Source of the DNA: a virus
Taxonomy: Duplodnaviria > Caudoviricetes
DNA: 45,802 nt
Reading direction: 5' to 3' (one strand)
Virus record (IMG/VR): IMGVR_UViG_3300030104_004308
Location: 1 to 45,802 of that record
Shown here: positions 1 through 45,802 of the stretch, one piece after another
How the letters are laid out: the number at the start of each line of letters is the position of its first letter
Numbering within the stretch: the first letter of the stretch is position 1
Program-made: the position numbers and the translations under genes
Notes under the pieces: model-generated
Told to the model about the DNA's origin: nothing
The model's input: only the letters and a program-made list of their open reading frames with translations
Databases searched by the model: none

Positions 1-59
1 TATCAGCCATAAAATTATCCTCTCTATAAAGTTTACTAATTTGCTTAACCACTTCTTCA

Positions 60-1598
60 TCAAAATGCCTCCTGATGATATTCTACTTTAGAAACAGAAG
101 CTTCTGTTTGTTTCATTGTTTTTATTTTTATTAATCTTGGTTGTTGTTTTTTTATTCTCATTCTTTCTTCTGATATAAATATATCATCTAATCTTTTTAA
201 CAGATTACCTGTTTTAATTTTATCCATTTCCCAGTTATTCTTTTTTAGAAATGCATAGAAGTCATCCATCCTAAAATATGTAAATTCTTTTTTATCATCT
301 GTGTATGGTAATTTATTAAACACATCGTCCATGGTTCTGGCTGCTTGTCTATTTGTAGTCCAATCTTGTAATAATCCTGTAAGCTGATTCATTGGATTTA
401 AAGACTCTAATGGTTCTACCTCTTGTAAATTGTTCATCATTGGTTTTAAAAAATGTTGTTTCCAATCTTTTGCTTTTGGTACTGGTACTACTAGGTTTGC
501 TTGATCTAAACACGCCAGTGCAAATAAAGGTGAGCTATATAACTGTTCTGTTTTTAATTCGATCCGCGTTCCGTCCACATCTAAAAACCATTGTGGTGGA
601 CTTGATTTGTATTTAGTAAGATTTCCTAGTTGTGGCATTTCCTCTTCACCAAAGCCCACACCAAATCGTTTCGTTCTACACAAACCAGATTGACAGACCG
701 CGTTGATAGGTGCGTCTTTACATCTATACTTGTCATAACCTTTACGATTAACTGATTTAATTAATTGTTGAACCTCACTATTACTTAATTTAGGTTCCAT
801 ATGTTTTATATTAGCTTCTACAATTTTATCTTCCCAACTATCTGGGTGTGCTTGTTTGTAATAAACAGCAATATTAAACAATGCATTATTCCTAGACCCC
901 TCACCAAAACCAACTGATGCCAGTTTGTTTAGACAAGGAGGTCCAGCAGGAAATGCTTCTTCTATCTTTGTTTCTTCAATTTTAATTTCTTTAACTTGTG
1001 TGTTAGTACACGCATATTGATCATACATAGAATAGAATGATTCTAAACTAGCTGCTTGACCTTTATCATCTAAAGCATATCGTAAACCATTAGTGCCATT
1101 ATAATAAGGTAAGTTTAAGAAGTTACCTGTATCTCCACGCTCTACAAGTATTTCTATTTGTTTAGGAAAAATCTCTGATCCTTCATATCCTAAAACTTTT
1201 GCAATCTTTTTAAGTGTACTCTGCATTAAAGATGCAGCTATAAATTCTTTCGTAAATAAAAAAACGTGAGCTCCGCCTGATTTAGAACGGCAAACTATTA
1301 AGGGGAAGTTAAGATGTCGTATGCTTTGAATGAGGCTGCCGTGGTCGAGATTGTAACTGTCAATATCAATACAGCCCCAGCGACACGTGTTATCCTCACG
1401 AATGGGGATGATGCCCAAAGCCGGACCTTCTCCCTGTAAATGCTTCTCCCACAAATCATCGCTAACATTCTTTCGAACAATGAATGCTTTGCCTTTTTGT
1501 TTATCACCATTGGCCGCGACATCACCTTTTTGATATTGTCCATATGCAATCTTTAATCCTTCAAATATATTTTTAAATTTTTCTGTCTTCATTATCAT
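60..1598 (-). CDS. AEP-superfamily DNA primase/primase-polymerase with PriCT-like domain
   Basis: Motif I CIDID, motif II RSKSGGAH, GNFLNLPY; PriCT-like PPCL...GEGSRNNALFN; lies in the replication block. Confidence 0.8.
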   Translation of the reverse strand: MIMKTEKFKNIFEGLKIAYGQYQKGDVAANGDKQKGKAFIVRKNVSDDLWEKHLQGEGPALGIIPIREDNTCRWGCIDIDSYNLDHGSLIQSIRHLNFPLIVCRSKSGGAHVFLFTKEFIAASLMQSTLKKIAKVLGYEGSEIFPKQIEILVERGDTGNFLNLPYYNGTNGLRYALDDKGQAASLESFYSMYDQYACTNTQVKEIKIEETKIEEAFPAGPPCLNKLASVGFGEGSRNNALFNIAVYYKQAHPDSWEDKIVEANIKHMEPKLSNSEVQQLIKSVNRKGYDKYRCKDAPINAVCQSGLCRTKRFGVGFGEEEMPQLGNLTKYKSSPPQWFLDVDGTRIELKTEQLYSSPLFALACLDQANLVVPVPKAKDWKQHFLKPMMNNLQEVEPLESLNPMNQLTGLLQDWTTNRQAARTMDDVFNKLPYTDDKKEFTYFRMDDFYAFLKKNNWEMDKIKTGNLLKRLDDIFISEERMRIKKQQPRLIKIKTMKQTEASVSKVEYHQEAF

Positions 1599-1615
1599 TT
1601 CTAATTAATTTGTAA

Positions 1616-1639
1616 AGGGGGACCTGTGAGAATCCCCCT
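1616..1639 (-). terminator. GC-rich hairpin between SSB-like gene and primase (weak terminator or processing/stability element)
   Basis: AGGGGGA (1616-1622) pairs with TCCCCCT (1633-1639); only a short T run follows on the minus strand. Confidence 0.45.
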
Positions 1640-1648
1640 CCACTAGAA

Positions 1649-2422
1649 CTAAAACGGTGTTGCCGCTTTAGTTGATGTCTCTTCCACATCTGCTTTTGTT
1701 TGCACGTTACCTTTAGAAACACTAGAATTAAAGTCTTTAGACGCTAGGTATAAAGATTTATCCTTTTGCTCCATGATTCTGTCCATTGTTACAACCCAAC
1801 CATACCAAGAACCTTTGTCGTTCTTTTGTAGATTTGATTGAAGATTGTAAACAACCCCATGCATAGGTGGTGTATCAAATCCGCCTTTACCATCGTCAAT
1901 CTGAACAGACTTCATCATTGAATTCCATTTCTTACTGACACTCAACTGTGTTGATTTCATAGTAATTAAAGCAGGACTATAGCCACCTTGTTTGTTTTCC
2001 ACCATTACATAGTAATAAGCTGTCTCTTCTAAATAGTTACCGTTTGGTAATCTAATTTTAGAGCCATCTCTTTTACCTGTTTGGATAACCGGACTGCCTG
2101 GTTTGTGAGTTGCTACAGGCGCACCTGGACCATCTCCTCTATCAGACCATTCCGGATAGTCTTTTTTAAAGTAACAAGGAATAACCTTGATACCTTTCTT
2201 ACCATCGAACAAGTCGTTGGTAACAGTATTATAGATCATACCTGGTTTGGCACCATCTATAAACTTGCTATCACCGTCAGTCACCTGCGGAGATAGTTGT
2301 CCCAAGATTCTGATAAACGGTAACGCCATATCTTCTTGCGTCATGTTTTCAAAACCTTTGGAGAGATCGTTTCCGAATAACGAAACCGATCCGTTTGATT
2401 TAGCTTTTATTTCATTAGCCAT
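1649..2422 (-). CDS. Putative single-stranded DNA-binding protein
   Basis: 257 aa, QEDMALPFIRILGQLSPQV N-terminus typical of phage replication-block proteins, C-terminal tail ending in PF; adjacent to primase. Confidence 0.5.
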   Translation of the reverse strand: MANEIKAKSNGSVSLFGNDLSKGFENMTQEDMALPFIRILGQLSPQVTDGDSKFIDGAKPGMIYNTVTNDLFDGKKGIKVIPCYFKKDYPEWSDRGDGPGAPVATHKPGSPVIQTGKRDGSKIRLPNGNYLEETAYYYVMVENKQGGYSPALITMKSTQLSVSKKWNSMMKSVQIDDGKGGFDTPPMHGVVYNLQSNLQKNDKGSWYGWVVTMDRIMEQKDKSLYLASKDFNSSVSKGNVQTKADVEETSTKAATPF

Positions 2423-2435
2423 TATTCATCCTCCA

Positions 2436-2999
2436 TTATTTTTTCCGGCTGATTTTAGTTTTGTCTTTAATCCATAGACTAAAAACATCAGAAGGCATGT
2501 CAAGGCCGGCCTTAACACGCTCCTGATATAGGGCTGTCAAAGTATTCCAAGCCACATCAGATTTCTGCTGTGGTTCAAAACCATTCGACACCGCAAGGTC
2601 CAACAATTGTTTCGCCTTGTCATCTTCTCCACGACCAAAACTTACGCTAACATTGTTCTTCACAATATCGCCTAACCCCTGATCTCGAAGCCATTTAAGA
2701 GCTTGTTCCTTTTTAAAATCATCTTTAGGAATAGTTGCTCTGTATTCTGTTTTAACTGTTACGCTAGATCCATCAGCTAACTTAATTTGATTAAGTCCCT
2801 GTTCTTTTAATAATTCTGGTATTACTTCAGAACTAATATGATCTGCTTCTAATTTCTTTGCTTTTAACTTTTCTTCTATAGCTGCTATCTCATCTTCTTT
2901 ATCTTTAAGAAGTTTACATTGCGTAGCTATGTCTGTTATCTCGACGTTATCCAACATATCTTTTGAGTCTTCTAACATCATTTTATTTATTTCACTCAT
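2436..2999 (-). CDS. Conserved phage replication-block protein (coiled-coil N-terminus)
   Basis: 187 aa ORF with SD (AAAGGA) upstream; IPELLKEQGLNQIKLADGSSV pattern; co-oriented with SSB-like gene. Confidence 0.6.
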   Translation of the reverse strand: MSEINKMMLEDSKDMLDNVEITDIATQCKLLKDKEDEIAAIEEKLKAKKLEADHISSEVIPELLKEQGLNQIKLADGSSVTVKTEYRATIPKDDFKKEQALKWLRDQGLGDIVKNNVSVSFGRGEDDKAKQLLDLAVSNGFEPQQKSDVAWNTLTALYQERVKAGLDMPSDVFSLWIKDKTKISRKK

Positions 3000-3001
3000 T
3001 G

Positions 3002-3409
3002 TTATCCTTTCTGATAGAGATCGAAATTTATTGGATAGTATTTAGCTTCTCTTCGATCCCATTTGAGAAGGTTAAATTTACCGTTTGTTTTATCACAAAC
3101 GATTGCACAAGATATTCCTATAATAGCAGGATCTCCTGTTAACAATACGTAGTCTTGTTCTCTAAAGTCTCTTAAATTTTTTTGCATCTTAAATACAAAT
3201 GGACTTGATGAGAATATTATCTGTGAATCTGGGCCATAATTAGGCAAACAAATCACAAGATAGCCAAAATCTGATGCACCTAAAATATTTATATTTGCAG
3301 GTGGATGTTGTAATACATACACAAATTTTTCTTCAGGGTTGTTTTTTTTAAAGTCTAAAAACTCTGCTAAAGAATTTGGTTTATATAATTCAAAAATTTT
3401 ATTCTTCAT
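3002..3409 (-). CDS. Hypothetical phage protein
   Basis: 135 aa ORF, first gene of the leftward operon; DYVLLTGDP...LLKWDR. Confidence 0.6.
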   Translation of the reverse strand: MKNKIFELYKPNSLAEFLDFKKNNPEEKFVYVLQHPPANINILGASDFGYLVICLPNYGPDSQIIFSSSPFVFKMQKNLRDFREQDYVLLTGDPAIIGISCAIVCDKTNGKFNLLKWDRREAKYYPINFDLYQKG

Positions 3410-3420
3410 TCTATTATGCT

Positions 3421-3459
3421 CTTGACATCTTATATAGTAGTGTTTATATACTTGTCAAG
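3421..3459. promoter_or_regulatory. Overlapping divergent sigma70-type promoters
   Basis: + strand TTGACA 3422-3427, 17 nt, TATATA 3445-3450; - strand TTGACA (3458-3453), 16 nt, TATATA (3436-3431); sits between divergent genes. Confidence 0.75.
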
Positions 3460-3469
3460 TAGAAAGAAT

Positions 3470-4903
3470 ATGAATTATAAATTTAAGACGACACCCTATA
3501 AGCATCAGCTTACTGCATTAAAAAAATCAGTAGATGAAAAAGAGTATGCATACTTTATGGAGATGGGTACAGGTAAATCTAAAGTATTAGTTGATAATAT
3601 GGCTATGCTTTATGATAAAGGTAAAATAAATGGTGCACTGATTATAGCACCCAAAGGTGTATATAGAACGTGGTTAGAGCAAGAAATCCCCAATCATTTA
3701 GTTGACCATATAAAACCCAAAATGGTACTATGGACTGCTTTAACATCAAAAACAAAGGATAAAGAGTATCAACAATTATTTAAACCTGACTATGACCTTC
3801 ACATCCTTATTATGAATGTTGAGGCATTTAGTACAAAAAAAGGTGCTGAATTTGCATATAAATTTTTAAGTAGTCATAAAACTCTTATGGCTGTCGATGA
3901 GTCTACAACTATTAAAACCCCTACAGCAAAAAGAACTAAAACAATTATTACACTAGGTAAACATGCAACCTATAAGCGTATTCTTACAGGTTCTCCTGTA
4001 ACTAAATCTCCATTAGATTTATATAGTCAATGTGCTTTTTTAAGTGAAGACTTATTAAACCATGCATCTTATTATTCATTTAGAAATAGATATGCACATA
4101 TGGTAGATAGAAATTTTGGTGGTAGAAGAGTACAAATTGTAGGTAGTTATAAAAGACTTGATGAACTAGAAGAAATACTTAAAGATTTTTCTTATAGAGT
4201 ACAAAAAAAAGATTGTTTAGATTTACCTAAAAAAATATTTATTAACAGAACTATTGATTTAACTCCTGAACAAAGCAAAGCGTATGATACAATGAAATCC
4301 GCGGCCCTCGCTCTACTAAAAGGTAAAATTACTACTGCGCCACACACACTTACACAACTTATGAGATTACATCAAATTACTTGTGGTCATCTAAAATCTG
4401 ATGACGGTCAAATAACTAATTTAAAACATAATCGAATAGAAGAATTACTAGATGTCATGAATGAGATGGAAGGTAAAGTTATTATATGGGCTAATTATAT
4501 TCATGATATAGAAGAAATAGTTAAAGCCATAAAGAAAAAACATGGAGAAGATTCTATTGTTCAATACTATGGTGCTATTTCACCTGACGACAGACAAAGA
4601 GCTATTAAACAATTTCAAAACCCTAAATCTCCTGTTAAATATTTTGTAGGTAATACTCAAACTGGTGGTTATGGTATTACACTCACAGCTGCAAGCAATG
4701 TTATTTATTACTCTAACAGTTATGATTTAGAGAAAAGACTACAATCAGAAGACAGAGCGCATAGAATAGGTCAACACAAACCAGTTACTTATGTAGATCT
4801 TATTGCTCCCAAGACTGTGGATGAGAAAATAATAAAAGCTTTAAGAAATAAAATTAATATTGCATCTGAAATTATGGGTGATACTCTAGATGCTTGGATA
4901 TGA
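3470..4903 (+). CDS. SNF2-family (SF2) helicase/ATPase
   Basis: Q-motif PYKHQ, Walker A MEMGTGKS, Walker B VDEST, LTGSP, GYGITLT, motif VI QSEDRAHRIGQ; start moved to ATG 3470, downstream of the promoter. Confidence 0.9.
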   Translation: MNYKFKTTPYKHQLTALKKSVDEKEYAYFMEMGTGKSKVLVDNMAMLYDKGKINGALIIAPKGVYRTWLEQEIPNHLVDHIKPKMVLWTALTSKTKDKEYQQLFKPDYDLHILIMNVEAFSTKKGAEFAYKFLSSHKTLMAVDESTTIKTPTAKRTKTIITLGKHATYKRILTGSPVTKSPLDLYSQCAFLSEDLLNHASYYSFRNRYAHMVDRNFGGRRVQIVGSYKRLDELEEILKDFSYRVQKKDCLDLPKKIFINRTIDLTPEQSKAYDTMKSAALALLKGKITTAPHTLTQLMRLHQITCGHLKSDDGQITNLKHNRIEELLDVMNEMEGKVIIWANYIHDIEEIVKAIKKKHGEDSIVQYYGAISPDDRQRAIKQFQNPKSPVKYFVGNTQTGGYGITLTAASNVIYYSNSYDLEKRLQSEDRAHRIGQHKPVTYVDLIAPKTVDEKIIKALRNKINIASEIMGDTLDAWI

Positions 4904-5100
4904 AATACCCTTACTACATAAGAATGGCTATATTGTTGTGCATTGGTGCATTTGCACCAATAATGATTCATCATATAGTTTATAAGCTATGGGACGTAAG
5001 TGTACTTCGCGCAGCAGAAATAACTTTTATATTATGTATTCCAATCGCTTATTGGATGGCAAGCAAAATTAATGATAGATGGCACGACGATAGAGAATGA
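4900..5100 (+). CDS. Small membrane protein (two hydrophobic segments)
   Basis: ATGA overlap with helicase stop; two hydrophobic stretches; alternative start 4894. Confidence 0.55.
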   Translation: MKYPYYIRMAILLCIGAFAPIMIHHIVYKLWDVSVLRAAEITFILCIPIAYWMASKINDRWHDDRE

Positions 5101-5312
5101 AACCCATAATAATAACATTGCTATATTTAACCACATTTGGTGATATTAAAATGAGTTCTTTTGAAATACACATGCCATGTGAGTCCTGGTATCATTACAA
5201 TGTAAAAGTTAGTGAACGTAAACAACGTAAGATGTTTAGTAATCTTTATTATCACGAACACGATGGTAAACAAGTTGTAGGTTATATTTGTGGAGGAGAT
5301 GAACCACAATGA
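5097..5312 (+). CDS. Hypothetical protein
   Basis: 71 aa; ATGA overlap with previous gene; hydrophobic N-terminus, two Cys. Confidence 0.55.
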   Translation: MKPIIITLLYLTTFGDIKMSSFEIHMPCESWYHYNVKVSERKQRKMFSNLYYHEHDGKQVVGYICGGDEPQ

Positions 5313-5315
5313 GAT

Positions 5316-5693
5316 TTACAGATCTATTAATCCCGTTTCTCTGTTTAAATATTTGTATTCTATTTTATGTATATCAAAATCTTTCATAATTTTACTACAA
5401 ATATCATTAGGACTAAAATCACCACAACTATAAACATCTAATTGCATTAACGCAGGTTTAGGTTCGTCCCAAATGTGCATAGCAATGTGAGAAGTTTCAA
5501 TTATTGCGATTGCGGTAATACCTCTATTACCAGGCATCGAGCAATACTTAACATAAGGACCCATAAATACTTTCATATTTATAGATTCTATAAATTCTCT
5601 CATCCAATGTTGTAATTGTTCTTCGTCTGTTGGTGGTTTGACTGCCTCCGCACGAATAATTAAATGTTTATGAACCAGGAGGCTGTTTTTCAT
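5316..5693 (-). CDS. speD: Pyruvoyl-dependent decarboxylase proenzyme, S-adenosylmethionine decarboxylase (SpeD)-like
   Basis: HKHLII N-terminus, GITAIAIIETSHIAMHIW self-cleavage region, LDVYSCG; start set at ATG 5693, just after the endolysin stop. Confidence 0.8.
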   Translation of the reverse strand: MKNSLLVHKHLIIRAEAVKPPTDEEQLQHWMREFIESINMKVFMGPYVKYCSMPGNRGITAIAIIETSHIAMHIWDEPKPALMQLDVYSCGDFSPNDICSKIMKDFDIHKIEYKYLNRETGLIDL

Positions 5694-5697
5694 GACG

Positions 5698-6150
5698 CTA
5701 TATCTCTTCGTATTGAGTTTTACCAGCATCATTACGAAAGGCACGCAAAGTTTGTTTTCGATTGCCTTCTTCGTTGTATGATACATGTAGCCATCCGCTA
5801 TTAGCGTCGCCGTCGTAAAATTCTAAAATTGCTTGATCAAATTCTAGGTTTTGAGTAATCCAATCAAAGAGTTCTCTATTGTCAACTCCATAACATTCAA
5901 AGTCTGCCGCCTGGCCTCTGCAGTGCTGGGATTTTCTACTACTGCCGATTTTTTCTGATAAAATTTCAGAGCGATATCCTGATGATACACTTACAACGCC
6001 CCACTCATCTCGTACAGGTTGCAAAACGTTTTCGCAAAGCAACTTCAAATTTTCTATGTGTTCATCTGTAGGTTGATTAGATATGCCATGACGCTGCGCT
6101 GTCTGCGAAGCAGTTAATTCTTTTAAAGAAAAGTTCTGACTTAATTTCAT
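5698..6150 (-). CDS. Peptidase M15A-family Zn peptidase, probable endolysin
   Basis: LSQNFSLKEL, SSGYRS, SQHCRGQAAD, WLHVSY zinc-ligand motifs; start at ATG 6150 (ATGA overlap). Confidence 0.85.
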   Translation of the reverse strand: MKLSQNFSLKELTASQTAQRHGISNQPTDEHIENLKLLCENVLQPVRDEWGVVSVSSGYRSEILSEKIGSSRKSQHCRGQAADFECYGVDNRELFDWITQNLEFDQAILEFYDGDANSGWLHVSYNEEGNRKQTLRAFRNDAGKTQYEEI

Positions 6151-6341
6151 GATATTAATTTTTCTAAAGCAAAGACCACTGCTGTTCCCGCAACAGTTAA
6201 AAGAACCCAATAGATTTTATCTATCTTACCGCCCAAATTTTCTACGTCTTTATGTACGTGTGATAAATTTTTTTTGACTCCTGATATATGTCCATACAGG
6301 GATAGGATATGTTCTCTTGTAGTCTTTGGTTTTATGTTCAT
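6147..6341 (-). CDS. Small coiled-coil plus single-TM protein, possible holin/lysis accessory
   Basis: 64 aa with C-terminal hydrophobic helix IYWVLLTVAGTAVVFAL; translationally coupled to the endolysin. Confidence 0.5.
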   Translation of the reverse strand: MNIKPKTTREHILSLYGHISGVKKNLSHVHKDVENLGGKIDKIYWVLLTVAGTAVVFALEKLIS

Positions 6342-9300
6342 TATGTTCTTTGGTTTAACCTAATTTGTTGCTCGGTAGGGGACAATAACGCACTTTCACT
6401 TCTTGTCAATAAAGTATTTGGATTGACCGCAGGTGCAGTGGCTGCAATTTTTGTAGGTTGAGGTTGAGGAGCAAGAGGTTGAACCTTTGGTTTTACAGGT
6501 TGAGCTGACACTGTTGCTTTAGGTTCATTTAAATTAATTTGTGGTAAGAATCCTCTTAAATCATTTTTAACAGGTCTATCATAGAAAAACTCCTCATCTA
6601 ATTTATCTCTTTTTAATTTTCTAATAACTCTGTTTAAACCTCGTTTAGGGTATACAAAGTTTTTATCTAATTCATAATCAAAACCTTGTTCTTTTTCTCT
6701 TTTCTTCAAGATATCTACTTTTTTCTCAAATAAAGATTTAGAGTAGTTAACAGGTGTAAATCTACCTCTCATTATGTCATTAATTTGTTTGGTACTTAAT
6801 CCAGTTCTCGCTTTAAAAACTTTTCTAATATCACGTTTAGACATACCCCATGCTTCAGCTGCCTTAATAGCACCATAAATTTCTTTTTGTAATCTAAATG
6901 CTTCTCTTTGAATATCAATAAACTCATTTACAATAACTGGTCCACCTCTGGTATAGATGTCATTAAACTTATAAAGTTTTTCTCCTTTAAATACATCAGT
7001 TCTAATTCTACTAAAATCTGATACTTTGTAATCTAAAGCTTCGGCAATAGACGCATTGAAAGGTTTTAATCCTGTAGACGCTCCTATTACAACGTCTCCT
7101 GTTTCTCTTAACACTCCTGACGGAGTTGGTTGTTTTATAATAGAGTCATAAAATTTTCTACTAGAAGTTATAATACCTGGTTCTAGTGTCATTAAAATAT
7201 GTTTCCAAGATTTATTCCACTTGTCTCCTAAAGAATCTGTAGGACTCCAAATAATTTTACCTGTATCTGTTCTACCTCTACCCACATCTATAAAAGGTTC
7301 AAATCCAATAGGAGTTGTTAAATAAGATTCAAAGAAGGTTCTTACAGGACCATTAGGACCAAAGGTAACTTCTAATGCATCTACATCACCTAAAGCTTTT
7401 CCTTCTCTTATTTTTGCAAACACAGCTTCAAGCGGTTCTATTACAACTGATTGCGGTATAAAATCAGATAAGTTTACAACTTTAAAGTTTCCTTTGTCCG
7501 GTTTACTTAATGCGAGTAAGTTAGAATTTTTCATATATTCTGGAGCAAAATATAGTTTGTATAAATTCATTAGTTCGTCATCTACACCAGTTATAGAGTT
7601 GTATAATCCTTTAGTTGCATAAGATATTCCACCTAAAGTTGTATATAAACCAAATAAACCTCTAATTCCCATTGCTCTTAATTCTGGATTTGTTGATGAT
7701 GCTTCTTTCATAGAGATAGCAAAGTTGTTAAAAGTAGTTCTTAACATTTCAGCAGGAAAAGATACGAAGTTACCAAATGGTGTTCTTCTTAAAGCTTGAA
7801 TAGCTATTGGAACTTTACTGTATGTTGGAATAGTGTTTCGTGTATACCATGAAGCTGCTTGTCTTATAGCTTCATCTATATCTACTTTTTGTCCTGATAA
7901 AGTTTTAGAAAGTAAATCTCTACCAGCTATTTCTTTAAACCATGTTCGTGCTTTATTAAGATCTCCCTTAAATAAATCTTTAGTAAATGATTTATACCAA
8001 TTGTAAGTGTACCACTTCCAAACGTTATCACCTCCAGCATATAGTCTTGCAGCTTTTTCTGTAAATGGATTCTTTTCTAAAAATTTAGCTAGTCCTTCAA
8101 CTGAAGCAATCTTACCATTTCTTACTTCTCTTAATACTGCTTGAAGTTCTGATGCCACAATGTTTTCATCTAATACACCATACTTAATTCCTTCGTTTAT
8201 ATTATCTAACAATCTTAATTCTGCCTGCGCGTTACCTTTTCCAGCTCTAAAAATATCATCCACTACCATTGCAATTGCTTCAGTAACAGATGCTCTACCT
8301 CCTATGACACCTCTTGCCATTGGAAACATTGCTGCAGAATAAAAGTTTCTAACCTGTGTTTCTGGAGATAATACGGTTTTACCATACTGTACTCCTGTTT
8401 TTAATTGTAATAAATTTTTATATACTCCACTTTGTAGCCAAGCATCTAGTGGTCCTTTAGTGCTTGTTAAAGCTTCAACAATATCACTAGCTCCATACAA
8501 AGGTTTTTTGACATCTTGTAATAAAGTTTTCATTTCTCCTAATCCTCTAGCACCAGATACAACCGCAGGATTTGTAATACCTGCTCTTTTAGCAGCTTCT
8601 TCTGATTTAAATAAAATTCTAGCTTTGGTTAATTCAGTTGCTAATCTATCAAACAACATTTTATTAGTTGTTTGAGTTACCATAGAAGAAGTTGTTGTAA
8701 GCACTGATGATTTTAAAGTGTTTTGCTGTCCTAATAAATTTTTAATAACTGTCGGTAATTCTTCGCCTGTAGCAATAAAGTTTTTAATTTTTAAAGACTC
8801 ACCTATTTTGTTTAAGTTTTGTATAGGATCAAACATATCTTGTTTTCCTAATCTTAATACTTCTTTGACCATAGATTCCGCTTGTAGTTCTCTTGCTCTG
8901 CCAACGGATACTCCAGGAGCACCAAAAACTTTTTTAGCTTCTACTCTAAATTGTCCACCCCCTTTTCCATTAATTAAATTAAGAGCATACTGTTTAGCTT
9001 TTTTAAATAATGGTGATGTTTCCGGTACGGCATAACCAGGATTTTCAAAGATAGCAAAAGACTTTCTCATGTAACCTTTTAAATTTTTTAATACTGCATC
9101 TTTTAAATCACCTGCTGGTAGCAACTCACCAAATGTTTTTTTAATTTCTAATAGATCTTTGTTTAAAGCTTGTGAAGTAACTCTTAAATCTTTAGGTAAA
9201 GAATTTAAAGTTCTTTGTCCTTTTAAATATTCTAATACTCCATCTAAATAATAGTCCATACTAGCTGGTGAAGTTTTTGCGGTATTATATTTTCCTTCAA

Positions 9301-10579
9301 ATGATTTAGCTAATTTGTAAGATCTTCTCTCTATACTCTCTAATAATTTTTCTGTTCTTCTTGCAGCTCTTTTAATTTCTTGTCTTGCTGCTGTGTTTAA
9401 AGAATATTGTGTACCTGTTTCTCTACCTAATGATCTTATGTAAGATAATTTATTATCTAAACCTTTTAACGCTGCCTCTAAAGGTTTAGCACTTGTTACC
9501 GAAAAAGTTCTCCAGTTTTTAAATGCTGGTAATGTAGCGGTCCATGTAGTTTTAAGAGGTGCACCAAAAGCCGGTAGTACGATCCGCGTTCCAAGATCAC
9601 CTACTACTTTTTTTCCAACTGTATTAGCTAATTGAAATGGTATTTGTATACCCGGAATCTTGCCAATTAATTTAGAAGCTCCTGACACAGGAGCGTTTAT
9701 AGCTTTAGCACCAATACCTAATACGTAAGTACCTGGCTTGTATAAACCATATCTAGCACCAACAGGTAAAGCTTTACCTGCTAAAGAAAAACCAAATCCT
9801 ACTGTAGCTCCTTCTGCACCAAATTTTATTTTATTTATAAATCTAGCCGCAGCTAAATCTCTTCCTGTTTTACCTTCCTCATTAACTCTTTCGTAAAGTA
9901 ATGCGGGTCTAGAAGACTCTGCTACTAACGCATCAGCTGCTCCTAAAGCTAATCCGGATTGACCACCACGTCTTGCTATACTTGTACCAAGTTTTGCAGA
10001 TCTTCTTAAAAATTTGTTTTTAATTTTACTTAAGCTAGCTCTAAATGCTCCGTAGCTTTTAGCTATATTACCTAGTTTAGGTATTTGATTAATTAATTTT
10101 AAAGTTAATGTACTTGGAACTCCATATTGAATACCAATTCTAGTAAGATCTCCTGTTAAAGTTTTAGGACTTCCATGATCAGCTATAAACTCTTCTGTAA
10201 CTTTATCTAATTCTTTCGTGTAATTAGTATCAAAAGCATAATCGACAGGAATAGTAAGAAGTTCAGATAAACCTTTTATAATTCTTCCTGTTCCACCAAC
10301 AACTGCTGCTTGAAATTCTCTTCCAGCTGTAGTTTCATTAGGACCTAGATCTTGTTCAAAGATAGTTTCTTCACCTTTTTCTTTTTGTCTTTTGTTATAA
10401 ATATCTAAAGCAAGACCAATTCCTAAATTCATTGGACTTGATCTTAAATTATCTATAGCGTCACCCGGAACGACTTTTACTTTTCGTTCGTTAGACCTTC
10501 TTTCTAATACGTTATTTTTGGTATTTTGGTTTTGAATTATTTCTTTAACCAATTGCGGTGACAAAGACCTATCAGCCAT
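6341..10579 (-). CDS. Large putative internal virion/DNA ejection protein
   Basis: 1412 aa; last of four coupled genes after the tail genes, the position of podoviral ejection proteins; PFGNFVSFPAEMLR motif. Confidence 0.6.
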   Translation of the reverse strand: MADRSLSPQLVKEIIQNQNTKNNVLERRSNERKVKVVPGDAIDNLRSSPMNLGIGLALDIYNKRQKEKGEETIFEQDLGPNETTAGREFQAAVVGGTGRIIKGLSELLTIPVDYAFDTNYTKELDKVTEEFIADHGSPKTLTGDLTRIGIQYGVPSTLTLKLINQIPKLGNIAKSYGAFRASLSKIKNKFLRRSAKLGTSIARRGGQSGLALGAADALVAESSRPALLYERVNEEGKTGRDLAAARFINKIKFGAEGATVGFGFSLAGKALPVGARYGLYKPGTYVLGIGAKAINAPVSGASKLIGKIPGIQIPFQLANTVGKKVVGDLGTRIVLPAFGAPLKTTWTATLPAFKNWRTFSVTSAKPLEAALKGLDNKLSYIRSLGRETGTQYSLNTAARQEIKRAARRTEKLLESIERRSYKLAKSFEGKYNTAKTSPASMDYYLDGVLEYLKGQRTLNSLPKDLRVTSQALNKDLLEIKKTFGELLPAGDLKDAVLKNLKGYMRKSFAIFENPGYAVPETSPLFKKAKQYALNLINGKGGGQFRVEAKKVFGAPGVSVGRARELQAESMVKEVLRLGKQDMFDPIQNLNKIGESLKIKNFIATGEELPTVIKNLLGQQNTLKSSVLTTTSSMVTQTTNKMLFDRLATELTKARILFKSEEAAKRAGITNPAVVSGARGLGEMKTLLQDVKKPLYGASDIVEALTSTKGPLDAWLQSGVYKNLLQLKTGVQYGKTVLSPETQVRNFYSAAMFPMARGVIGGRASVTEAIAMVVDDIFRAGKGNAQAELRLLDNINEGIKYGVLDENIVASELQAVLREVRNGKIASVEGLAKFLEKNPFTEKAARLYAGGDNVWKWYTYNWYKSFTKDLFKGDLNKARTWFKEIAGRDLLSKTLSGQKVDIDEAIRQAASWYTRNTIPTYSKVPIAIQALRRTPFGNFVSFPAEMLRTTFNNFAISMKEASSTNPELRAMGIRGLFGLYTTLGGISYATKGLYNSITGVDDELMNLYKLYFAPEYMKNSNLLALSKPDKGNFKVVNLSDFIPQSVVIEPLEAVFAKIREGKALGDVDALEVTFGPNGPVRTFFESYLTTPIGFEPFIDVGRGRTDTGKIIWSPTDSLGDKWNKSWKHILMTLEPGIITSSRKFYDSIIKQPTPSGVLRETGDVVIGASTGLKPFNASIAEALDYKVSDFSRIRTDVFKGEKLYKFNDIYTRGGPVIVNEFIDIQREAFRLQKEIYGAIKAAEAWGMSKRDIRKVFKARTGLSTKQINDIMRGRFTPVNYSKSLFEKKVDILKKREKEQGFDYELDKNFVYPKRGLNRVIRKLKRDKLDEEFFYDRPVKNDLRGFLPQINLNEPKATVSAQPVKPKVQPLAPQPQPTKIAATAPAVNPNTLLTRSESALLSPTEQQIRLNQRT

Positions 10580-10580
10580 T

Positions 10581-11603
10581 TTATGCCTCCTGTGGTAATA
10601 CTAATTCAACTCCGTATTTACTATTAAAATTATCTACATCTGATTGCGTAGCAATTTCAGCAAAGTCTGCTAGCGCTTCATAGCTTGTAGCTAAAAGATT
10701 TACGATGTCATCAGTTATTTCTTTTGGTAATCTAGCTCTTAATTCATCATAACTTATTTGTGTAGGTTGAGGATTTGTTACTGTCTCTGTTTCTTGCACG
10801 TTAACATCTGTTATTCCAGCTGGTGTGGCTGTCATTAAATTCATATCTTCTGTAACTGATCCACCTTCAGCTAATCCTGCATCAAAATCACCTACTAATC
10901 TTAATAAGTATTCTACAACTGCTTCGTTAATTTCTTCTAAAGTTGCATCATCACCTAAACTATCTTGAACTGTTTCAGTAACTGCTACAATTGTTTGAGG
11001 ATTTAAAATTCTAAATTTAGAAGCTTTGTTACCACCTCTAGCTATATCTAATTTAACTTCATCTCTTTTAGCATTAAGTGTTGCTATTTCTGTTTCATCT
11101 TTTGCAGCAGCAATTTTTTTGTCATAAAATTTATCGACTACATCTAATTGAACTTCTGTAGCTGTTTTCTTATCAGCTTTAGCCATTCCTACTTTGTAAT
11201 CTAAACCTGCACCTGTAAGAGAGGTTGCAAGATCTTGTCTTGATTGTCCTCTTGTATCCATAGAACTCGCTATGTCTGTTCCTAATTTTGCTAAAGGTTT
11301 AGATGCTGTAGCCAATGCTCCTGAAATTCCACCACCTTCTGATGGTCTTCCTAATAAATCTAAACCAGCACTAGCTACTCTTAAATAATCACTTGTACTT
11401 AATCCTCTTCGTTCTGGAATACCTCTTAAAATTTCTTCTCTCATACTTAATACTTCTTCACCAATTCCTGAATAACCACCTGGACCATCTACCAATCCTC
11501 TTTTATTTGGCATACCACCATTAGCCAAACCAGAAGCGATCCCCGTTCCGTAGCTTGATGCTCGGCCTCCTCTAAACATTGGTCTTCTTAAAATTCTACT
11601 CAT
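10581..11603 (-). CDS. Putative internal virion protein
   Basis: 340 aa; MSRILRRPMFRGG N-terminus; LANGG and LAEGG motifs; acidic C-terminal domain. Confidence 0.5.
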   Translation of the reverse strand: MSRILRRPMFRGGRASSYGTGIASGLANGGMPNKRGLVDGPGGYSGIGEEVLSMREEILRGIPERRGLSTSDYLRVASAGLDLLGRPSEGGGISGALATASKPLAKLGTDIASSMDTRGQSRQDLATSLTGAGLDYKVGMAKADKKTATEVQLDVVDKFYDKKIAAAKDETEIATLNAKRDEVKLDIARGGNKASKFRILNPQTIVAVTETVQDSLGDDATLEEINEAVVEYLLRLVGDFDAGLAEGGSVTEDMNLMTATPAGITDVNVQETETVTNPQPTQISYDELRARLPKEITDDIVNLLATSYEALADFAEIATQSDVDNFNSKYGVELVLPQEA

Positions 11604-12352
11604 TATCTTGACCCAAACATTCCTCTGGCTGCTCCCAGTAATCCAGTTGCACCAATACCTAATCCTAATAACTGTTGAGTTGTGCTAGGAGGAGGTGTTG
11701 ATTGAACTTGTGTTGCTGCAGGGAAACCACCAATTACTGATGCAAGCTGCGGACCAATTAATCCTAGTCTTGTGTAATCAGCAAATGCTGTTTCTCTAGC
11801 TGCTTCTTGATCTGCTGCTAATTGAGCTTGACCAAGTTGTCTTTGTTGTCCACCGATTTGGCTTTGATACTGACCCAAACCTTGTTGCTGTTGTAATTGT
11901 GAACCTGCTTGTTGTTGTGCTTGTTGAAATCCTTGTTGTCTTAATTGTGATTCTAATAATGCTCTTTGTGTTGCAGCGTCAGCTTGAAATACTCCTTCAG
12001 CTGCAGCCATTCTACTACCACCAAAAGCTCCTGCTCCTGCTGCTTGTTGTCTTAATGCATTTAATCCACTCGCTTGCTCTCTTTGTAAAGCTGCAAGCGA
12101 AGCATCAATTACTTCTTGTTGGTAAGGACTTTGAAATTGTTGATAAGCTTGTGGTCCTACTAAAGAATCTAAACCTGCTGCGGCTGTTGCTGCTTGTTGT
12201 TCTAAAGCTGATTGACCTTCTACAAATTGTCTACCTGTATAAGTTGATGTAGGTAACGCTGTACCTAATAATTTTAAACCTTCGTTAGTTACGCCTAGAC
12301 CGGCTGCTTCTACAAAGGGTTCTCTATACTGCCTAGTTTCTGTTATTGCCAT
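11603..12352 (-). CDS. Gln/Ala/Gly-rich DNA transfer (ejection/pilot-like) protein
   Basis: 249 aa; SPYQQEVID, GAGAFGGSR, Q-rich coiled coil, hydrophobic Gly-rich C-terminus. Confidence 0.6.
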   Translation of the reverse strand: MAITETRQYREPFVEAAGLGVTNEGLKLLGTALPTSTYTGRQFVEGQSALEQQAATAAAGLDSLVGPQAYQQFQSPYQQEVIDASLAALQREQASGLNALRQQAAGAGAFGGSRMAAAEGVFQADAATQRALLESQLRQQGFQQAQQQAGSQLQQQQGLGQYQSQIGGQQRQLGQAQLAADQEAARETAFADYTRLGLIGPQLASVIGGFPAATQVQSTPPPSTTQQLLGLGIGATGLLGAARGMFGSR

Positions 12353-14277
12353 TATACTTTTGCCTCCAAGTTATGCATTAAATCATACATACGTTTTGCG
12401 CCTTGGTTAACACTTCCGCCACCTGCAGCTCTAACTGCATCGGCTGTCATTACAAATTCGTTCTTGCTTAATCTTGCAGGAACATCATCTGCTTTTTCTT
12501 TTGTTCCTTCAGGAATAAATCCTCCACCTCTCATATCCTTATCCATGCCAGTATTCAATAAATTTCTGTTCATTAAACCACCGGCTTCCATTCTTCTAGC
12601 ATGATGTGCTATGCCACCCATAGCTGCATCCATCATATCAGGTTTGTTAGGTAATACTTGAGGCATTTTTTCTTCAAATAGTCTGTCTTCGTCAAATTCA
12701 GGAAACGATCGTGGTCCTGGCTCTTCATCGCCTGTATCTTCGGGCTCACCTTTTTTTCTTCTTTTTACTTTACCACCCTCTTTAAATGGATCATGACCAA
12801 TCGCATTATAATATGCATCACTATCATAAGCAATGTCTCCTGCTGCTTCATAGCTATAACCTAAAGACATTAAATGTTCTAAACGGTCTTGATACCATTG
12901 AGGTCCCGCTGTTTGACCTTTAATTTCTTCCATTTGATCTCTTGGTGTTGAATCCATTGAACCACCTTTAGCCATACCTGATCTAGCTTGTGCTAAAAAT
13001 TCTGAAAAAGACATAGGAACTAATCCTTGTTCTTCCATTTCAAAAACATATTGCTCATACATTTCTTCTATGTCTGTTTTATATCCTGATGCCATTTGCA
13101 TAATACCTTCATTAGGTTTTTGACTCATTCTATCAAAAGCGTCTCTAGCTGCTTTAGCTGCATCTGCTGGAGATAAACCCATATCTAAAAACTCTTCGTA
13201 AAGTTGTTCTAAAACTCTTTCATTATTTATATCTGATGCTTGTTCACCATATTGTATACCTTGGTCTTTCATAAAATCCATAATATTTAAATCATCTGTT
13301 TCTTCTTCTATTTCTATTTCACCCCCTCTAGCAAAACCCATTCTCATAGGTGTAGGATCAGTAAAGAAAGATTTTCCATAAGCTTTTTCTATTCCACCTA
13401 AAGCTTGACTCATTAATCCAGCATAATCTGGATCTGCTGGTCTTGTATAATAAACTTTTTCTTCTTCTTCCAGATCTTCAGGTTCCTCGTCTTTGCCGTT
13501 ACTTCGAATTAAAGGTTTAGCTTCTTTTCTTGAATATCTATTGTTTTTTTCCATAGATTTCATAAAACCTTTTAGACCTTTGGGAGCTTTTGTTCTTTTT
13601 TTAAATTTTTCTATTAATTCTATAAGTCCACCTTTTTCGTATCCATATCTATCTAACATTGAATTTATCTCATCTGGTTCGTAAGCTCCTGTATTTATAT
13701 AAATATTATAAATAGCACTTCTTCTATCTGCTTTACTTTTCATACCTTGTGATAATAAACTTTGATTGTATTTATCTATTTCTGCTTGATTAAGTTCTGC
13801 AAATCTAGCAGCTGAATCTATTGCTGTTTGTGCACCAATTGTTTTTAATGCACCCGCTCCTTTAATTCCTTCAGATGCTCTTGATAATACACCTGCTGTT
13901 TTTGCAGCTGCTCTTGCTCCTGCTGTGTCTCCTATTGCAACAAAACTATCTGAATCAGCTATAAGGTTAGGATCTAGTCTTCCTGCTACATTTCCTAAAC
14001 CTTCAGCTAAAAGATCTGGTGCACCAGCTAATGCTGCTGTTCTTAAAATGTTTGCATCTTCATCAGTGGCTGCTGCTGTAGCTCCTGCAATTAAACCTTT
14101 TGAAATAGCATTTCTTAAACCTGCGTTTCCAATACCACTTAAAAAAGTGTTGGAGCCAGCCATTTGTGGACCACCATAAAACGCTGCTATATAAGGTAAT
14201 GCTGGCCTAATTTCTTTAGGTATAATTTTTTTGGCTATCTTACGAACTGGTCTGAATACTTTTTTTAAAAATCCCAT
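12352..14277 (-). CDS. Putative internal virion protein with multiple xxGG-delimited modules
   Basis: 641 aa; amphipathic basic N-terminus, Ala/Gly-rich region, seven GG motifs, C-terminal DDVPARLSKNEFVMTADAVR domain. Confidence 0.6.
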   Translation of the reverse strand: MGFLKKVFRPVRKIAKKIIPKEIRPALPYIAAFYGGPQMAGSNTFLSGIGNAGLRNAISKGLIAGATAAATDEDANILRTAALAGAPDLLAEGLGNVAGRLDPNLIADSDSFVAIGDTAGARAAAKTAGVLSRASEGIKGAGALKTIGAQTAIDSAARFAELNQAEIDKYNQSLLSQGMKSKADRRSAIYNIYINTGAYEPDEINSMLDRYGYEKGGLIELIEKFKKRTKAPKGLKGFMKSMEKNNRYSRKEAKPLIRSNGKDEEPEDLEEEEKVYYTRPADPDYAGLMSQALGGIEKAYGKSFFTDPTPMRMGFARGGEIEIEEETDDLNIMDFMKDQGIQYGEQASDINNERVLEQLYEEFLDMGLSPADAAKAARDAFDRMSQKPNEGIMQMASGYKTDIEEMYEQYVFEMEEQGLVPMSFSEFLAQARSGMAKGGSMDSTPRDQMEEIKGQTAGPQWYQDRLEHLMSLGYSYEAAGDIAYDSDAYYNAIGHDPFKEGGKVKRRKKGEPEDTGDEEPGPRSFPEFDEDRLFEEKMPQVLPNKPDMMDAAMGGIAHHARRMEAGGLMNRNLLNTGMDKDMRGGGFIPEGTKEKADDVPARLSKNEFVMTADAVRAAGGGSVNQGAKRMYDLMHNLEAKV

Positions 14278-14342
14278 AATATTTAATGTGTTATTTAAGT
14301 GAAATGCAAGTTGGCTAGCCTTGATATAGCCAGTAATCTTAT

Positions 14343-14371
14343 ATTTTACTTGTTTTTATGCCTCCCGTCAA
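14343..14371 (-). promoter_or_regulatory. Sigma70-type promoter for the internal-protein operon
   Basis: Minus strand TTGACG (14371-14366), 17 nt, TAAAAT (14348-14343) in an intergenic gap. Confidence 0.65.
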
Positions 14372-14375
14372 TCAA

Positions 14376-14621
14376 TTATAATTTTGTCTCATTACCCAAA
14401 GGAACGTGTTCTACAATGATTTTTACGTCTCTTCGGATGTCTTCTGCTTTAGTAGCAGTATCTTTATTTTGTACGTCTGCCAACGCTTCTGCGTCGGAGA
14501 AGTATTCTTGTCCTGTTTTTATGTTAGTTAAAGTAACCTCTGTTTCTGGTGTTAAAACTGGGGTTCTACTACCATTAATCATTTCATATCTTATGCTAGC
14601 TTTTTGTTCTGTAAACGGCAT
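14376..14621 (-). CDS. Hypothetical phage protein
   Basis: 81 aa, TAATG coupling to upstream gene. Confidence 0.6.
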   Translation of the reverse strand: MPFTEQKASIRYEMINGSRTPVLTPETEVTLTNIKTGQEYFSDAEALADVQNKDTATKAEDIRRDVKIIVEHVPLGNETKL

Positions 14622-14953
14622 TACCTATCCTCTCTGTTCATTTCTAATATAGATGCAACTACATCAACTGCACCACTTGTACATTCAACCTTTAATACTT
14701 CACTTTCTTCCATAACTAAAGGTTCTGTTAATACTTGTTCTGTTTGATTAGCAGATAAATCAACATCATTATCAACTACAAAACTAGTGCCTCCTGCATT
14801 AACTAAAGTAACTTTAACAACCGCTGCACCACCTGCATCTTCTGCTACGTTAAGTGATTTAACAATAGAACGTGAATTTGCTGGCACTGTATAAAGTACA
14901 GTTAGTGCTGTTGTCGTTAAACTTACTTTTTCATTTTTATAAATATTAGCCAT
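14621..14953 (-). CDS. Small beta-rich structural protein
   Basis: 110 aa; similar pattern to 28285-28611 (LYTVP...IV...L.V...LVME...L.V). Confidence 0.55.
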   Translation of the reverse strand: MANIYKNEKVSLTTTALTVLYTVPANSRSIVKSLNVAEDAGGAAVVKVTLVNAGGTSFVVDNDVDLSANQTEQVLTEPLVMEESEVLKVECTSGAVDVVASILEMNREDR

Positions 14954-15110
14954 AGAACCACGTAAACCTTTCTTGATTTTCTTTTTGCTCTGTTAAAAAT
15001 GTAGAGTTTAATTGTTCTACAATTAATGCAATAGATCTGTTAATTTGTCTTTGGTTATCTACTTCGTATTCTTCTTTAGGTTCTGGTATTCTTACATTTA
15101 CTTTAGGCAT
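14946..15110 (-). CDS. Small hypothetical protein, 54 aa (absent from ORF track)
   Basis: MPKVNVRIPEPKEEYEVDNQRQINRSIALIVEQLNSTFLTEQKENQERFTWFYG; TAATG coupling at 15110; fills the gap exactly. Confidence 0.7.
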   Translation of the reverse strand: MPKVNVRIPEPKEEYEVDNQRQINRSIALIVEQLNSTFLTEQKENQERFTWFYG

Positions 15111-17158
15111 TATCTTCTCCCGTCTGGTTGTAGGTCAGCTTGAAACGTTCCAAATCTCCACGCTTCACCTGATCCTGTGTTTTCTATTTTAATCGCAGCA
15201 TATCTACCACGAGCTCTTGTATCTACTTTAGTCGTAGTTGAAGTAATTGTAAAGGGACTTAAAGCTGTAGCTGTATTAGGATCTGCAGGATAAGCAGCCA
15301 CAGATATAGTAACGTTTGCATTACCTGTTAATGTTTTAAAGTTAGGTAAAAATCTACGCATAGCTAAAAAGTATTCAGCTGCACCTTGATCTGTTTGTAA
15401 AGAAAAATCATAAGATTGTATAAAAGAAGTTAATGCTGTAGTTGACCCATCAGGATTAATTTGATCGGTCCCCGTTTCGTGCTCAAATAATGTGCTATTA
15501 CCTAAACCTGATAATCCAACAACTGCAGGAAAAGTTCCTGATCCGCTAGAATTGTATGAAGTAGCGTATGGTAATGGATAAACTAATGAATCAATCCAAC
15601 TTGTTCTAATAGCATTAGTATTAACTCCTGTATACCAATTGCCCATAGGCACTTTCATATTAGCATCACCATAGTTATAACTTACATATCTATTATTAAA
15701 ACTAGAACTAGATGTTGGGTACCACCACGTTACTTCTGTAAATAAATTATTAAGACCAGCACATACTTGTTGACCTTTAGTTGTATCAATATCATCAAAT
15801 ACATAATCTTCTACAGAACATGCTAATGTTTTAACTGTACCATCAAAACCAAAAAAACCATTGTTACTCATCCAATAAGCAACACCATCTATTTCTGTAA
15901 CTGCGTTCTTACCAATTAATCCACAGTTAGTGCCAACTTGTTCAAAGCCAAATGTAAAAGGAGCTCCAACAAATTTCATTGTATACAAAGCATTATCAGT
16001 CCAAATAAGAATTGTTTCTTTAGCAACTAACGCAGATATAATTTTAGTTCCGTCTTGTAATCTAAATGAACCGGCTGTGTTGGTAGCTAGTGTAGTAAAT
16101 TTGTTTAGTTGTTCTGAATCAGAAAATCTAATTAATAAGTCATCTTGAGTTGTGGCATCTCCAATTGTTTCCTCTGTGCCAAAATGAATTAAGTGTCTTG
16201 TTGTAGGAGAAACTAAAGTTAATCTAGATTTAGTAGGATTACCTACCGCTGCTCCATCACTGTTAGTTCCAATTAAAGTTGCAAAAGGAGAATCAACACC
16301 CGTTAAAGACCCATCGGTGCTTGGTGTAGATACTGATGCTCTTTGTGATGTAGGATCTGCTGCTCCACCATTCCATGTAAAAGTTTTACCATTAGCAATA
16401 GTTGCAATTAAAACTTCACCAAAAGAATCAAAAGACCAAAGTCCTGGTTCTAAAGTTTGTGTTGAAGCTGCTACTGCAATTCCCCACCCTGTATCTGATC
16501 CACCTGTTACTACACCACCAAAAGTAGAAATACCAAAACCATAACCATACTCTTGTTCTGCTGGACCAACAACTTCATAAGGTTGAATATCAACTGTTCC
16601 ATCAGATGAAGTAGCGCTAGCTGCGTTTGGTATTGTGGCTGTAAATGTAGTTAAACTTGGTACAGAAATAACTTGTACAATTTTATCTTCTAAATCACTT
16701 GGTGTTATTCCACTTGATCCAGCTGCAAAATTATTAAAGACAACCATGTCACCCACAGACAATCCATGGCTAACTGGAGCTCCACCATTTTTAGTTGTAA
16801 CTGTTATAGTTGTTGAAGTATTTGTAGTCTCTACACTTGACGTTAAGTATTGTATTTGAGTTCCGGCGTTATCAGTTCTAAACGGTGTAATGTCAAACAG
16901 TTGTCCTTCAAAATATAAAAGTAAAAATTTATCTGTGCCTACAGCAACATATCTATTTCCATCGTTATCTACAAAAGGAAACATCTTTCTTGTAACACCT
17001 ACCATTGTGTCTGTTAGCAAAGATTGCCAACCACCAACTTTTTCTGGCAAACCATATCTAAATCTTACATTATCAGAATCAGTCCATCTTCCAATAGCAC
17101 CAACTTTAGTGTCTTGTTTATCTATTCCAGGGGCAAATTTAATTTGAGTTAGAGCCAT
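15110..17158 (-). CDS. Tail stabilisation/nozzle protein (P22 gp10 / tail tubular B-like)
   Basis: 682 aa beta-rich; WTDSDNVRFRYGLPEKVGGW, IRFSDSE, NTAGSFRL, GTNCGLIG, DTRARGR; position in tail block. Confidence 0.7.
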   Translation of the reverse strand: MALTQIKFAPGIDKQDTKVGAIGRWTDSDNVRFRYGLPEKVGGWQSLLTDTMVGVTRKMFPFVDNDGNRYVAVGTDKFLLLYFEGQLFDITPFRTDNAGTQIQYLTSSVETTNTSTTITVTTKNGGAPVSHGLSVGDMVVFNNFAAGSSGITPSDLEDKIVQVISVPSLTTFTATIPNAASATSSDGTVDIQPYEVVGPAEQEYGYGFGISTFGGVVTGGSDTGWGIAVAASTQTLEPGLWSFDSFGEVLIATIANGKTFTWNGGAADPTSQRASVSTPSTDGSLTGVDSPFATLIGTNSDGAAVGNPTKSRLTLVSPTTRHLIHFGTEETIGDATTQDDLLIRFSDSEQLNKFTTLATNTAGSFRLQDGTKIISALVAKETILIWTDNALYTMKFVGAPFTFGFEQVGTNCGLIGKNAVTEIDGVAYWMSNNGFFGFDGTVKTLACSVEDYVFDDIDTTKGQQVCAGLNNLFTEVTWWYPTSSSSFNNRYVSYNYGDANMKVPMGNWYTGVNTNAIRTSWIDSLVYPLPYATSYNSSGSGTFPAVVGLSGLGNSTLFEHETGTDQINPDGSTTALTSFIQSYDFSLQTDQGAAEYFLAMRRFLPNFKTLTGNANVTISVAAYPADPNTATALSPFTITSTTTKVDTRARGRYAAIKIENTGSGEAWRFGTFQADLQPDGRR

Positions 17159-17168
17159 TGATTAGCTC

Positions 17169-17900
17169 CTAGGTATTTTTGTAACTCCAACCTCTAGTAC
17201 TGTTTAAGTAAACTAATGTAATAGCTTGACCAGCAGTGCTTAAAACTAAATTACCTGCTGCGCTATTAAGGTTAGAACCATTTGGATTAATTGTTAAGTT
17301 GTTAGAACTAAATGTAGCTAACGCATCTATAATTGTTACCTCATCTCCTACGCTAGGTGATGCAGGTAAGTTAACTGTAAATGGGTTAACGTTTGTGCTA
17401 CAAATTAATTGATCTCCGGCTACTGCTAAATAAGGTGCATTAGAGTCAGAGATTGAATTGTATCCTTTTTGCATAATACCAATAGTCGTATCTGTGCCAT
17501 CTGATACTAATAAAAGTTTTGAACCTGTTGGTACAGGAACAGAACTAGCTGATCCAGTCGTCAATACACTTAAAGTTCTATTTGATGTACCTCTTACAGT
17601 TGCGTCTTCAACTATAAAAACTCTAGTTGCTGTACCACCTGTTGTCGTAGCAGGCATAGTTAAAGTTCTGTCGCCTGCTAAAGTACCTGTTAATTTTAAA
17701 TATAAATTTTTACCATTCGCTGTCGTACCATCAGCTAAACTTAAAGTAACATTACCTGAAGCCATATCCACAGTTGTATATCCTGTAGCTGCTTGTTCTA
17801 AAATTTCTAGATTGGTATTAGTGATTGTGCCCCATAAACCAGCTTTTTCACCAGTTGTTATTTTTTCTAATGATATATCCGTTGAGTATGTTGAAGCCAT
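17169..17900 (-). CDS. Tail/baseplate-type structural protein
   Basis: GEKAGLWGTITNTNL N-terminus; C-terminal VNLPASPSVGDEVTIID repeat-type domain seen in T4 gp9/gp10-like proteins. Confidence 0.55.
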   Translation of the reverse strand: MASTYSTDISLEKITTGEKAGLWGTITNTNLEILEQAATGYTTVDMASGNVTLSLADGTTANGKNLYLKLTGTLAGDRTLTMPATTTGGTATRVFIVEDATVRGTSNRTLSVLTTGSASSVPVPTGSKLLLVSDGTDTTIGIMQKGYNSISDSNAPYLAVAGDQLICSTNVNPFTVNLPASPSVGDEVTIIDALATFSSNNLTINPNGSNLNSAAGNLVLSTAGQAITLVYLNSTRGWSYKNT

Positions 17901-17901
17901 A

Positions 17902-18357
17902 TTATAAATCCGTGTCTATTGGTGTCCAAACACCTGTAGCATCTGGATCAATATTTTGCCAAACTATAGCATTTATTGTCCCACTTGCCAAGGTAATTGG
18001 TGTTCCTGTTGGGCTAACACTAGCATCAGCTGTAATCGTTACTGTGCCTGTTGTTAGGGTCATGGCGTTTCCTGTAACGTCTGCCTGTGCTCCAGCAGTA
18101 ACCGTCACATCACCTGTACCAACAGTTAAATCACTACCTGTTAATTCAAAACTTGCATCCCCTGTAATAGTGACTGTTCCAATGTTAACATTTAAATCAT
18201 CACCATCAACAAATTCGATAATAGATGTTGCAGCAATATCAACATTACCAATACTAATAGTAAGTTGATTACCTGTTACGACAACTTTTACATTACCTAA
18301 ATCTAAATTTGTAGCTGAAAATGGAGCTTCAGCAAATGCATTAATACCTAATAACAC
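17902..18357 (-). CDS. Thr/Gly/Val-rich tail-associated protein
   Basis: 151 aa; LGINAFAEAPFS start; ~22-aa TG...L.V..G.VT.T quasi-repeats. Confidence 0.55.
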   Translation of the reverse strand: MLLGINAFAEAPFSATNLDLGNVKVVVTGNQLTISIGNVDIAATSIIEFVDGDDLNVNIGTVTITGDASFELTGSDLTVGTGDVTVTAGAQADVTGNAMTLTTGTVTITADASVSPTGTPITLASGTINAIVWQNIDPDATGVWTPIDTDL

Positions 18358-18360
18358 TGA

Positions 18361-19395
18361 CTACCTCGCCGTGGCTACATCGCCATTTGTCGAAACGATG
18401 GGTTGACCGAAGGCCATATATGTATATGAATTACCTGATGTATTTACATCATCATTAGTATCTATAATTTTAAATCCATTAGCATATATATTCATGTAAT
18501 CATTAGTAAATTCTGCATCAGTAGCGTTGGCTAATAATTGTTGGTTGTCAGGATTGTAACCAATTCTTTTATCATCCATTATAATCCAACCTTTACCAGA
18601 CTGTTCTCTTTTTATCATAACCCAAGCTGGTTTAAAGCCACAATAAACATAAGGACCATCAGCATTTCCATTTCCAATATATTGTCTGCCAATTTTACTA
18701 AATCCTTTTTTTTCTGCAAAACAATAAGCAATCATAGCACTTGCAGAATTTACTGGTCCAGTAGTTCCAATACTAAATACATTTGCATCTGGTGCTGTGC
18801 TTTGCCAATAAGTTGAACCACTTTGTGAACCAGAAGTTTCATTTAAGAAAAAATAAGATCCCCATCCAATACTATCAGTACCAACAGCCCACTCTTGTGC
18901 TGATGCTAAAGGTTTAGTTATAACTAATCTTGGTGCAACTCCAAGTCCATGACCTACTGTTGCATTTGAACCTGTGCCTGTGTAACTTACTATTGAAAAT
19001 CCACTTGTTGTATCAACAGAAACTGTTGAGCTAATTGTACCATTTCCATTGGCTGAACCTGAACCATTAGCTTTAAAATTCCAAGATACCATAGTCTGTC
19101 CTGATTGATTCACTTTATAATCAGAAGCATCAGAACCAAGAGTAAATCCATCAGTGTCAAATGCAGTTAAAGTATCTGCATCTGTTTGTTCTGTATCAGT
19201 AGAATTAGTTTGTATAAGTTTTGTTGCTCCTCTTACTGCATCACAAAGTCTATGTGCACCAGTGCCATCTCTACGTTTTAGCCAAACTAAATCAGGTTGA
19301 AACCCGACGCCTGTAATAGCATTAGTTGCACCTGTACCTGTATAAAGTATAGGGTTCATATAAGATGTTGATTTTGAAATTGTTGAATAAGCCAT
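18361..19395 (-). CDS. Cassette 3 gene C: beta-rich tail/receptor-binding partner protein
   Basis: LYTGTG...ITGVGFQPDLVWLK, GHGLGVAP, GFKPAWVMIK, YMAF; paralog of 21615-22661 and 25064-26134. Confidence 0.7.
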   Translation of the reverse strand: MAYSTISKSTSYMNPILYTGTGATNAITGVGFQPDLVWLKRRDGTGAHRLCDAVRGATKLIQTNSTDTEQTDADTLTAFDTDGFTLGSDASDYKVNQSGQTMVSWNFKANGSGSANGNGTISSTVSVDTTSGFSIVSYTGTGSNATVGHGLGVAPRLVITKPLASAQEWAVGTDSIGWGSYFFLNETSGSQSGSTYWQSTAPDANVFSIGTTGPVNSASAMIAYCFAEKKGFSKIGRQYIGNGNADGPYVYCGFKPAWVMIKREQSGKGWIIMDDKRIGYNPDNQQLLANATDAEFTNDYMNIYANGFKIIDTNDDVNTSGNSYTYMAFGQPIVSTNGDVATAR

Positions 19396-20705
19396 TATAC
19401 GTTTAATCCTTTTGTTGTTAGGGGTTGATATCCAGTAGGTACATCGTATTCAAATGTTCCCGGTGTTGAAGCTGATGTGCCTGCTGATGTTACTGCCGTA
19501 GTTGCAAAGTAACCATTTCCAAAATTACAATTCCACACAGTACCAGCATAACTTGATAAAGCAAAGGTATAAGTTGTATTTGCTGTTAAACTTAAAGCTC
19601 CTGTTCCGCTAGCACCGCTTGTAGGATCACCACTTTCTTGCCAAGTACCATTTTTACTAAAATAAATTTTAGAGTTGTCTAAATCCATAGCTACACCAAT
19701 AATATCATTATTCACATAACTAGTTCCGTAAGATGCACCACCATTAGATGCCGTGCCATTATTTTGATAACCTTGTCCTGTACTGTCTTGACCAATGTAC
19801 CATGAACTTGAAGAATTTTGTTTTTGATTATCTATATCTACTGCACCTATAATGCAATTACTTCCACTTGATATTAATTTAGCTTCAAAATAATATTTTC
19901 CACTTGAATCACCTAGTGTAGGTAATATAGTTTTCCAAGCACTTCCACTACCTCCGTTTGCAGTTGTGGCCCCATTTGTGTTAGCTTGCCACTGATTTGC
20001 AAAATGATATGTTTGATTAGTTAAAACACCAAAGTTGTTAGATGGACAATCTAAAGTTGGTGTACCACTTCCTGACATTGTAAGATCATTTGTATTACCT
20101 GATGTATCATCTCCTAAAGCAGATGTATCTTCAAAAGTAAGTTTAAAACCAGTACTACCGTAAGTTACTGAAGGATCGGCATTTGGCTTCCACTCGCCCG
20201 ACGTAGAATCTGTAGATCCAAAAGTAGAGGCCGCGTATTGAGTACCATCTATATATATAACTTGAGACATTAAACCATCAAAATAATTATCACTATTGCC
20301 ACTTTGACCAACGTAACAAGTTGTTCTAGTAACAAAATCTGTATTTATTGCTCCATAATCTACAGATGAAAAAGAAGTAATTTGTTCTCCATTAACATAC
20401 ATTTTAATTCTATCAGTAGATACTGCTTGAGTTGAATCTACTGCAATTACAACATGGTACCAACTTGAATTATCTTTATAAAGAGCTGTTGTTTTTGTAT
20501 CTGCTTCTGTACTTCCATCATATGCTTGCTTTATACATAATTTACCACTTTCAAAAAACATTCTAACATATCTTACAGAGCTTTCTGCAAATGATAAGAA
20601 AGCACCATTAAATGCAGATGATGCTGGTTTTAACCAAGCCGAAAGTGTAAAAATGTTTTGATTTGCTGCGTTGTCTGCTGCTTTTGTTAAATATGTTGAA
20701 GCCAT
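19395..20705 (-). CDS. Cassette 3 gene B: concanavalin A/LamG-like plus SPRY-like domain protein
   Basis: FTLSAWLK, WYHVVIA, KMYVNG (LamG); GKYYFE, IIGVAMDLDNSKIYFSKNG, NFGNG (SPRY). Confidence 0.75.
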   Translation of the reverse strand: MASTYLTKAADNAANQNIFTLSAWLKPASSAFNGAFLSFAESSVRYVRMFFESGKLCIKQAYDGSTEADTKTTALYKDNSSWYHVVIAVDSTQAVSTDRIKMYVNGEQITSFSSVDYGAINTDFVTRTTCYVGQSGNSDNYFDGLMSQVIYIDGTQYAASTFGSTDSTSGEWKPNADPSVTYGSTGFKLTFEDTSALGDDTSGNTNDLTMSGSGTPTLDCPSNNFGVLTNQTYHFANQWQANTNGATTANGGSGSAWKTILPTLGDSSGKYYFEAKLISSGSNCIIGAVDIDNQKQNSSSSWYIGQDSTGQGYQNNGTASNGGASYGTSYVNNDIIGVAMDLDNSKIYFSKNGTWQESGDPTSGASGTGALSLTANTTYTFALSSYAGTVWNCNFGNGYFATTAVTSAGTSASTPGTFEYDVPTGYQPLTTKGLNV

Positions 20706-20714
20706 AGTATATTC

Positions 20715-21611
20715 CTAGTTAAATTGCATTCCGTTTGATAAGCCATAAGAGCTAGTTAAAGTAAACTCTCTGTCCGTTGTTTGCGCTTGTGCGTCCGTCG
20801 CTCGAAGAGTGAACGTGTACGTTTGTGCAGTTGTTGCGGCGCCACCAAAGTCTGTAGTTGTTATCACACCTGTACTTGAATTTAAAGCACAATTTGCTAA
20901 AGACGCGTTTGTTAATACGTTTGTTACTTCACTGTAAGCAATAGTATCACCAGTTGCTGCTACGGTTGCAACTGTTCCTGAAAAATTACCAGCTACTGTA
21001 CCTAAAGATCCAGCTGAAGTTGTCCATACCGGAGCTGCTGATGTAGATAATTGACTTGTTGATCTAACAGATTGTCCGTTAGGATTAGTTATAATAATAA
21101 AATAATTTGTACCGTTAACTAAACCTGTTCCCGTTCCTACTGTTAATTGAGTAGCACTATCAAATTGTACTGTTGCTGCGTGTTGAATAGATCCATCTGT
21201 GTTAGATTGAAACTCAACTCTAGGTGTAGAAACATAATTAGTTCCTGTTATTACAATAGATGTATTAACTCCACCTTCAGCTGTAGTAGGTGTAAAGCTA
21301 GAAATTGTTGGAGCAGTAGCTGCATCATTTACTTGTGCAAAAGATAAGTTACCTGAACCATCTGTTTTTAAAAAATAACCATCAGTAATAGATTGTGGAA
21401 AAGTTAAAGTGTAACTTTGAGCGGCTGAATGGGGCGGACTTTTCAGTTTAATTCCGTGGGAATTCTGCGAACAATTTAATTGTAAGTATCCGTCAGTTGT
21501 ACCATCACCTTTGACTGTAGCGCCAGGTGTACTAGAAGTAGATATTAAATCTAGTTTAACTGTTGTGACGTTTGCGTCTGTTATCCCTGGTGTTTTTATT
21601 TTTGTTGTCAT
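20715..21611 (-). CDS. Cassette 3 gene A: fibre/adaptor with IPT/TIG and Ig-like domains
   Basis: DANVTTVKL, LKTDGSGNLSF fibre motif, PTISSFTP...ITGTNY, YTFTLRATD, ends QFN. Confidence 0.7.
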   Translation of the reverse strand: MTTKIKTPGITDANVTTVKLDLISTSSTPGATVKGDGTTDGYLQLNCSQNSHGIKLKSPPHSAAQSYTLTFPQSITDGYFLKTDGSGNLSFAQVNDAATAPTISSFTPTTAEGGVNTSIVITGTNYVSTPRVEFQSNTDGSIQHAATVQFDSATQLTVGTGTGLVNGTNYFIIITNPNGQSVRSTSQLSTSAAPVWTTSAGSLGTVAGNFSGTVATVAATGDTIAYSEVTNVLTNASLANCALNSSTGVITTTDFGGAATTAQTYTFTLRATDAQAQTTDREFTLTSSYGLSNGMQFN

Positions 21612-21614
21612 AAT

Positions 21615-22661
21615 CTATCTTGCGTTTGCTGCTATATTATTTGAGCCAACCAGAGGTGCTTCTGCAAATGCCATGTAGATCTGGCTTACACCTGATTGAT
21701 TAAATATGCTGTCGGCATTTCTTACTTTAAAACCATTAGATAAAAAATCACAATTAACTAAATTTGTTAATTCAGCACTATTACTATCAGCTTTTATCCA
21801 AGCTGAACTTCCATTATAACCTAATCTTTTATTATCATTCATAAACCAATGTTGGCTACCAGTATCAGCATTTTTTCCAAGAATAAAAGCTGGTTTAAAT
21901 CCTGTGTAAACAAATGGTCCATCAGCATTTCCGTTTCCAATATAGCTTCCGTAAGATGAAAATCCAGTTATAGGGGCAAAAGCATACATTATGTAAGTTT
22001 GACCACTAGCATTAGTAGGTGCAGAATTTCCAAGCGAAATAGTAGAACTTGTTGGTGCGGCTCCACCCCAAACGGATGGACTATTAGTTGATTGTGCATC
22101 AGCAGTATCTAAATATACTTTATAATCCCAAGATGTTAAACCTGAACTTCCTACATACCATGATTCAGCACCACTTGTTTTTTTCGTTATTAAAAATGTA
22201 GGAGCAACACCTAAACCATGACCAATCGTTGCACCATCGGACCCATTCCCCGTGTACTGAATTATAGAAACTCCTGATGTTGTATTAGCTGATGTGTAAG
22301 TAGTTGTTATTGAACCGTCTCCATTTGAAGAACCTTGACCATTAGCTTTCCAGTTCCAAGATACGTAAGTAGCACTATTATCATTAATTACTGACCAATC
22401 TCCAATAGTAAAACCATCCGAATCAAATGCAGTTAAACCATTAGATGCTGTATCTTCGTAATCACTCTTGTTAGGTCTTATTTCTTTTGTAACACCTCTT
22501 ACGGCATCAAATAGTGCATGGTCTGTAGCAGCACTTCTACTTTTAAACCACACCATATCAGGTTGAAAACCTATTCCTGTTTGTGCGTTAGATGAACCTG
22601 TACCTGTGTAAAGTTTAGTATTAAAATAATCTGTACTCTTATTTACTGTTGTAAATGCCAT
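21615..22661 (-). CDS. Cassette 2 gene C: beta-rich tail/receptor-binding partner protein
   Basis: YFNTKLYTGTG, GFQPDMVWFK, GHGLGVAP, YMAFAEAP. Confidence 0.7.
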   Translation of the reverse strand: MAFTTVNKSTDYFNTKLYTGTGSSNAQTGIGFQPDMVWFKSRSAATDHALFDAVRGVTKEIRPNKSDYEDTASNGLTAFDSDGFTIGDWSVINDNSATYVSWNWKANGQGSSNGDGSITTTYTSANTTSGVSIIQYTGNGSDGATIGHGLGVAPTFLITKKTSGAESWYVGSSGLTSWDYKVYLDTADAQSTNSPSVWGGAAPTSSTISLGNSAPTNASGQTYIMYAFAPITGFSSYGSYIGNGNADGPFVYTGFKPAFILGKNADTGSQHWFMNDNKRLGYNGSSAWIKADSNSAELTNLVNCDFLSNGFKVRNADSIFNQSGVSQIYMAFAEAPLVGSNNIAANAR

Positions 22662-23995
22662 TATTCGTTTAATCCTTTAGTTGATAGAGCTGTGTAGCCT
22701 GTTGGTACATCATACTCAAATTTACCGATACCTGATGCGTTAGTTCCTTCTGAAGATATTTGAGTGGTTCCAAAATATCCGTTGCCAAAATTTACTTCAT
22801 AAGTACCATTAGCTGAATCGTTATCGTCCCAATACCCTACTGCTGGGAAATAACTACCTAGTGATGTAGAAGCTGGTGCAGTTATTGTGTAAGCACCTGT
22901 GCTTGTTGTTGGGTCTGCTGAATTTTGCCAAGTGCCATTTTTACTAACAAATAATCTATTATTATCTAAATCCATTCCAATACCTATAATATCGCCAGCC
23001 GTATAAGTATCATAACCTGTACTGACACTTCCACCATTATAATTTAAACTACCTTGGGAATAATACATATATTCATTAGCATTTGATGTTATAAATTGAG
23101 TAGATGCTGTTGCTTGTGTTCCAACAATTCCAAGAGTTCCATAAGTAGATGCTAAAGAATTTACTTTTATTTCCCAATAATATTTACCGGAAGATGCTCC
23201 TATAGTTCCCATTACTGGTGCCGATTCTTTAGTTGTAATTTTTAAATTTCCATTACTAAATGTTGCTTCCGGATAATAATTATTTATAAAATTTAAAGTA
23301 GCAAAAACATTACTAGGATTATCTTCAGTATTAGTTAGTGTACCACTCTCTAACGTAAAGTTATTAGCATTACCTGATTCATCTGTTACTGAACCACTAT
23401 TTTTTAAAATAAAGAAACCGTTGTTTCCATACGTAACCGTAGGACTTGTGTTGATCTCCCATTGTCCAGTCGTTGCATCCGTCGACCCAAAGGTTGAAGC
23501 ATCATAAGCCGTACCATCTATAAAATGTGCATGAGTTATTATACCAGTGAATGGGTCATTTGTAGTTCCAGGGGTACTTACTCCAAAACAAAAATTAAAA
23601 TCTGTAGTTCCAAAACCAAAATTAGTATCTTGAGCGGGATAACCTGGAGTATTAAGATCACCATCAGCAATTTGTTCTCCATTAATATATAATTTTAATC
23701 TGTCTATATTTGTTGATTGAGTTGTGTCTCCAGCTATAACAATATTGTACCATCCGCTCGTATCGCGGAATAATCTTTTTGTATTTATTAATCCTGCTGC
23801 ACTTCCACTAATAGAACCAACCCATCTTAATTCATCATCAGAATCAAATCTAAATTGAAATTCATTAGAACCATTATGGATTGAAGTAAAAAAGTTTTCT
23901 TGTGTGCTTAATTTACCTCTTTTTAACCAACAAGAAAAAGTAAATTTTTTTCTATCTGTTGCTGTTACCTGTGCTTTTGTTAAACTTACTGCCAT
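22661..23995 (-). CDS. Cassette 2 gene B: LamG-like plus SPRY-like domain protein
   Basis: FTFSCWLKR, WYNIVIA, KLYING; GKYYWE, GDIIGIGMDLD, NFGNG. Confidence 0.75.
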   Translation of the reverse strand: MAVSLTKAQVTATDRKKFTFSCWLKRGKLSTQENFFTSIHNGSNEFQFRFDSDDELRWVGSISGSAAGLINTKRLFRDTSGWYNIVIAGDTTQSTNIDRLKLYINGEQIADGDLNTPGYPAQDTNFGFGTTDFNFCFGVSTPGTTNDPFTGIITHAHFIDGTAYDASTFGSTDATTGQWEINTSPTVTYGNNGFFILKNSGSVTDESGNANNFTLESGTLTNTEDNPSNVFATLNFINNYYPEATFSNGNLKITTKESAPVMGTIGASSGKYYWEIKVNSLASTYGTLGIVGTQATASTQFITSNANEYMYYSQGSLNYNGGSVSTGYDTYTAGDIIGIGMDLDNNRLFVSKNGTWQNSADPTTSTGAYTITAPASTSLGSYFPAVGYWDDNDSANGTYEVNFGNGYFGTTQISSEGTNASGIGKFEYDVPTGYTALSTKGLNE

Positions 23996-25060
23996 CTAGT
24001 TGAACTGTCCGCCTCCCGTCGCCCCGTAAGAGCTTGTTAATGTAAATGCTCTATCAGCAGTCTGGCCTTGTGCATCCGTCGCTCGAAGTGTAAACGAGTA
24101 GGTCGTCGGACTTGTAGCTGAACCACCGAAGTTAGTAGTTGTTATCACACCTGTTGATGAATTTAAAGTACAATTTGCTTGTGCTGCGTTAGTTAAAACA
24201 CTTGTTGTTTCAGAATATACAATTGTATCTCCTGTTGCAGCGACTGTTGCTACTGTTCCATTAAATCCTCCAGCAATAGTTCCAAGAGAACCAGCGCTAG
24301 TTGACCATGCAGGTGCATCAGAAATAGTTAGAACTGCTGTAGAAGATCTTACAGCTAGTCCGTCTGTGTTTTCAATCCTAACATAATACGTGCCGTCCGT
24401 AGTTAAAGTTCCTACAGCCGTAATTTGTGTTGAAGAATCTCTAGTTACAGAATCAGCAGGTACAATTGCTCCTGTTGAAGCTACAAAATCTACTTGTACT
24501 CCATCATTAAAATTAGTTCCTACAATAGTAAAAGTTGTTGCGTCGTTTGTTGATATACTAGGAGAAATAGAAGTAAAAGTTGGAAAACCTAAAACCGCTT
24601 GTACATTTATAGATCCACCCAACGCAACTGATGAACTGTTAATAGTAATCGCACCACTTCCTGTTAATGCAGAGTTTGGAACTGGTGTACTTAATTTAGC
24701 TTCTGTAACTGCTCCATCATTTATCTTTGCTGTTGTTACAGCTGAATCTGCTAATTTTCCTGTAGATACTGTACCATCGCCTGGTGTTGAAATTAATCCA
24801 AAACCATTATGAATAATAAAATCATTTGTCTGTGAAGAAGACATTGAACTTGTAAAGGTAATTGTTGAACCATCTATGCTGAACGTGGCTGGTGATTGAA
24901 TAACACCATCAACTGAAATAATTAAAGCGGCTTCAGATACAGGTACAAAAGCTGTAGAGTCTTGAGTTAAGTTATAAGGTCCAACTGAATTAGTGAACGT
25001 AATAACATCAAGAACTGATGCGTTTGATATATCTCCTGTTCCTCGTCCGATATAAGCCAT
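23996..25060 (-). CDS. Cassette 2 gene A: fibre/adaptor with IPT/TIG and Ig-like domains
   Basis: MAYIG start, VDGVIQSP, three D..V...K[LI] repeats, PTFTSISP, YSFTLRATD, ends QFN. Confidence 0.7.
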   Translation of the reverse strand: MAYIGRGTGDISNASVLDVITFTNSVGPYNLTQDSTAFVPVSEAALIISVDGVIQSPATFSIDGSTITFTSSMSSSQTNDFIIHNGFGLISTPGDGTVSTGKLADSAVTTAKINDGAVTEAKLSTPVPNSALTGSGAITINSSSVALGGSINVQAVLGFPTFTSISPSISTNDATTFTIVGTNFNDGVQVDFVASTGAIVPADSVTRDSSTQITAVGTLTTDGTYYVRIENTDGLAVRSSTAVLTISDAPAWSTSAGSLGTIAGGFNGTVATVAATGDTIVYSETTSVLTNAAQANCTLNSSTGVITTTNFGGSATSPTTYSFTLRATDAQGQTADRAFTLTSSYGATGGGQFN

Positions 25061-25063
25061 ATA

Positions 25064-26134
25064 TTATCTTGCCGTTGTTGGCAGTCCTCCATCTACGTTT
25101 GCTACAAAAGGTGCTTCTGCAAAGGCCATGTAACAATATGTTTCACCATCGGTATTCATACTTGTATCAGTATTATTAATTTTAAAACCATTACTATATA
25201 GACTCATTGCTACAGTTGCAGAAGTTCCTTCTGCAGACGTATTATTAGCAGTTAAATAATAGTTTTTAGTATTAAATCCAATTCTTTTAGTATCCATGAT
25301 ATACCAAGATTCTGAACCCTGGCTTTTAATCATAACAAAATTTGGTTTAAAACCTGTGTTAATAAAAGGACCATCAGATACTCCCGTACCTTCGTAGTTT
25401 CCTATTTTTGAATAACCCTTTATTGAACGAAAACAATAAGCTAGTACTGTTTGAGTACTTCCACTTAAAAAAGCACTTCCATTAGTATACCATACTGTTG
25501 ATGTAGGCTCTGTTCCACCAGCTTTAAACATTCTTCCTGAACCACTACTTGAATCTCCACTATTATAAAAAGCATTACTTAAGTTAAGTACAAAATAACC
25601 ATTCCAACTTAAACCAAAACCACCTACAATCCAATTGCTTGTACCAGTACTAGTTTGTTTCATAAAAATTGCTTCAGGTGCTGCACCTAAACCATGACCT
25701 ACTGATATTGCGGATTGCGTGCATTCAAATTGAACAAGACTAAAACCAGCTGTTGTATTAGCAGATACAGTTACACTATTTGCACTTCCATCTGAATTAG
25801 CTGAACCTGTTCCGTTTGCTTTCCAATTCCAACCAACATAAGTGGAGCCACTACCATTAAAACCAGTATCTGTATTAACTGTAAATCCATCAGAATCAAA
25901 AGATGTCATACCAGCTGCAGATGTTTGTGCCGCAGCACTCGAATCTGATTGGAGAATTGTAGTTGAACCTTGTATTGCATTGGTTAAAAAATAATTTTCT
26001 GTACCACTTCTTTGTTTAACCCAACAAAAATCAGGTTGAAATCCAACTCCTGTTATAGAATTAGAACTACCTGTTCCTGTCCATAATTTAGTATTGAAAT
26101 AATCTGTTGGTTTTATAATTGCGCTGTATGCCAT
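25064..26134 (-). CDS. Cassette 1 gene C: beta-rich tail/receptor-binding partner protein
   Basis: YFNTKLWTGTG, GFQPDFCWVK, GHGLGAAP, YMAFAEAP. Confidence 0.7.
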   Translation of the reverse strand: MAYSAIIKPTDYFNTKLWTGTGSSNSITGVGFQPDFCWVKQRSGTENYFLTNAIQGSTTILQSDSSAAAQTSAAGMTSFDSDGFTVNTDTGFNGSGSTYVGWNWKANGTGSANSDGSANSVTVSANTTAGFSLVQFECTQSAISVGHGLGAAPEAIFMKQTSTGTSNWIVGGFGLSWNGYFVLNLSNAFYNSGDSSSGSGRMFKAGGTEPTSTVWYTNGSAFLSGSTQTVLAYCFRSIKGYSKIGNYEGTGVSDGPFINTGFKPNFVMIKSQGSESWYIMDTKRIGFNTKNYYLTANNTSAEGTSATVAMSLYSNGFKINNTDTSMNTDGETYCYMAFAEAPFVANVDGGLPTTAR

Positions 26135-26143
26135 AGTTTCTCC

Positions 26144-27484
26144 TTATCCGTAAGTGTTTAAATTTTTAGTGCAAATTGTATAATATCCTGTTGGAACTGC
26201 GTATTCCATTAATCCATGTCCTGCTGCGTCTGCGTTAGATGAAGCCACCGCCGTTGTTCCAAAAAAGCCATTACCAAAATTCCAATTAAATGTTGCATTA
26301 GGTGAATCATAAAAACCAGCTACAGGTGAGTAACCCCCTTGTGATGTAGTATTAGCAGCATTAATTGAATATCCATTTGTTCCGGCACTTGGATCACCAC
26401 TACCCATCCATACACCATTTTTAGACCAATAAATTTTACTATTATCACAATCTAAAGCTACACCAATAATATCTCCAGCAGTGTAAGCACTTCCATAACT
26501 GGTCGTTGCACCAACTCCATAAACCTGACCATCAGTAGCATATATCGTATATCCACCATTTAATTGTGCTGGACTGTTAGTTGATGTTACACTTTTTCCT
26601 TGAATACCAATCATATACTCATCACCACCACCTGTTTTAGAAACTACTTTACATTCCCAATACCATTTGCCTGTGTCTAAAAACGTTGACATTTGTTGAT
26701 ATGAATAATTACCGCCTGTTGTAACTGTGGTAAGACCATTTTGAAATGTATATGCAGTATAATGATTATCTAATACATTGGGTCTAACAAAAAGATTAGA
26801 AGGATTATCTTGGGCTAATGTTGGTGTCCCATTAGAAGTAAATGTATTGTTATTTCCAGAAGAATCTGTAGTAGGACTTGCTGTGTCCATTTTTAAAAGA
26901 AAACCATTATTTCCCCAAGTTACACTTGGAACAGTCTTGATCTTCCAGATCCCGCTTGACGAATCCGTTTCCCCAAAGTAACTTGCATCATAAGCTGTAC
27001 CATCAACAAAAGCTACATAACCCATTAATCCTGTAAATGGATCATTTGTACCTGAAGGTGAACTTGTACCTATAACAAAACTATAACTTGCAGTACCAAA
27101 AGCAAAGTTATTATTTTGCGGAGGATAGGTATCAGTAGCAAAACCATTATTAGCAGAATCTATTTGAGAACCATTTATGTAGAGCTTTAACCTGTCTGCT
27201 GCAACTGCTTGTGTTGTGTCTCCAGCTATTACTATATTATAAAAAGCCCCTACATCAGTCCACAATCCTGTAGTTTTTAATTCTCCTTCTGTAGTAGTAG
27301 GATAATTAAGAAAGTATAGTTGATCATCACCATTAAATTGTAGTTGTATTTCATCAGAACCAGAAAGATGAGAACCAAAAATGTTTTCTTGAGTTCCTAC
27401 AACTCCTCTTTTAACCCACATAGACAAAGTAAATTTTTGTCTGTTAGTTGCTGTTGTTTGTGTTCTTGTAAATCTTACTGCCAT
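26144..27484 (-). CDS. Cassette 1 gene B: LamG-like plus SPRY-like domain protein
   Basis: FTLSMWVKR, FYNIVIA, KLYING; GKWYWE, GDIIGVALD, NFGNG. Confidence 0.75.
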   Translation of the reverse strand: MAVRFTRTQTTATNRQKFTLSMWVKRGVVGTQENIFGSHLSGSDEIQLQFNGDDQLYFLNYPTTTEGELKTTGLWTDVGAFYNIVIAGDTTQAVAADRLKLYINGSQIDSANNGFATDTYPPQNNNFAFGTASYSFVIGTSSPSGTNDPFTGLMGYVAFVDGTAYDASYFGETDSSSGIWKIKTVPSVTWGNNGFLLKMDTASPTTDSSGNNNTFTSNGTPTLAQDNPSNLFVRPNVLDNHYTAYTFQNGLTTVTTGGNYSYQQMSTFLDTGKWYWECKVVSKTGGGDEYMIGIQGKSVTSTNSPAQLNGGYTIYATDGQVYGVGATTSYGSAYTAGDIIGVALDCDNSKIYWSKNGVWMGSGDPSAGTNGYSINAANTTSQGGYSPVAGFYDSPNATFNWNFGNGFFGTTAVASSNADAAGHGLMEYAVPTGYYTICTKNLNTYG

Positions 27485-27493
27485 AATTTTATC

Positions 27494-28276
27494 CTAGTTA
27501 AACTGTGTTGATCCTTCCGCGCCTACAGTAATCGTCATAGTAAACGCTCTGTCAGCCGTTTGCGATTCTGCATCCGTCGCGCGAATCGTAAACGAATATT
27601 GAGTAGTTGACGTCGCTCCACTCTCTGTACCTGATATCACACCTGTAGATGTATTTAAAGATAAACCTCCAGGGAATGTACCACTTGTTTTAGAGTATGT
27701 AATTGGTGCATCTCCTGTTGCTGTAACAGTAGATGAAATAGATGAAGCTGCTGAAAAAGTTCCAAGAGTACCAGCACCAGTTGACCATGCAGGGCCATCA
27801 GAAACTGTTAATACTGATCCAGAAGAAATTGCTTCTCCATCTGGGTTTTGAATAAAAATACTGTATGTACCATCAATAGAAATTGTAAAAGTTGCCGTTA
27901 AACTAGTAGCAGAAGTAAAAGCCACGGATGAGGCCGTAATTCTTGCTCCGCTAGTAGTGTTAACTGCTTCAACTAAAGGAATAGATACAAATCCTGTTCC
28001 TGTAATTGTAATACTTGAAGCTGTGTTGTCAATAACCGAAGGACTAATAGAAGTAAATGCTGGACCTGTTTCTGTTGTAGTAATACTACCTGAAGATCCT
28101 AATGCAACAGTAACTGAATTATATGTAACTGAATCATTTTGCAACGCAGCATTTTGTATAGTCAATAATTTATCATTACTGATGCTACCTGCTAACTTCG
28201 CATTAGTTACTATTCCATCTGCAATATCAGCTGCTGTAAGAGCTTGAGATGCAGGCCTGTTGCCAATATATGCCAT
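27494..28276 (-). CDS. Cassette 1 gene A: fibre/adaptor with IPT/TIG and putative Ig (He_PIG-like) domains
   Basis: MAYIGNRP, DGIVTNAKL, PAFTSISP, PGGLSLNTSTGVISGT, YSFTIRATD, ends QFN. Confidence 0.7.
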   Translation of the reverse strand: MAYIGNRPASQALTAADIADGIVTNAKLAGSISNDKLLTIQNAALQNDSVTYNSVTVALGSSGSITTTETGPAFTSISPSVIDNTASSITITGTGFVSIPLVEAVNTTSGARITASSVAFTSATSLTATFTISIDGTYSIFIQNPDGEAISSGSVLTVSDGPAWSTGAGTLGTFSAASSISSTVTATGDAPITYSKTSGTFPGGLSLNTSTGVISGTESGATSTTQYSFTIRATDAESQTADRAFTMTITVGAEGSTQFN

Positions 28277-28284
28277 ATCTGTCC

Positions 28285-28611
28285 TTACGTACTAATATCA
28301 TCTACTATACTAACATATACATCAATTGATGAAGCGGTATCACTTTGAACATATAATCTGTCTCCACTTTGCATAACAAATTTTGCTCCACCATCTAAAA
28401 CTTGTAGAGATGATCCTGTTGGAATTGGAGCTGTTGTTATAATAGAGATATCACTTGATCCATCATTAATATAAGCCGTAGCATTAATAGCTGTCCCTAG
28501 TACATTTGATAGAGATATACCAACAACACAATCAAAACCATTAGATTGAAATATTTCAACCGCTGAAGTTCCAACTGCATTTGCTGTATGTCTTCTAAAA
28601 TTTTGTGCCAT
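28285..28611 (-). CDS. Small beta-rich structural protein
   Basis: 108 aa; APIPTGSSLQV...K.VMQSGD.L.V; located in the tail block. Confidence 0.6.
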   Translation of the reverse strand: MAQNFRRHTANAVGTSAVEIFQSNGFDCVVGISLSNVLGTAINATAYINDGSSDISIITTAPIPTGSSLQVLDGGAKFVMQSGDRLYVQSDTASSIDVYVSIVDDIST

Positions 28612-28624
28612 TATTTTCCTTTAC

Positions 28625-29116
28625 TTATAATGCAATTGCCATTGCAACTGCAAATCCTTCCGATGCTTTATCGTTTGTAACCCATTCTGGTGCCGTAGCG
28701 CCAGAGTTTACAGCCAATATTTGACTAGCCGACCCTAATCCGAGTCTTGCGGGTGTATTAGCAGCAGATGCATATAATACATCTCCTGTTGTTGTTAATG
28801 TCATGTCTGGAGTCTTAATTGCAGGTAAAGTACAAAATACATCTTTTGTACCTGCAGAGAAAGTAACTGCTCCACCACCTGCCGATGAAGTGATTGGAGT
28901 TGTTCTTGCTAAATTTGCTGACGTAGCATCTAACGTACCAAGACCTACTTCCCATTCATTAGTACCTTGATTATGAATAGTATAATAAGTTGTATTGTTA
29001 TTACCAACGCCGGTTGCAAAAGTAACAAACCCAGTTGCCGCTCCGGCAAGAGCCATATCTCCTGTGCCAGTAGTCGTGCTAGTTTCTTTTACTCTATCAT
29101 TTAAAACTAAAGCCAT
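28625..29116 (-). CDS. Tail fibre anchor-like protein
   Basis: MALVLNDRVKETSTTTGTG, WEVGLGT, FSAGTKDVFCT; ends FAVAMAIAL. Confidence 0.6.
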   Translation of the reverse strand: MALVLNDRVKETSTTTGTGDMALAGAATGFVTFATGVGNNNTTYYTIHNQGTNEWEVGLGTLDATSANLARTTPITSSAGGGAVTFSAGTKDVFCTLPAIKTPDMTLTTTGDVLYASAANTPARLGLGSASQILAVNSGATAPEWVTNDKASEGFAVAMAIAL

Positions 29117-29127
29117 TATTTAAAATC

Positions 29128-29580
29128 CTATGATGATGTTAAACTTAAAATCGCATTAGATGGTGTAGCAGTACTAGGAAACGCAATAGTGAAATCACCA
29201 TTCGTTGCTGTTTTTGTTCCACCAAAATCTAGAACTACAACTAATTTATTAGAATTAGTAGAATTGTAGATCGCTGCAAACGCCGCTCCAAAAGTTGCAG
29301 CTCCAGTTGTTGCTGCTCCCCATGTTAAATTATCAAAATCAACTGCAGTAGTTGCTGTTGAAGAATCTACTGATTGGTTTTGTAATTGTTTTCCACCAGC
29401 AGAATAGTTAGAACCACCACCTGAAGATACTTCATTAGTAGTTACATAAACTGTACTTGATGCTGCTGCGTATGGATTTGACGTATACAATGCTAGAAAA
29501 AAAGTATTACCCCCTGCACTGAAATTGTGAGTTCCAGACATGAGTTCTCCTTTAAAAGCATAAGGTACTATATTTGCCAT
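29128..29580 (-). CDS. Structural (tail) protein
   Basis: FKGELMSGTHNF, LALYT, Y.AGG..L, VLDFGG.KT.TNG.FTI.FP. Confidence 0.6.
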   Translation of the reverse strand: MANIVPYAFKGELMSGTHNFSAGGNTFFLALYTSNPYAAASSTVYVTTNEVSSGGGSNYSAGGKQLQNQSVDSSTATTAVDFDNLTWGAATTGAATFGAAFAAIYNSTNSNKLVVVLDFGGTKTATNGDFTIAFPSTATPSNAILSLTSS

Positions 29581-29597
29581 TTATTTTCTCCTTTGTG

Positions 29598-30302
29598 TTA
29601 ACTTGTCCCTCTTCTGTTACCATAAGCCGACGGAGATTCTGATACCAATTGAGTACGAATTTCTCCATCACTGTCTTCGTCTCTACGTCTACGGCCTTGT
29701 TGCTCAACCGCATACGTCATTAAAGCTTTTTCATATGCCTGATTGTAGTATTGTAGCATATCCTGTGGTCCTTTCAAGTATGCATATGCATTTACTAGAC
29801 ATTTGTAAAGCAATAGATCTTGATATTTATTAGACACATAAGTTCCGCTGCTAGCCATTGAAGAATCTGTTAAACTTGTAGGTTCTTTGTTATAAGCTAG
29901 AGTTACTGCATAATTTGCGTTAGGTGTAGGAGCGATAACCCATGTTGAAGCATCCCAGTTTCCATAATATTTAGGAAGAGCTGTAGAAGAAACACTAGGA
30001 GTAGAATAGTATTCAGCCATAAAACTTGTATCTCTTGGTTCTAAATAAACTTGATCTCCAGCTGAATCAGTTACTTGTACGTATCTAATAAATCTTAAAT
30101 CTGATGGGATACTTACATATCTATTCCCAGCAGTTAAGTTAGATGTTGCGTAAAATCTTTCTTCATCAGAATCTGCTGATCGATAAATATCGTTTTCAGC
30201 ATTTTTAATCATAGTATTACAAATAGCGTCTGTTAAAACAGTAATACTTACTTCTGTATATGATCTCATGTCTGATCTTAAATTATCTAAAGTATATGCC
30301 AT
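29598..30302 (-). CDS. Head-tail adaptor/connector-like protein
   Basis: 234 aa; PKYY, APTP..NY.V.L.Y, DLLLY..L..AY.YLKG. Confidence 0.6.
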   Translation of the reverse strand: MAYTLDNLRSDMRSYTEVSITVLTDAICNTMIKNAENDIYRSADSDEERFYATSNLTAGNRYVSIPSDLRFIRYVQVTDSAGDQVYLEPRDTSFMAEYYSTPSVSSTALPKYYGNWDASTWVIAPTPNANYAVTLAYNKEPTSLTDSSMASSGTYVSNKYQDLLLYKCLVNAYAYLKGPQDMLQYYNQAYEKALMTYAVEQQGRRRRDEDSDGEIRTQLVSESPSAYGNRRGTS

Positions 30303-30303
30303 A

Positions 30304-30939
30304 TTATAATGCCTGTAATGTTACTGGACCAGCTGAACACGCTGCTCCACCCCCTTTAATATTTCCTGTTGTAGCAGTATTGCTGCTTGTAAAAAAGAAA
30401 AAGTTTTCAGGAGTTGTTAAAATTTCTGTTGGTGTAGAGGTAGGAGCAGTTGTAACTGATCCATCTGCATTTTTTTTGCCAATTGTAATAGTATGTCCTG
30501 CTGCTGCATCTATATCACTAACACCATCAAAAGTAGGAATAGCTTGAAAGTATTGTAAATTTCTTGCATCTGCTCCACCAGAACCTGAACTAGGATTCTG
30601 TGCTACAGGACCACGTAATCTTACTGTATCTCCACTGCTTCTTTGATGTGCATAGGAATAAACATTTATAAAAGTTGTTCCTCCAGAAATAACCGTTGTA
30701 AATGGATTTGGTGTTAATAAAATTAAACCTGCAGTAGCTGCTTGTTGTACTCTAGGATTTAATAAAGCTTGTGCATCACCTCCTACCCAAGGTGGATCTA
30801 ATTGAGGTTGTTTAGCTTCATATTCTGAATAATGAACTAAAGCACCATTCCACTCTCTTACCATTTCTAAATATGGAAATCTCATTCCAGATCTATCTGA
30901 AATTGCTAAAGCGTGTTTACCTGTTGCGTACTGTCCCAT
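30304..30939 (-). CDS. Conserved phage structural-region protein
   Basis: YATGKHALAISDRSGMRFPY.EMVREWNG; coupled (TAATG) to the adaptor gene. Confidence 0.6.
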   Translation of the reverse strand: MGQYATGKHALAISDRSGMRFPYLEMVREWNGALVHYSEYEAKQPQLDPPWVGGDAQALLNPRVQQAATAGLILLTPNPFTTVISGGTTFINVYSYAHQRSSGDTVRLRGPVAQNPSSGSGGADARNLQYFQAIPTFDGVSDIDAAAGHTITIGKKNADGSVTTAPTSTPTEILTTPENFFFFTSSNTATTGNIKGGGAACSAGPVTLQAL

Positions 30940-31667
30940 TATACTCCATCTCCATAAAATGTTTGTGGTGTAATGTAAGAAGATGTACCTTGACTGTCTT
31001 CATTCAAAGCTCTAGCTAATTCATCTTCATATAATAGTCTTAATCCTTCTGTTCTATCAGGAGAATATTTAATACTTAAATAATAAGCTAAACCAGAAAT
31101 CATACATGGATAAAATCTATAAACTACATCAGCAGTGTTTGTGTAAGCTCCTGCATCTTGAATTCTTGCAAGATAGAAAAAACACAATTGAAAATTAGTT
31201 GGTGTACTTGTGCTTGAAAAACTTGAACTTGGTGTGCCGTAAATAGTAACTGTTGGTGCAATTAATCTATCTACATAATATTGAGAAGGTGTTCCTTTTG
31301 CTTGCTTGTTTGGAATAGCTGCGTATTGTGATCTATCAATTTTAGTTAAAGATACATCTGCTGATGTTCCACTAGAATTATTTCTAATCCAAGCTTCTAA
31401 TACATCACTTATATCTGTTGGATAACCTGTACTACCCGCAGCAGTACTATAAGTTGCTTGTCCTTCTACAAGATTAACAGAAGCTTGTTTAATCTCCCAG
31501 AGTTGAACTCCTCTGTTAGCCCATTCAGAAAATAATATATTTAATGAACGTCTTGCACTTTTTAATTGATAACCCGTACGAGTTCCACGTATATTAGTTC
31601 TTTCATACGCTTCTTCGATAATCTCATCAATCGAAGGATTGAATGTTATTGTACCGGAAGTAGCCAT
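30939..31667 (-). CDS. Tail tubular protein A / head-tail adaptor-like protein
   Basis: MATSGT, IIEEAYER, ARRSLN...EWANRG, G.PSQYY.DR, GLAYYL. Confidence 0.65.
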   Translation of the reverse strand: MATSGTITFNPSIDEIIEEAYERTNIRGTRTGYQLKSARRSLNILFSEWANRGVQLWEIKQASVNLVEGQATYSTAAGSTGYPTDISDVLEAWIRNNSSGTSADVSLTKIDRSQYAAIPNKQAKGTPSQYYVDRLIAPTVTIYGTPSSSFSSTSTPTNFQLCFFYLARIQDAGAYTNTADVVYRFYPCMISGLAYYLSIKYSPDRTEGLRLLYEDELARALNEDSQGTSSYITPQTFYGDGV

Positions 31668-31676
31668 TGACCTCCT

Positions 31677-31997
31677 TTATTGCCAAATTACTGCGACAGA
31701 AGTTGTTCCAGCGACTAATTCAATATAAAGACCATTTGAAGCTTTAATACCTACAGCTGCAATATACTCTTGATACATTTCTCCATCTAAACATTTTTGT
31801 TCGTAGATTAAAGTATCAGCATTGCTTGACCCATCATATATTTTTACATGACAAGTATTTGCTGAAGGATTAATTGTAACTCCTTTTAAATAACAAATAG
31901 GTCCTGCTGCTACAGCACTCCCTGCTTTGTTTCTTACAGTTGAACTTGCTTCTGTGTAGAATTGGTTTACTGGCGTTGCGCCACCTGCATATCCCAT
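31677..31997 (-). CDS. Hypothetical structural protein
   Basis: 106 aa with SD AAAGGA; beta-rich. Confidence 0.55.
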   Translation of the reverse strand: MGYAGGATPVNQFYTEASSTVRNKAGSAVAAGPICYLKGVTINPSANTCHVKIYDGSSNADTLIYEQKCLDGEMYQEYIAAVGIKASNGLYIELVAGTTSVAVIWQ

Positions 31998-32020
31998 AGT
32001 TTTTTCCTTTTAATTTAAAC

Positions 32021-32042
32021 CTATGCTCCCGAAGGAGCATAG
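32021..32042 (-). terminator. Perfect 9-bp hairpin with C(UUCG)G tetraloop
   Basis: Minus strand CTATGCTCC TTCG GGAGCATAG, then GTTTAAATT (poor U-tract); 10 nt after the stop of 32053-32556. Confidence 0.6.
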
Positions 32043-32052
32043 ATAATTATTA

Positions 32053-32556
32053 TTATGTTAACTTCGGTGTACTTTCACCTGCTTGATTACCTTCGTCTTG
32101 CATGTGGTAAAAAATTGTTCCAGATAAAGTTCCCGCTTGTCCTGCTGCGTCTACACCAGCTACGATTTTAACATCGTATGTCATTTCAGTAAGACCTAAA
32201 TCATTACCTGCTGTTGCTGAACTTGGTAAAATCATGTCTTGTGCATCATCAGCTGCTCCGTTATCTACGAAACCATCTGTGTCTACAAAAGTTGTACCAT
32301 CGATTACATCTTTAAAACCGATGTCTATTTTTCCACCACCAGCTGCTTGACCATTGAAAATTATATAATCAACGATTGAACCTTTTGGAAGTTGAACTGC
32401 TGCAGTATCAGTTGATGATACTTGAGCATCAGTTCCTGCTGCTGCGCTTGTTGAAGGTACATAGAATTGAGCTACCATAGACATACTGCCTGCATAGTTT
32501 GCTCTATTGCCATTTCCATTGGATCTGACTGTACCCGTAAATGTTGTTGTTGCCAT
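32053..32556 (-). CDS. Probable capsid decoration/minor structural protein
   Basis: MATTTFTGTVRS start, LPKGS.V, strong SD GGAGG; own promoter and downstream hairpin. Confidence 0.55.
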   Translation of the reverse strand: MATTTFTGTVRSNGNGNRANYAGSMSMVAQFYVPSTSAAAGTDAQVSSTDTAAVQLPKGSIVDYIIFNGQAAGGGKIDIGFKDVIDGTTFVDTDGFVDNGAADDAQDMILPSSATAGNDLGLTEMTYDVKIVAGVDAAGQAGTLSGTIFYHMQDEGNQAGESTPKLT

Positions 32557-32564
32557 TTTATATT

Positions 32565-32647
32565 CCTCCTAGAATATGTAAATATAATTACCTAGGGTAT
32601 ATCGACTATACGCGTTTATATTTACTTGTTTGTTGTTATTGTATAGT
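32565..32647 (-). ncRNA. Candidate structured 5' leader RNA (cis-regulatory)
   Basis: 10-bp stem 32578-32587/32616-32625; ACTATAC/GTATAGT 32641-32647 with 32605-32611; CCTAG/CTAGG 32592-32596 with 32568-32572 overlapping the SD. Confidence 0.55.
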
Positions 32648-32653
32648 GGTTAA

Positions 32654-32682
32654 AATATATAGTAATTTTAAGTAGAGTGCAA
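32654..32682 (-). promoter_or_regulatory. Sigma70-type promoter
   Basis: Minus strand TTGCAC (32682-32677), 17 nt, TATATT (32659-32654). Confidence 0.65.
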
Positions 32683-32727
32683 GAGATTGCGTAGTGAATG
32701 TACGTATTTCGACGATGTAGCGTTTTA

Positions 32728-32943
32728 TTAAGTAGCTACTGATACTTGGGCTGCAGAACCCTCGATTTTATTTGACTGATGAGCGTTTTCTGCTTCGGCC
32801 ATTTTTATATCGCTTATGACCTCTCTTATTTTATGGTCTATCTTAACCATATCGAGAGTATATCTACCCTCTTTAAGATGCTCCTGCTCCCAGTTCAACT
32901 CCAAGGACCTTTTTGCTTTGTATAGGTCGTTCAAGTTTTGCAT
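32728..32943 (-). CDS. Hypothetical protein
   Basis: Start at MQNLNDL (ATG 32943) with GAGGAGG SD upstream; overlaps the 3' end of 32873-33130. Confidence 0.6.
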   Translation of the reverse strand: MQNLNDLYKAKRSLELNWEQEHLKEGRYTLDMVKIDHKIREVISDIKMAEAENAHQSNKIEGSAAQVSVAT

Positions 32944-33130
32944 CGTTAACCTCCTCATAGGTTATCCATTTTTTTGACAGACTTGTAAATCCGTCTTTTT
33001 CCCACTTTACACCTTTTTCTCCTAGTTTGTCAACTATTGCGTTTTCAATAGATTCAGCAGTATCTTCACACACGACTTGAAAAGTCGCATGATGTCCATA
33101 TGCTCTGATATTAACTAGAAATTTTTTCAT
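32873..33130 (-). CDS. Hypothetical protein
   Basis: 85 aa with SD AGAGGAG; follows the capsid terminator. Confidence 0.6.
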   Translation of the reverse strand: MKKFLVNIRAYGHHATFQVVCEDTAESIENAIVDKLGEKGVKWEKDGFTSLSKKWITYEEVNDAKLERPIQSKKVLGVELGAGAS

Positions 33131-33151
33131 GATTATCTCCTCTTATACCAC

Positions 33152-33180
33152 AAAAAAAAGGGGCCCGAAAGCCCCTTTTT
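33152..33180 (-). terminator. Rho-independent terminator after the major capsid gene (potentially bidirectional)
   Basis: Minus strand AAAAAGGGGC TTTCGG GCCCC followed by T8. Confidence 0.9.
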
Positions 33181-33199
33181 AATTTAATTATTGTAACGA

Positions 33200-34123
33200 T
33201 TACACGCCTGGTGAACCGAAAATACCTCTAGGGTCAGAGAATCCGAATACGTATCTCTCTCTAGCTTTGTATCTTACGTTGCCAGTGTCAAAGTCACCTT
33301 CCATAGTTGTTTTGATAGGTGCTCTAACGAAGTGTTTCAGACCGTTAGGTACATCTGTTTTGATGAAGAACGCATCAGTGTCAGTTAAGTAATGATTGAT
33401 TACGTAACCTTGTGGGATCATTCCCATTGAGTTGATTGCGTTTACATCGTTGTCAGCTGTTCCAGGTCTGCCTTGAGATTTCATCAATCTCTCCGCTGTA
33501 AATTGCAGTTGAGGTGGAATTATTAATTTCATTCCTCTTGCTGCTATTTTTAGACCTCTTTCGTCTGTCATCGCTGCGATGTCAACAATAGATTGCTCTA
33601 AAGAAGCTTCAGATAAGTCAGCTGCTACTGCAAGCTGGTTTCTGAATGTTCCTGCTAAAGTTGGGTGAGTTGTGTTACCTGCACCATCGTTTCCGAATAA
33701 TGCTACACCATCACCACCTGCGTAAGCTGAATTGAAACCATTGTTCAATACTGCTGCGCCTTTAACTTGTTTAGTGTTCGCCATAGATCTTGCTAATGCT
33801 TTTGTATATCTAGACGCTAGTCTGTCATACAAGTTGTCCTCGATCGCTTCTTCAGTGATCGCGAAAGCAAGTGCGATTGTTTCGTTTGTGTAACGAGCTG
33901 TGAAAGTTTCTTGTGCATCGTCAAAAGTAACACCCTGTCCTTCAGGTTTTACTGCTGCGTTTGCGAAACCAGATAACATTACTTCCTCTTCGAAAGCTCT
34001 GTCAGATGATTCTGTGTCAAAAATTTCAGCTGCTTCGTTAGCATATTGTTTGTACTCAAGTCCAAATAGTGCATTTAGACCTGGCTCTAGTTCTTTAACT
34101 AGTTGTGCTCTTGATATTGCCAT
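33200..34123 (-). CDS. Major capsid protein (family often labelled Mu gpT-like)
   Basis: MAISRAQLVKELEPGLNALFGLEY, EEAIEDNLY, GDFDTGNVRYKARERY.FG.SDPRG; codon usage typical of highly expressed genes; strong terminator. Confidence 0.9.
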   Translation of the reverse strand: MAISRAQLVKELEPGLNALFGLEYKQYANEAAEIFDTESSDRAFEEEVMLSGFANAAVKPEGQGVTFDDAQETFTARYTNETIALAFAITEEAIEDNLYDRLASRYTKALARSMANTKQVKGAAVLNNGFNSAYAGGDGVALFGNDGAGNTTHPTLAGTFRNQLAVAADLSEASLEQSIVDIAAMTDERGLKIAARGMKLIIPPQLQFTAERLMKSQGRPGTADNDVNAINSMGMIPQGYVINHYLTDTDAFFIKTDVPNGLKHFVRAPIKTTMEGDFDTGNVRYKARERYVFGFSDPRGIFGSPGV

Positions 34124-34145
34124 TGTTTATATACTCCTATTTAGA

Positions 34146-34814
34146 TTAGTTGTTTCCGTTATACAAGTTCGACGCTGCAGATATTGTAACTATCTGGTTC
34201 GATCCTGCTACAGAGTTGTCTTTGTTTTCAGGCGCATTTGCTGATCTTACTAACTTCACCATTTTAGTTGAAGCTGCTCCACCAGAAATATGTAATTTAA
34301 CTAAAGATTGACCGTCTGTAACCTGACTTGATGATCCGTCTTGGTTAGTACAGTTGTATCCTGCGTCGCCATACATTGCCTGCGTAACTGCTGCATCTGC
34401 TTTGATCACGTATTCCTGTGAAGGATTATCGATTACAAAACCCATGCCATCGCTACTGCCTGTGTTGTAGTCCGTTGCAAAAGTTGTTCCGCCTACAAAT
34501 GAGTTTGCCCAAGTAGGTTTAGATGTAGTTGTTGCTACATAAAAAGCTCCATTGAACACACCTATTAAAGGTGCATGACCAGAATTGTCAAAAGATTGAC
34601 CACCTGCTCCTGTATCACTTGTTGCGTTAAACGCTGCATCTTGCAAATAACCTTGGTCTCCACTTGCGTCTTGAAGAGAAACTGGGTCATTTTTAAAAAT
34701 GCCTTTTGCCGTACCACTTTTGATTTTGTATTCCGATTGACCTTGAGTAGCAGGAGTATTACCTACTGTCATGGTACTTCTGAAACCAAAACCTGTGCTG
34801 CTTGCGTTTGCCAT
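34146..34814 (-). CDS. Capsid-associated structural protein
   Basis: 222 aa directly upstream of the capsid gene; GFR...G, IF.NDPV, GVFNG..Y, KPTW. Confidence 0.6.
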   Translation of the reverse strand: MANASSTGFGFRSTMTVGNTPATQGQSEYKIKSGTAKGIFKNDPVSLQDASGDQGYLQDAAFNATSDTGAGGQSFDNSGHAPLIGVFNGAFYVATTTSKPTWANSFVGGTTFATDYNTGSSDGMGFVIDNPSQEYVIKADAAVTQAMYGDAGYNCTNQDGSSSQVTDGQSLVKLHISGGAASTKMVKLVRSANAPENKDNSVAGSNQIVTISAASNLYNGNN

Positions 34815-34874
34815 TGTTTGTTTCCTTTTTTGTTAAGTTAATGTACTCGATGGATAGGAATTACTATAAAATAG

Positions 34875-35333
34875 TTATTTCTTTGTACCACCAAAAGTTA
34901 CACGAGTTTGCCTTTCACTATTGATCGGCATACTTGGGTGTTGTTCCTTCAATACATCGTTTTTAACAGCGTCATCTCTATCTTGAGTTTGCTTCGCGAA
35001 GTAAGCTTCACGTTGACGCGCGAGTTCTTCAGGTATCCTAGCCAACACTAGGCCTCCTACTCCAATGACTCCTGCGTATTTGCCTGTTTCTGCATGAGGA
35101 TAATTCTGATCTGGATATTCATCTGCTCTCACAAATTCAAATCCTTCTCTTAATCTAACTCCGACATTTTTAGTATCGTCTTGACCAAGTAGTTCAGCCC
35201 TTATCCATCTGTGCCTATAACCTGCTGGCGCGGGTGGTGCATCAAGTGTTGAGGGTGGAGTCCAAGTAGTTTTCTTTTGTTCTTTAACTCTCGTCTGACT
35301 CGCACGTGAAGTTTTTTGTTTATCATTTTCCAT
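34875..35333 (-). CDS. Conserved head-module protein
   Basis: WTPPSTLDAPPAPAGYRHRWIR, REG.E.VRADEY, GVGGLVLARIP. Confidence 0.65.
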   Translation of the reverse strand: MENDKQKTSRASQTRVKEQKKTTWTPPSTLDAPPAPAGYRHRWIRAELLGQDDTKNVGVRLREGFEFVRADEYPDQNYPHAETGKYAGVIGVGGLVLARIPEELARQREAYFAKQTQDRDDAVKNDVLKEQHPSMPINSERQTRVTFGGTKK

Positions 35334-35337
35334 ATGC

Positions 35338-36312
35338 TTATACTCCTTCCGTGATATTTAGTTGTTTTGCATAATCTTCTAGTGGCACACCTAATTTTTT
35401 AGCAATTGCTACCTGTGAAGGTGTGAGTCTTACAGTTTTTCTGCGACCTTGAGGGGCTTGTCGTTTAGCCGAAGCTACATTTTGAGCAGGTTTTGCTCTT
35501 TCTGTAGTTGTATCCTCTACCTTATCAAATTTATGCGGAAAATCAAGTCTTATTCTTTTATCAACTTCCGTATAATATTCTTCAGATTTAGGATCATATC
35601 CCTCTTCTTCTACGAGCTTCTTATGTATATCAAAAGCCGTATAAGTCATAGCAGAATCATTACCAAACCAACTATTTTTAGATGCCCATTCTTCAGCTCT
35701 AGGGTCAGTAGGTACGTTTCCATATGAAGATTGTGTGTGTTGTTGAGGAGTTATATTAACCTTTTTAGGTTTTTCCTCTTCAACTGATTTAAGTGAAGCT
35801 AGTCTTACTGCATCAGCATTTAATCTTGCGATATTTTCTTGTGCAGAAACTTGACCATCAACATCTCCTGCTTCAATCGCTGTTTTTAAAGCTTGTCTTG
35901 CAGCAGTCATATTTGTAGTGACTCTGTTTTCAAACTCTGAAACATAAGATTTATCAAGTTTAGAAAATCTATTTTCTAAAAGTTCTTTATCTCTTTTGAT
36001 TGATTGAGCATATGTTAATGCTTCTTCTCTCTGTCTTTCAGCTTCTCTCATTTTACGAGTAAGTTTAGAAATTCTTTTTTGAACTCCTTCACTATATTCT
36101 TTTAACTCGTCTTTTTTCTCTTCAACCTTTTCTTCTTTTTTAGTTTCAACAGGTTTTACTTCTTCTTCTTTAACCTGTTCTACTTCTAATTTTTCTTCTT
36201 TAGGTGCTTCGACTTTTTCCGGTTCACCTTTATCATCTAAATTAATTTCTGCTGATTCTGCTTCACCAACATCAATTAATTCTTCTGACGCTTTTTTCTT
36301 TTCTTCTGGCAT
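35338..36312 (-). CDS. Putative capsid scaffolding protein
   Basis: Acidic N-terminus, coiled coil (YSEGVQKRISKLT), C-terminal VRLTPSQVAIAKKLGVPLEDYAK; upstream of capsid genes. Confidence 0.7.
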   Translation of the reverse strand: MPEEKKKASEELIDVGEAESAEINLDDKGEPEKVEAPKEEKLEVEQVKEEEVKPVETKKEEKVEEKKDELKEYSEGVQKRISKLTRKMREAERQREEALTYAQSIKRDKELLENRFSKLDKSYVSEFENRVTTNMTAARQALKTAIEAGDVDGQVSAQENIARLNADAVRLASLKSVEEEKPKKVNITPQQHTQSSYGNVPTDPRAEEWASKNSWFGNDSAMTYTAFDIHKKLVEEEGYDPKSEEYYTEVDKRIRLDFPHKFDKVEDTTTERAKPAQNVASAKRQAPQGRRKTVRLTPSQVAIAKKLGVPLEDYAKQLNITEGV

Positions 36313-36331
36313 AGTTCCTTCCTATGTTTGT

Positions 36332-36820
36332 TTATATGAAATGAAGAACTGATTCAGGATTTTTAATGGTCCCTATCACTTCATCATCGTTTAGTATCCG
36401 CACTTCTCCACCTTCAATTGGTAATCTTGAACCCGCATAACGAGCAAAGATAACCCAATCTCCTTTTTTACACCAAGGTCCTGATGTATTAAATTTTTCT
36501 TCTGTATAACATAATGGTCCCATCTTTAAAACGTAACCACATGTTGTTGCAATTCTTGCTTTATCTAAAGTTTCTTGAGAATAGATTAAACCACCTTTAC
36601 TTTTGCTAGGTGGTGTAAATGGTAAAACTAATATTCTCCATCCTGAAGGTTCAGGTAATTCTTTAATTAATTCGTCCCCAATATTGTCGGGATTAAGAGG
36701 TTCTTTTTCTTCTGGTGCGTTTTTGTTAATTTCTTTGTATTTTTCTTCTAACGCGTTAATGTGTTTCGGAACTTCCGCCTTTGGTGTTTCCAATGTCGAT
36801 AACGTTTCCTTTTTCATCAT
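36332..36820 (-). CDS. groES: Co-chaperonin GroES (Cpn10)-like protein
   Basis: PSGWRILV, KSKGGLI, G.V..MGP, KKGDWVIFARYAG, RILNDDEV. Confidence 0.85.
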   Translation of the reverse strand: MMKKETLSTLETPKAEVPKHINALEEKYKEINKNAPEEKEPLNPDNIGDELIKELPEPSGWRILVLPFTPPSKSKGGLIYSQETLDKARIATTCGYVLKMGPLCYTEEKFNTSGPWCKKGDWVIFARYAGSRLPIEGGEVRILNDDEVIGTIKNPESVLHFI

Positions 36821-37007
36821 TTTGCTCCTTATTATTTAGCAGGTTAGAGATTTCCTGTAAAACTATTTGGTAGGCTTGTGCCTGTCCGAATAAATACTTG
36901 TATTTCTCCATATTGTCAATAGATCCACCCATCATACTGTCTTGAATAGATTTAAGCGTTGCATTTATTCTTCTTTTTAATTTGTCAATAATAATTAAGT
37001 CTTCCAT
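36756..37007 (-). CDS. Hypothetical protein
   Basis: 83 aa; G..DNMEKYKYL.G; TAATG coupled. Confidence 0.6.
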   Translation of the reverse strand: MEDLIIIDKLKRRINATLKSIQDSMMGGSIDNMEKYKYLFGQAQAYQIVLQEISNLLNNKEQNDEKGNVIDIGNTKGGSSETH

Positions 37008-37201
37008 TACTTAACCCATCTATCAATCAAACTAATTTTTTCTTCTGCTTCTTTAACCTTATCTAATAGTTTATCTATCTCATCTAAATGTTGAGGATGC
37101 TCTCCTATTCCAACAGGGTGTTTAAGATAAATATTAATTGTTGCTATTCCTTCGGCTACTTGTGCTTCGTATCTTTTTTTAAGTGCTTCTAACATTTCCA
37201 T
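37007..37201 (-). CDS. Hypothetical protein
   Basis: 64 aa; PVGIGEHPQ motif common in marine phages. Confidence 0.65.
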   Translation of the reverse strand: MEMLEALKKRYEAQVAEGIATINIYLKHPVGIGEHPQHLDEIDKLLDKVKEAEEKISLIDRWVK

Positions 37202-37470
37202 CTTTTTCTAGCCTGACGTAGTCTAGAATTAGGATCTTTAGCAGCTTTAGGGAATTGTCTCATTTGACCTGCACTTCTTGCGCAGTACGACTTACGTCGG
37301 TTTGCAGCTTTTGACCCTTTTTTTACTTTACCAGTCACGGCTGTTTTTAATTTAGAACCGGGATTTTTTCTTCTGTAGGCAGCGACACCGGCTCGAGTCA
37401 TACCTGCTCCAGACTTTGTAGGTCTAAAGTTTCTTTTGTTTCTAGCAGGCATATTATCCTGTTTTCTCAT
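37189..37470 (-). CDS. Small basic protein
   Basis: 93 aa, K/R-rich; NPGSKLK, RRKSYCARS, SRLRQARKRWKC. Confidence 0.7.
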   Translation of the reverse strand: MRKQDNMPARNKRNFRPTKSGAGMTRAGVAAYRRKNPGSKLKTAVTGKVKKGSKAANRRKSYCARSAGQMRQFPKAAKDPNSRLRQARKRWKC

Positions 37471-37473
37471 AAT

Positions 37474-37791
37474 TTATTTTTTAGCAGTTTTAGCTGATCT
37501 TTTTAAAGCTTTGTCTGTAACAGAACCTTTTCCTGGTTTACTTTTACCAAGTCTTTTAGCTCTGTTCATATAATAGTATAAACCTTTTCTAACTCTACGT
37601 CCATCTTTAGTAGTGTGATAATTACTTGAACCACCTTTTTTAAAGACACCTCTGCCTTTTAAAACGTCAGCTCTAGTTACTTTACCATCACCTGTTAAAT
37701 CAGGAAATGATTTTCTTTGTTTAGCTTTTCCGCCATCTTTCATGAGGGCTCTACCAGATCCTCTCATTTGTATTCCATATTTTCCAGCCAT
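37474..37791 (-). CDS. Small basic protein with an EF-hand-like DLTGDGKVTRAD segment
   Basis: 105 aa, K/R-rich; MKDGG and FKKGG flank FPDLTGDGKVTRADVL. Confidence 0.65.
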   Translation of the reverse strand: MAGKYGIQMRGSGRALMKDGGKAKQRKSFPDLTGDGKVTRADVLKGRGVFKKGGSSNYHTTKDGRRVRKGLYYYMNRAKRLGKSKPGKGSVTDKALKRSAKTAKK

Positions 37792-37886
37792 TATTTTTTT
37801 CCTTTTCTTTTTAACTTGAGCTTTCTCTTATACTCTTGAGTTTTTTTTAAACCTAATGTGGGTTTAACTTTTTTAATTGCTCTCAT
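37791..37886 (-). CDS. Tiny basic protein, 31 aa (absent from ORF track)
   Basis: MRAIKKVKPTLGLKKTQEYKRKLKLKRKGKK; TAATG overlaps at both ends. Confidence 0.7.
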   Translation of the reverse strand: MRAIKKVKPTLGLKKTQEYKRKLKLKRKGKK

Positions 37887-38068
37887 TATTTTCTCCGCAT
37901 TTTTTTAAATGTTTGAGCAAGTCTTGCACGTTGGCCTAACTTACCACCAGCTTTAGCAGCTCTTGCTAAAGTTTTTGCAGGAATCTTTTTACCTTTTTTG
38001 ATTCCTAGAGATTTTCTTAAAGCACCTGGTTTCTTAACTGCTTTTTGAATCCATTTTTTGTCAGCCAT
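37886..38068 (-). CDS. Small basic protein
   Basis: 60 aa; WIQKAVKKPGALRKSLG...RARLAQT. Confidence 0.7.
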   Translation of the reverse strand: MADKKWIQKAVKKPGALRKSLGIKKGKKIPAKTLARAAKAGGKLGQRARLAQTFKKMRRK

Positions 38069-38301
38069 TATCTTTTAGCGACTCCGCCACCTCTAGTAGC
38101 TTTGCCCATAGATTTAACGTGACCGCCTTTTTTCATAGCTTGTCCCATTCCTCTTTTAGCTAATCCACCGCCTCTTTTTAGCTCTCTAACTATTCTTTTC
38201 TTTTCATCCTTAAGATTTCTTTTGCCTTTTCTAGTTCTTGCTTTTTCAGCATCTACTCGGCCAAGTTCCTCAAGTCTGTTCATACGTCTTGTGTTTGCCA
38301 T
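38068..38301 (-). CDS. Small basic protein
   Basis: 77 aa; NRLEELGRVDAE then LKRGG, MKKGG, ATRGG. Confidence 0.65.
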   Translation of the reverse strand: MANTRRMNRLEELGRVDAEKARTRKGKRNLKDEKKRIVRELKRGGGLAKRGMGQAMKKGGHVKSMGKATRGGGVAKR

Positions 38302-38558
38302 TATTTTTTCCTTCTTCCTTTGTCCATAGTTCTTACACTTGCGTAAGCTCTACGTCCCATTGCTTTTTCCATACCTTTAGATTCATCTCTTCTAGCTTTA
38401 AAGCTTTGAGATTTTTTACCTCTTCGGGCACCTAAAGATTCATCAAGTCTATCGTTGTAGCCTTGTCTTTTTCTTTTCTTTACGCTACCACCTTTTTTCT
38501 TTCCTTGTCCGTAAGGGAATCTTGGTGGAGAGTATCTTGTTCCAAAGTCGTTTCTCAT
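38301..38558 (-). CDS. Small basic protein
   Basis: 85 aa; KKKGG, QGYNDRLDESLG, RRDESKGMEK. Confidence 0.65.
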   Translation of the reverse strand: MRNDFGTRYSPPRFPYGQGKKKGGSVKKRKRQGYNDRLDESLGARRGKKSQSFKARRDESKGMEKAMGRRAYASVRTMDKGRRKK

Positions 38559-38944
38559 TTTTTTGCTCCGTTCCTAAATATTTGTGTCCCCTTTATACCA
38601 AATATACTCGCCACGACAAGGATCCACAAGTTTGTAAACCATGACGGTAATGTTGAGAAGTATTCGAAGAATAACTTCACCTTCTCCATTGCTGTAGGGT
38701 CGTCCGATAGAACTGCCCACATCAATACTATAATCGGAGCCGACAGAATAATCAATACAAATTCGTCTTTCCAGTCCGATTGTCTCGCTTCAAGAAGTTT
38801 GCCCTGATAAGCTTCTTCGCCTCGGGCCATCTTTTCTGCGTGCATTAACTGTGCATCCGACATCGCCATTTTAGTTTTCTGACGATTAGAATAAATTTTA
38901 CTTCCAGCTTGCAAAGCAATTTTTGCTAAACTAAACCAAGCCAT
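38555..38944 (-). CDS. Membrane protein, putative holin
   Basis: 129 aa; SDWKDEF followed by two hydrophobic helices; LPSWF...SIFGIK. Confidence 0.55.
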   Translation of the reverse strand: MAWFSLAKIALQAGSKIYSNRQKTKMAMSDAQLMHAEKMARGEEAYQGKLLEARQSDWKDEFVLIILSAPIIVLMWAVLSDDPTAMEKVKLFFEYFSTLPSWFTNLWILVVASIFGIKGTQIFRNGAKK

Positions 38945-38945
38945 A

Positions 38946-39146
38946 TTAGTACCAAGTAGCTTTAACTGGTTTCTTATCGGCTCTCATAGCTTTCGTTCCC
39001 TTAACAGTCACTGTTTGTGATGTTAATGGATCAGTAGCTTCGATAGTTTTACCACCTGTTTGGTAACCATCTTTGCCAACACCTAATTCTTTTGTAATTT
39101 TAGGTGCTTTTACGTAAGCTTGTCCTCTTGTCCAATCTTTACCCAT
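38946..39146 (-). CDS. Hypothetical small protein
   Basis: 66 aa with SD AAGGAG; YQTGG motif. Confidence 0.6.
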   Translation of the reverse strand: MGKDWTRGQAYVKAPKITKELGVGKDGYQTGGKTIEATDPLTSQTVTVKGTKAMRADKKPVKATWY

Positions 39147-39173
39147 TTTTATCTCCTTGTTTGTTAATTATAT

Positions 39174-41648
39174 CTACTTTTTTCCAAAATTTCTACCAAA
39201 ATCGTGAATCTTACTTGCATCAGCCATACCTTGTTTAGCTAATGACACTCCTGCACGTAATTTAGCCAATTGTTCGTTCTGAACTAGCTTATCTTGTTGA
39301 TTTTCTTGGTTCATCATCGCTTTTGCCTTGTCTAGATTCATTCTTTGGTTTTCATTTTTCTTTTTCTGCTCTAAATCAGCAGCTCTTAAGTCAACTTCTC
39401 TAGCTTTTAACTTAATTAGTGGGTCTCCACTAAATTCACCCATGATTTTTTGCTCTTCGTCCATATAATCTTTAGTCATTTCGGCAATTAACACCGCTTT
39501 TCTCGCATTTATCGTTTGAGTTAGTTGAGTTACTTGTTGAATTAACTGTTGATTCTGTGGATTAACTTTTAATGCCTGTCCAAGTTGTTGTGCTTGCATT
39601 AATTCTTGTTGAAATTCTAATTGAATTTGTTCTTGAGCCATTAAACTTATTCTCTCAAGTATATTTTTCTGTAATGCACCCATAACCATAGGTGAATTTT
39701 GTATCATATTAGATTTCATAAAGTTTAAGTGTGCATCAATGTGTGCTTTATGGTCTTGACCAGGAAAAGCTTGGAAAGGTTTACCAGCCATCGCTGCAAT
39801 TTCTTCCATACTTGGATCAATTGGAGTTGGTTGTACTGGTGGTGGTAAAATAGCATTTACATTTTTAACACCAATCGCATTGTACATAGATCTGTATGCT
39901 TGATAAAGATCATGAACTTCTGGATTTGATTGAGCTAGTTGTAATTGTATTTGAGCTAAATTAATTCTTTGTGTTTGTGAGAATATATTTGGATCAGCTA
40001 CAGGAACAATATCTATTCTGTCATCAAAATCTTTTACTTTAATATTTCTTGTAGCACCAGGAACATCATAAGGATATTCAGCTGGTAAGTAAGTTTTAAA
40101 AACTTGTGATAATAATTTAAATTCTTCTTTTAAACCTACGTATAATCTTTTGTGTATAGCTGACATTACCCGCGATCCACGTTCCAATAACGCCACTGTA
40201 GTACCCACGGCTGCTTGTTGGTTCATATCTCCCACTTGTGCATCAGCGATGGACGCGAAGCGTTGACCTGCTTGAACTACAATCCCCATTAATTGTAATA
40301 AAGTCTGATCAGGACCTTTAAATGGTAATTGCATAAATTGATCTTTAATATTTCCGCCAGGTGCATCTACATCTCTAAATTCACCAGGTTGTAATGGCTG
40401 TGCATCATCTCTAATTCTTATACCTCTAGTTTTAAAACCAGCTGGTAAGTTAGCTAGAGTACCTGCATCTAATAACTGTCTTAATGCAGCTGTTGCAGTT
40501 CTAGATAAACCACCAATCATGTGAATTAAACCAAAACCATAGAATCCTGTGCCCGGTAAAAATTTAAATTGTACAAAATATTCTTTTTTCTTTTTTAATG
40601 GATCATTAGGTTCATAGTTTCTTCTAATAGATAAAACTTTTTGAGAAGACTCATCAATTGTAATAATGTAAGGTAATTTAATTCCTGTTGGCTCATTATT
40701 TTCATCAACATCAGGATAATCTTCTAAATCTAAATTAGTATGTATCTCTAACAGAGTATACATGTTATCGTTTTGCTGATCGTTTCTTGTAACGCCTTCT
40801 AATTCTAATTGTTTAGTTTTAATTTCACTTTCGTTAATTGGAGGTTGTCCTAATTCTACATCTCTATAAAAACCACCCACTTGTTGTTTTCTTAAGTCGT
40901 TTTCAGAAATTCTAATTACATGTATTACTGAATCTGCATCATCTAAACTATTTGCAGTGTATGGCACAATTAAATCTTCTGCTTGTACAAATTTGGATAC
41001 GGCTCTACCTAAAAGATCGTCATAATAAACTTTCTTAAAAGTAGAACCGGTTAGGGGTAGATAGAAAAGCATTTGATCAAACTCTGGTTCATATTCTTTC
41101 ATCTGATCCATAAGTTGATAGTTCATAAAATCTTTTACTCTATTCGCTTGGTCTTGTTTTTCGTTTGTAACATCACCTAAAATTTGTGCACGCACAGGAC
41201 CATCTGCCGGTAATAATTCTTTGTAAGCTTGTGCTTGGAATTGTGTAACCGCTTCAGCAAGTACAGGGTGAGTAACACCTGATGCACCTTTGAATGGTTC
41301 TGTTCTTCTCTCGTATTTGAAACCTAATAAATTTAAACCTTCTCTATAAGAGTCTGCCCAGTCAGCTCTTGATTCTTTGTATTCTGTGTAATTATCATAA
41401 AGAGAAGTTCCAATCTCATCTAATGATTCATCACCCATAAGTTCAGCAAGGTTATCAAAATGTCCTTTTGATTCTAAAGCTTCTGCTCTTGGATCAAAAG
41501 AAATTTCAGCACCACCTTCGTCATCCATAGTGATTTCTGTTTCTGCTTTTGTAATTACTTCTTCTGTGCCCGGAACGCCTACTTCGACTTCTTTTGTTTT
41601 ATCTTCGATGTCTACGTTGGGTAATGATTTATCTACGCTATCTACCAT
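39174..41648 (-). CDS. Portal protein
   Basis: 824 aa; PF.GASGVTHP.L.EAVTQFQA, DQMLFYLPL.GS.FKKVY, RQLLDAGTL.NLP.GFK, VGTT.ALLE; long C-terminal coiled coil (P22-type). Confidence 0.9.
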   Translation of the reverse strand: MVDSVDKSLPNVDIEDKTKEVEVGVPGTEEVITKAETEITMDDEGGAEISFDPRAEALESKGHFDNLAELMGDESLDEIGTSLYDNYTEYKESRADWADSYREGLNLLGFKYERRTEPFKGASGVTHPVLAEAVTQFQAQAYKELLPADGPVRAQILGDVTNEKQDQANRVKDFMNYQLMDQMKEYEPEFDQMLFYLPLTGSTFKKVYYDDLLGRAVSKFVQAEDLIVPYTANSLDDADSVIHVIRISENDLRKQQVGGFYRDVELGQPPINESEIKTKQLELEGVTRNDQQNDNMYTLLEIHTNLDLEDYPDVDENNEPTGIKLPYIITIDESSQKVLSIRRNYEPNDPLKKKKEYFVQFKFLPGTGFYGFGLIHMIGGLSRTATAALRQLLDAGTLANLPAGFKTRGIRIRDDAQPLQPGEFRDVDAPGGNIKDQFMQLPFKGPDQTLLQLMGIVVQAGQRFASIADAQVGDMNQQAAVGTTVALLERGSRVMSAIHKRLYVGLKEEFKLLSQVFKTYLPAEYPYDVPGATRNIKVKDFDDRIDIVPVADPNIFSQTQRINLAQIQLQLAQSNPEVHDLYQAYRSMYNAIGVKNVNAILPPPVQPTPIDPSMEEIAAMAGKPFQAFPGQDHKAHIDAHLNFMKSNMIQNSPMVMGALQKNILERISLMAQEQIQLEFQQELMQAQQLGQALKVNPQNQQLIQQVTQLTQTINARKAVLIAEMTKDYMDEEQKIMGEFSGDPLIKLKAREVDLRAADLEQKKKNENQRMNLDKAKAMMNQENQQDKLVQNEQLAKLRAGVSLAKQGMADASKIHDFGRNFGKK

Positions 41649-41664
41649 ATCTCTTTCCTGTTAA

Positions 41665-43614
41665 TTATATTACACCTTTAAGTGAATTTATACCGTACAT
41701 ATTAGGGTATGTAAAGCCTGAACGTCTTGATCTTTCTAAAGCTCTTTTTTGCTCTTCAGCTTCTCTTTGTTTTCTAACCCTTTCTTTTACAGCTTCAATA
41801 TCAACAGCTTCTATGCCTTCTCGTGTTGGTGTATAAAAATCTGTATCTAACATCGACTCATCACCTGCTATTTGTTGTTCCGATACAGCTTGTCTTTCAA
41901 GATCGCTCATTTTTAAAAGATCTTGTGCTTCTGCAACTCGACCTGACAATAAAAAAGGTGATGCTAAAATTTCAGCTGTTGTTTTACCTTGTTTTCTCAT
42001 GTTAATCATATTGGCTACTTCAAGAGGTATTGCTGCTATACCTAAAGCTTTGCCTCCAATCTTTGCAATATTTTTAATAGCGCTTGCTGTTTTACCTAAT
42101 CTTCCTGAACCAAGTTGAGTGCTTGAAGCATCAATAGTTAAATCACCTGCAAAAGGATTAGATAATCCAGGAAATAATTCTTTAAACATCGCGGGATCCA
42201 GAGGAATTCCTCCGTAAAATCTTGTGCCTGTTGTTGAAGCTTGCTTTAAAGCTTTTAATACTTCAGGGGGCATTCTTTTGCCTTGAGATTTATATAGATC
42301 TTTTATTTTAGTAATTGTATCAACATCTTTACCATAAATTTTTTTTCCAGGAGCCGTAAGCACGTTAGGATCAGATTTTCTAACAAAGGTTTCGAATACT
42401 TTTCTTTTTTCACCAAATGTCTTTGCTTTTTTTATATCTGGTATTACAGCTTCTCTCGGTCTAAACTCGTTAAAATTTTTATCATAAGCTAAAAGTTGAG
42501 TTACAAAAGGATTTCTCTTTATTCCAAAAGGATGATGAACTTGCATAGAAGTATGAAAAGGATTTCCCGCATTATAATTAGGAATTAAAGTTTTATTTAA
42601 GTGTTGATTTAAATTAACATTTTTTCCTTTGTAGTCAAAAAAAGTTTCGTTTAATAAAAATTTTTCTTTAAAAGGAGTTAATACTTTTTCATAAGCACCT
42701 TTACCAATATTTTTATTTATATAGTTTTGTAAATTATTATAACCAAAAGTTTTTCCAGTTTGAGTATCATAAAATTTAACGTTTTTAACATTTGCCCCTT
42801 TAAATTTTTTAGGGACTGTTTTTTTTACTAATTGTAATCTTGAAGGTCCTTTTCCTTGAGTGCTAGTGTACAAGCTTTTCCAAAATCTATCTTTAGCATT
42901 ATTGCCTGAAGCCCACACTCCATATTTATTTTCAAAAGCTTCTCTTGCTGCTTTATTACGCAATCTTCTTGTTTTTCTAGCTTTAGGTGTTCGTTCATAT
43001 TCTCTTTTCTTTGCTAAATATTCTTTACTTCTATAAAAACCAGCGTCAGCTTTTTTCTTTCTGGCTGCAGCTTGAGTGGCTTTGTAACGTAGATCTTCTA
43101 AACTTAATTTTCCTTGATTATATAATTTAACAGATTTCTTTCCTTCTTTAGTTCTATTTAAAACTTTTTTTATTTCTCCCACTTTTCTAGGGACCATAGC
43201 TTTGGGTAGTTGTTTAGAAATTCCTGCAGATTCATTATATAAACCAACTGCTTGTCTATTTAATTTTCCGCCATATTCAGTAACATACTTATCTTTAATA
43301 ACTTCTCTTATAAATTCGCTATCAGTTAAATTTTTATTTTTAAGTCTTAAAGTTTTAAATTCTTCTACTGATAAACCTATTTTGCCTTTTGGTATTTTTA
43401 ATTTTTTATAAGCTTCTGCCGCTTGCTTTTCGGTTTTATACAAACCAACAGTCTTTCCATTTTTAACAACTTCATAAGGTTTAGCTCTATTACGTGAAGG
43501 TCGATATCTTACTCCTGGTGGGTATTTTCCATATAGCTCTGTTCCTTTCTCTACAAGGCCACCAACTTTATAACCCGGTCTTATTCTTTCAAGTATAGAT
43601 GTAAATTCTGACAT
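41665..43614 (-). CDS. Large basic orphan protein with AP2-like and HNH-like segments
   Basis: 649 aa; YKVGG near N-terminus; GVRY...NGKTVGLYKTEKQAAEAY; QVHHPFG...NPF...N. Confidence 0.5.
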   Translation of the reverse strand: MSEFTSILERIRPGYKVGGLVEKGTELYGKYPPGVRYRPSRNRAKPYEVVKNGKTVGLYKTEKQAAEAYKKLKIPKGKIGLSVEEFKTLRLKNKNLTDSEFIREVIKDKYVTEYGGKLNRQAVGLYNESAGISKQLPKAMVPRKVGEIKKVLNRTKEGKKSVKLYNQGKLSLEDLRYKATQAAARKKKADAGFYRSKEYLAKKREYERTPKARKTRRLRNKAAREAFENKYGVWASGNNAKDRFWKSLYTSTQGKGPSRLQLVKKTVPKKFKGANVKNVKFYDTQTGKTFGYNNLQNYINKNIGKGAYEKVLTPFKEKFLLNETFFDYKGKNVNLNQHLNKTLIPNYNAGNPFHTSMQVHHPFGIKRNPFVTQLLAYDKNFNEFRPREAVIPDIKKAKTFGEKRKVFETFVRKSDPNVLTAPGKKIYGKDVDTITKIKDLYKSQGKRMPPEVLKALKQASTTGTRFYGGIPLDPAMFKELFPGLSNPFAGDLTIDASSTQLGSGRLGKTASAIKNIAKIGGKALGIAAIPLEVANMINMRKQGKTTAEILASPFLLSGRVAEAQDLLKMSDLERQAVSEQQIAGDESMLDTDFYTPTREGIEAVDIEAVKERVRKQREAEEQKRALERSRRSGFTYPNMYGINSLKGVI

Positions 43615-44732
43615 TATGAATAATCACTAAATGTTGATGGGTCATTGACTGATGAACCAAATGTTCCTTGAGTTGTTTCACCAGGTCCACCACTCATAGA
43701 CTCTGCATCTCTTATCTGTCTTAATGCATTTAATCTATCAAACTCACGTTGTGCTGCATCTTGTTCTTCTTGTATTCTTTTATTTCTTTGATCTTCCATA
43801 AAGTCATCAAATCTATTTTTAGCAGCAACACCTTTATCTCTTACAAATTTAAAAGCATTTAAAGCTGGAGACATTGATAACAATGTTTGAAGAATGCCTT
43901 TGTCTTCATTAGCTGCTTCATATTCATAATCAAAAACATCTTTACTTAATCCTGTTGGATTAATTCCATAAGCTTCTGTTTCATAATCAAAATTTTTATT
44001 TCTATTTACATTAGTTATACCTGATCCACCATCACCTTCTTGTCCTGGTATAATAATTGGTTTTATAACAGGAGGAACAACAGGAGCAGCTGCTACTCTT
44101 GTAGGTTGTACTTGATTTTGTAAAAGAGAACTAACGGTTTGAGGTTGAGTTGTTCCCACACCAAACAAATCTTCGTATTGTTGTTGAGTATATCTATCTT
44201 GTAAAGTTGGGTTAGATAGATAAGTACCTATCACGTTTGATATTCCTCCACCTGTATTAAAATTAACTCTGCCACCATAAGCTTTTTTAGTTGGATCATC
44301 TTTGTTTCTTTTTTTAAAATTTCTAATAGCTTCTCTGTTTTGTCTTGTTAATTTTTTATATAATTCTCTTGTAGATTCTTGCATAACTAATTTAGGATCA
44401 ACAGCTTCTTTTACTTTTGTAGTTTTAGGAGCTTGTCCTATCTTAACATCTTTACCTTTACCTTGTTTCATTAGCATATTCATAATGCCTTCAGGTGACA
44501 TCTTTGATGTCTTACCTTTTACAGTTACAGGTATAGTACCTTCTGGTTTTGTAGGTCTGGGTTTGAAAGGATTTGTAATTCTATCTTTTGGAAATTGAAT
44601 AACTTTTTTAGAATCAATAACTTTCTGTCTTGCTTTTTGTTGTAGCTTTAAAAGATCAAGTCCTTTAGGCAAAACTCCTCGAGCTGCCTTGTATGCTTTG
44701 ATCATTAAATTTAAAACTTGTAAATAACCCAT
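43614..44732 (-). CDS. Orphan protein, basic N-half and acidic C-half joined by tandem GG motifs
   Basis: 372 aa; KAYGGRVNFNTGG; TAATG coupling on both sides. Confidence 0.55.
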   Translation of the reverse strand: MGYLQVLNLMIKAYKAARGVLPKGLDLLKLQQKARQKVIDSKKVIQFPKDRITNPFKPRPTKPEGTIPVTVKGKTSKMSPEGIMNMLMKQGKGKDVKIGQAPKTTKVKEAVDPKLVMQESTRELYKKLTRQNREAIRNFKKRNKDDPTKKAYGGRVNFNTGGGISNVIGTYLSNPTLQDRYTQQQYEDLFGVGTTQPQTVSSLLQNQVQPTRVAAAPVVPPVIKPIIIPGQEGDGGSGITNVNRNKNFDYETEAYGINPTGLSKDVFDYEYEAANEDKGILQTLLSMSPALNAFKFVRDKGVAAKNRFDDFMEDQRNKRIQEEQDAAQREFDRLNALRQIRDAESMSGGPGETTQGTFGSSVNDPSTFSDYS

Positions 44733-45802
44733 TAATAATATTCCCGTTGTACCCGAGGCCTAGATTGATCTTTTTCATCTTCAGGGTGTGTAATAAATCC
44801 TCCCTGTCTAAATCTCATAACTGCTTGTGTTGTACTGTCGACCAAATCGTCGTTATCTCCATACGGAAATGCAGCACACTCTTCTACCACTTCTTCAGCA
44901 AATTTTGTATCAGGCGCCCAAATCATCCCTGCCTCAAAAATCGGGGATACGGCGTTTACTCTAGCATGTTTGTCGTTTCCTTTACTAGGTGTGTAATTTA
45001 TAACAGGAATACCCATCTTACGCAATTCATAAGTTAAGGGTAATCCAGATGCTTTACTTTCCACGATCACCGTTTCGGGATTCCAATATCGATACTGTTC
45101 AAGGGCTGCTTTACGCAGTTCGGGGAACTCTAATCGTTCTTTTAAGGCATCAAGTAAGATTAAGTGAGGTTGACTATCAGGATCTGGAATAAATACACCC
45201 CACGTCGTAATAGCAGAAAAGTCAGCAGTTTCTTTTTTTAAAAAGGCCGTATCATAAGATTGTATGACATGTTGTAATGGCGGTATATAATCCTTATCCC
45301 AAACTTTCCACCACTCACGTTTGATCAGCGATCCTTCTTCCGCTGTTGGATTCTGCATCCATTGTGCGTTCCATTTAGGAACAGATAAAGATGCTTTTAC
45401 AGATTCTAATTCTTCTAGTTTCCAGTAACCAGGCCAAACAGGATTACCTGATGGTAGTATTGCAGGAAACTCAATAACTTCCCACTGATCTGATTTTAAT
45501 TCTTTTTGTGATTTCATTAATGCACCGGTTAGATCTTTCATAGACCATCTTGTCATTACCACCACAATCGCTCCGCCTGGTTGTAGACGTTGTCTTGGAC
45601 CAGAAGTATACCAGTCATAAGCACGTTCTAATGCAGTCATATTAAGTGCATCTTGTTCAGAGTGTGGGTCATCGATAATAAGTAAGTCCGCACCACGGCC
45701 CGTGATTGCCGATCCAACACCGGCTGCGTAGTATTCACCGCCTTGTTCGGTTTCCCATTTACCTGCTGCTTGCGAATCTTCTTTGAGTCTAGTTCTAAAT
45801 AT
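44732..45802 (-). CDS. terL: Terminase large subunit (5' end outside window)
   Basis: Frame open to the window edge: AGVGSAITGRGADLLIIDDP (Walker B), MTRW, QSYDTA, VESKASG, DDLVDSTTQA nuclease motifs. Confidence 0.95.
   Translation of the reverse strand: MFRTRLKEDSQAAGKWETEQGGEYYAAGVGSAITGRGADLLIIDDPHSEQDALNMTALERAYDWYTSGPRQRLQPGGAIVVVMTRWSMKDLTGALMKSQKELKSDQWEVIEFPAILPSGNPVWPGYWKLEELESVKASLSVPKWNAQWMQNPTAEEGSLIKREWWKVWDKDYIPPLQHVIQSYDTAFLKKETADFSAITTWGVFIPDPDSQPHLILLDALKERLEFPELRKAALEQYRYWNPETVIVESKASGLPLTYELRKMGIPVINYTPSKGNDKHARVNAVSPIFEAGMIWAPDTKFAEEVVEECAAFPYGDNDDLVDSTTQAVMRFRQGGFITHPEDEKDQSRPRVQREYY

Follow-up and report, generated by a model that had tools for sequence, protein, structure and literature searches.

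To our knowledge, the polar motifs known in phages are either borrowed host words, such as Chi, or operators oriented with transcription. Short repeats are also found at packaging loci: T7 carries short-repeat heptamer arrays beside its genome ends, the pac site of SPP1 contains direct-repeat boxes, and cosB of lambda consists of terminase recognition repeats. Heptad arrays are bound by omega2, a ribbon-helix-helix (RHH) protein.

The oriented repeat described here resembles the T7, SPP1 and lambda repeats in forming short direct-repeat arrays beside terminase genes or genome ends, but those repeats are restricted to the packaging locus, whereas in this system selection also maintains mini-arrays across the genome, in two opposite arms. 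Like KOPS and Chi, it is asymmetric, G-rich, intragenic, spaced a few kb apart and oriented by position, with a flip at a fixed point. Unlike them, its unit is a degenerate 7-bp tandem repeat that is rare in likely host chromosomes. The unit differs from the KOPS consensus and from the Chi words given in a study of Chi in phages (PMC12315714), and its reader is probably phage-made. The accessible text of PMC4351075 describes phage-specific repeats that are likewise spread across the genome, some of them intragenic: the Cluster A mycobacteriophage stoperators, which are asymmetric and follow transcription, and the 17-bp repeats of Cluster O, which are inverted 7-bp pairs without meaningful orientation. 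Here the repeats are direct and, in HTVC023P-like phages, their strand ignores transcription. Finally, the phage primase, which combines AEP and PriCT-1 with a winged helix predicted to be TcpK/Cch-like, recalls the NrS-1 AEP primase (PMC8718748) and TcpK (PMC6137059). In those systems the primase sites span 3-8 contiguous nt and the TcpK boxes 9 nt; the winged-helix domain here does not co-vary with the motif.

A literature search found no description of this repeat system. If true, such a repeat, specific to phages, oriented by genome position and prevailing over codon choice throughout a pelagiphage family that dominates worldwide, would add a new level to the architecture of phage genomes, and it would point to the location of the family's unmapped packaging start or origin.

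A tandem heptad in the window

The window, the whole stretch of 45,802 nucleotides analysed here, is identified by homology and synteny of its core genes as a fragment of an HTVC023P-type pelagiphage. In the core-gene comparison with HTVC023P, HTVC027P and 023Pt_psg01, its portal gives 69, 62 and 54%. 023Pt_psg01 has the same gene order, with values of 80% for terL, 81% for MCP, 75% for SNF2 and 77% for the primase. Pelagibacter is the presumed host, as judged from cultured relatives. Three genes are needed below:

60..1598, minus strand: AEP-type primase that carries PriCT-1 and, at its C-terminus (aa 398-501, nt ~96-407), a predicted winged helix; a rival candidate reader
3416..4903, plus strand: SNF2-family helicase gene, the sole large gene read in the opposite direction
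44732..45802, minus strand: terminase large subunit (terL), its 5' end cut by the contig edge

The initial annotation had described a 13-mer in four exact, same-orientation copies, two near matches and a weaker copy in the helicase gene, and had judged chance improbable. All four exact copies were located in a single orientation (560-572, 9580-9592, 11537-11549 and 40173-40185), and the near matches at 15466-15478 and 45064-45076 are present at two mismatches. At one mismatch no extra copies were found in the window; the three-mismatch count is close to chance (16 versus 8.8, reached in 2 of 100 shuffles). Among dispersed words scored de novo across the window, the 13-mer came first, and it was absent from all 100 dinucleotide shuffles. 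In 1000 codon-preserving shuffles of the window genes its mean was 0.002 and its maximum 1, and none reached four.

The 13-mer consists of two copies of a 7-bp unit, GRNNCGN, and sites carry 2-4 units; base preferences within the unit vary between phage clades. A degenerate two-unit pattern was found six times versus none on the opposite strand (codon-preserving shuffle mean 0.043), and a union pattern ten times versus none (mean 0.21). The shuffle counts rule out chance or a codon artefact. The first reading had thus seen the motif, while its tandem 7-bp nature and the flip in polarity at a fixed place in the genome had been overlooked. The list of sites below was drawn up from degenerate patterns and simple scoring, which may overlook weak sites:

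560..572, minus strand: site of two units at aa ~343 of the primase gene, exact match; relatives have either the complete rare-codon site or default codons
4294..4314, minus strand: three-unit site, antisense within the SNF2 helicase gene; top synonymous-constraint peak and most constrained stretch of the gene, in which five codons are unchanged in 48-58 of the 63 sequences
9580..9599, minus strand: two-unit site, exact match, plus an in-register CTT-type unit, in the gene of a 1412-aa internal protein; retained in G041
11537..11549, minus strand: two-unit site, exact match, in ORF 10581-11603; retained in 023Pt_psg01, L085, L106 and L107
15466..15478, minus strand: two-unit variant site, 2-mismatch match, in structural gene 15110-17158; top synonymous-constraint peak (17 sequences)
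40165..40185, minus strand: three-unit site in the portal gene, in another reading frame, containing the exact 13-mer; fifth-ranked constraint peak (72 portal sequences), exact copy also in HTVC023P
45056..45076, minus strand: three-unit variant site in terL, 2-mismatch match; retained in a subset of 25 terL sequences
45329..45341, minus strand: weak possible site in terL, with 2 mismatches; also in L027 and L078
45688..45701, minus strand: two-unit site in terL, absent from the earlier list; it ranks first among synonymous-constraint peaks, and 18-20 of 21 sequences share the key codons

The weaker helicase copy (4302-4314) is part of the most constrained stretch of its gene, and the reduced synonymous variation proposed as a check was found, the sites forming the top constraint peaks in SNF2, terL and the structural gene. 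Because the codons at the sites are either fixed or switch all-or-none, and because the strand is independent of the gene, these alignments support a selected, polar signal at the DNA level, as had been proposed. A peptide motif is ruled out by the differing reading frames, such as that in the portal, and by the antisense sites. The suggested dependence on GATC methylation does not hold, since GATC is missing from the best-conserved sites, those in terL and the SNF2 gene, and from the majority of HTVC023P-type sites.

Polarity and arrays around the terminase genes

Site orientation tracks genome position and not the strand of the gene that contains the site. In window-like phages, independent sites run 40:1 in one direction from terL round to terS and 14:1 in the reverse direction between terS and terL. 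Half of the genome belongs to the reversed arm in HTVC023P-like phages, and in the stab..terL arm 14 of 15 independent sites oppose the main gene direction. Together with the antisense SNF2 site, this speaks against a stoperator identity, for which orientation should follow transcription. HTVC027P-like phages have ~30-fold fewer sites, and a de novo word search of this set gave no clear substitute dispersed motif. HTVC023P and HTVC027P were cultured on a common host, HTCC1062, and this pair, one with dispersed sites and the other with almost none, offers a directly testable natural contrast.

In all three motif-bearing groups polarity diverges in the terminase zone; in window-like phages it converges at terS. 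Orientation is thus set by position and flips at a fixed locus, as in KOPS/Chi-like polar motifs. In our window, from which terS and the switch lie outside, no strong site is found over ~25 kb (15.5-40.2 kb), where weaker sites are possible.

A collection-wide scan for arrays of at least four units gave 108 loci. Out of the 80 with 3-kb flanks, 33 have genes of the HTVC023P-type family and 30 have terS or terL. In all 30 terminase-bearing loci an array of 4-19 units lies upstream of terS or terL, at about 240-630 bp from the estimated gene start in 27 of them, so that a direct-repeat array adjoins the terminase genes, outside the window, as at pac or cos sites. The array has the sense of terL in 17 of 19 loci. 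Ten of the 11 loci with terS opposite start with an identical array and are probably one lineage. In DSL-LC04, terL is preceded at ~0.3-0.6 kb by a dense array, and HTVC023P-like genomes have a reversed 3-4-unit array directly upstream of terS. No strong 7-bp arrays were detected in CRP-902 (first 50 kb) or in Caulobacter phage RW, where the tests covered periodicity and the RHH profile.

Candidate readers of the repeat

On balance, we favour the view that the system is a phage-encoded equivalent of KOPS or Chi. A phage protein would read oriented heptad signposts radiating from a hub beside the terminase genes, steering a packaging or replication machine and telling phage from site-poor host DNA; clades would differ in arm length through rewiring, and one of them would have lost the dispersed code. 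A phage-made reader is favoured because the unit persists in array loci at 35-74% GC yet is rare in likely hosts. The AP2-like orphan put forward as the binder finds no counterpart, with no AP2 domain in the 30 window proteins scanned against Pfam (55 ORFs used).

The preferred reading, at a rough probability of 0.35, is that the terminase small subunit (TerS), a Terminase_2 family protein in these phages, recognizes the 7-bp repeat. The long arrays upstream of terS and terL would be a pac-like hub at which packaging starts, and the dispersed 2-4-unit copies would be one-way signposts showing a DNA-tracking terminase complex where the hub lies. The assemblies published for these phages are circular. 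A degenerate unit at a fixed 7-bp period would be compatible with an oligomeric duplex-binding domain. The packaging role suggested earlier, a tentative one, gains support from the association between arrays and terminase genes. The upstream arrays in 30 of 30 loci and the divergence of polarity there in three groups count for it. Against it, the opposite arms of HTVC023P-like phages and DSL-LC04 misfit a one-way packaging motor and would require an additional, hypothetical search step. The non-coding space upstream of terL may simply be where arrays can sit, and 47 of the 80 flanked arrays have no family gene nearby, several adjoining unrelated capsid, portal, tail or integrase genes. Moreover, TerS does not co-vary cleanly with the repeat: across three clades and DSL-LC04 no clean match between its DNA-binding domain and the repeat was seen, putative recognition helices differ among clades, and identity is 31% between two motif-bearing clades and 52% between the window-like and the motif-poor HTVC027P clades.

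The switch zone also contains origin-like repeats and early promoters, which counts against the terminase reading. A close rival, itself tentative, takes the switch to be a replication origin. Each arm would have its sites on the template of the lagging strand, where they would load or reload the AEP-PriCT primase through its winged helix for site-specific priming or restart. The near-equal arms of HTVC023P-like phages and DSL-LC04 resemble replichores, and a triple direct repeat of 56-65 bp period begins at most ~75 bp from the last reversed site in all five HTVC023P-like genomes covering the zone. Window-like arms of ~55:5 kb would instead require a linear template or a fork trap. For the predicted winged helix (aa 398-501), TcpK was the best match (Z 8.0, rmsd 3.4, 91 aligned), followed by Cch (7.6), with Z 8 counting as middling. 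TcpK is a binder of tandem repeats (PMC6137059), and an 8-nt site has been described for a phage AEP (PMC8718748). Identity of the winged helix is 13% between motif-bearing clades and 26% to the motif-poor clade, and the primase tree is uninformative, with the HTVC027P and HTVC023P clades both on very long branches. Gaps of ~25 kb without a strong site, as in the window, exceed the spacing of routine Okazaki priming. GC skew at four-fold sites is slightly as expected in two regions (+0.08/+0.04 versus -0.02/-0.05) and opposite in a third (+0.06 versus +0.12).

An unlikely reading is that the unit is recognized by a host protein, whether translocase, nucleoid protein or end-processing enzyme, and amplified by phages. 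None of the candidate phage proteins co-varies with the motif, no gene is common to both motif-bearing clades yet missing from the motif-poor one, save a few structural or oxygenase paralogs, and unrelated phages carry similar arrays. Base preferences vary by phage clade, however, and the motif-bearing and motif-poor phages both infect HTCC1062. The initial annotation had raised mimicry of a host Chi or KOPS. This is not supported, since no enrichment is seen in the likely host family (61 genomes, assigned by exact SAR11 probe match): 60 of the 61 have between 0 and 5 copies of the two-unit pattern, not above a reversed control. Shorter forms fall below control in two genomes (30 versus 76 in G341, 11 versus 86 in G487), with no clean two-arm skew; the 30 sites of G341 lie in three strand blocks, two matching and one contradicting the KOPS-consensus blocks. 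Nor was the pattern over-represented in 251 alphaproteobacterial genomes, in relatives of G006, a single-cell genome containing a related phage contig, or in the 25-genome order of G099, these last two groups not being confirmed hosts. Nothing was found when 49 small genomes were searched for SAM-V.

Rather doubtful, too, is a phage-own Chi, by which a UvrD-type helicase and a PD-(D/E)XK nuclease, acting as an AddAB-like machine, would stop at sites, sparing phage DNA and degrading site-poor host DNA. UvrD-helicase (E 8e-30) and PDDEXK_1 nuclease (E 3e-5) genes are both present; they are non-adjacent and both also occur in the motif-poor clade, and no AddB-like subunit was noted among annotated or Pfam-scanned genes. 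Site orientation about the switch parallels that of Chi on replichores, hosts are poor in sites, and a spacing of 2-25 kb would suffice, but the periodic arrays, reaching 19 units, differ from Chi, which is a short contiguous single-strand word. Phages with an oriented excess of Chi have been described (PMC12315714).

Least probable is a transcription-linked operator, a stoperator-like roadblock or antitermination site bound by a small RHH protein: an RHH-like protein is found in all three pelagiphage clades, CTT-type arrays adjoin TTGACW boxes in four genomes and polarity in window-like phages largely agrees with the main transcription directions, but the sites oppose the genes across half of the HTVC023P-like genome, DSL-LC04 combines a dense array and clear polarity with no RHH match in six frames at E<=1, and the window sites share no -10-like box downstream, by eye.

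By read mapping, with contigs returned, phage of the window type was present in marine sequencing runs, and HTVC023P-type phages are among the most abundant marine viruses.

Identity of the phage and reality of the motif

Judged by portal identity (69% to 023Pt_psg01, 62% to HTVC027P and 54% to HTVC023P) and by a gene order that agrees with these relatives, the window (45.8 kb, 35.6% GC) is an HTVC023P-type podovirus. This is a widespread pelagiphage group in the available text of PMC9599517 and bioRxiv 10.1101/2019.12.14.876532, and HTVC027P lacks its own RNA polymerase in that of PMC12753301. We infer the host only from cultured relatives. Two auxiliary genes and a tail-fibre-like region, in which no strong motif site was found, were located in the window:

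5316-5786, minus strand, S-adenosylmethionine decarboxylase (auxiliary)
18361-27484, minus strand, tail-fibre-like genes, three paralogous pairs in series (phrog_27411; phrog_24898/19943)
36332-36820, minus strand, GroES (auxiliary)

The initial annotation had reported a GC-rich 13-mer in one orientation, too frequent for chance. The four exact copies (560-572, 9580-9592, 11537-11549 and 40173-40185) and both near matches (15466-15478 and 45064-45076) were recovered on one common strand. The exact motif was absent from all dinucleotide shuffles of the window (0/100) and averaged 0.002 in codon-preserving shuffles of its genes (n=1000), which bears out the argument against chance. An unbiased scan of the window ranked it first among dispersed words. 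The 13-mer is a tandem pair of a 7-bp unit, G-R-N-N-C-G-N on the G-rich strand, with 2-4 units per site. The two-unit pattern occurs 6 vs 0 times by strand in the window (codon-shuffle mean 0.043, n=1000) and the union pattern 10 vs 0 (mean 0.21, n=1000). In window-like phages a CTT-ending unit lies upstream in register at 6 of 65 sites, against 0.9 expected. With up to two mismatches, 153 matches at 165 loci fall on the marker-gene strand and 3 on the other, many of them being orthologous copies. The heptad motif is real and selected, and apparently a previously undescribed polar genome motif; no description was found in the literature covered, mostly outside subscription journals.

Selection on sites and position-set orientation

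Across 113 stretches of the SNF2 gene, which is read the opposite way, all matches lie on the non-coding strand. The window site is the highest constraint peak of this gene, and five of its codons are fixed in 48-58 of 63 sequences. The highest terL peak is another site, at which key codons are fixed in 18-20 of 21 sequences, the background use of three of these codons being 6-14%. The window primase and portal sites tend in relatives to appear either as the complete rare-codon site or as default codons; because only part of the family carries them, they are not top peaks (portal fifth, primase beyond the top ten). Strong synonymous-constraint peaks outside the heptads were seen near SNF2 residues 11, 114 and 127, primase residues 87 and 189, and residue 258 of the terL frame. 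The starts of SNF2 and the next gene face away from each other across only a few bases (3409/3416), and both promoters must therefore be intragenic.

Three clades were split by primase type: A (window-like), B (HTVC027P-like) and C (HTVC023P-like). Sites scoring at least 5 number 835 in 2.17 Mb of A, 488 in 1.26 Mb of C and 12 in 0.90 Mb of B, as raw, redundant totals over both strands. Against codon shuffles, the two-unit pattern is 25-fold enriched on the main strand of A, enriched on the opposite strand of C and absent in B, on small weighted counts (about 2). Spacer preferences in A are unlike those in C.

Orientation was mapped in 33 genomes or long records and tallied after de-duplication in 14 records of A and 12 of C, omitting G044, G067, four B records and DSL-LC04. 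With arm boundaries at gene landmarks picked once the map had been seen, sites on the A arm leading from terL round to terS run 40 forward vs 1 reverse, and those between terS and terL 14 reverse vs 1 forward. In C they run 14 reverse vs 1 forward on the stretch that starts at the stabilisation gene and takes in the replication and early genes as far as terL; beyond terL, 3 are forward and none is reverse. The arms of DSL-LC04, a further motif-bearing phage (51% GC), stand at 10:1 and 10:3 (reversed control 3:3 and 3:4). Divergence lies upstream of terL in all groups, and convergence at terS in A and near the antipode in C and DSL-LC04. Site orientation therefore follows genome position, independent of gene strand.

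Long arrays beside the terminase genes

An IMG/VR scan for at least four units returned 108 loci (longest 19 units, 35-74% GC). Family genes are present at 33 of the 80 loci with flanks and absent at 47. A terminase gene is present at 30, downstream of the array in every case and about 240-630 bp away in 27, as measured to gene starts extrapolated from alignments. In DSL-LC04 a dense array precedes terL by about 0.3-0.6 kb. Several of the 26 scanned non-family loci adjoin unrelated phage genes, so the unit is not unique to the HTVC023P-type family. Among these unrelated, mostly GC-rich (pro)phages (loci L579-L655, e.g. L579, L590, L595, L600, L605, L613, L626 and L632), some contigs bear several arrays, which point both ways.

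The early region of A and B phages carries CTT-type arrays of up to about 9 units, and B thus has arrays without dispersed sites. They directly adjoin a minus-strand TTGACW box in four genomes; one continues across the 3' end of a VRR-NUC-like gene. In all five C genomes covering the zone, an iteron-like triple direct repeat lies next to the final reversed site, at a distance of 2.3-2.6 kb upstream from terL.

HTVC027P (L160) 16501, 17370, 17694, CTT-type long tandem arrays
Oriented genome G043 40377; G001 58215, 59123, 59645; G066; G067, CTT-type long tandem arrays
HTVC023P (L164) 14932-15065; also G051, G054, G055, G060, triple direct repeats of 56-65-bp period at the polarity switch
023Pt_psg01 (L162) 15431-17850 and many terL loci, minus strand, G-rich element GGGTGGGCCC

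The last element, confined to the minus strand, occurs in 1-6 copies ahead of terL and next to early promoters. About 70-180 bp before terL there is also a GGGWCCC-type near-palindrome. Either is possibly a genome-end or pac feature.

Candidate readers

An oligomeric phage protein would read the 7-bp unit, whose orientation would steer a machine travelling along the DNA. No gene specific to A plus C was found, and no candidate reader co-varies cleanly with the motif. Packaging usually starts by the terminase genes; because the long arrays occupy this place, we put TerS first, at a probability of about 0.35. Clades A and C share 31% identity in TerS, and A and B 52%. Analogues of repeat arrays are known from T7, SPP1 and lambda and, for ribbon-helix-helix binding, from omega2.

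Fork-direction sites read from an origin by the primase come a close second, only slightly less probable than TerS, as the pair of equal arms and the iteron-like repeats resemble replichores; four-fold-site skews are weak and mixed. In the primase (window 60-1598, minus strand) AEP and PriCT-1 are followed by a beta/alpha domain and, at the C terminus, a predicted winged helix (pLDDT 82; TcpK Z 8.0). A and C share 13% identity in this winged helix, and A and B 26%. The primase resembles a SaPI/Cch-type replicase but is without the motor, no helicase domain being seen in the window protein. A ribbon-helix-helix-like protein, whose beta strand is similar across the three pelagiphage clades, is present in A, B and C and was not found in DSL-LC04:

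023Pt_psg01 (L162) 10602-10778 and orthologs, small ribbon-helix-helix-like protein gene

A host reader is improbable. The strict pattern reaches at most about 5 per Mb in 251 alphaproteobacterial genomes. In the likely SAR11 family, assigned by a published probe (available text of PMC11066056) with an exact match in genomes G341 and G454, 60 of 61 genomes hold 0-5 two-unit copies and the remaining one 28 vs 54 in the control; the window holds 6 in 45.8 kb. Shorter forms are fewer there than reversed controls, an imperfect comparison in that the control swaps CG for GC. No claim depends on the unpublished G085, G284 and G508 alone, which these tallies include. The suggested host Chi or KOPS role accordingly fails on enrichment in this family: the layout is alike, but host enrichment is lacking. 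A Chi of the phage's own is slightly less probable again; phages rich in oriented Chi borrow the host's own word in the available text of PMC12315714. Operators are the least likely. Stoperators follow transcription and Cluster O repeats are inverted and unoriented (both from the available text of PMC4351075); the heptad sites differ from both.

An 18.8-kb related-phage contig (G006:C15; portal 68%, L266/L276) sits within G006, the small, AT-rich single-cell genome of an alphaproteobacterium whose close group is small. It may point to a host beyond the large SAR11 family.

Follow-up and report, generated by a model that had tools for sequence, protein, structure and literature searches.

A Gly-Gly motif shared by putative internal proteins of a marine pelagiphage: a possible maturation cut site read by a C-terminal module

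The stretch of DNA analysed here, referred to as the window, comprises positions 1 to 45,802 of the IMG/VR record IMGVR_UViG_3300030104_004308 (45,802 nucleotides) and represents part of a genome only. The phage is of the HTVC023P/027P type, a group of marine pelagiphages: its major capsid protein matches that of HTVC023P at 73% and that of HTVC027P at 76%, and the order of genes agrees with HTVC027P. No proteomics or structure for phages of this type was found in the literature. The Atlas neighbours of the 152-aa pre-capsid protein are all unnamed.

All features described below lie on the minus strand. The first gene of the presumed ejection cassette (12352..14277) encodes a 641-aa protein, adjoins a gene matching the PHROG 'DNA ejection protein', and sits in a podophage-type gene order. 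The 641-aa protein carries a Gly-Gly motif about seven times: YEKGGLI at residues 213-219 (13621..13641), FARGGEI at 315-321 (13315..13335), MAKGGSM at 435-441 (12955..12975), FKEGGKV at 498-504 (12766..12786), and two weaker copies, AAMGGIA and MEAGGLM (12571..12627), directly before a C-terminal module. This module, called the EFV module here (residues 582-641; 12352..12534), reads M-R-G-G-G-F-I, then D597, then E607-F-V with two predicted helices.

The motif recurs in seven other proteins. The third gene of the ejection cassette (340 aa; 10581..11603) contains MFRGG (11565-11579), LANGG (11514-11528) and LAEGGSV (10854-10874). Three small basic proteins follow the same pattern: 105 aa (37474..37791; MKDGG at 37729-37743, FKKGG at 37630-37644), 77 aa (38068..38301; MKKGGHV at 38116-38136 and a low-scoring LKRGG at 38167-38181) and 85 aa (38301..38558; KKKGGSV at 38481-38501, which reads MKKGGSV in relatives). 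A 66-aa protein after the portal gene (38946..39146) has YQTGG (39051-39065). Between terminase and portal, a 649-aa orphan (41665..43614) has YKVGGLV (43552-43572), and a 372-aa orphan (43614..44732) carries the tandem KAYGG-RVN-FNTGG with 8-residue spacing (44241-44285). The first-pass annotation had listed twelve 5-mers outside the 641-aa protein; all 12 lie in frame in the ORFs to which they were assigned and at the positions given, its numbers giving the lowest coordinate of each 5-mer, which is read on the minus strand (e.g., MFRGG 11565-11579; YKVGG 43558-43572). Its description of every site as hydrophobic-x-x-GG is too narrow, as KKKGG and KAYGG carry Lys at the first position.

Composition was considered as the simplest source of such a motif. 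Across the 58 window ORFs, GG starts number 116 against 120.8 expected, and in 2000 per-protein shuffles the bare form [FYML]xxGG is not enriched (25 vs 20.2±4.3, p=0.16), which rules it out as a genome-wide signal. The longer form [FYML]xxGGx[VILM], which the first-pass annotation had proposed to test, occurs 14 times against 3.9±2.0, and none of the 2000 shuffles reaches 14. Six of the 14 sites are in the 641-aa protein, two in the terminase and one in the 1412-aa protein. The terminase match F-R-Q-G-G-F-I (44792..44812) is not counted here as a tag: 39 of 48 terminase tails match, and the rest read QGS, QGN, AGN, QAG or KGW, so that the second Gly is dispensable and the match is best seen as a structural look-alike.

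The sites were further ranked with a held-out matrix, whose training set was limited to 77 relatives of the 641-aa protein, minus their last 75 residues. Among the 116 GG sites of the window, the eight named proteins hold 16 of the top 17; five of these 16 belong to the 641-aa protein, close relatives of which were used for training. Eleven of the 12 named sites fall within the top 17, the miss being LKRGG. The Gly codons of the motif differ synonymously; it is therefore a protein motif, and a DNA repeat as its source is ruled out.

A survey of 320 related loci with the held-out matrix gave a class-specific pattern. The motif is 15-20-fold more frequent than in composition-preserving shuffles in four families (the 340-aa, 66-aa, small basic and terminase-portal orphan families; 48 vs 2.4 in the 340-aa family), whereas the tail, head, portal, nozzle, replication, early, 249-aa and 1412-aa families stand at 0-1.2-fold. 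The pattern is unchanged after similarity deduplication. The expected difference between gene classes is thus strong, and 'genome-wide' overstates the distribution. The motif does not tag every protein presumed to be co-ejected either, because the 249-aa (0 vs 1.8) and 1412-aa (5 vs 4.4) families of the ejection cassette show no excess. Chance or composition gains something from the unenriched bare form and from false positives (the terminase and some Shine-Dalgarno-derived tails), but for the full motif the held-out enrichment has already refuted it, and we give it almost no weight.

Within the enriched families the motif is widely retained. It is present in 76/76 complete relatives of the 641-aa protein, within the first 35 residues in 46/46 complete relatives of the 340-aa protein, in 40/47 complete relatives of the 66-aa protein, and in 54 of 73 terminase-portal orphans (66 of the 73 have no Pfam match). 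It is N-terminal in the 340-aa family, and internal, tandem or C-terminal elsewhere. Compared with random points, internal BLAST breakpoints are about 3-4 times as likely to have a motif within 8 residues (starts in the 641 family, 857 vs 267 of 1951; ends in the orphans, 63 vs 18 of 391), with the caveat that a shared motif may itself anchor alignment ends. In the 649-aa orphan, a conserved N-terminal leader runs up to R-P-G-Y-K-V-G-G-L-V, and divergence begins directly after it. The placement at boundaries that had been proposed is borne out in that the motif marks homology breakpoints and the start of the EFV module.

A motif at block junctions, Gly-rich and often repeated in tandem, could be a flexible joint copied from the first strand of the module by duplication and recombination, with no reader. 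We regard this as very doubtful: unrelated proteins of 60-100 aa bear lone motifs in their leaders and tails, particular side chains are conserved while the codons differ, and the equally variable Gly-rich tail proteins are at chance (8 vs 7.4).

The EFV module, the conserved DDVPARLS..EFV domain, opens with the same motif and is present in 22 of 27 family records. Its profile matches Douge gp16 twice (7e-27), JBD30 gp46 (8e-10) and, weakly, lambda gpH (0.011). In Douge and JBD30 the match starts at [FY]-A-x-G-G; in lambda gpH, F-A-T-G-G lies ~20 residues ahead of the match, and the Asp (D597) has no counterpart. Two AlphaFold2 monomer models of the module (pLDDT 63 and 77) predict a pair of helices, with the N-terminal half unstructured. 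No protease fold is recognised: Foldseek and VIA-align gave no PDB match, which says little for a model with no secondary structure in its first 37 residues.

If the motif is a cut site, the protease could come from the host or be an unrecognised phage enzyme, the module being one substrate only. The annotation of the P22 gp7 record (trimming by host OpdA) offers a precedent, as does a title in the reference list of the T5 work that mentions host involvement in tail-protein cleavage. No prohead protease matched among the window ORFs (Pfam; PHROGs, 47 ORFs; NCBIfam, 29 ORFs), and because the window is a partial genome, a protease could sit outside it. Nevertheless, the motif-led module is found in phages of E. 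coli, Pseudomonas, mycobacteria and SAR11, a spread over diverse hosts that favours a phage-borne reader, and none of the four module-less phages checked has free tags, so this origin seems improbable. Those four podophages (CRP-901, HTVC010P, T7 and P22) all show free tags at chance level, and no excess was seen in the module-bearing HMO-2011, Caulobacter RW and Pag-Yong1, the matrix being tuned to the HTVC023P/027P-type clade and 50 kb being read per phage. The lack of an excess in the latter group weighs against the cut-site reading preferred below.

The fuller motif can be written R-x-G-[YFM]-[AK]-x-G-G-x-[VI]. The residue three before GG is enriched in Y, F and M (424 GG-x-aliphatic sites), and the residue two before GG is A at 85 and K at 77 of 316 sites. 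Two known systems had been invoked as analogies. The T4 capsid-targeting sequence is described as an N-terminal propeptide of 10-19 residues, which the herpes-type prohead protease gp21 cuts after L/I-x-E (PMC9026906). As there (PMC9026906), a short peptide is shared by proteins that are otherwise unrelated, often small and basic, and whose genes lie among those for the head; N-terminal leaders end at the signal, and its removal by cutting is proposed. Unlike in T4, copies also occur internally, in tandem and at C-termini; the proposed cut is not preceded by Glu, and the window ORFs searched (Pfam, PHROGs, NCBIfam) gave no gp21-like protease. The logic of a peptide shared by unrelated proteins that are putatively internal by gene position therefore stands, and N-terminal confinement, L/I-x-E and a gp21-like protease do not. 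Sites of the adenovirus protease on core proteins have M, I or L two before GG and are cut after GG. They share with the motif a hydrophobic residue and Gly-Gly on basic proteins. Here, the position two before GG is A or K and the hydrophobic residue is three before, a register that does not fit sites of the adenovirus or ubiquitin-like GG type.

Closer parallels are found in tape-measure proteins. T5 pb2 is reported to mature to pb2* and pb2C with a cut mapped at R1127|A-E-G-G-M-M (PMC10038345, PMC11937520). This site is disputed, because earlier work favoured V1148 and trypsin cuts at R1127 (PMC10038345, PMC11937520). Across its 1219 aa, T5 pb2 has only two A-x-G-G sites, and one of them coincides exactly with the mapped, disputed cut. 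The site belongs to a conserved [RK]-A-x-G-G-P-V family (GG in 104/107 sequences, preceded by R/K in 90). The reported cut matches the motif and the proposed register, and a conserved Glu-bearing stretch then follows; unlike here, it is a single site in a siphophage tail, with no shared motif described in the portions of those papers available (PMC10038345, PMC11937520). Lambda gpH is likewise cut near its module, to gpH* and gpHC of a reported ~78 and 14 kDa, and the accessible text of a 2025 paper states site and catalyst as unknown (PMC12617516; see also PMC11445458). The computed fragments are 79.6+12.5 kDa for F733|A-T-G-G and 78.1+14.1 kDa for S717|A-S-G-G. Lambda gpH, JBD30 gp46 and Douge gp16 share a homologous module by profile search, the lambda match being weak. 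Unlike the podophage-type cassette here, they carry it within the tape measure of a long-tailed phage; in the available portions of the reports no free tags are described on other proteins, and for the JBD30 gp46 'hook' (1022-1066) the cut guessed by the authors follows the hook (1066) rather than preceding it (PMC12617516, PMC11445458).

The second parallel is gp45 of crAss001 (C1; PF25725; PDB 7QOG chain M), a proven virion cargo protein whose portal-bound piece is resolved from A425-F-G-G, according to the parts of the report available (PMC10172136). The protein is punctuated by A-x-G-G, with eight such starts in 842 aa, and the portal-bound piece begins exactly at one; the tail-barrel piece (214-245, ~420 Å away) lies inside another motif-bounded block. 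In the C1 alignment the conserved domain starts at x-x-G-G in 25/25 rows (gp45 is present twice). Thus T5 R1127|A-E-G-G and crAss001 A425-F-G-G both fall two residues before GG. Unlike in our proposal, the authors treat the protein as uncut (0 matches for 'cleav' in the main text), and the phage is of a different order (PMC10172136). A resolved domain may begin at a motif without being cut. The MS regions named in that text (79-101, 181-190, 275-300, 307-320) cover no motif, which is uninformative because motif-spanning tryptic peptides are mostly long (26-65 residues). For crAss_CARG1 (PF25725), an Atlas lead (0.82), 0/76 members match. Profile scores reached by shuffles in 4/40 cases (EFV module vs C1 domain), 34/40 (T5-type vs C1) and 4/40 (T5-type vs EFV module) are within shuffle reach, and the short motif is therefore the only link among the three.

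The main rival is an uncut docking tag: the peptide would complete or bind the EFV module (or the portal) and gather cargo into the prohead without cleavage. Conservation extends to either side of GG (R at -6, 6.8x; G at -4, 3.9x; V at +3, 7.4x), tandem copies at 8-residue spacing amount to 71 distinct cases, the predicted module alone leaves its motif-bearing half unstructured, as if a partner were needed, and the reported A-F-G-G of crAss001 belongs to an ordered portal-bound domain. The residue before the proposed cut is also chemically mixed (Y, F, M, L, K, R, N, H), which is odd for one protease. Short C-terminal tails (GG-x-V-stop) were rejected as proof of docking, 3/8 being GGAGG Shine-Dalgarno sites of the next gene. 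Docking leaves unexplained why the reported T5 cut and the crAss001 resolved start share one register and how 12 intact C1 chains would span capsid and tail, and we consider it possible but less probable.

We tentatively prefer to read the motif as a shared protein signal, a maturation cut site read by the EFV module, on the basis of class-specific enrichment, breakpoints at the motif, a motif-led module common with tape measures, and the T5/crAss001 register. The tagged proteins are variable and probably virion-internal. That the motif is a 'sorting or maturation signal' was a fair reading, and the outside evidence (T5 pb2 cut, crAss001 C1 start) leans to maturation. Tagged proteins would enter the prohead, where the EFV module that closes the 641-aa protein, likely as a pair, would engage its own motif and those on other cargo, and make or read a cut between the first hydrophobic residue and A/K-x-G-G; E607 (with D597) is a candidate catalytic or new-N-terminus-binding residue. 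Cutting would free leaders, basic peptides and swappable blocks for ejection, and the same recognition may serve loading as well. No description of the motif was found in the literature; Iyer 2017 has 0 mentions of xGG, GGx, glycine or tape measure. A bolder and rather unlikely generalisation is that many tailed phages share one undescribed self-processing system, in which a Glu-centred module of 60 residues processes both itself and any tagged protein, cutting before A/K-x-G-G-x-V. It would be the missing catalyst for lambda gpH and T5 pb2, and in marine podophages and crassviruses a load-and-release code that would allow unrelated effectors and basic peptides to join the virion through a gain of ten residues.

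The choice, packing and release of internal proteins in short-tailed phages are largely unknown. If the cut-site reading is true, it would also explain the cutting of the T5 and lambda tape-measure proteins; new N-termini at A/K-x-G-G would be expected in virions of cultured HTVC027P, lambda gpHC should have a mass of 12.5 or 14.1 kDa, and one Glu would be the candidate residue. At the sequence level, the motif also picks out which orphan genes of abundant ocean phages probably encode cargo.

The window (45.8 kb) holds a phage genome only in part, since its terminase (44732-45802) is truncated at the window end and the DNA polymerase region of HTVC027P is absent from the contig. Its capsid protein shares 73% identity with that of HTVC023P and 76% with that of HTVC027P (Pelagibacter phages), and its gene order matches that of HTVC027P: terminase, two orphans, portal, small basic genes, GroES, scaffold, capsid, neck and tail, a nozzle-like gene and a four-gene cassette (641, 249, 340 and 1412 aa). 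The 249-aa protein matches the PHROG 'DNA ejection protein', and gene position suggests that the cassette and tagged products are internal proteins of the particle. Elsewhere, at 18361-28276, related tail genes form three triplets in tandem (344/436/298, 348/444/354 and 356/446/260 aa), possibly three fibre types; the first matches DUF7483 and SPRY/laminin-G, and the second and third seem paralogous on visual inspection. An S-adenosylmethionine decarboxylase-like gene (5316-5720; TIGR03330, 1e-14, under the curated cut-off) adjoins the M15 endolysin.

The first-pass annotation named 12 motif sites, and all were recovered where it had placed them. Enrichment depends on the form of the motif: bare [FYML]xxGG is at chance (25 vs 20.2, p=0.16, 58 ORFs), but with an aliphatic residue two positions after GG there are 14 sites vs 3.9 expected, a number reached by 0 of 2000 shuffles. 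Six of these lie in one protein and two in the terminase. Codons of the motif vary synonymously, and 316 sites together give the consensus R-x-G-[YFM]-[AK]-x-G-G-x-V.

The signal had been proposed as genome-wide; it is instead class-specific. Across 320 related loci (2.59 Mb, 3520 ORFs, classed by BLAST and synteny), GG sites with both flanks, counted after similar sites were removed, exceed expectation in relatives of the 641-aa protein (61 vs 13.7) and of the 340-aa protein (24 vs 5.9), in small genes between portal and GroES (41 vs 5.4) and in terminase-portal orphans (44 vs 18.7). Portal, nozzle and replication enzymes have none; tail/neck has 15 against 29.6 expected, head core 2 against 3.0, the 249 family 1 against 1.6 and the 1412 family 5 against 7.6. 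A held-out test used a matrix trained on the 641 family alone with its C-terminal module removed, scoring distinct sites against shuffles in sense ORFs and in classes of at least 20 proteins. It gave 48 vs 2.4 in the 340 family, 12 vs 0.8 in the 66-aa family (the gene after portal), 106 vs 6.4 in orphans and 81 vs 5.0 in small genes, sites in related genomes not being independent. Tail/neck (8 vs 7.4), head core (4 vs 3.2), portal (0 vs 2.4), nozzle (0 vs 3.6), replication (1 vs 2.0), early genes (0 vs 2.4), the 249 family (0 vs 1.8) and the 1412 family (5 vs 4.4) show no such rise, and small excesses occur in terminase (2 vs 0.4), nozzle-641 small genes (3 vs 0.4) and unassigned ORFs (2 vs 0.2). 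Chance, which would account for the bare form, is a very improbable source of this pattern.

Motif tandems at 8-residue spacing are frequent. The motif closes a conserved N-terminal leader in the 340 family (46/46) and in the aligned 649-aa leaders (6/6), and lies near the C-terminus in 24 of 101 complete orphans. In the 641 and orphan sets, homology breakpoints coincide with it about 3-4 times more often than random points do; the small genes show a weaker effect, and in the 340 family the starts show none. Such positions would suit a readerless joint, a reading that we consider quite unlikely. Two kinds of site proved false positives: the terminase F-R-Q-G-G, whose second Gly can be lost, and three of eight very short C-terminal tails (M-S-x-G-G-[LM]-V-stop; L128:4506-4781, L141:7270-7557, L190:792-1067), which are Shine-Dalgarno sites encoded by GGAGG, 6-7 nt upstream of the next ATG. 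The DUF6321 basic protein (37189-37470) is without the motif in the window, and among 22 relatives 6 have an [FYML]xxGG site, in most cases directly before the domain; the tag is thus gained and lost on this family. One terminase-portal orphan (L144:850-2904) bears Hint (intein-like autoprocessing) domains, and with them this variable slot holds one more self-processing system.

The C-terminal 60 residues of the 641-aa protein (the EFV module) start with the motif and are far better conserved than the remainder. By tblastn and profiles the module is linked to tape-measure proteins: a 76-sequence profile matches Douge gp16 twice, lambda gpH weakly, and JBD30 gp46 at 1017-1066, the stretch that its authors predict as a 'hook' (PMC11445458). 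The D, P, A, E and V invariant in the alignment are so partly owing to the search pattern; lambda, Douge, JBD30, HTVC023P and Pag-Yong1 retain the Glu as well, and lambda lacks the Asp. The module occurs in 22 of 27 family records and 9 of 9 near-complete ones, some having been found via the module itself; complete CRP-901 is without it. Tags outside the module protein, with 50 kb scanned of longer records, number 6 in the window and 5 each in HTVC027P and DSL-LC04, all three against about 1 expected; HTVC023P has 2 and six further relatives have 1-4. CRP-901, HTVC010P, T7 and P22, which lack the module, show chance numbers, as do three phages that have it, HMO-2011, Caulobacter RW and Pag-Yong1. 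In these genomes the co-occurrence therefore runs one way: no free tags were seen without the module, but the module is found without free tags. HMO-2011, of an unrelated podophage group and without matrix-scoring tags, carries it at the N-terminus of gp49 (L795:33490-35778), directly after portal.

We tentatively read the motif as a maturation cut recognized by the module, at slightly less than even confidence. T5 pb2 was reported, by proteomics and intact mass, to be cut after R1127 (PMC10038345); at that point pb2 reads R|A-E-G-G-M-M, which holds one of the two A-x-G-G sites in its 1219 residues and leads a widespread [RK]-A-x-G-G-P-V family. The site is disputed, V1148 being favoured instead (PMC11937520). 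Two pieces of crAss001 cargo C1 are resolved, 425-552 at the portal and 214-245 in the tail (PMC10172136). The portal piece opens at residue 425 with the A of A-F-G-G, the 842-residue protein having 8 A-x-G-G starts in all, and the 214-245 piece sits between motifs at 207 and 261. As the crAss001 start suggested the register and T5 then matched, only one of them counts as a genuine test of it. Lambda gpH is cut to about 78 and 14 kDa, its site and catalyst being given as unknown in PMC12617516, and two A-x-G-G sites roughly fit these pieces.

Several observations weigh against a cut by the module. It shows no visible catalytic fold: its AlphaFold2 model has two helices with the motif-bearing half unstructured, and a PDB structure search with it gave no match. 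The residue before the proposed cut is chemically mixed, a domain edge as in crAss001 C1 need not be a cut end, and the three downstream modules (641-aa, T5-type, crAss001 C1) were not shown homologous in profile comparison. An uncut docking tag is a possible but less probable reading; cutting by another protease is unlikely, free tags having been seen only alongside the module.

Adenovirus protease sites have a register of their own, and the analogy drawn with them fails because that register does not fit. The T4 analogy survives in its targeting-and-clipping logic, whereas position, sequence and protease set the motif apart from the T4 system (PMC9026906). A literature search of non-subscription papers found no description of the motif, and literature searches turned up no proteomics of these phages. 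New here are the class pattern tested on held-out families of this phage group, the kinds of false positive, and the register that the crAss001 fragment shares with the T5 cut. If the motif is indeed cut, cleavage would spare the threading of twelve C1 chains through the portal.

Follow-up and report, generated by a model that had tools for sequence, protein, structure and literature searches.

A recurrent Gly-Gly motif joins exchangeable blocks of a probable internal virion protein and recurs across the ejection-module genes of a pelagiphage

The stretch of DNA analysed here (the window; 45,802 nucleotides, positions 1 to 45,802 of IMG/VR record IMGVR_UViG_3300030104_004308) represents most of a genome of the HTVC023P/HTVC027P type of pelagiphages, as indicated by tblastn searches against relatives. 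These pelagiphages are among the most abundant phage groups of the ocean, and HTVC023P-type phages are described as podoviruses (bioRxiv 10.1101/2019.12.14.876532). As the window is shorter than the genomes of the cultured relatives (57.6 and 59.8 kb), some genes of the phage may be missing from it. The gene order starts with the terminase, followed by two variable genes, the portal, small basic genes, GroES, scaffold-like genes and the capsid, and continues with adaptors, fibres, a 682-aa structural gene and three small genes up to a gene for a protein of 641 aa, behind which lie genes for proteins of 249, 340 and 1412 aa (Table 1). The orthologs of the 641-aa ORF are gp82 of HTVC027P and its counterpart in 023Pt_psg01 (tblastn), and the gene sits between the phrog_3287 structural gene and the gene matching the phrog_4287 'DNA ejection protein'. 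Because of this ejection-gene neighbourhood and the podovirus affiliation of the group, the 641-aa protein is likely an internal protein that is ejected, and not a tail ruler. Pfam searches recognised no family in it, tape-measure domains included, even at an E-value of 10, and its match to tape-measure PHROGs spans only about 40 aa. No published virion proteome of this phage or its relatives was found in the literature. The N-terminal part is present in 77 of 107 orthologs with a median identity of 51%, its database matches are unnamed viral clusters only, and it has no strong transmembrane segment (maximum KD19 value 0.92).

Table 1. Features of the window discussed in the text; a slash marks the bond at which a motif would be cut.
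Feature	Position	Strand	Basis or remark
641-aa probable internal-virion (ejection/cargo) protein	12352..14277	-	ORF call, tblastn, gene order
N-terminal part (aa 1-213)	13639..14277	-	Basic amphipathic start, Ala/Gly-rich body
Variable inter-motif blocks (aa 214-563)	12589..13638	-	In 8-66 of 107 orthologs
Motif 1, YEKGG (Y213/EKGGLI)	13621..13641 (YEKGG 13641-13627)	-	
Motif 2, FARGG (F315/ARGGEI)	13315..13335 (FARGG 13335-13321)	-	Frequent indel boundary
Motif 3, MAKGG (M435/AKGGSM)	12955..12975 (MAKGG 12975-12961)	-	Frequent indel boundary
Motif 4, FKEGG (F498/KEGGKV)	12766..12786 (FKEGG 12786-12772)	-	
Weak motif 5, AAMGG (A551/AMGGIA)	12607..12627 (AAMGG 12627-12613)	-	Borders 116-aa indel
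Motif 6, MEAGG (M563/EAGGLM)	12571..12591 (MEAGG 12591-12577)	-	
Motif 7 (M582/RGGGFI), head of terminal module	12514..12534	-	G586 nearly invariant
Terminal module (aa 583-641)	12355..12531	-	Invariant D597, A601, E607, V609, V615
249-aa neighbour, without motif	11603..12352	-	Weak phrog_4287 'DNA ejection protein' match, E 1.7e-6
340-aa neighbour, motifs at L26 and L244	10581..11603	-	Motif matrices
Large virion structural protein of 1412 aa with a moderate motif at Y1209	6341..10579	-	phrog_22602
Small Lys/Arg-rich genes after portal	37474..39146	-	Four with motif
Motif-bearing small Lys/Arg-rich genes	37474-37791, 38068-38301, 38301-38558, 38946-39146	-	
Two variable genes between terminase and portal	41665..44732	-	Motifs Y15 (649 aa), K150/F158 (372 aa; two sites)
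Motif in large terminase (F277/RQGGFI), 25 aa before C-terminus	44792..44812	-	

The seven xxGG strings that a sequence-only reading had picked out in this protein, as well as the terminal sequence quoted there, were all confirmed on the minus strand; in register, the last motif reads M582-R-G-G585-G586-F-I, which shifts it downstream by one residue relative to the listed DMRGG (12537-12523). The informative unit is [FYMLKR]-[AK]-x-G-G-x-[VI], with an aromatic, Met/Leu or basic first residue, and not the bare xxGG; AAMGG is the weakest site and falls outside the six sites that score 9 or more. The pattern [FYLM]xxGGx[VIAM], which was picked after inspection of the data, occurs six times in the 641-aa protein against a shuffle mean of 0.33, and none of 5000 shuffles reached six. 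The excess is smaller for the looser [FYLM]xxGG (6 against 1.3 expected, P=0.0014) and for plain GG (12 against 6.9, P=0.03). Across 70 orthologs the full pattern was counted 201 times, the shuffles giving a mean of 24.8 and a maximum of 39. The 107 orthologs, 299-810 aa in length, carry 2-9 motifs each, the first of them near residue 206 (median). Net charge varies between the blocks that the motifs delimit (-19, -7, -4 and +3). No description of the motif, or of the terminal module as a family, was found in the openly accessible full-text literature.

The blocks are exchanged among orthologs. In 45 of 86 indels of at least 25 aa, each end lies no more than 5 aa away from a motif, compared with 2.9% at random; this count rests on alignments of the first 500 of 504 qualifying pairs and excludes 4 of 90 events that lay in the first 150 aa or lacked a motif. 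As alignment gaps are attracted by repeats, the count was repeated with the motifs masked, the events being clustered from 182 to 43. Under these conditions 23 of the 43 events still lay within 8 aa of a motif (5.7% expected), and in 28 of them the block length equalled a motif spacing (12.6 expected). The prediction of the sequence-only reading that modules would be gained or lost at GG motifs is thus borne out. Note that the indel pattern could arise from microhomology recombination alone, and that the events share phylogeny. The motifs might accordingly be decayed copies of the first strand of the terminal module, spread by duplication and microhomology recombination and serving as flexible joints that nothing reads. 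Such an origin would fit the fact that the module starts with the motif and, in tape measures, also ends with it, and recombination alone predicts indels at repeats. We nevertheless give it a slim chance, as unrelated genes (terminase, basic proteins, 340-aa protein) retain the motif at orthologous positions in the window and both cultured relatives, and as it heads non-homologous modules (see below), which calls for selection by a common reader.

The distribution of the motif over the window was established with two matrices. The first, built from the orthologs of the 641-aa gene itself, detects 14 sites spread over 8 of 57 ORFs, where 1.1 would be expected; six of the 14 lie in the 641-aa gene and the other eight in seven further genes, and the set of motif-bearing genes is identical in both cultured relatives. 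The second matrix was trained independently on 337 tape-measure sites, and its top 16 of the 116 GG sites of the window are all located within nine ejection, cargo or terminase genes, namely those for the 641-, 340- and 1412-aa proteins, three of the small basic genes, the pair of genes that separates terminase and portal, and the tail of the terminase; none of the 16 is in a capsid, scaffold, portal, fibre or replication gene. The motif is therefore restricted to a conserved set of head and ejection-module genes. Orthologs of the 340-aa neighbour in HTVC027P and 023Pt_psg01 likewise bear motifs, the two terminase-portal genes have theirs at matching positions in both cultured relatives, and the motif of the large terminase is also present in the terminases of both (2/2). 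The motif probably marks which of the unannotated pelagiphage genes are packaged and injected. One could also imagine that it mimics the mobile loop of GroES, so that the GroEL of the host would be recruited and would fold or hold these proteins, and the GroES of the phage (36332-36820) does contain K-S-K-G-G-L-I (score 7.5, rank 17th of 116). The GroES loop, however, requires consecutive hydrophobic residues after GG, and the first residue after GG in the motif is variable (Y/H/S/K/P); as such mimicry would also leave the T5 cut described below unexplained, we consider it highly improbable.

Residues 583-641, a terminal module of 59 aa called here the GEFV module, are the most conserved part of the protein. 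Its five strictly conserved positions (Table 1) are invariant in 94 sequences, and its D, A, E and V are invariant in 111 sequences that include tape measures; its presence in 107 of 107 orthologs reflects that these were selected on the module itself. The module contains no conserved His or Cys, and Pfam holds no family for it even at an E-value of 10. Its profile matches 40,702 protein clusters (clustered at 50% identity, E 0.001 or below), the top matches holding 2-11 copies. A Pfam scan identified 13 of the 16 top matches as tape measures, some of them containing lysozyme-like, NlpC/P60 or M23 domains. The module of a relative matches 895 phage records; among the 60 listed, almost every one is a tape measure. 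Profile and PDB sequence searches connect it to the tape measures of lambda (gpH), JBD30 and Douge, and the PDB sequence searches returned only these three, along with chance-level rows for cutinase and KIF13B. That the terminal domain is common to siphophage tape-measure proteins including lambda gpH, as stated in the sequence-only reading, is confirmed by the E-value of 8e-9 of lambda to the tape-measure profile, which the module of the window matches at 6e-9. In tape-measure loci the motif stands upstream of the module in 75 of 80 cases and brackets it on both sides in 65 of 80; in podovirus homologs the module's own motif is often degenerate. An unnamed module present in about 40,000 protein clusters hence ties the rulers of long-tailed phages to the cargo of short-tailed ones.

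AlphaFold2 models of aa 548-641 (94 sequences) gave a pTM of 0.40, with helices above a pLDDT of 90 and the conserved D-to-E stretch at a pLDDT of 59-70 and without a sheet; a motif-bracketed tape-measure unit (72 sequences) likewise reached a pTM of 0.40, with the motifs at about 50. At this low confidence neither model demonstrates a fold or docking of the motif, and the lack of a confident fold for the module alone suggests that it is probably an oligomer. Foldseek searches with the weak module model gave no PDB match at E 0.001 or below and, in BFVD, matches to uncharacterised phage proteins only. A profile comparison found no link between the module and the leader module. A resemblance to a half-Hint (intein-like) domain was not supported by any search.

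For fifty years it has been an open question where, and by what, the tape measure of lambda is cut. Lambda gpH is processed to gpH* and gpH-C, the latter a fragment of ~14 kDa, and as late as 2025 site and catalyst were stated to be unknown (PMC12617516). FATGG and YATGG, which flank the GEFV module of gpH on either side, occupy the top two ranks among the 72 GG sites within the first 20 kb of lambda. A cut at F733/A734 would give about 12.5 kDa, whereas the GG pairs at 709-721 would give 13.8-14.6 kDa; the reported fragment is compatible with both and does not discriminate between them. The site at 1066 given in the JBD30 paper is a peptide-cutter prediction, not a measurement. On the basis of the motif, cuts are predicted at F733/A734 and Y778/A779 in lambda, at F1019/A1020 in JBD30, and at Y177/A and F238/N in gp82 of the cultured pelagiphage HTVC027P.

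The position of a possible cut is suggested by phage T5, whose protein pb2 is reported to be cut after R1127 to give pb2* and pb2C (PMC10038345). The sequence at that bond, P-R/A-E-G-G-M-M, matches the motif, and the tape-measure-trained matrix ranks R1127/AEGG first of the 41 GG sites in the T5 structural region. The computed mass of the C-terminal fragment is 9,701.7 for the bond before AEGG and 9,387.4 for a bond after GG, while an intact mass of 9,702 has been measured (PMC11937500). The T5 cut is disputed: an older study assigned it to V1148 +/-1, and trypsin, too, cleaves at R1127 (PMC11937520). R-A-x-G-G is invariant in seven T5-like tape measures. pb2C belongs to a family of VGExGPE modules (hhalign probability 98%, profile from 115 sequences), 114 of 120 of which are headed by R-A-x-G-G. 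The GEFV module shows no detectable homology to pb2C or the VGExGPE family beyond the motif (hhalign probability below 3% in all comparisons), and the sole chain of matches leading from it to pb2C or crAss001 gp45 runs via phrog_10574 at an E-value of 0.27; the link to T5 thus rests on a motif of seven residues in front of modules that are not detectably homologous. In the parts consulted of papers on mycobacteriophage, Xanthomonas, Sf11 and phiTE phages, no mapped tape-measure cut was found.

Since the mapped cut of pb2 ranks first among the GG sites, any cut here likely falls before A-x-G-G. Processing at the xxGG sites, as proposed in the sequence-only reading, is therefore plausible insofar as the mapped cut of T5 pb2 lies on the same motif, although the literature found reports no cut for this phage or its relatives. 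The proposed style of cleavage, in which an adenain- or C39-like protease would cut behind Gly-Gly as in adenovirus or ASFV, fared worse. GG is indeed the invariant core of the motif, and the small basic motif-bearing proteins resemble adenovirus core proteins, but the only mapped site lies three residues earlier, the T5 mass agrees with the earlier bond, and no Cys protease was recognised among the 45 ORFs of the window; we regard cleavage after GG as very unlikely. The earlier statement that the window has no recognisable prohead protease holds for these 45 ORFs (Pfam, PHROGs), with the proviso that the window may be incomplete. In the same searches the M15 endolysin was the only protease recognised, and no Cys-His protease encoded with its substrate was found in this possibly incomplete genome. 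The matches of the capsid to protease-named PHROGs extend over just the capsid part of fused profiles.

The cargo protein gp45 of crAss001 offers a structural view of such joints. Density for gp45 has been described for a portal-bound part, residues 425-552, and for a tail-bound fragment, residues 214-245 (PMC10172136). The portal-bound density starts exactly at A425-F-G-G and stops 7 aa before A560-Y-G-G, and the tail-bound fragment lies between motif-like sites at A207 and A261. The density also passes through two more GG sites, at 434 and 447, so that not every look-alike is cut. With the tape-measure matrix the scores for the sites at 424 and 559 are low, at about 6; the repeated x-A-x-G-G joints of gp45 make up five of the top nine among 73 GG sites. 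Neither the portions consulted of the crAss001 paper nor its second supplement mentions cleavage, and gp45 is modelled there as an uncut chain threaded through the portal (PMC10172136). BLAST and hhalign comparisons of the GEFV module with the gp45 domain 425-552 were negative, the hhalign target being a single sequence. For this relationship an Atlas value of 0.86 with 122 shared features was obtained, which we treat as a lead only. Motif-based predictions for gp45 are cuts before A207, A261, A425 and A560.

A different possibility is that the motif is a binding tag, a short beta-hairpin docking on the terminal module or the portal, by which cargo is loaded and the terminase tail docked at the portal vertex while the proteins stay whole. 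The motif-headed domain of gp45 binds the portal wing (PMC10172136). The motif occurs on the C-terminus of the terminase and on small basic proteins, the module has no classical active site, and tandem motifs 8-9 aa apart, which would release tiny, useless peptides if cut, would suit avidity. Against this, the only top-scoring site of T5 is the mapped cut, and the C-termini of tape measures are at the tail tip, distant from the portal. We consider pure tagging a possible but less favoured explanation; moreover, cutting and binding are not mutually exclusive, and the capsid-targeting sequence of T4 does both.

Our preferred reading, to which we assign a probability of about 0.5, takes the motif as a maturation code at which the cut would fall before [AK]-x-G-G, and which possibly doubles as a loading tag. 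That the large terminase, which is not a virion protein, bears the motif was counted against a cut site. The 641-aa protein would be a likely injected internal virion protein, whose C-terminal two-thirds consist of exchangeable blocks joined by the motif. It would enter the prohead together with the other motif-bearing proteins, and head maturation would cut it into an N-terminal piece of ~22 kDa, several pieces of 1-14 kDa and the terminal module of 6 kDa; these pieces would then pack in the head and exit via the short tail separately. In the weakest step of this scheme, the terminal module, probably as an oligomer, would read the motif, with Asp597, Glu607 and Ser604 as the only candidate catalytic residues. 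If cleavage does occur, it is doubtful, though well within reach, that the module is itself the catalyst; otherwise the cut would be made by a protease of the host or by the product of a phage gene that lies beyond the window. It seems still less likely, but is worth stating, that the GEFV module is a hitherto undescribed, minimal oligomeric Asp/Glu protease-and-reader that cuts before A-x-G-G and is the missing catalyst of lambda gpH processing, so that one maturation code would serve tens of thousands of ejected proteins of sipho- and podoviruses. Were this true, giant tape measures and podovirus cargo would be polyproteins, and the head and tail pieces of crAss gp45 would be separate peptides instead of one threaded chain. 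New in the present work are a podovirus-wide gene set to which the tail of the terminase belongs, an indel control with the motifs masked, the non-homologous modules behind a shared motif, and the crAss fragment boundaries.

Four known systems can be compared with the one described here. In T5 pb2, likewise an ejected protein, the same motif (R/A-E-G-G-M-M) stands immediately before a module that is small and conserved. It differs in having one site in a siphovirus ruler, as opposed to a podovirus protein with about seven sites and eight further genes, and in the module downstream, VGExGPE in T5 and GEFV here; the cut is reported for T5 and predicted here. Lambda gpH shares a homologous, motif-bracketed GEFV module, but is a ruler, unlike the protein of the window, which ends at the module. 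The crAss001 cargo protein C1 (gp45; Pfam crAss_CARG1) is likewise a cargo protein with repeated x-A-x-G-G joints, its resolved portal-bound domain begins at such a joint, and its gene follows a tail-end gene, as the 641-aa gene does; homology between this domain and the GEFV module was not detected, however, and the chain was modelled uncut. Finally, T4 (gp21), phiKZ and, reportedly, SPN3US (gp245) resemble the present phage in repeating one short motif across many head-internal and ejection proteins. In these prohead-protease systems a dedicated protease cleaves the motifs behind Glu, scaffold and capsid proteins included, whereas the motif described here is absent from capsid, scaffold and portal with both matrices, no protease for it having been recognised.

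The position of the GEFV module, both in the protein and in the genome, differs among podovirus groups, since the module of HMO-2011 gp49 is N-terminal and its gene lies shortly after that of the portal. In 26 of the 197 module-bearing proteins a second conserved module, AxGG...D-T-M-L-A-H-I-x-P-x-E...T-G-L-x-E-[FY], directly precedes a segment, basic and amphipathic, similar to the extreme N-terminus of the window protein. This second module has the look of a removable leader, and the window protein is without it. It shares its D-A-E spacing with the terminal module; hhalign gave no significant match between the two. The proteins matched by the module profile also include giant tape measures (among P0122-P0271; the longest of 7,872 aa), which carry up to 11 module copies and numerous lone motifs separating enzyme domains.

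Near the window's portal gene, the 649-aa gene is a candidate variable cargo gene. Relatives carry unrelated sequences at the orthologous positions. Its AP2 match is weak and below the cut-off (E 0.007), and a His-His stretch of its product may be nuclease-like. The five tiny ORFs past the portal likely encode DNA-condensing internal proteins, and three of the five carry a scoring motif. Elsewhere, the tail-fibre cassette is present in three copies, with an Ig-like match in one spacer gene. GroES has previously been described for the HTVC023P-type pelagiphage group (bioRxiv 10.1101/2019.12.14.876532).

Coordinates of features in the window and in other module-bearing loci (L numbers)
Feature	Location	Details
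HMO-2011 gp49	L095 11935-14223	762 aa; N-terminal module
Proteins with the second conserved module	L097 12859-15138; L099-L109; L152-L161; others	
AdoMet decarboxylase	window 5316-5786	
Triplicated tail-fibre cassette	window 18361-28276	3 DUF7483, 3 SPRY/laminin-G and 3 similar spacer genes
Phage GroES co-chaperonin	window 36332-36820	
Five consecutive tiny ORFs past portal	window 37189-38558	very Lys/Arg-rich
649-aa gene ahead of portal	window 41665-43614	N-terminal motif
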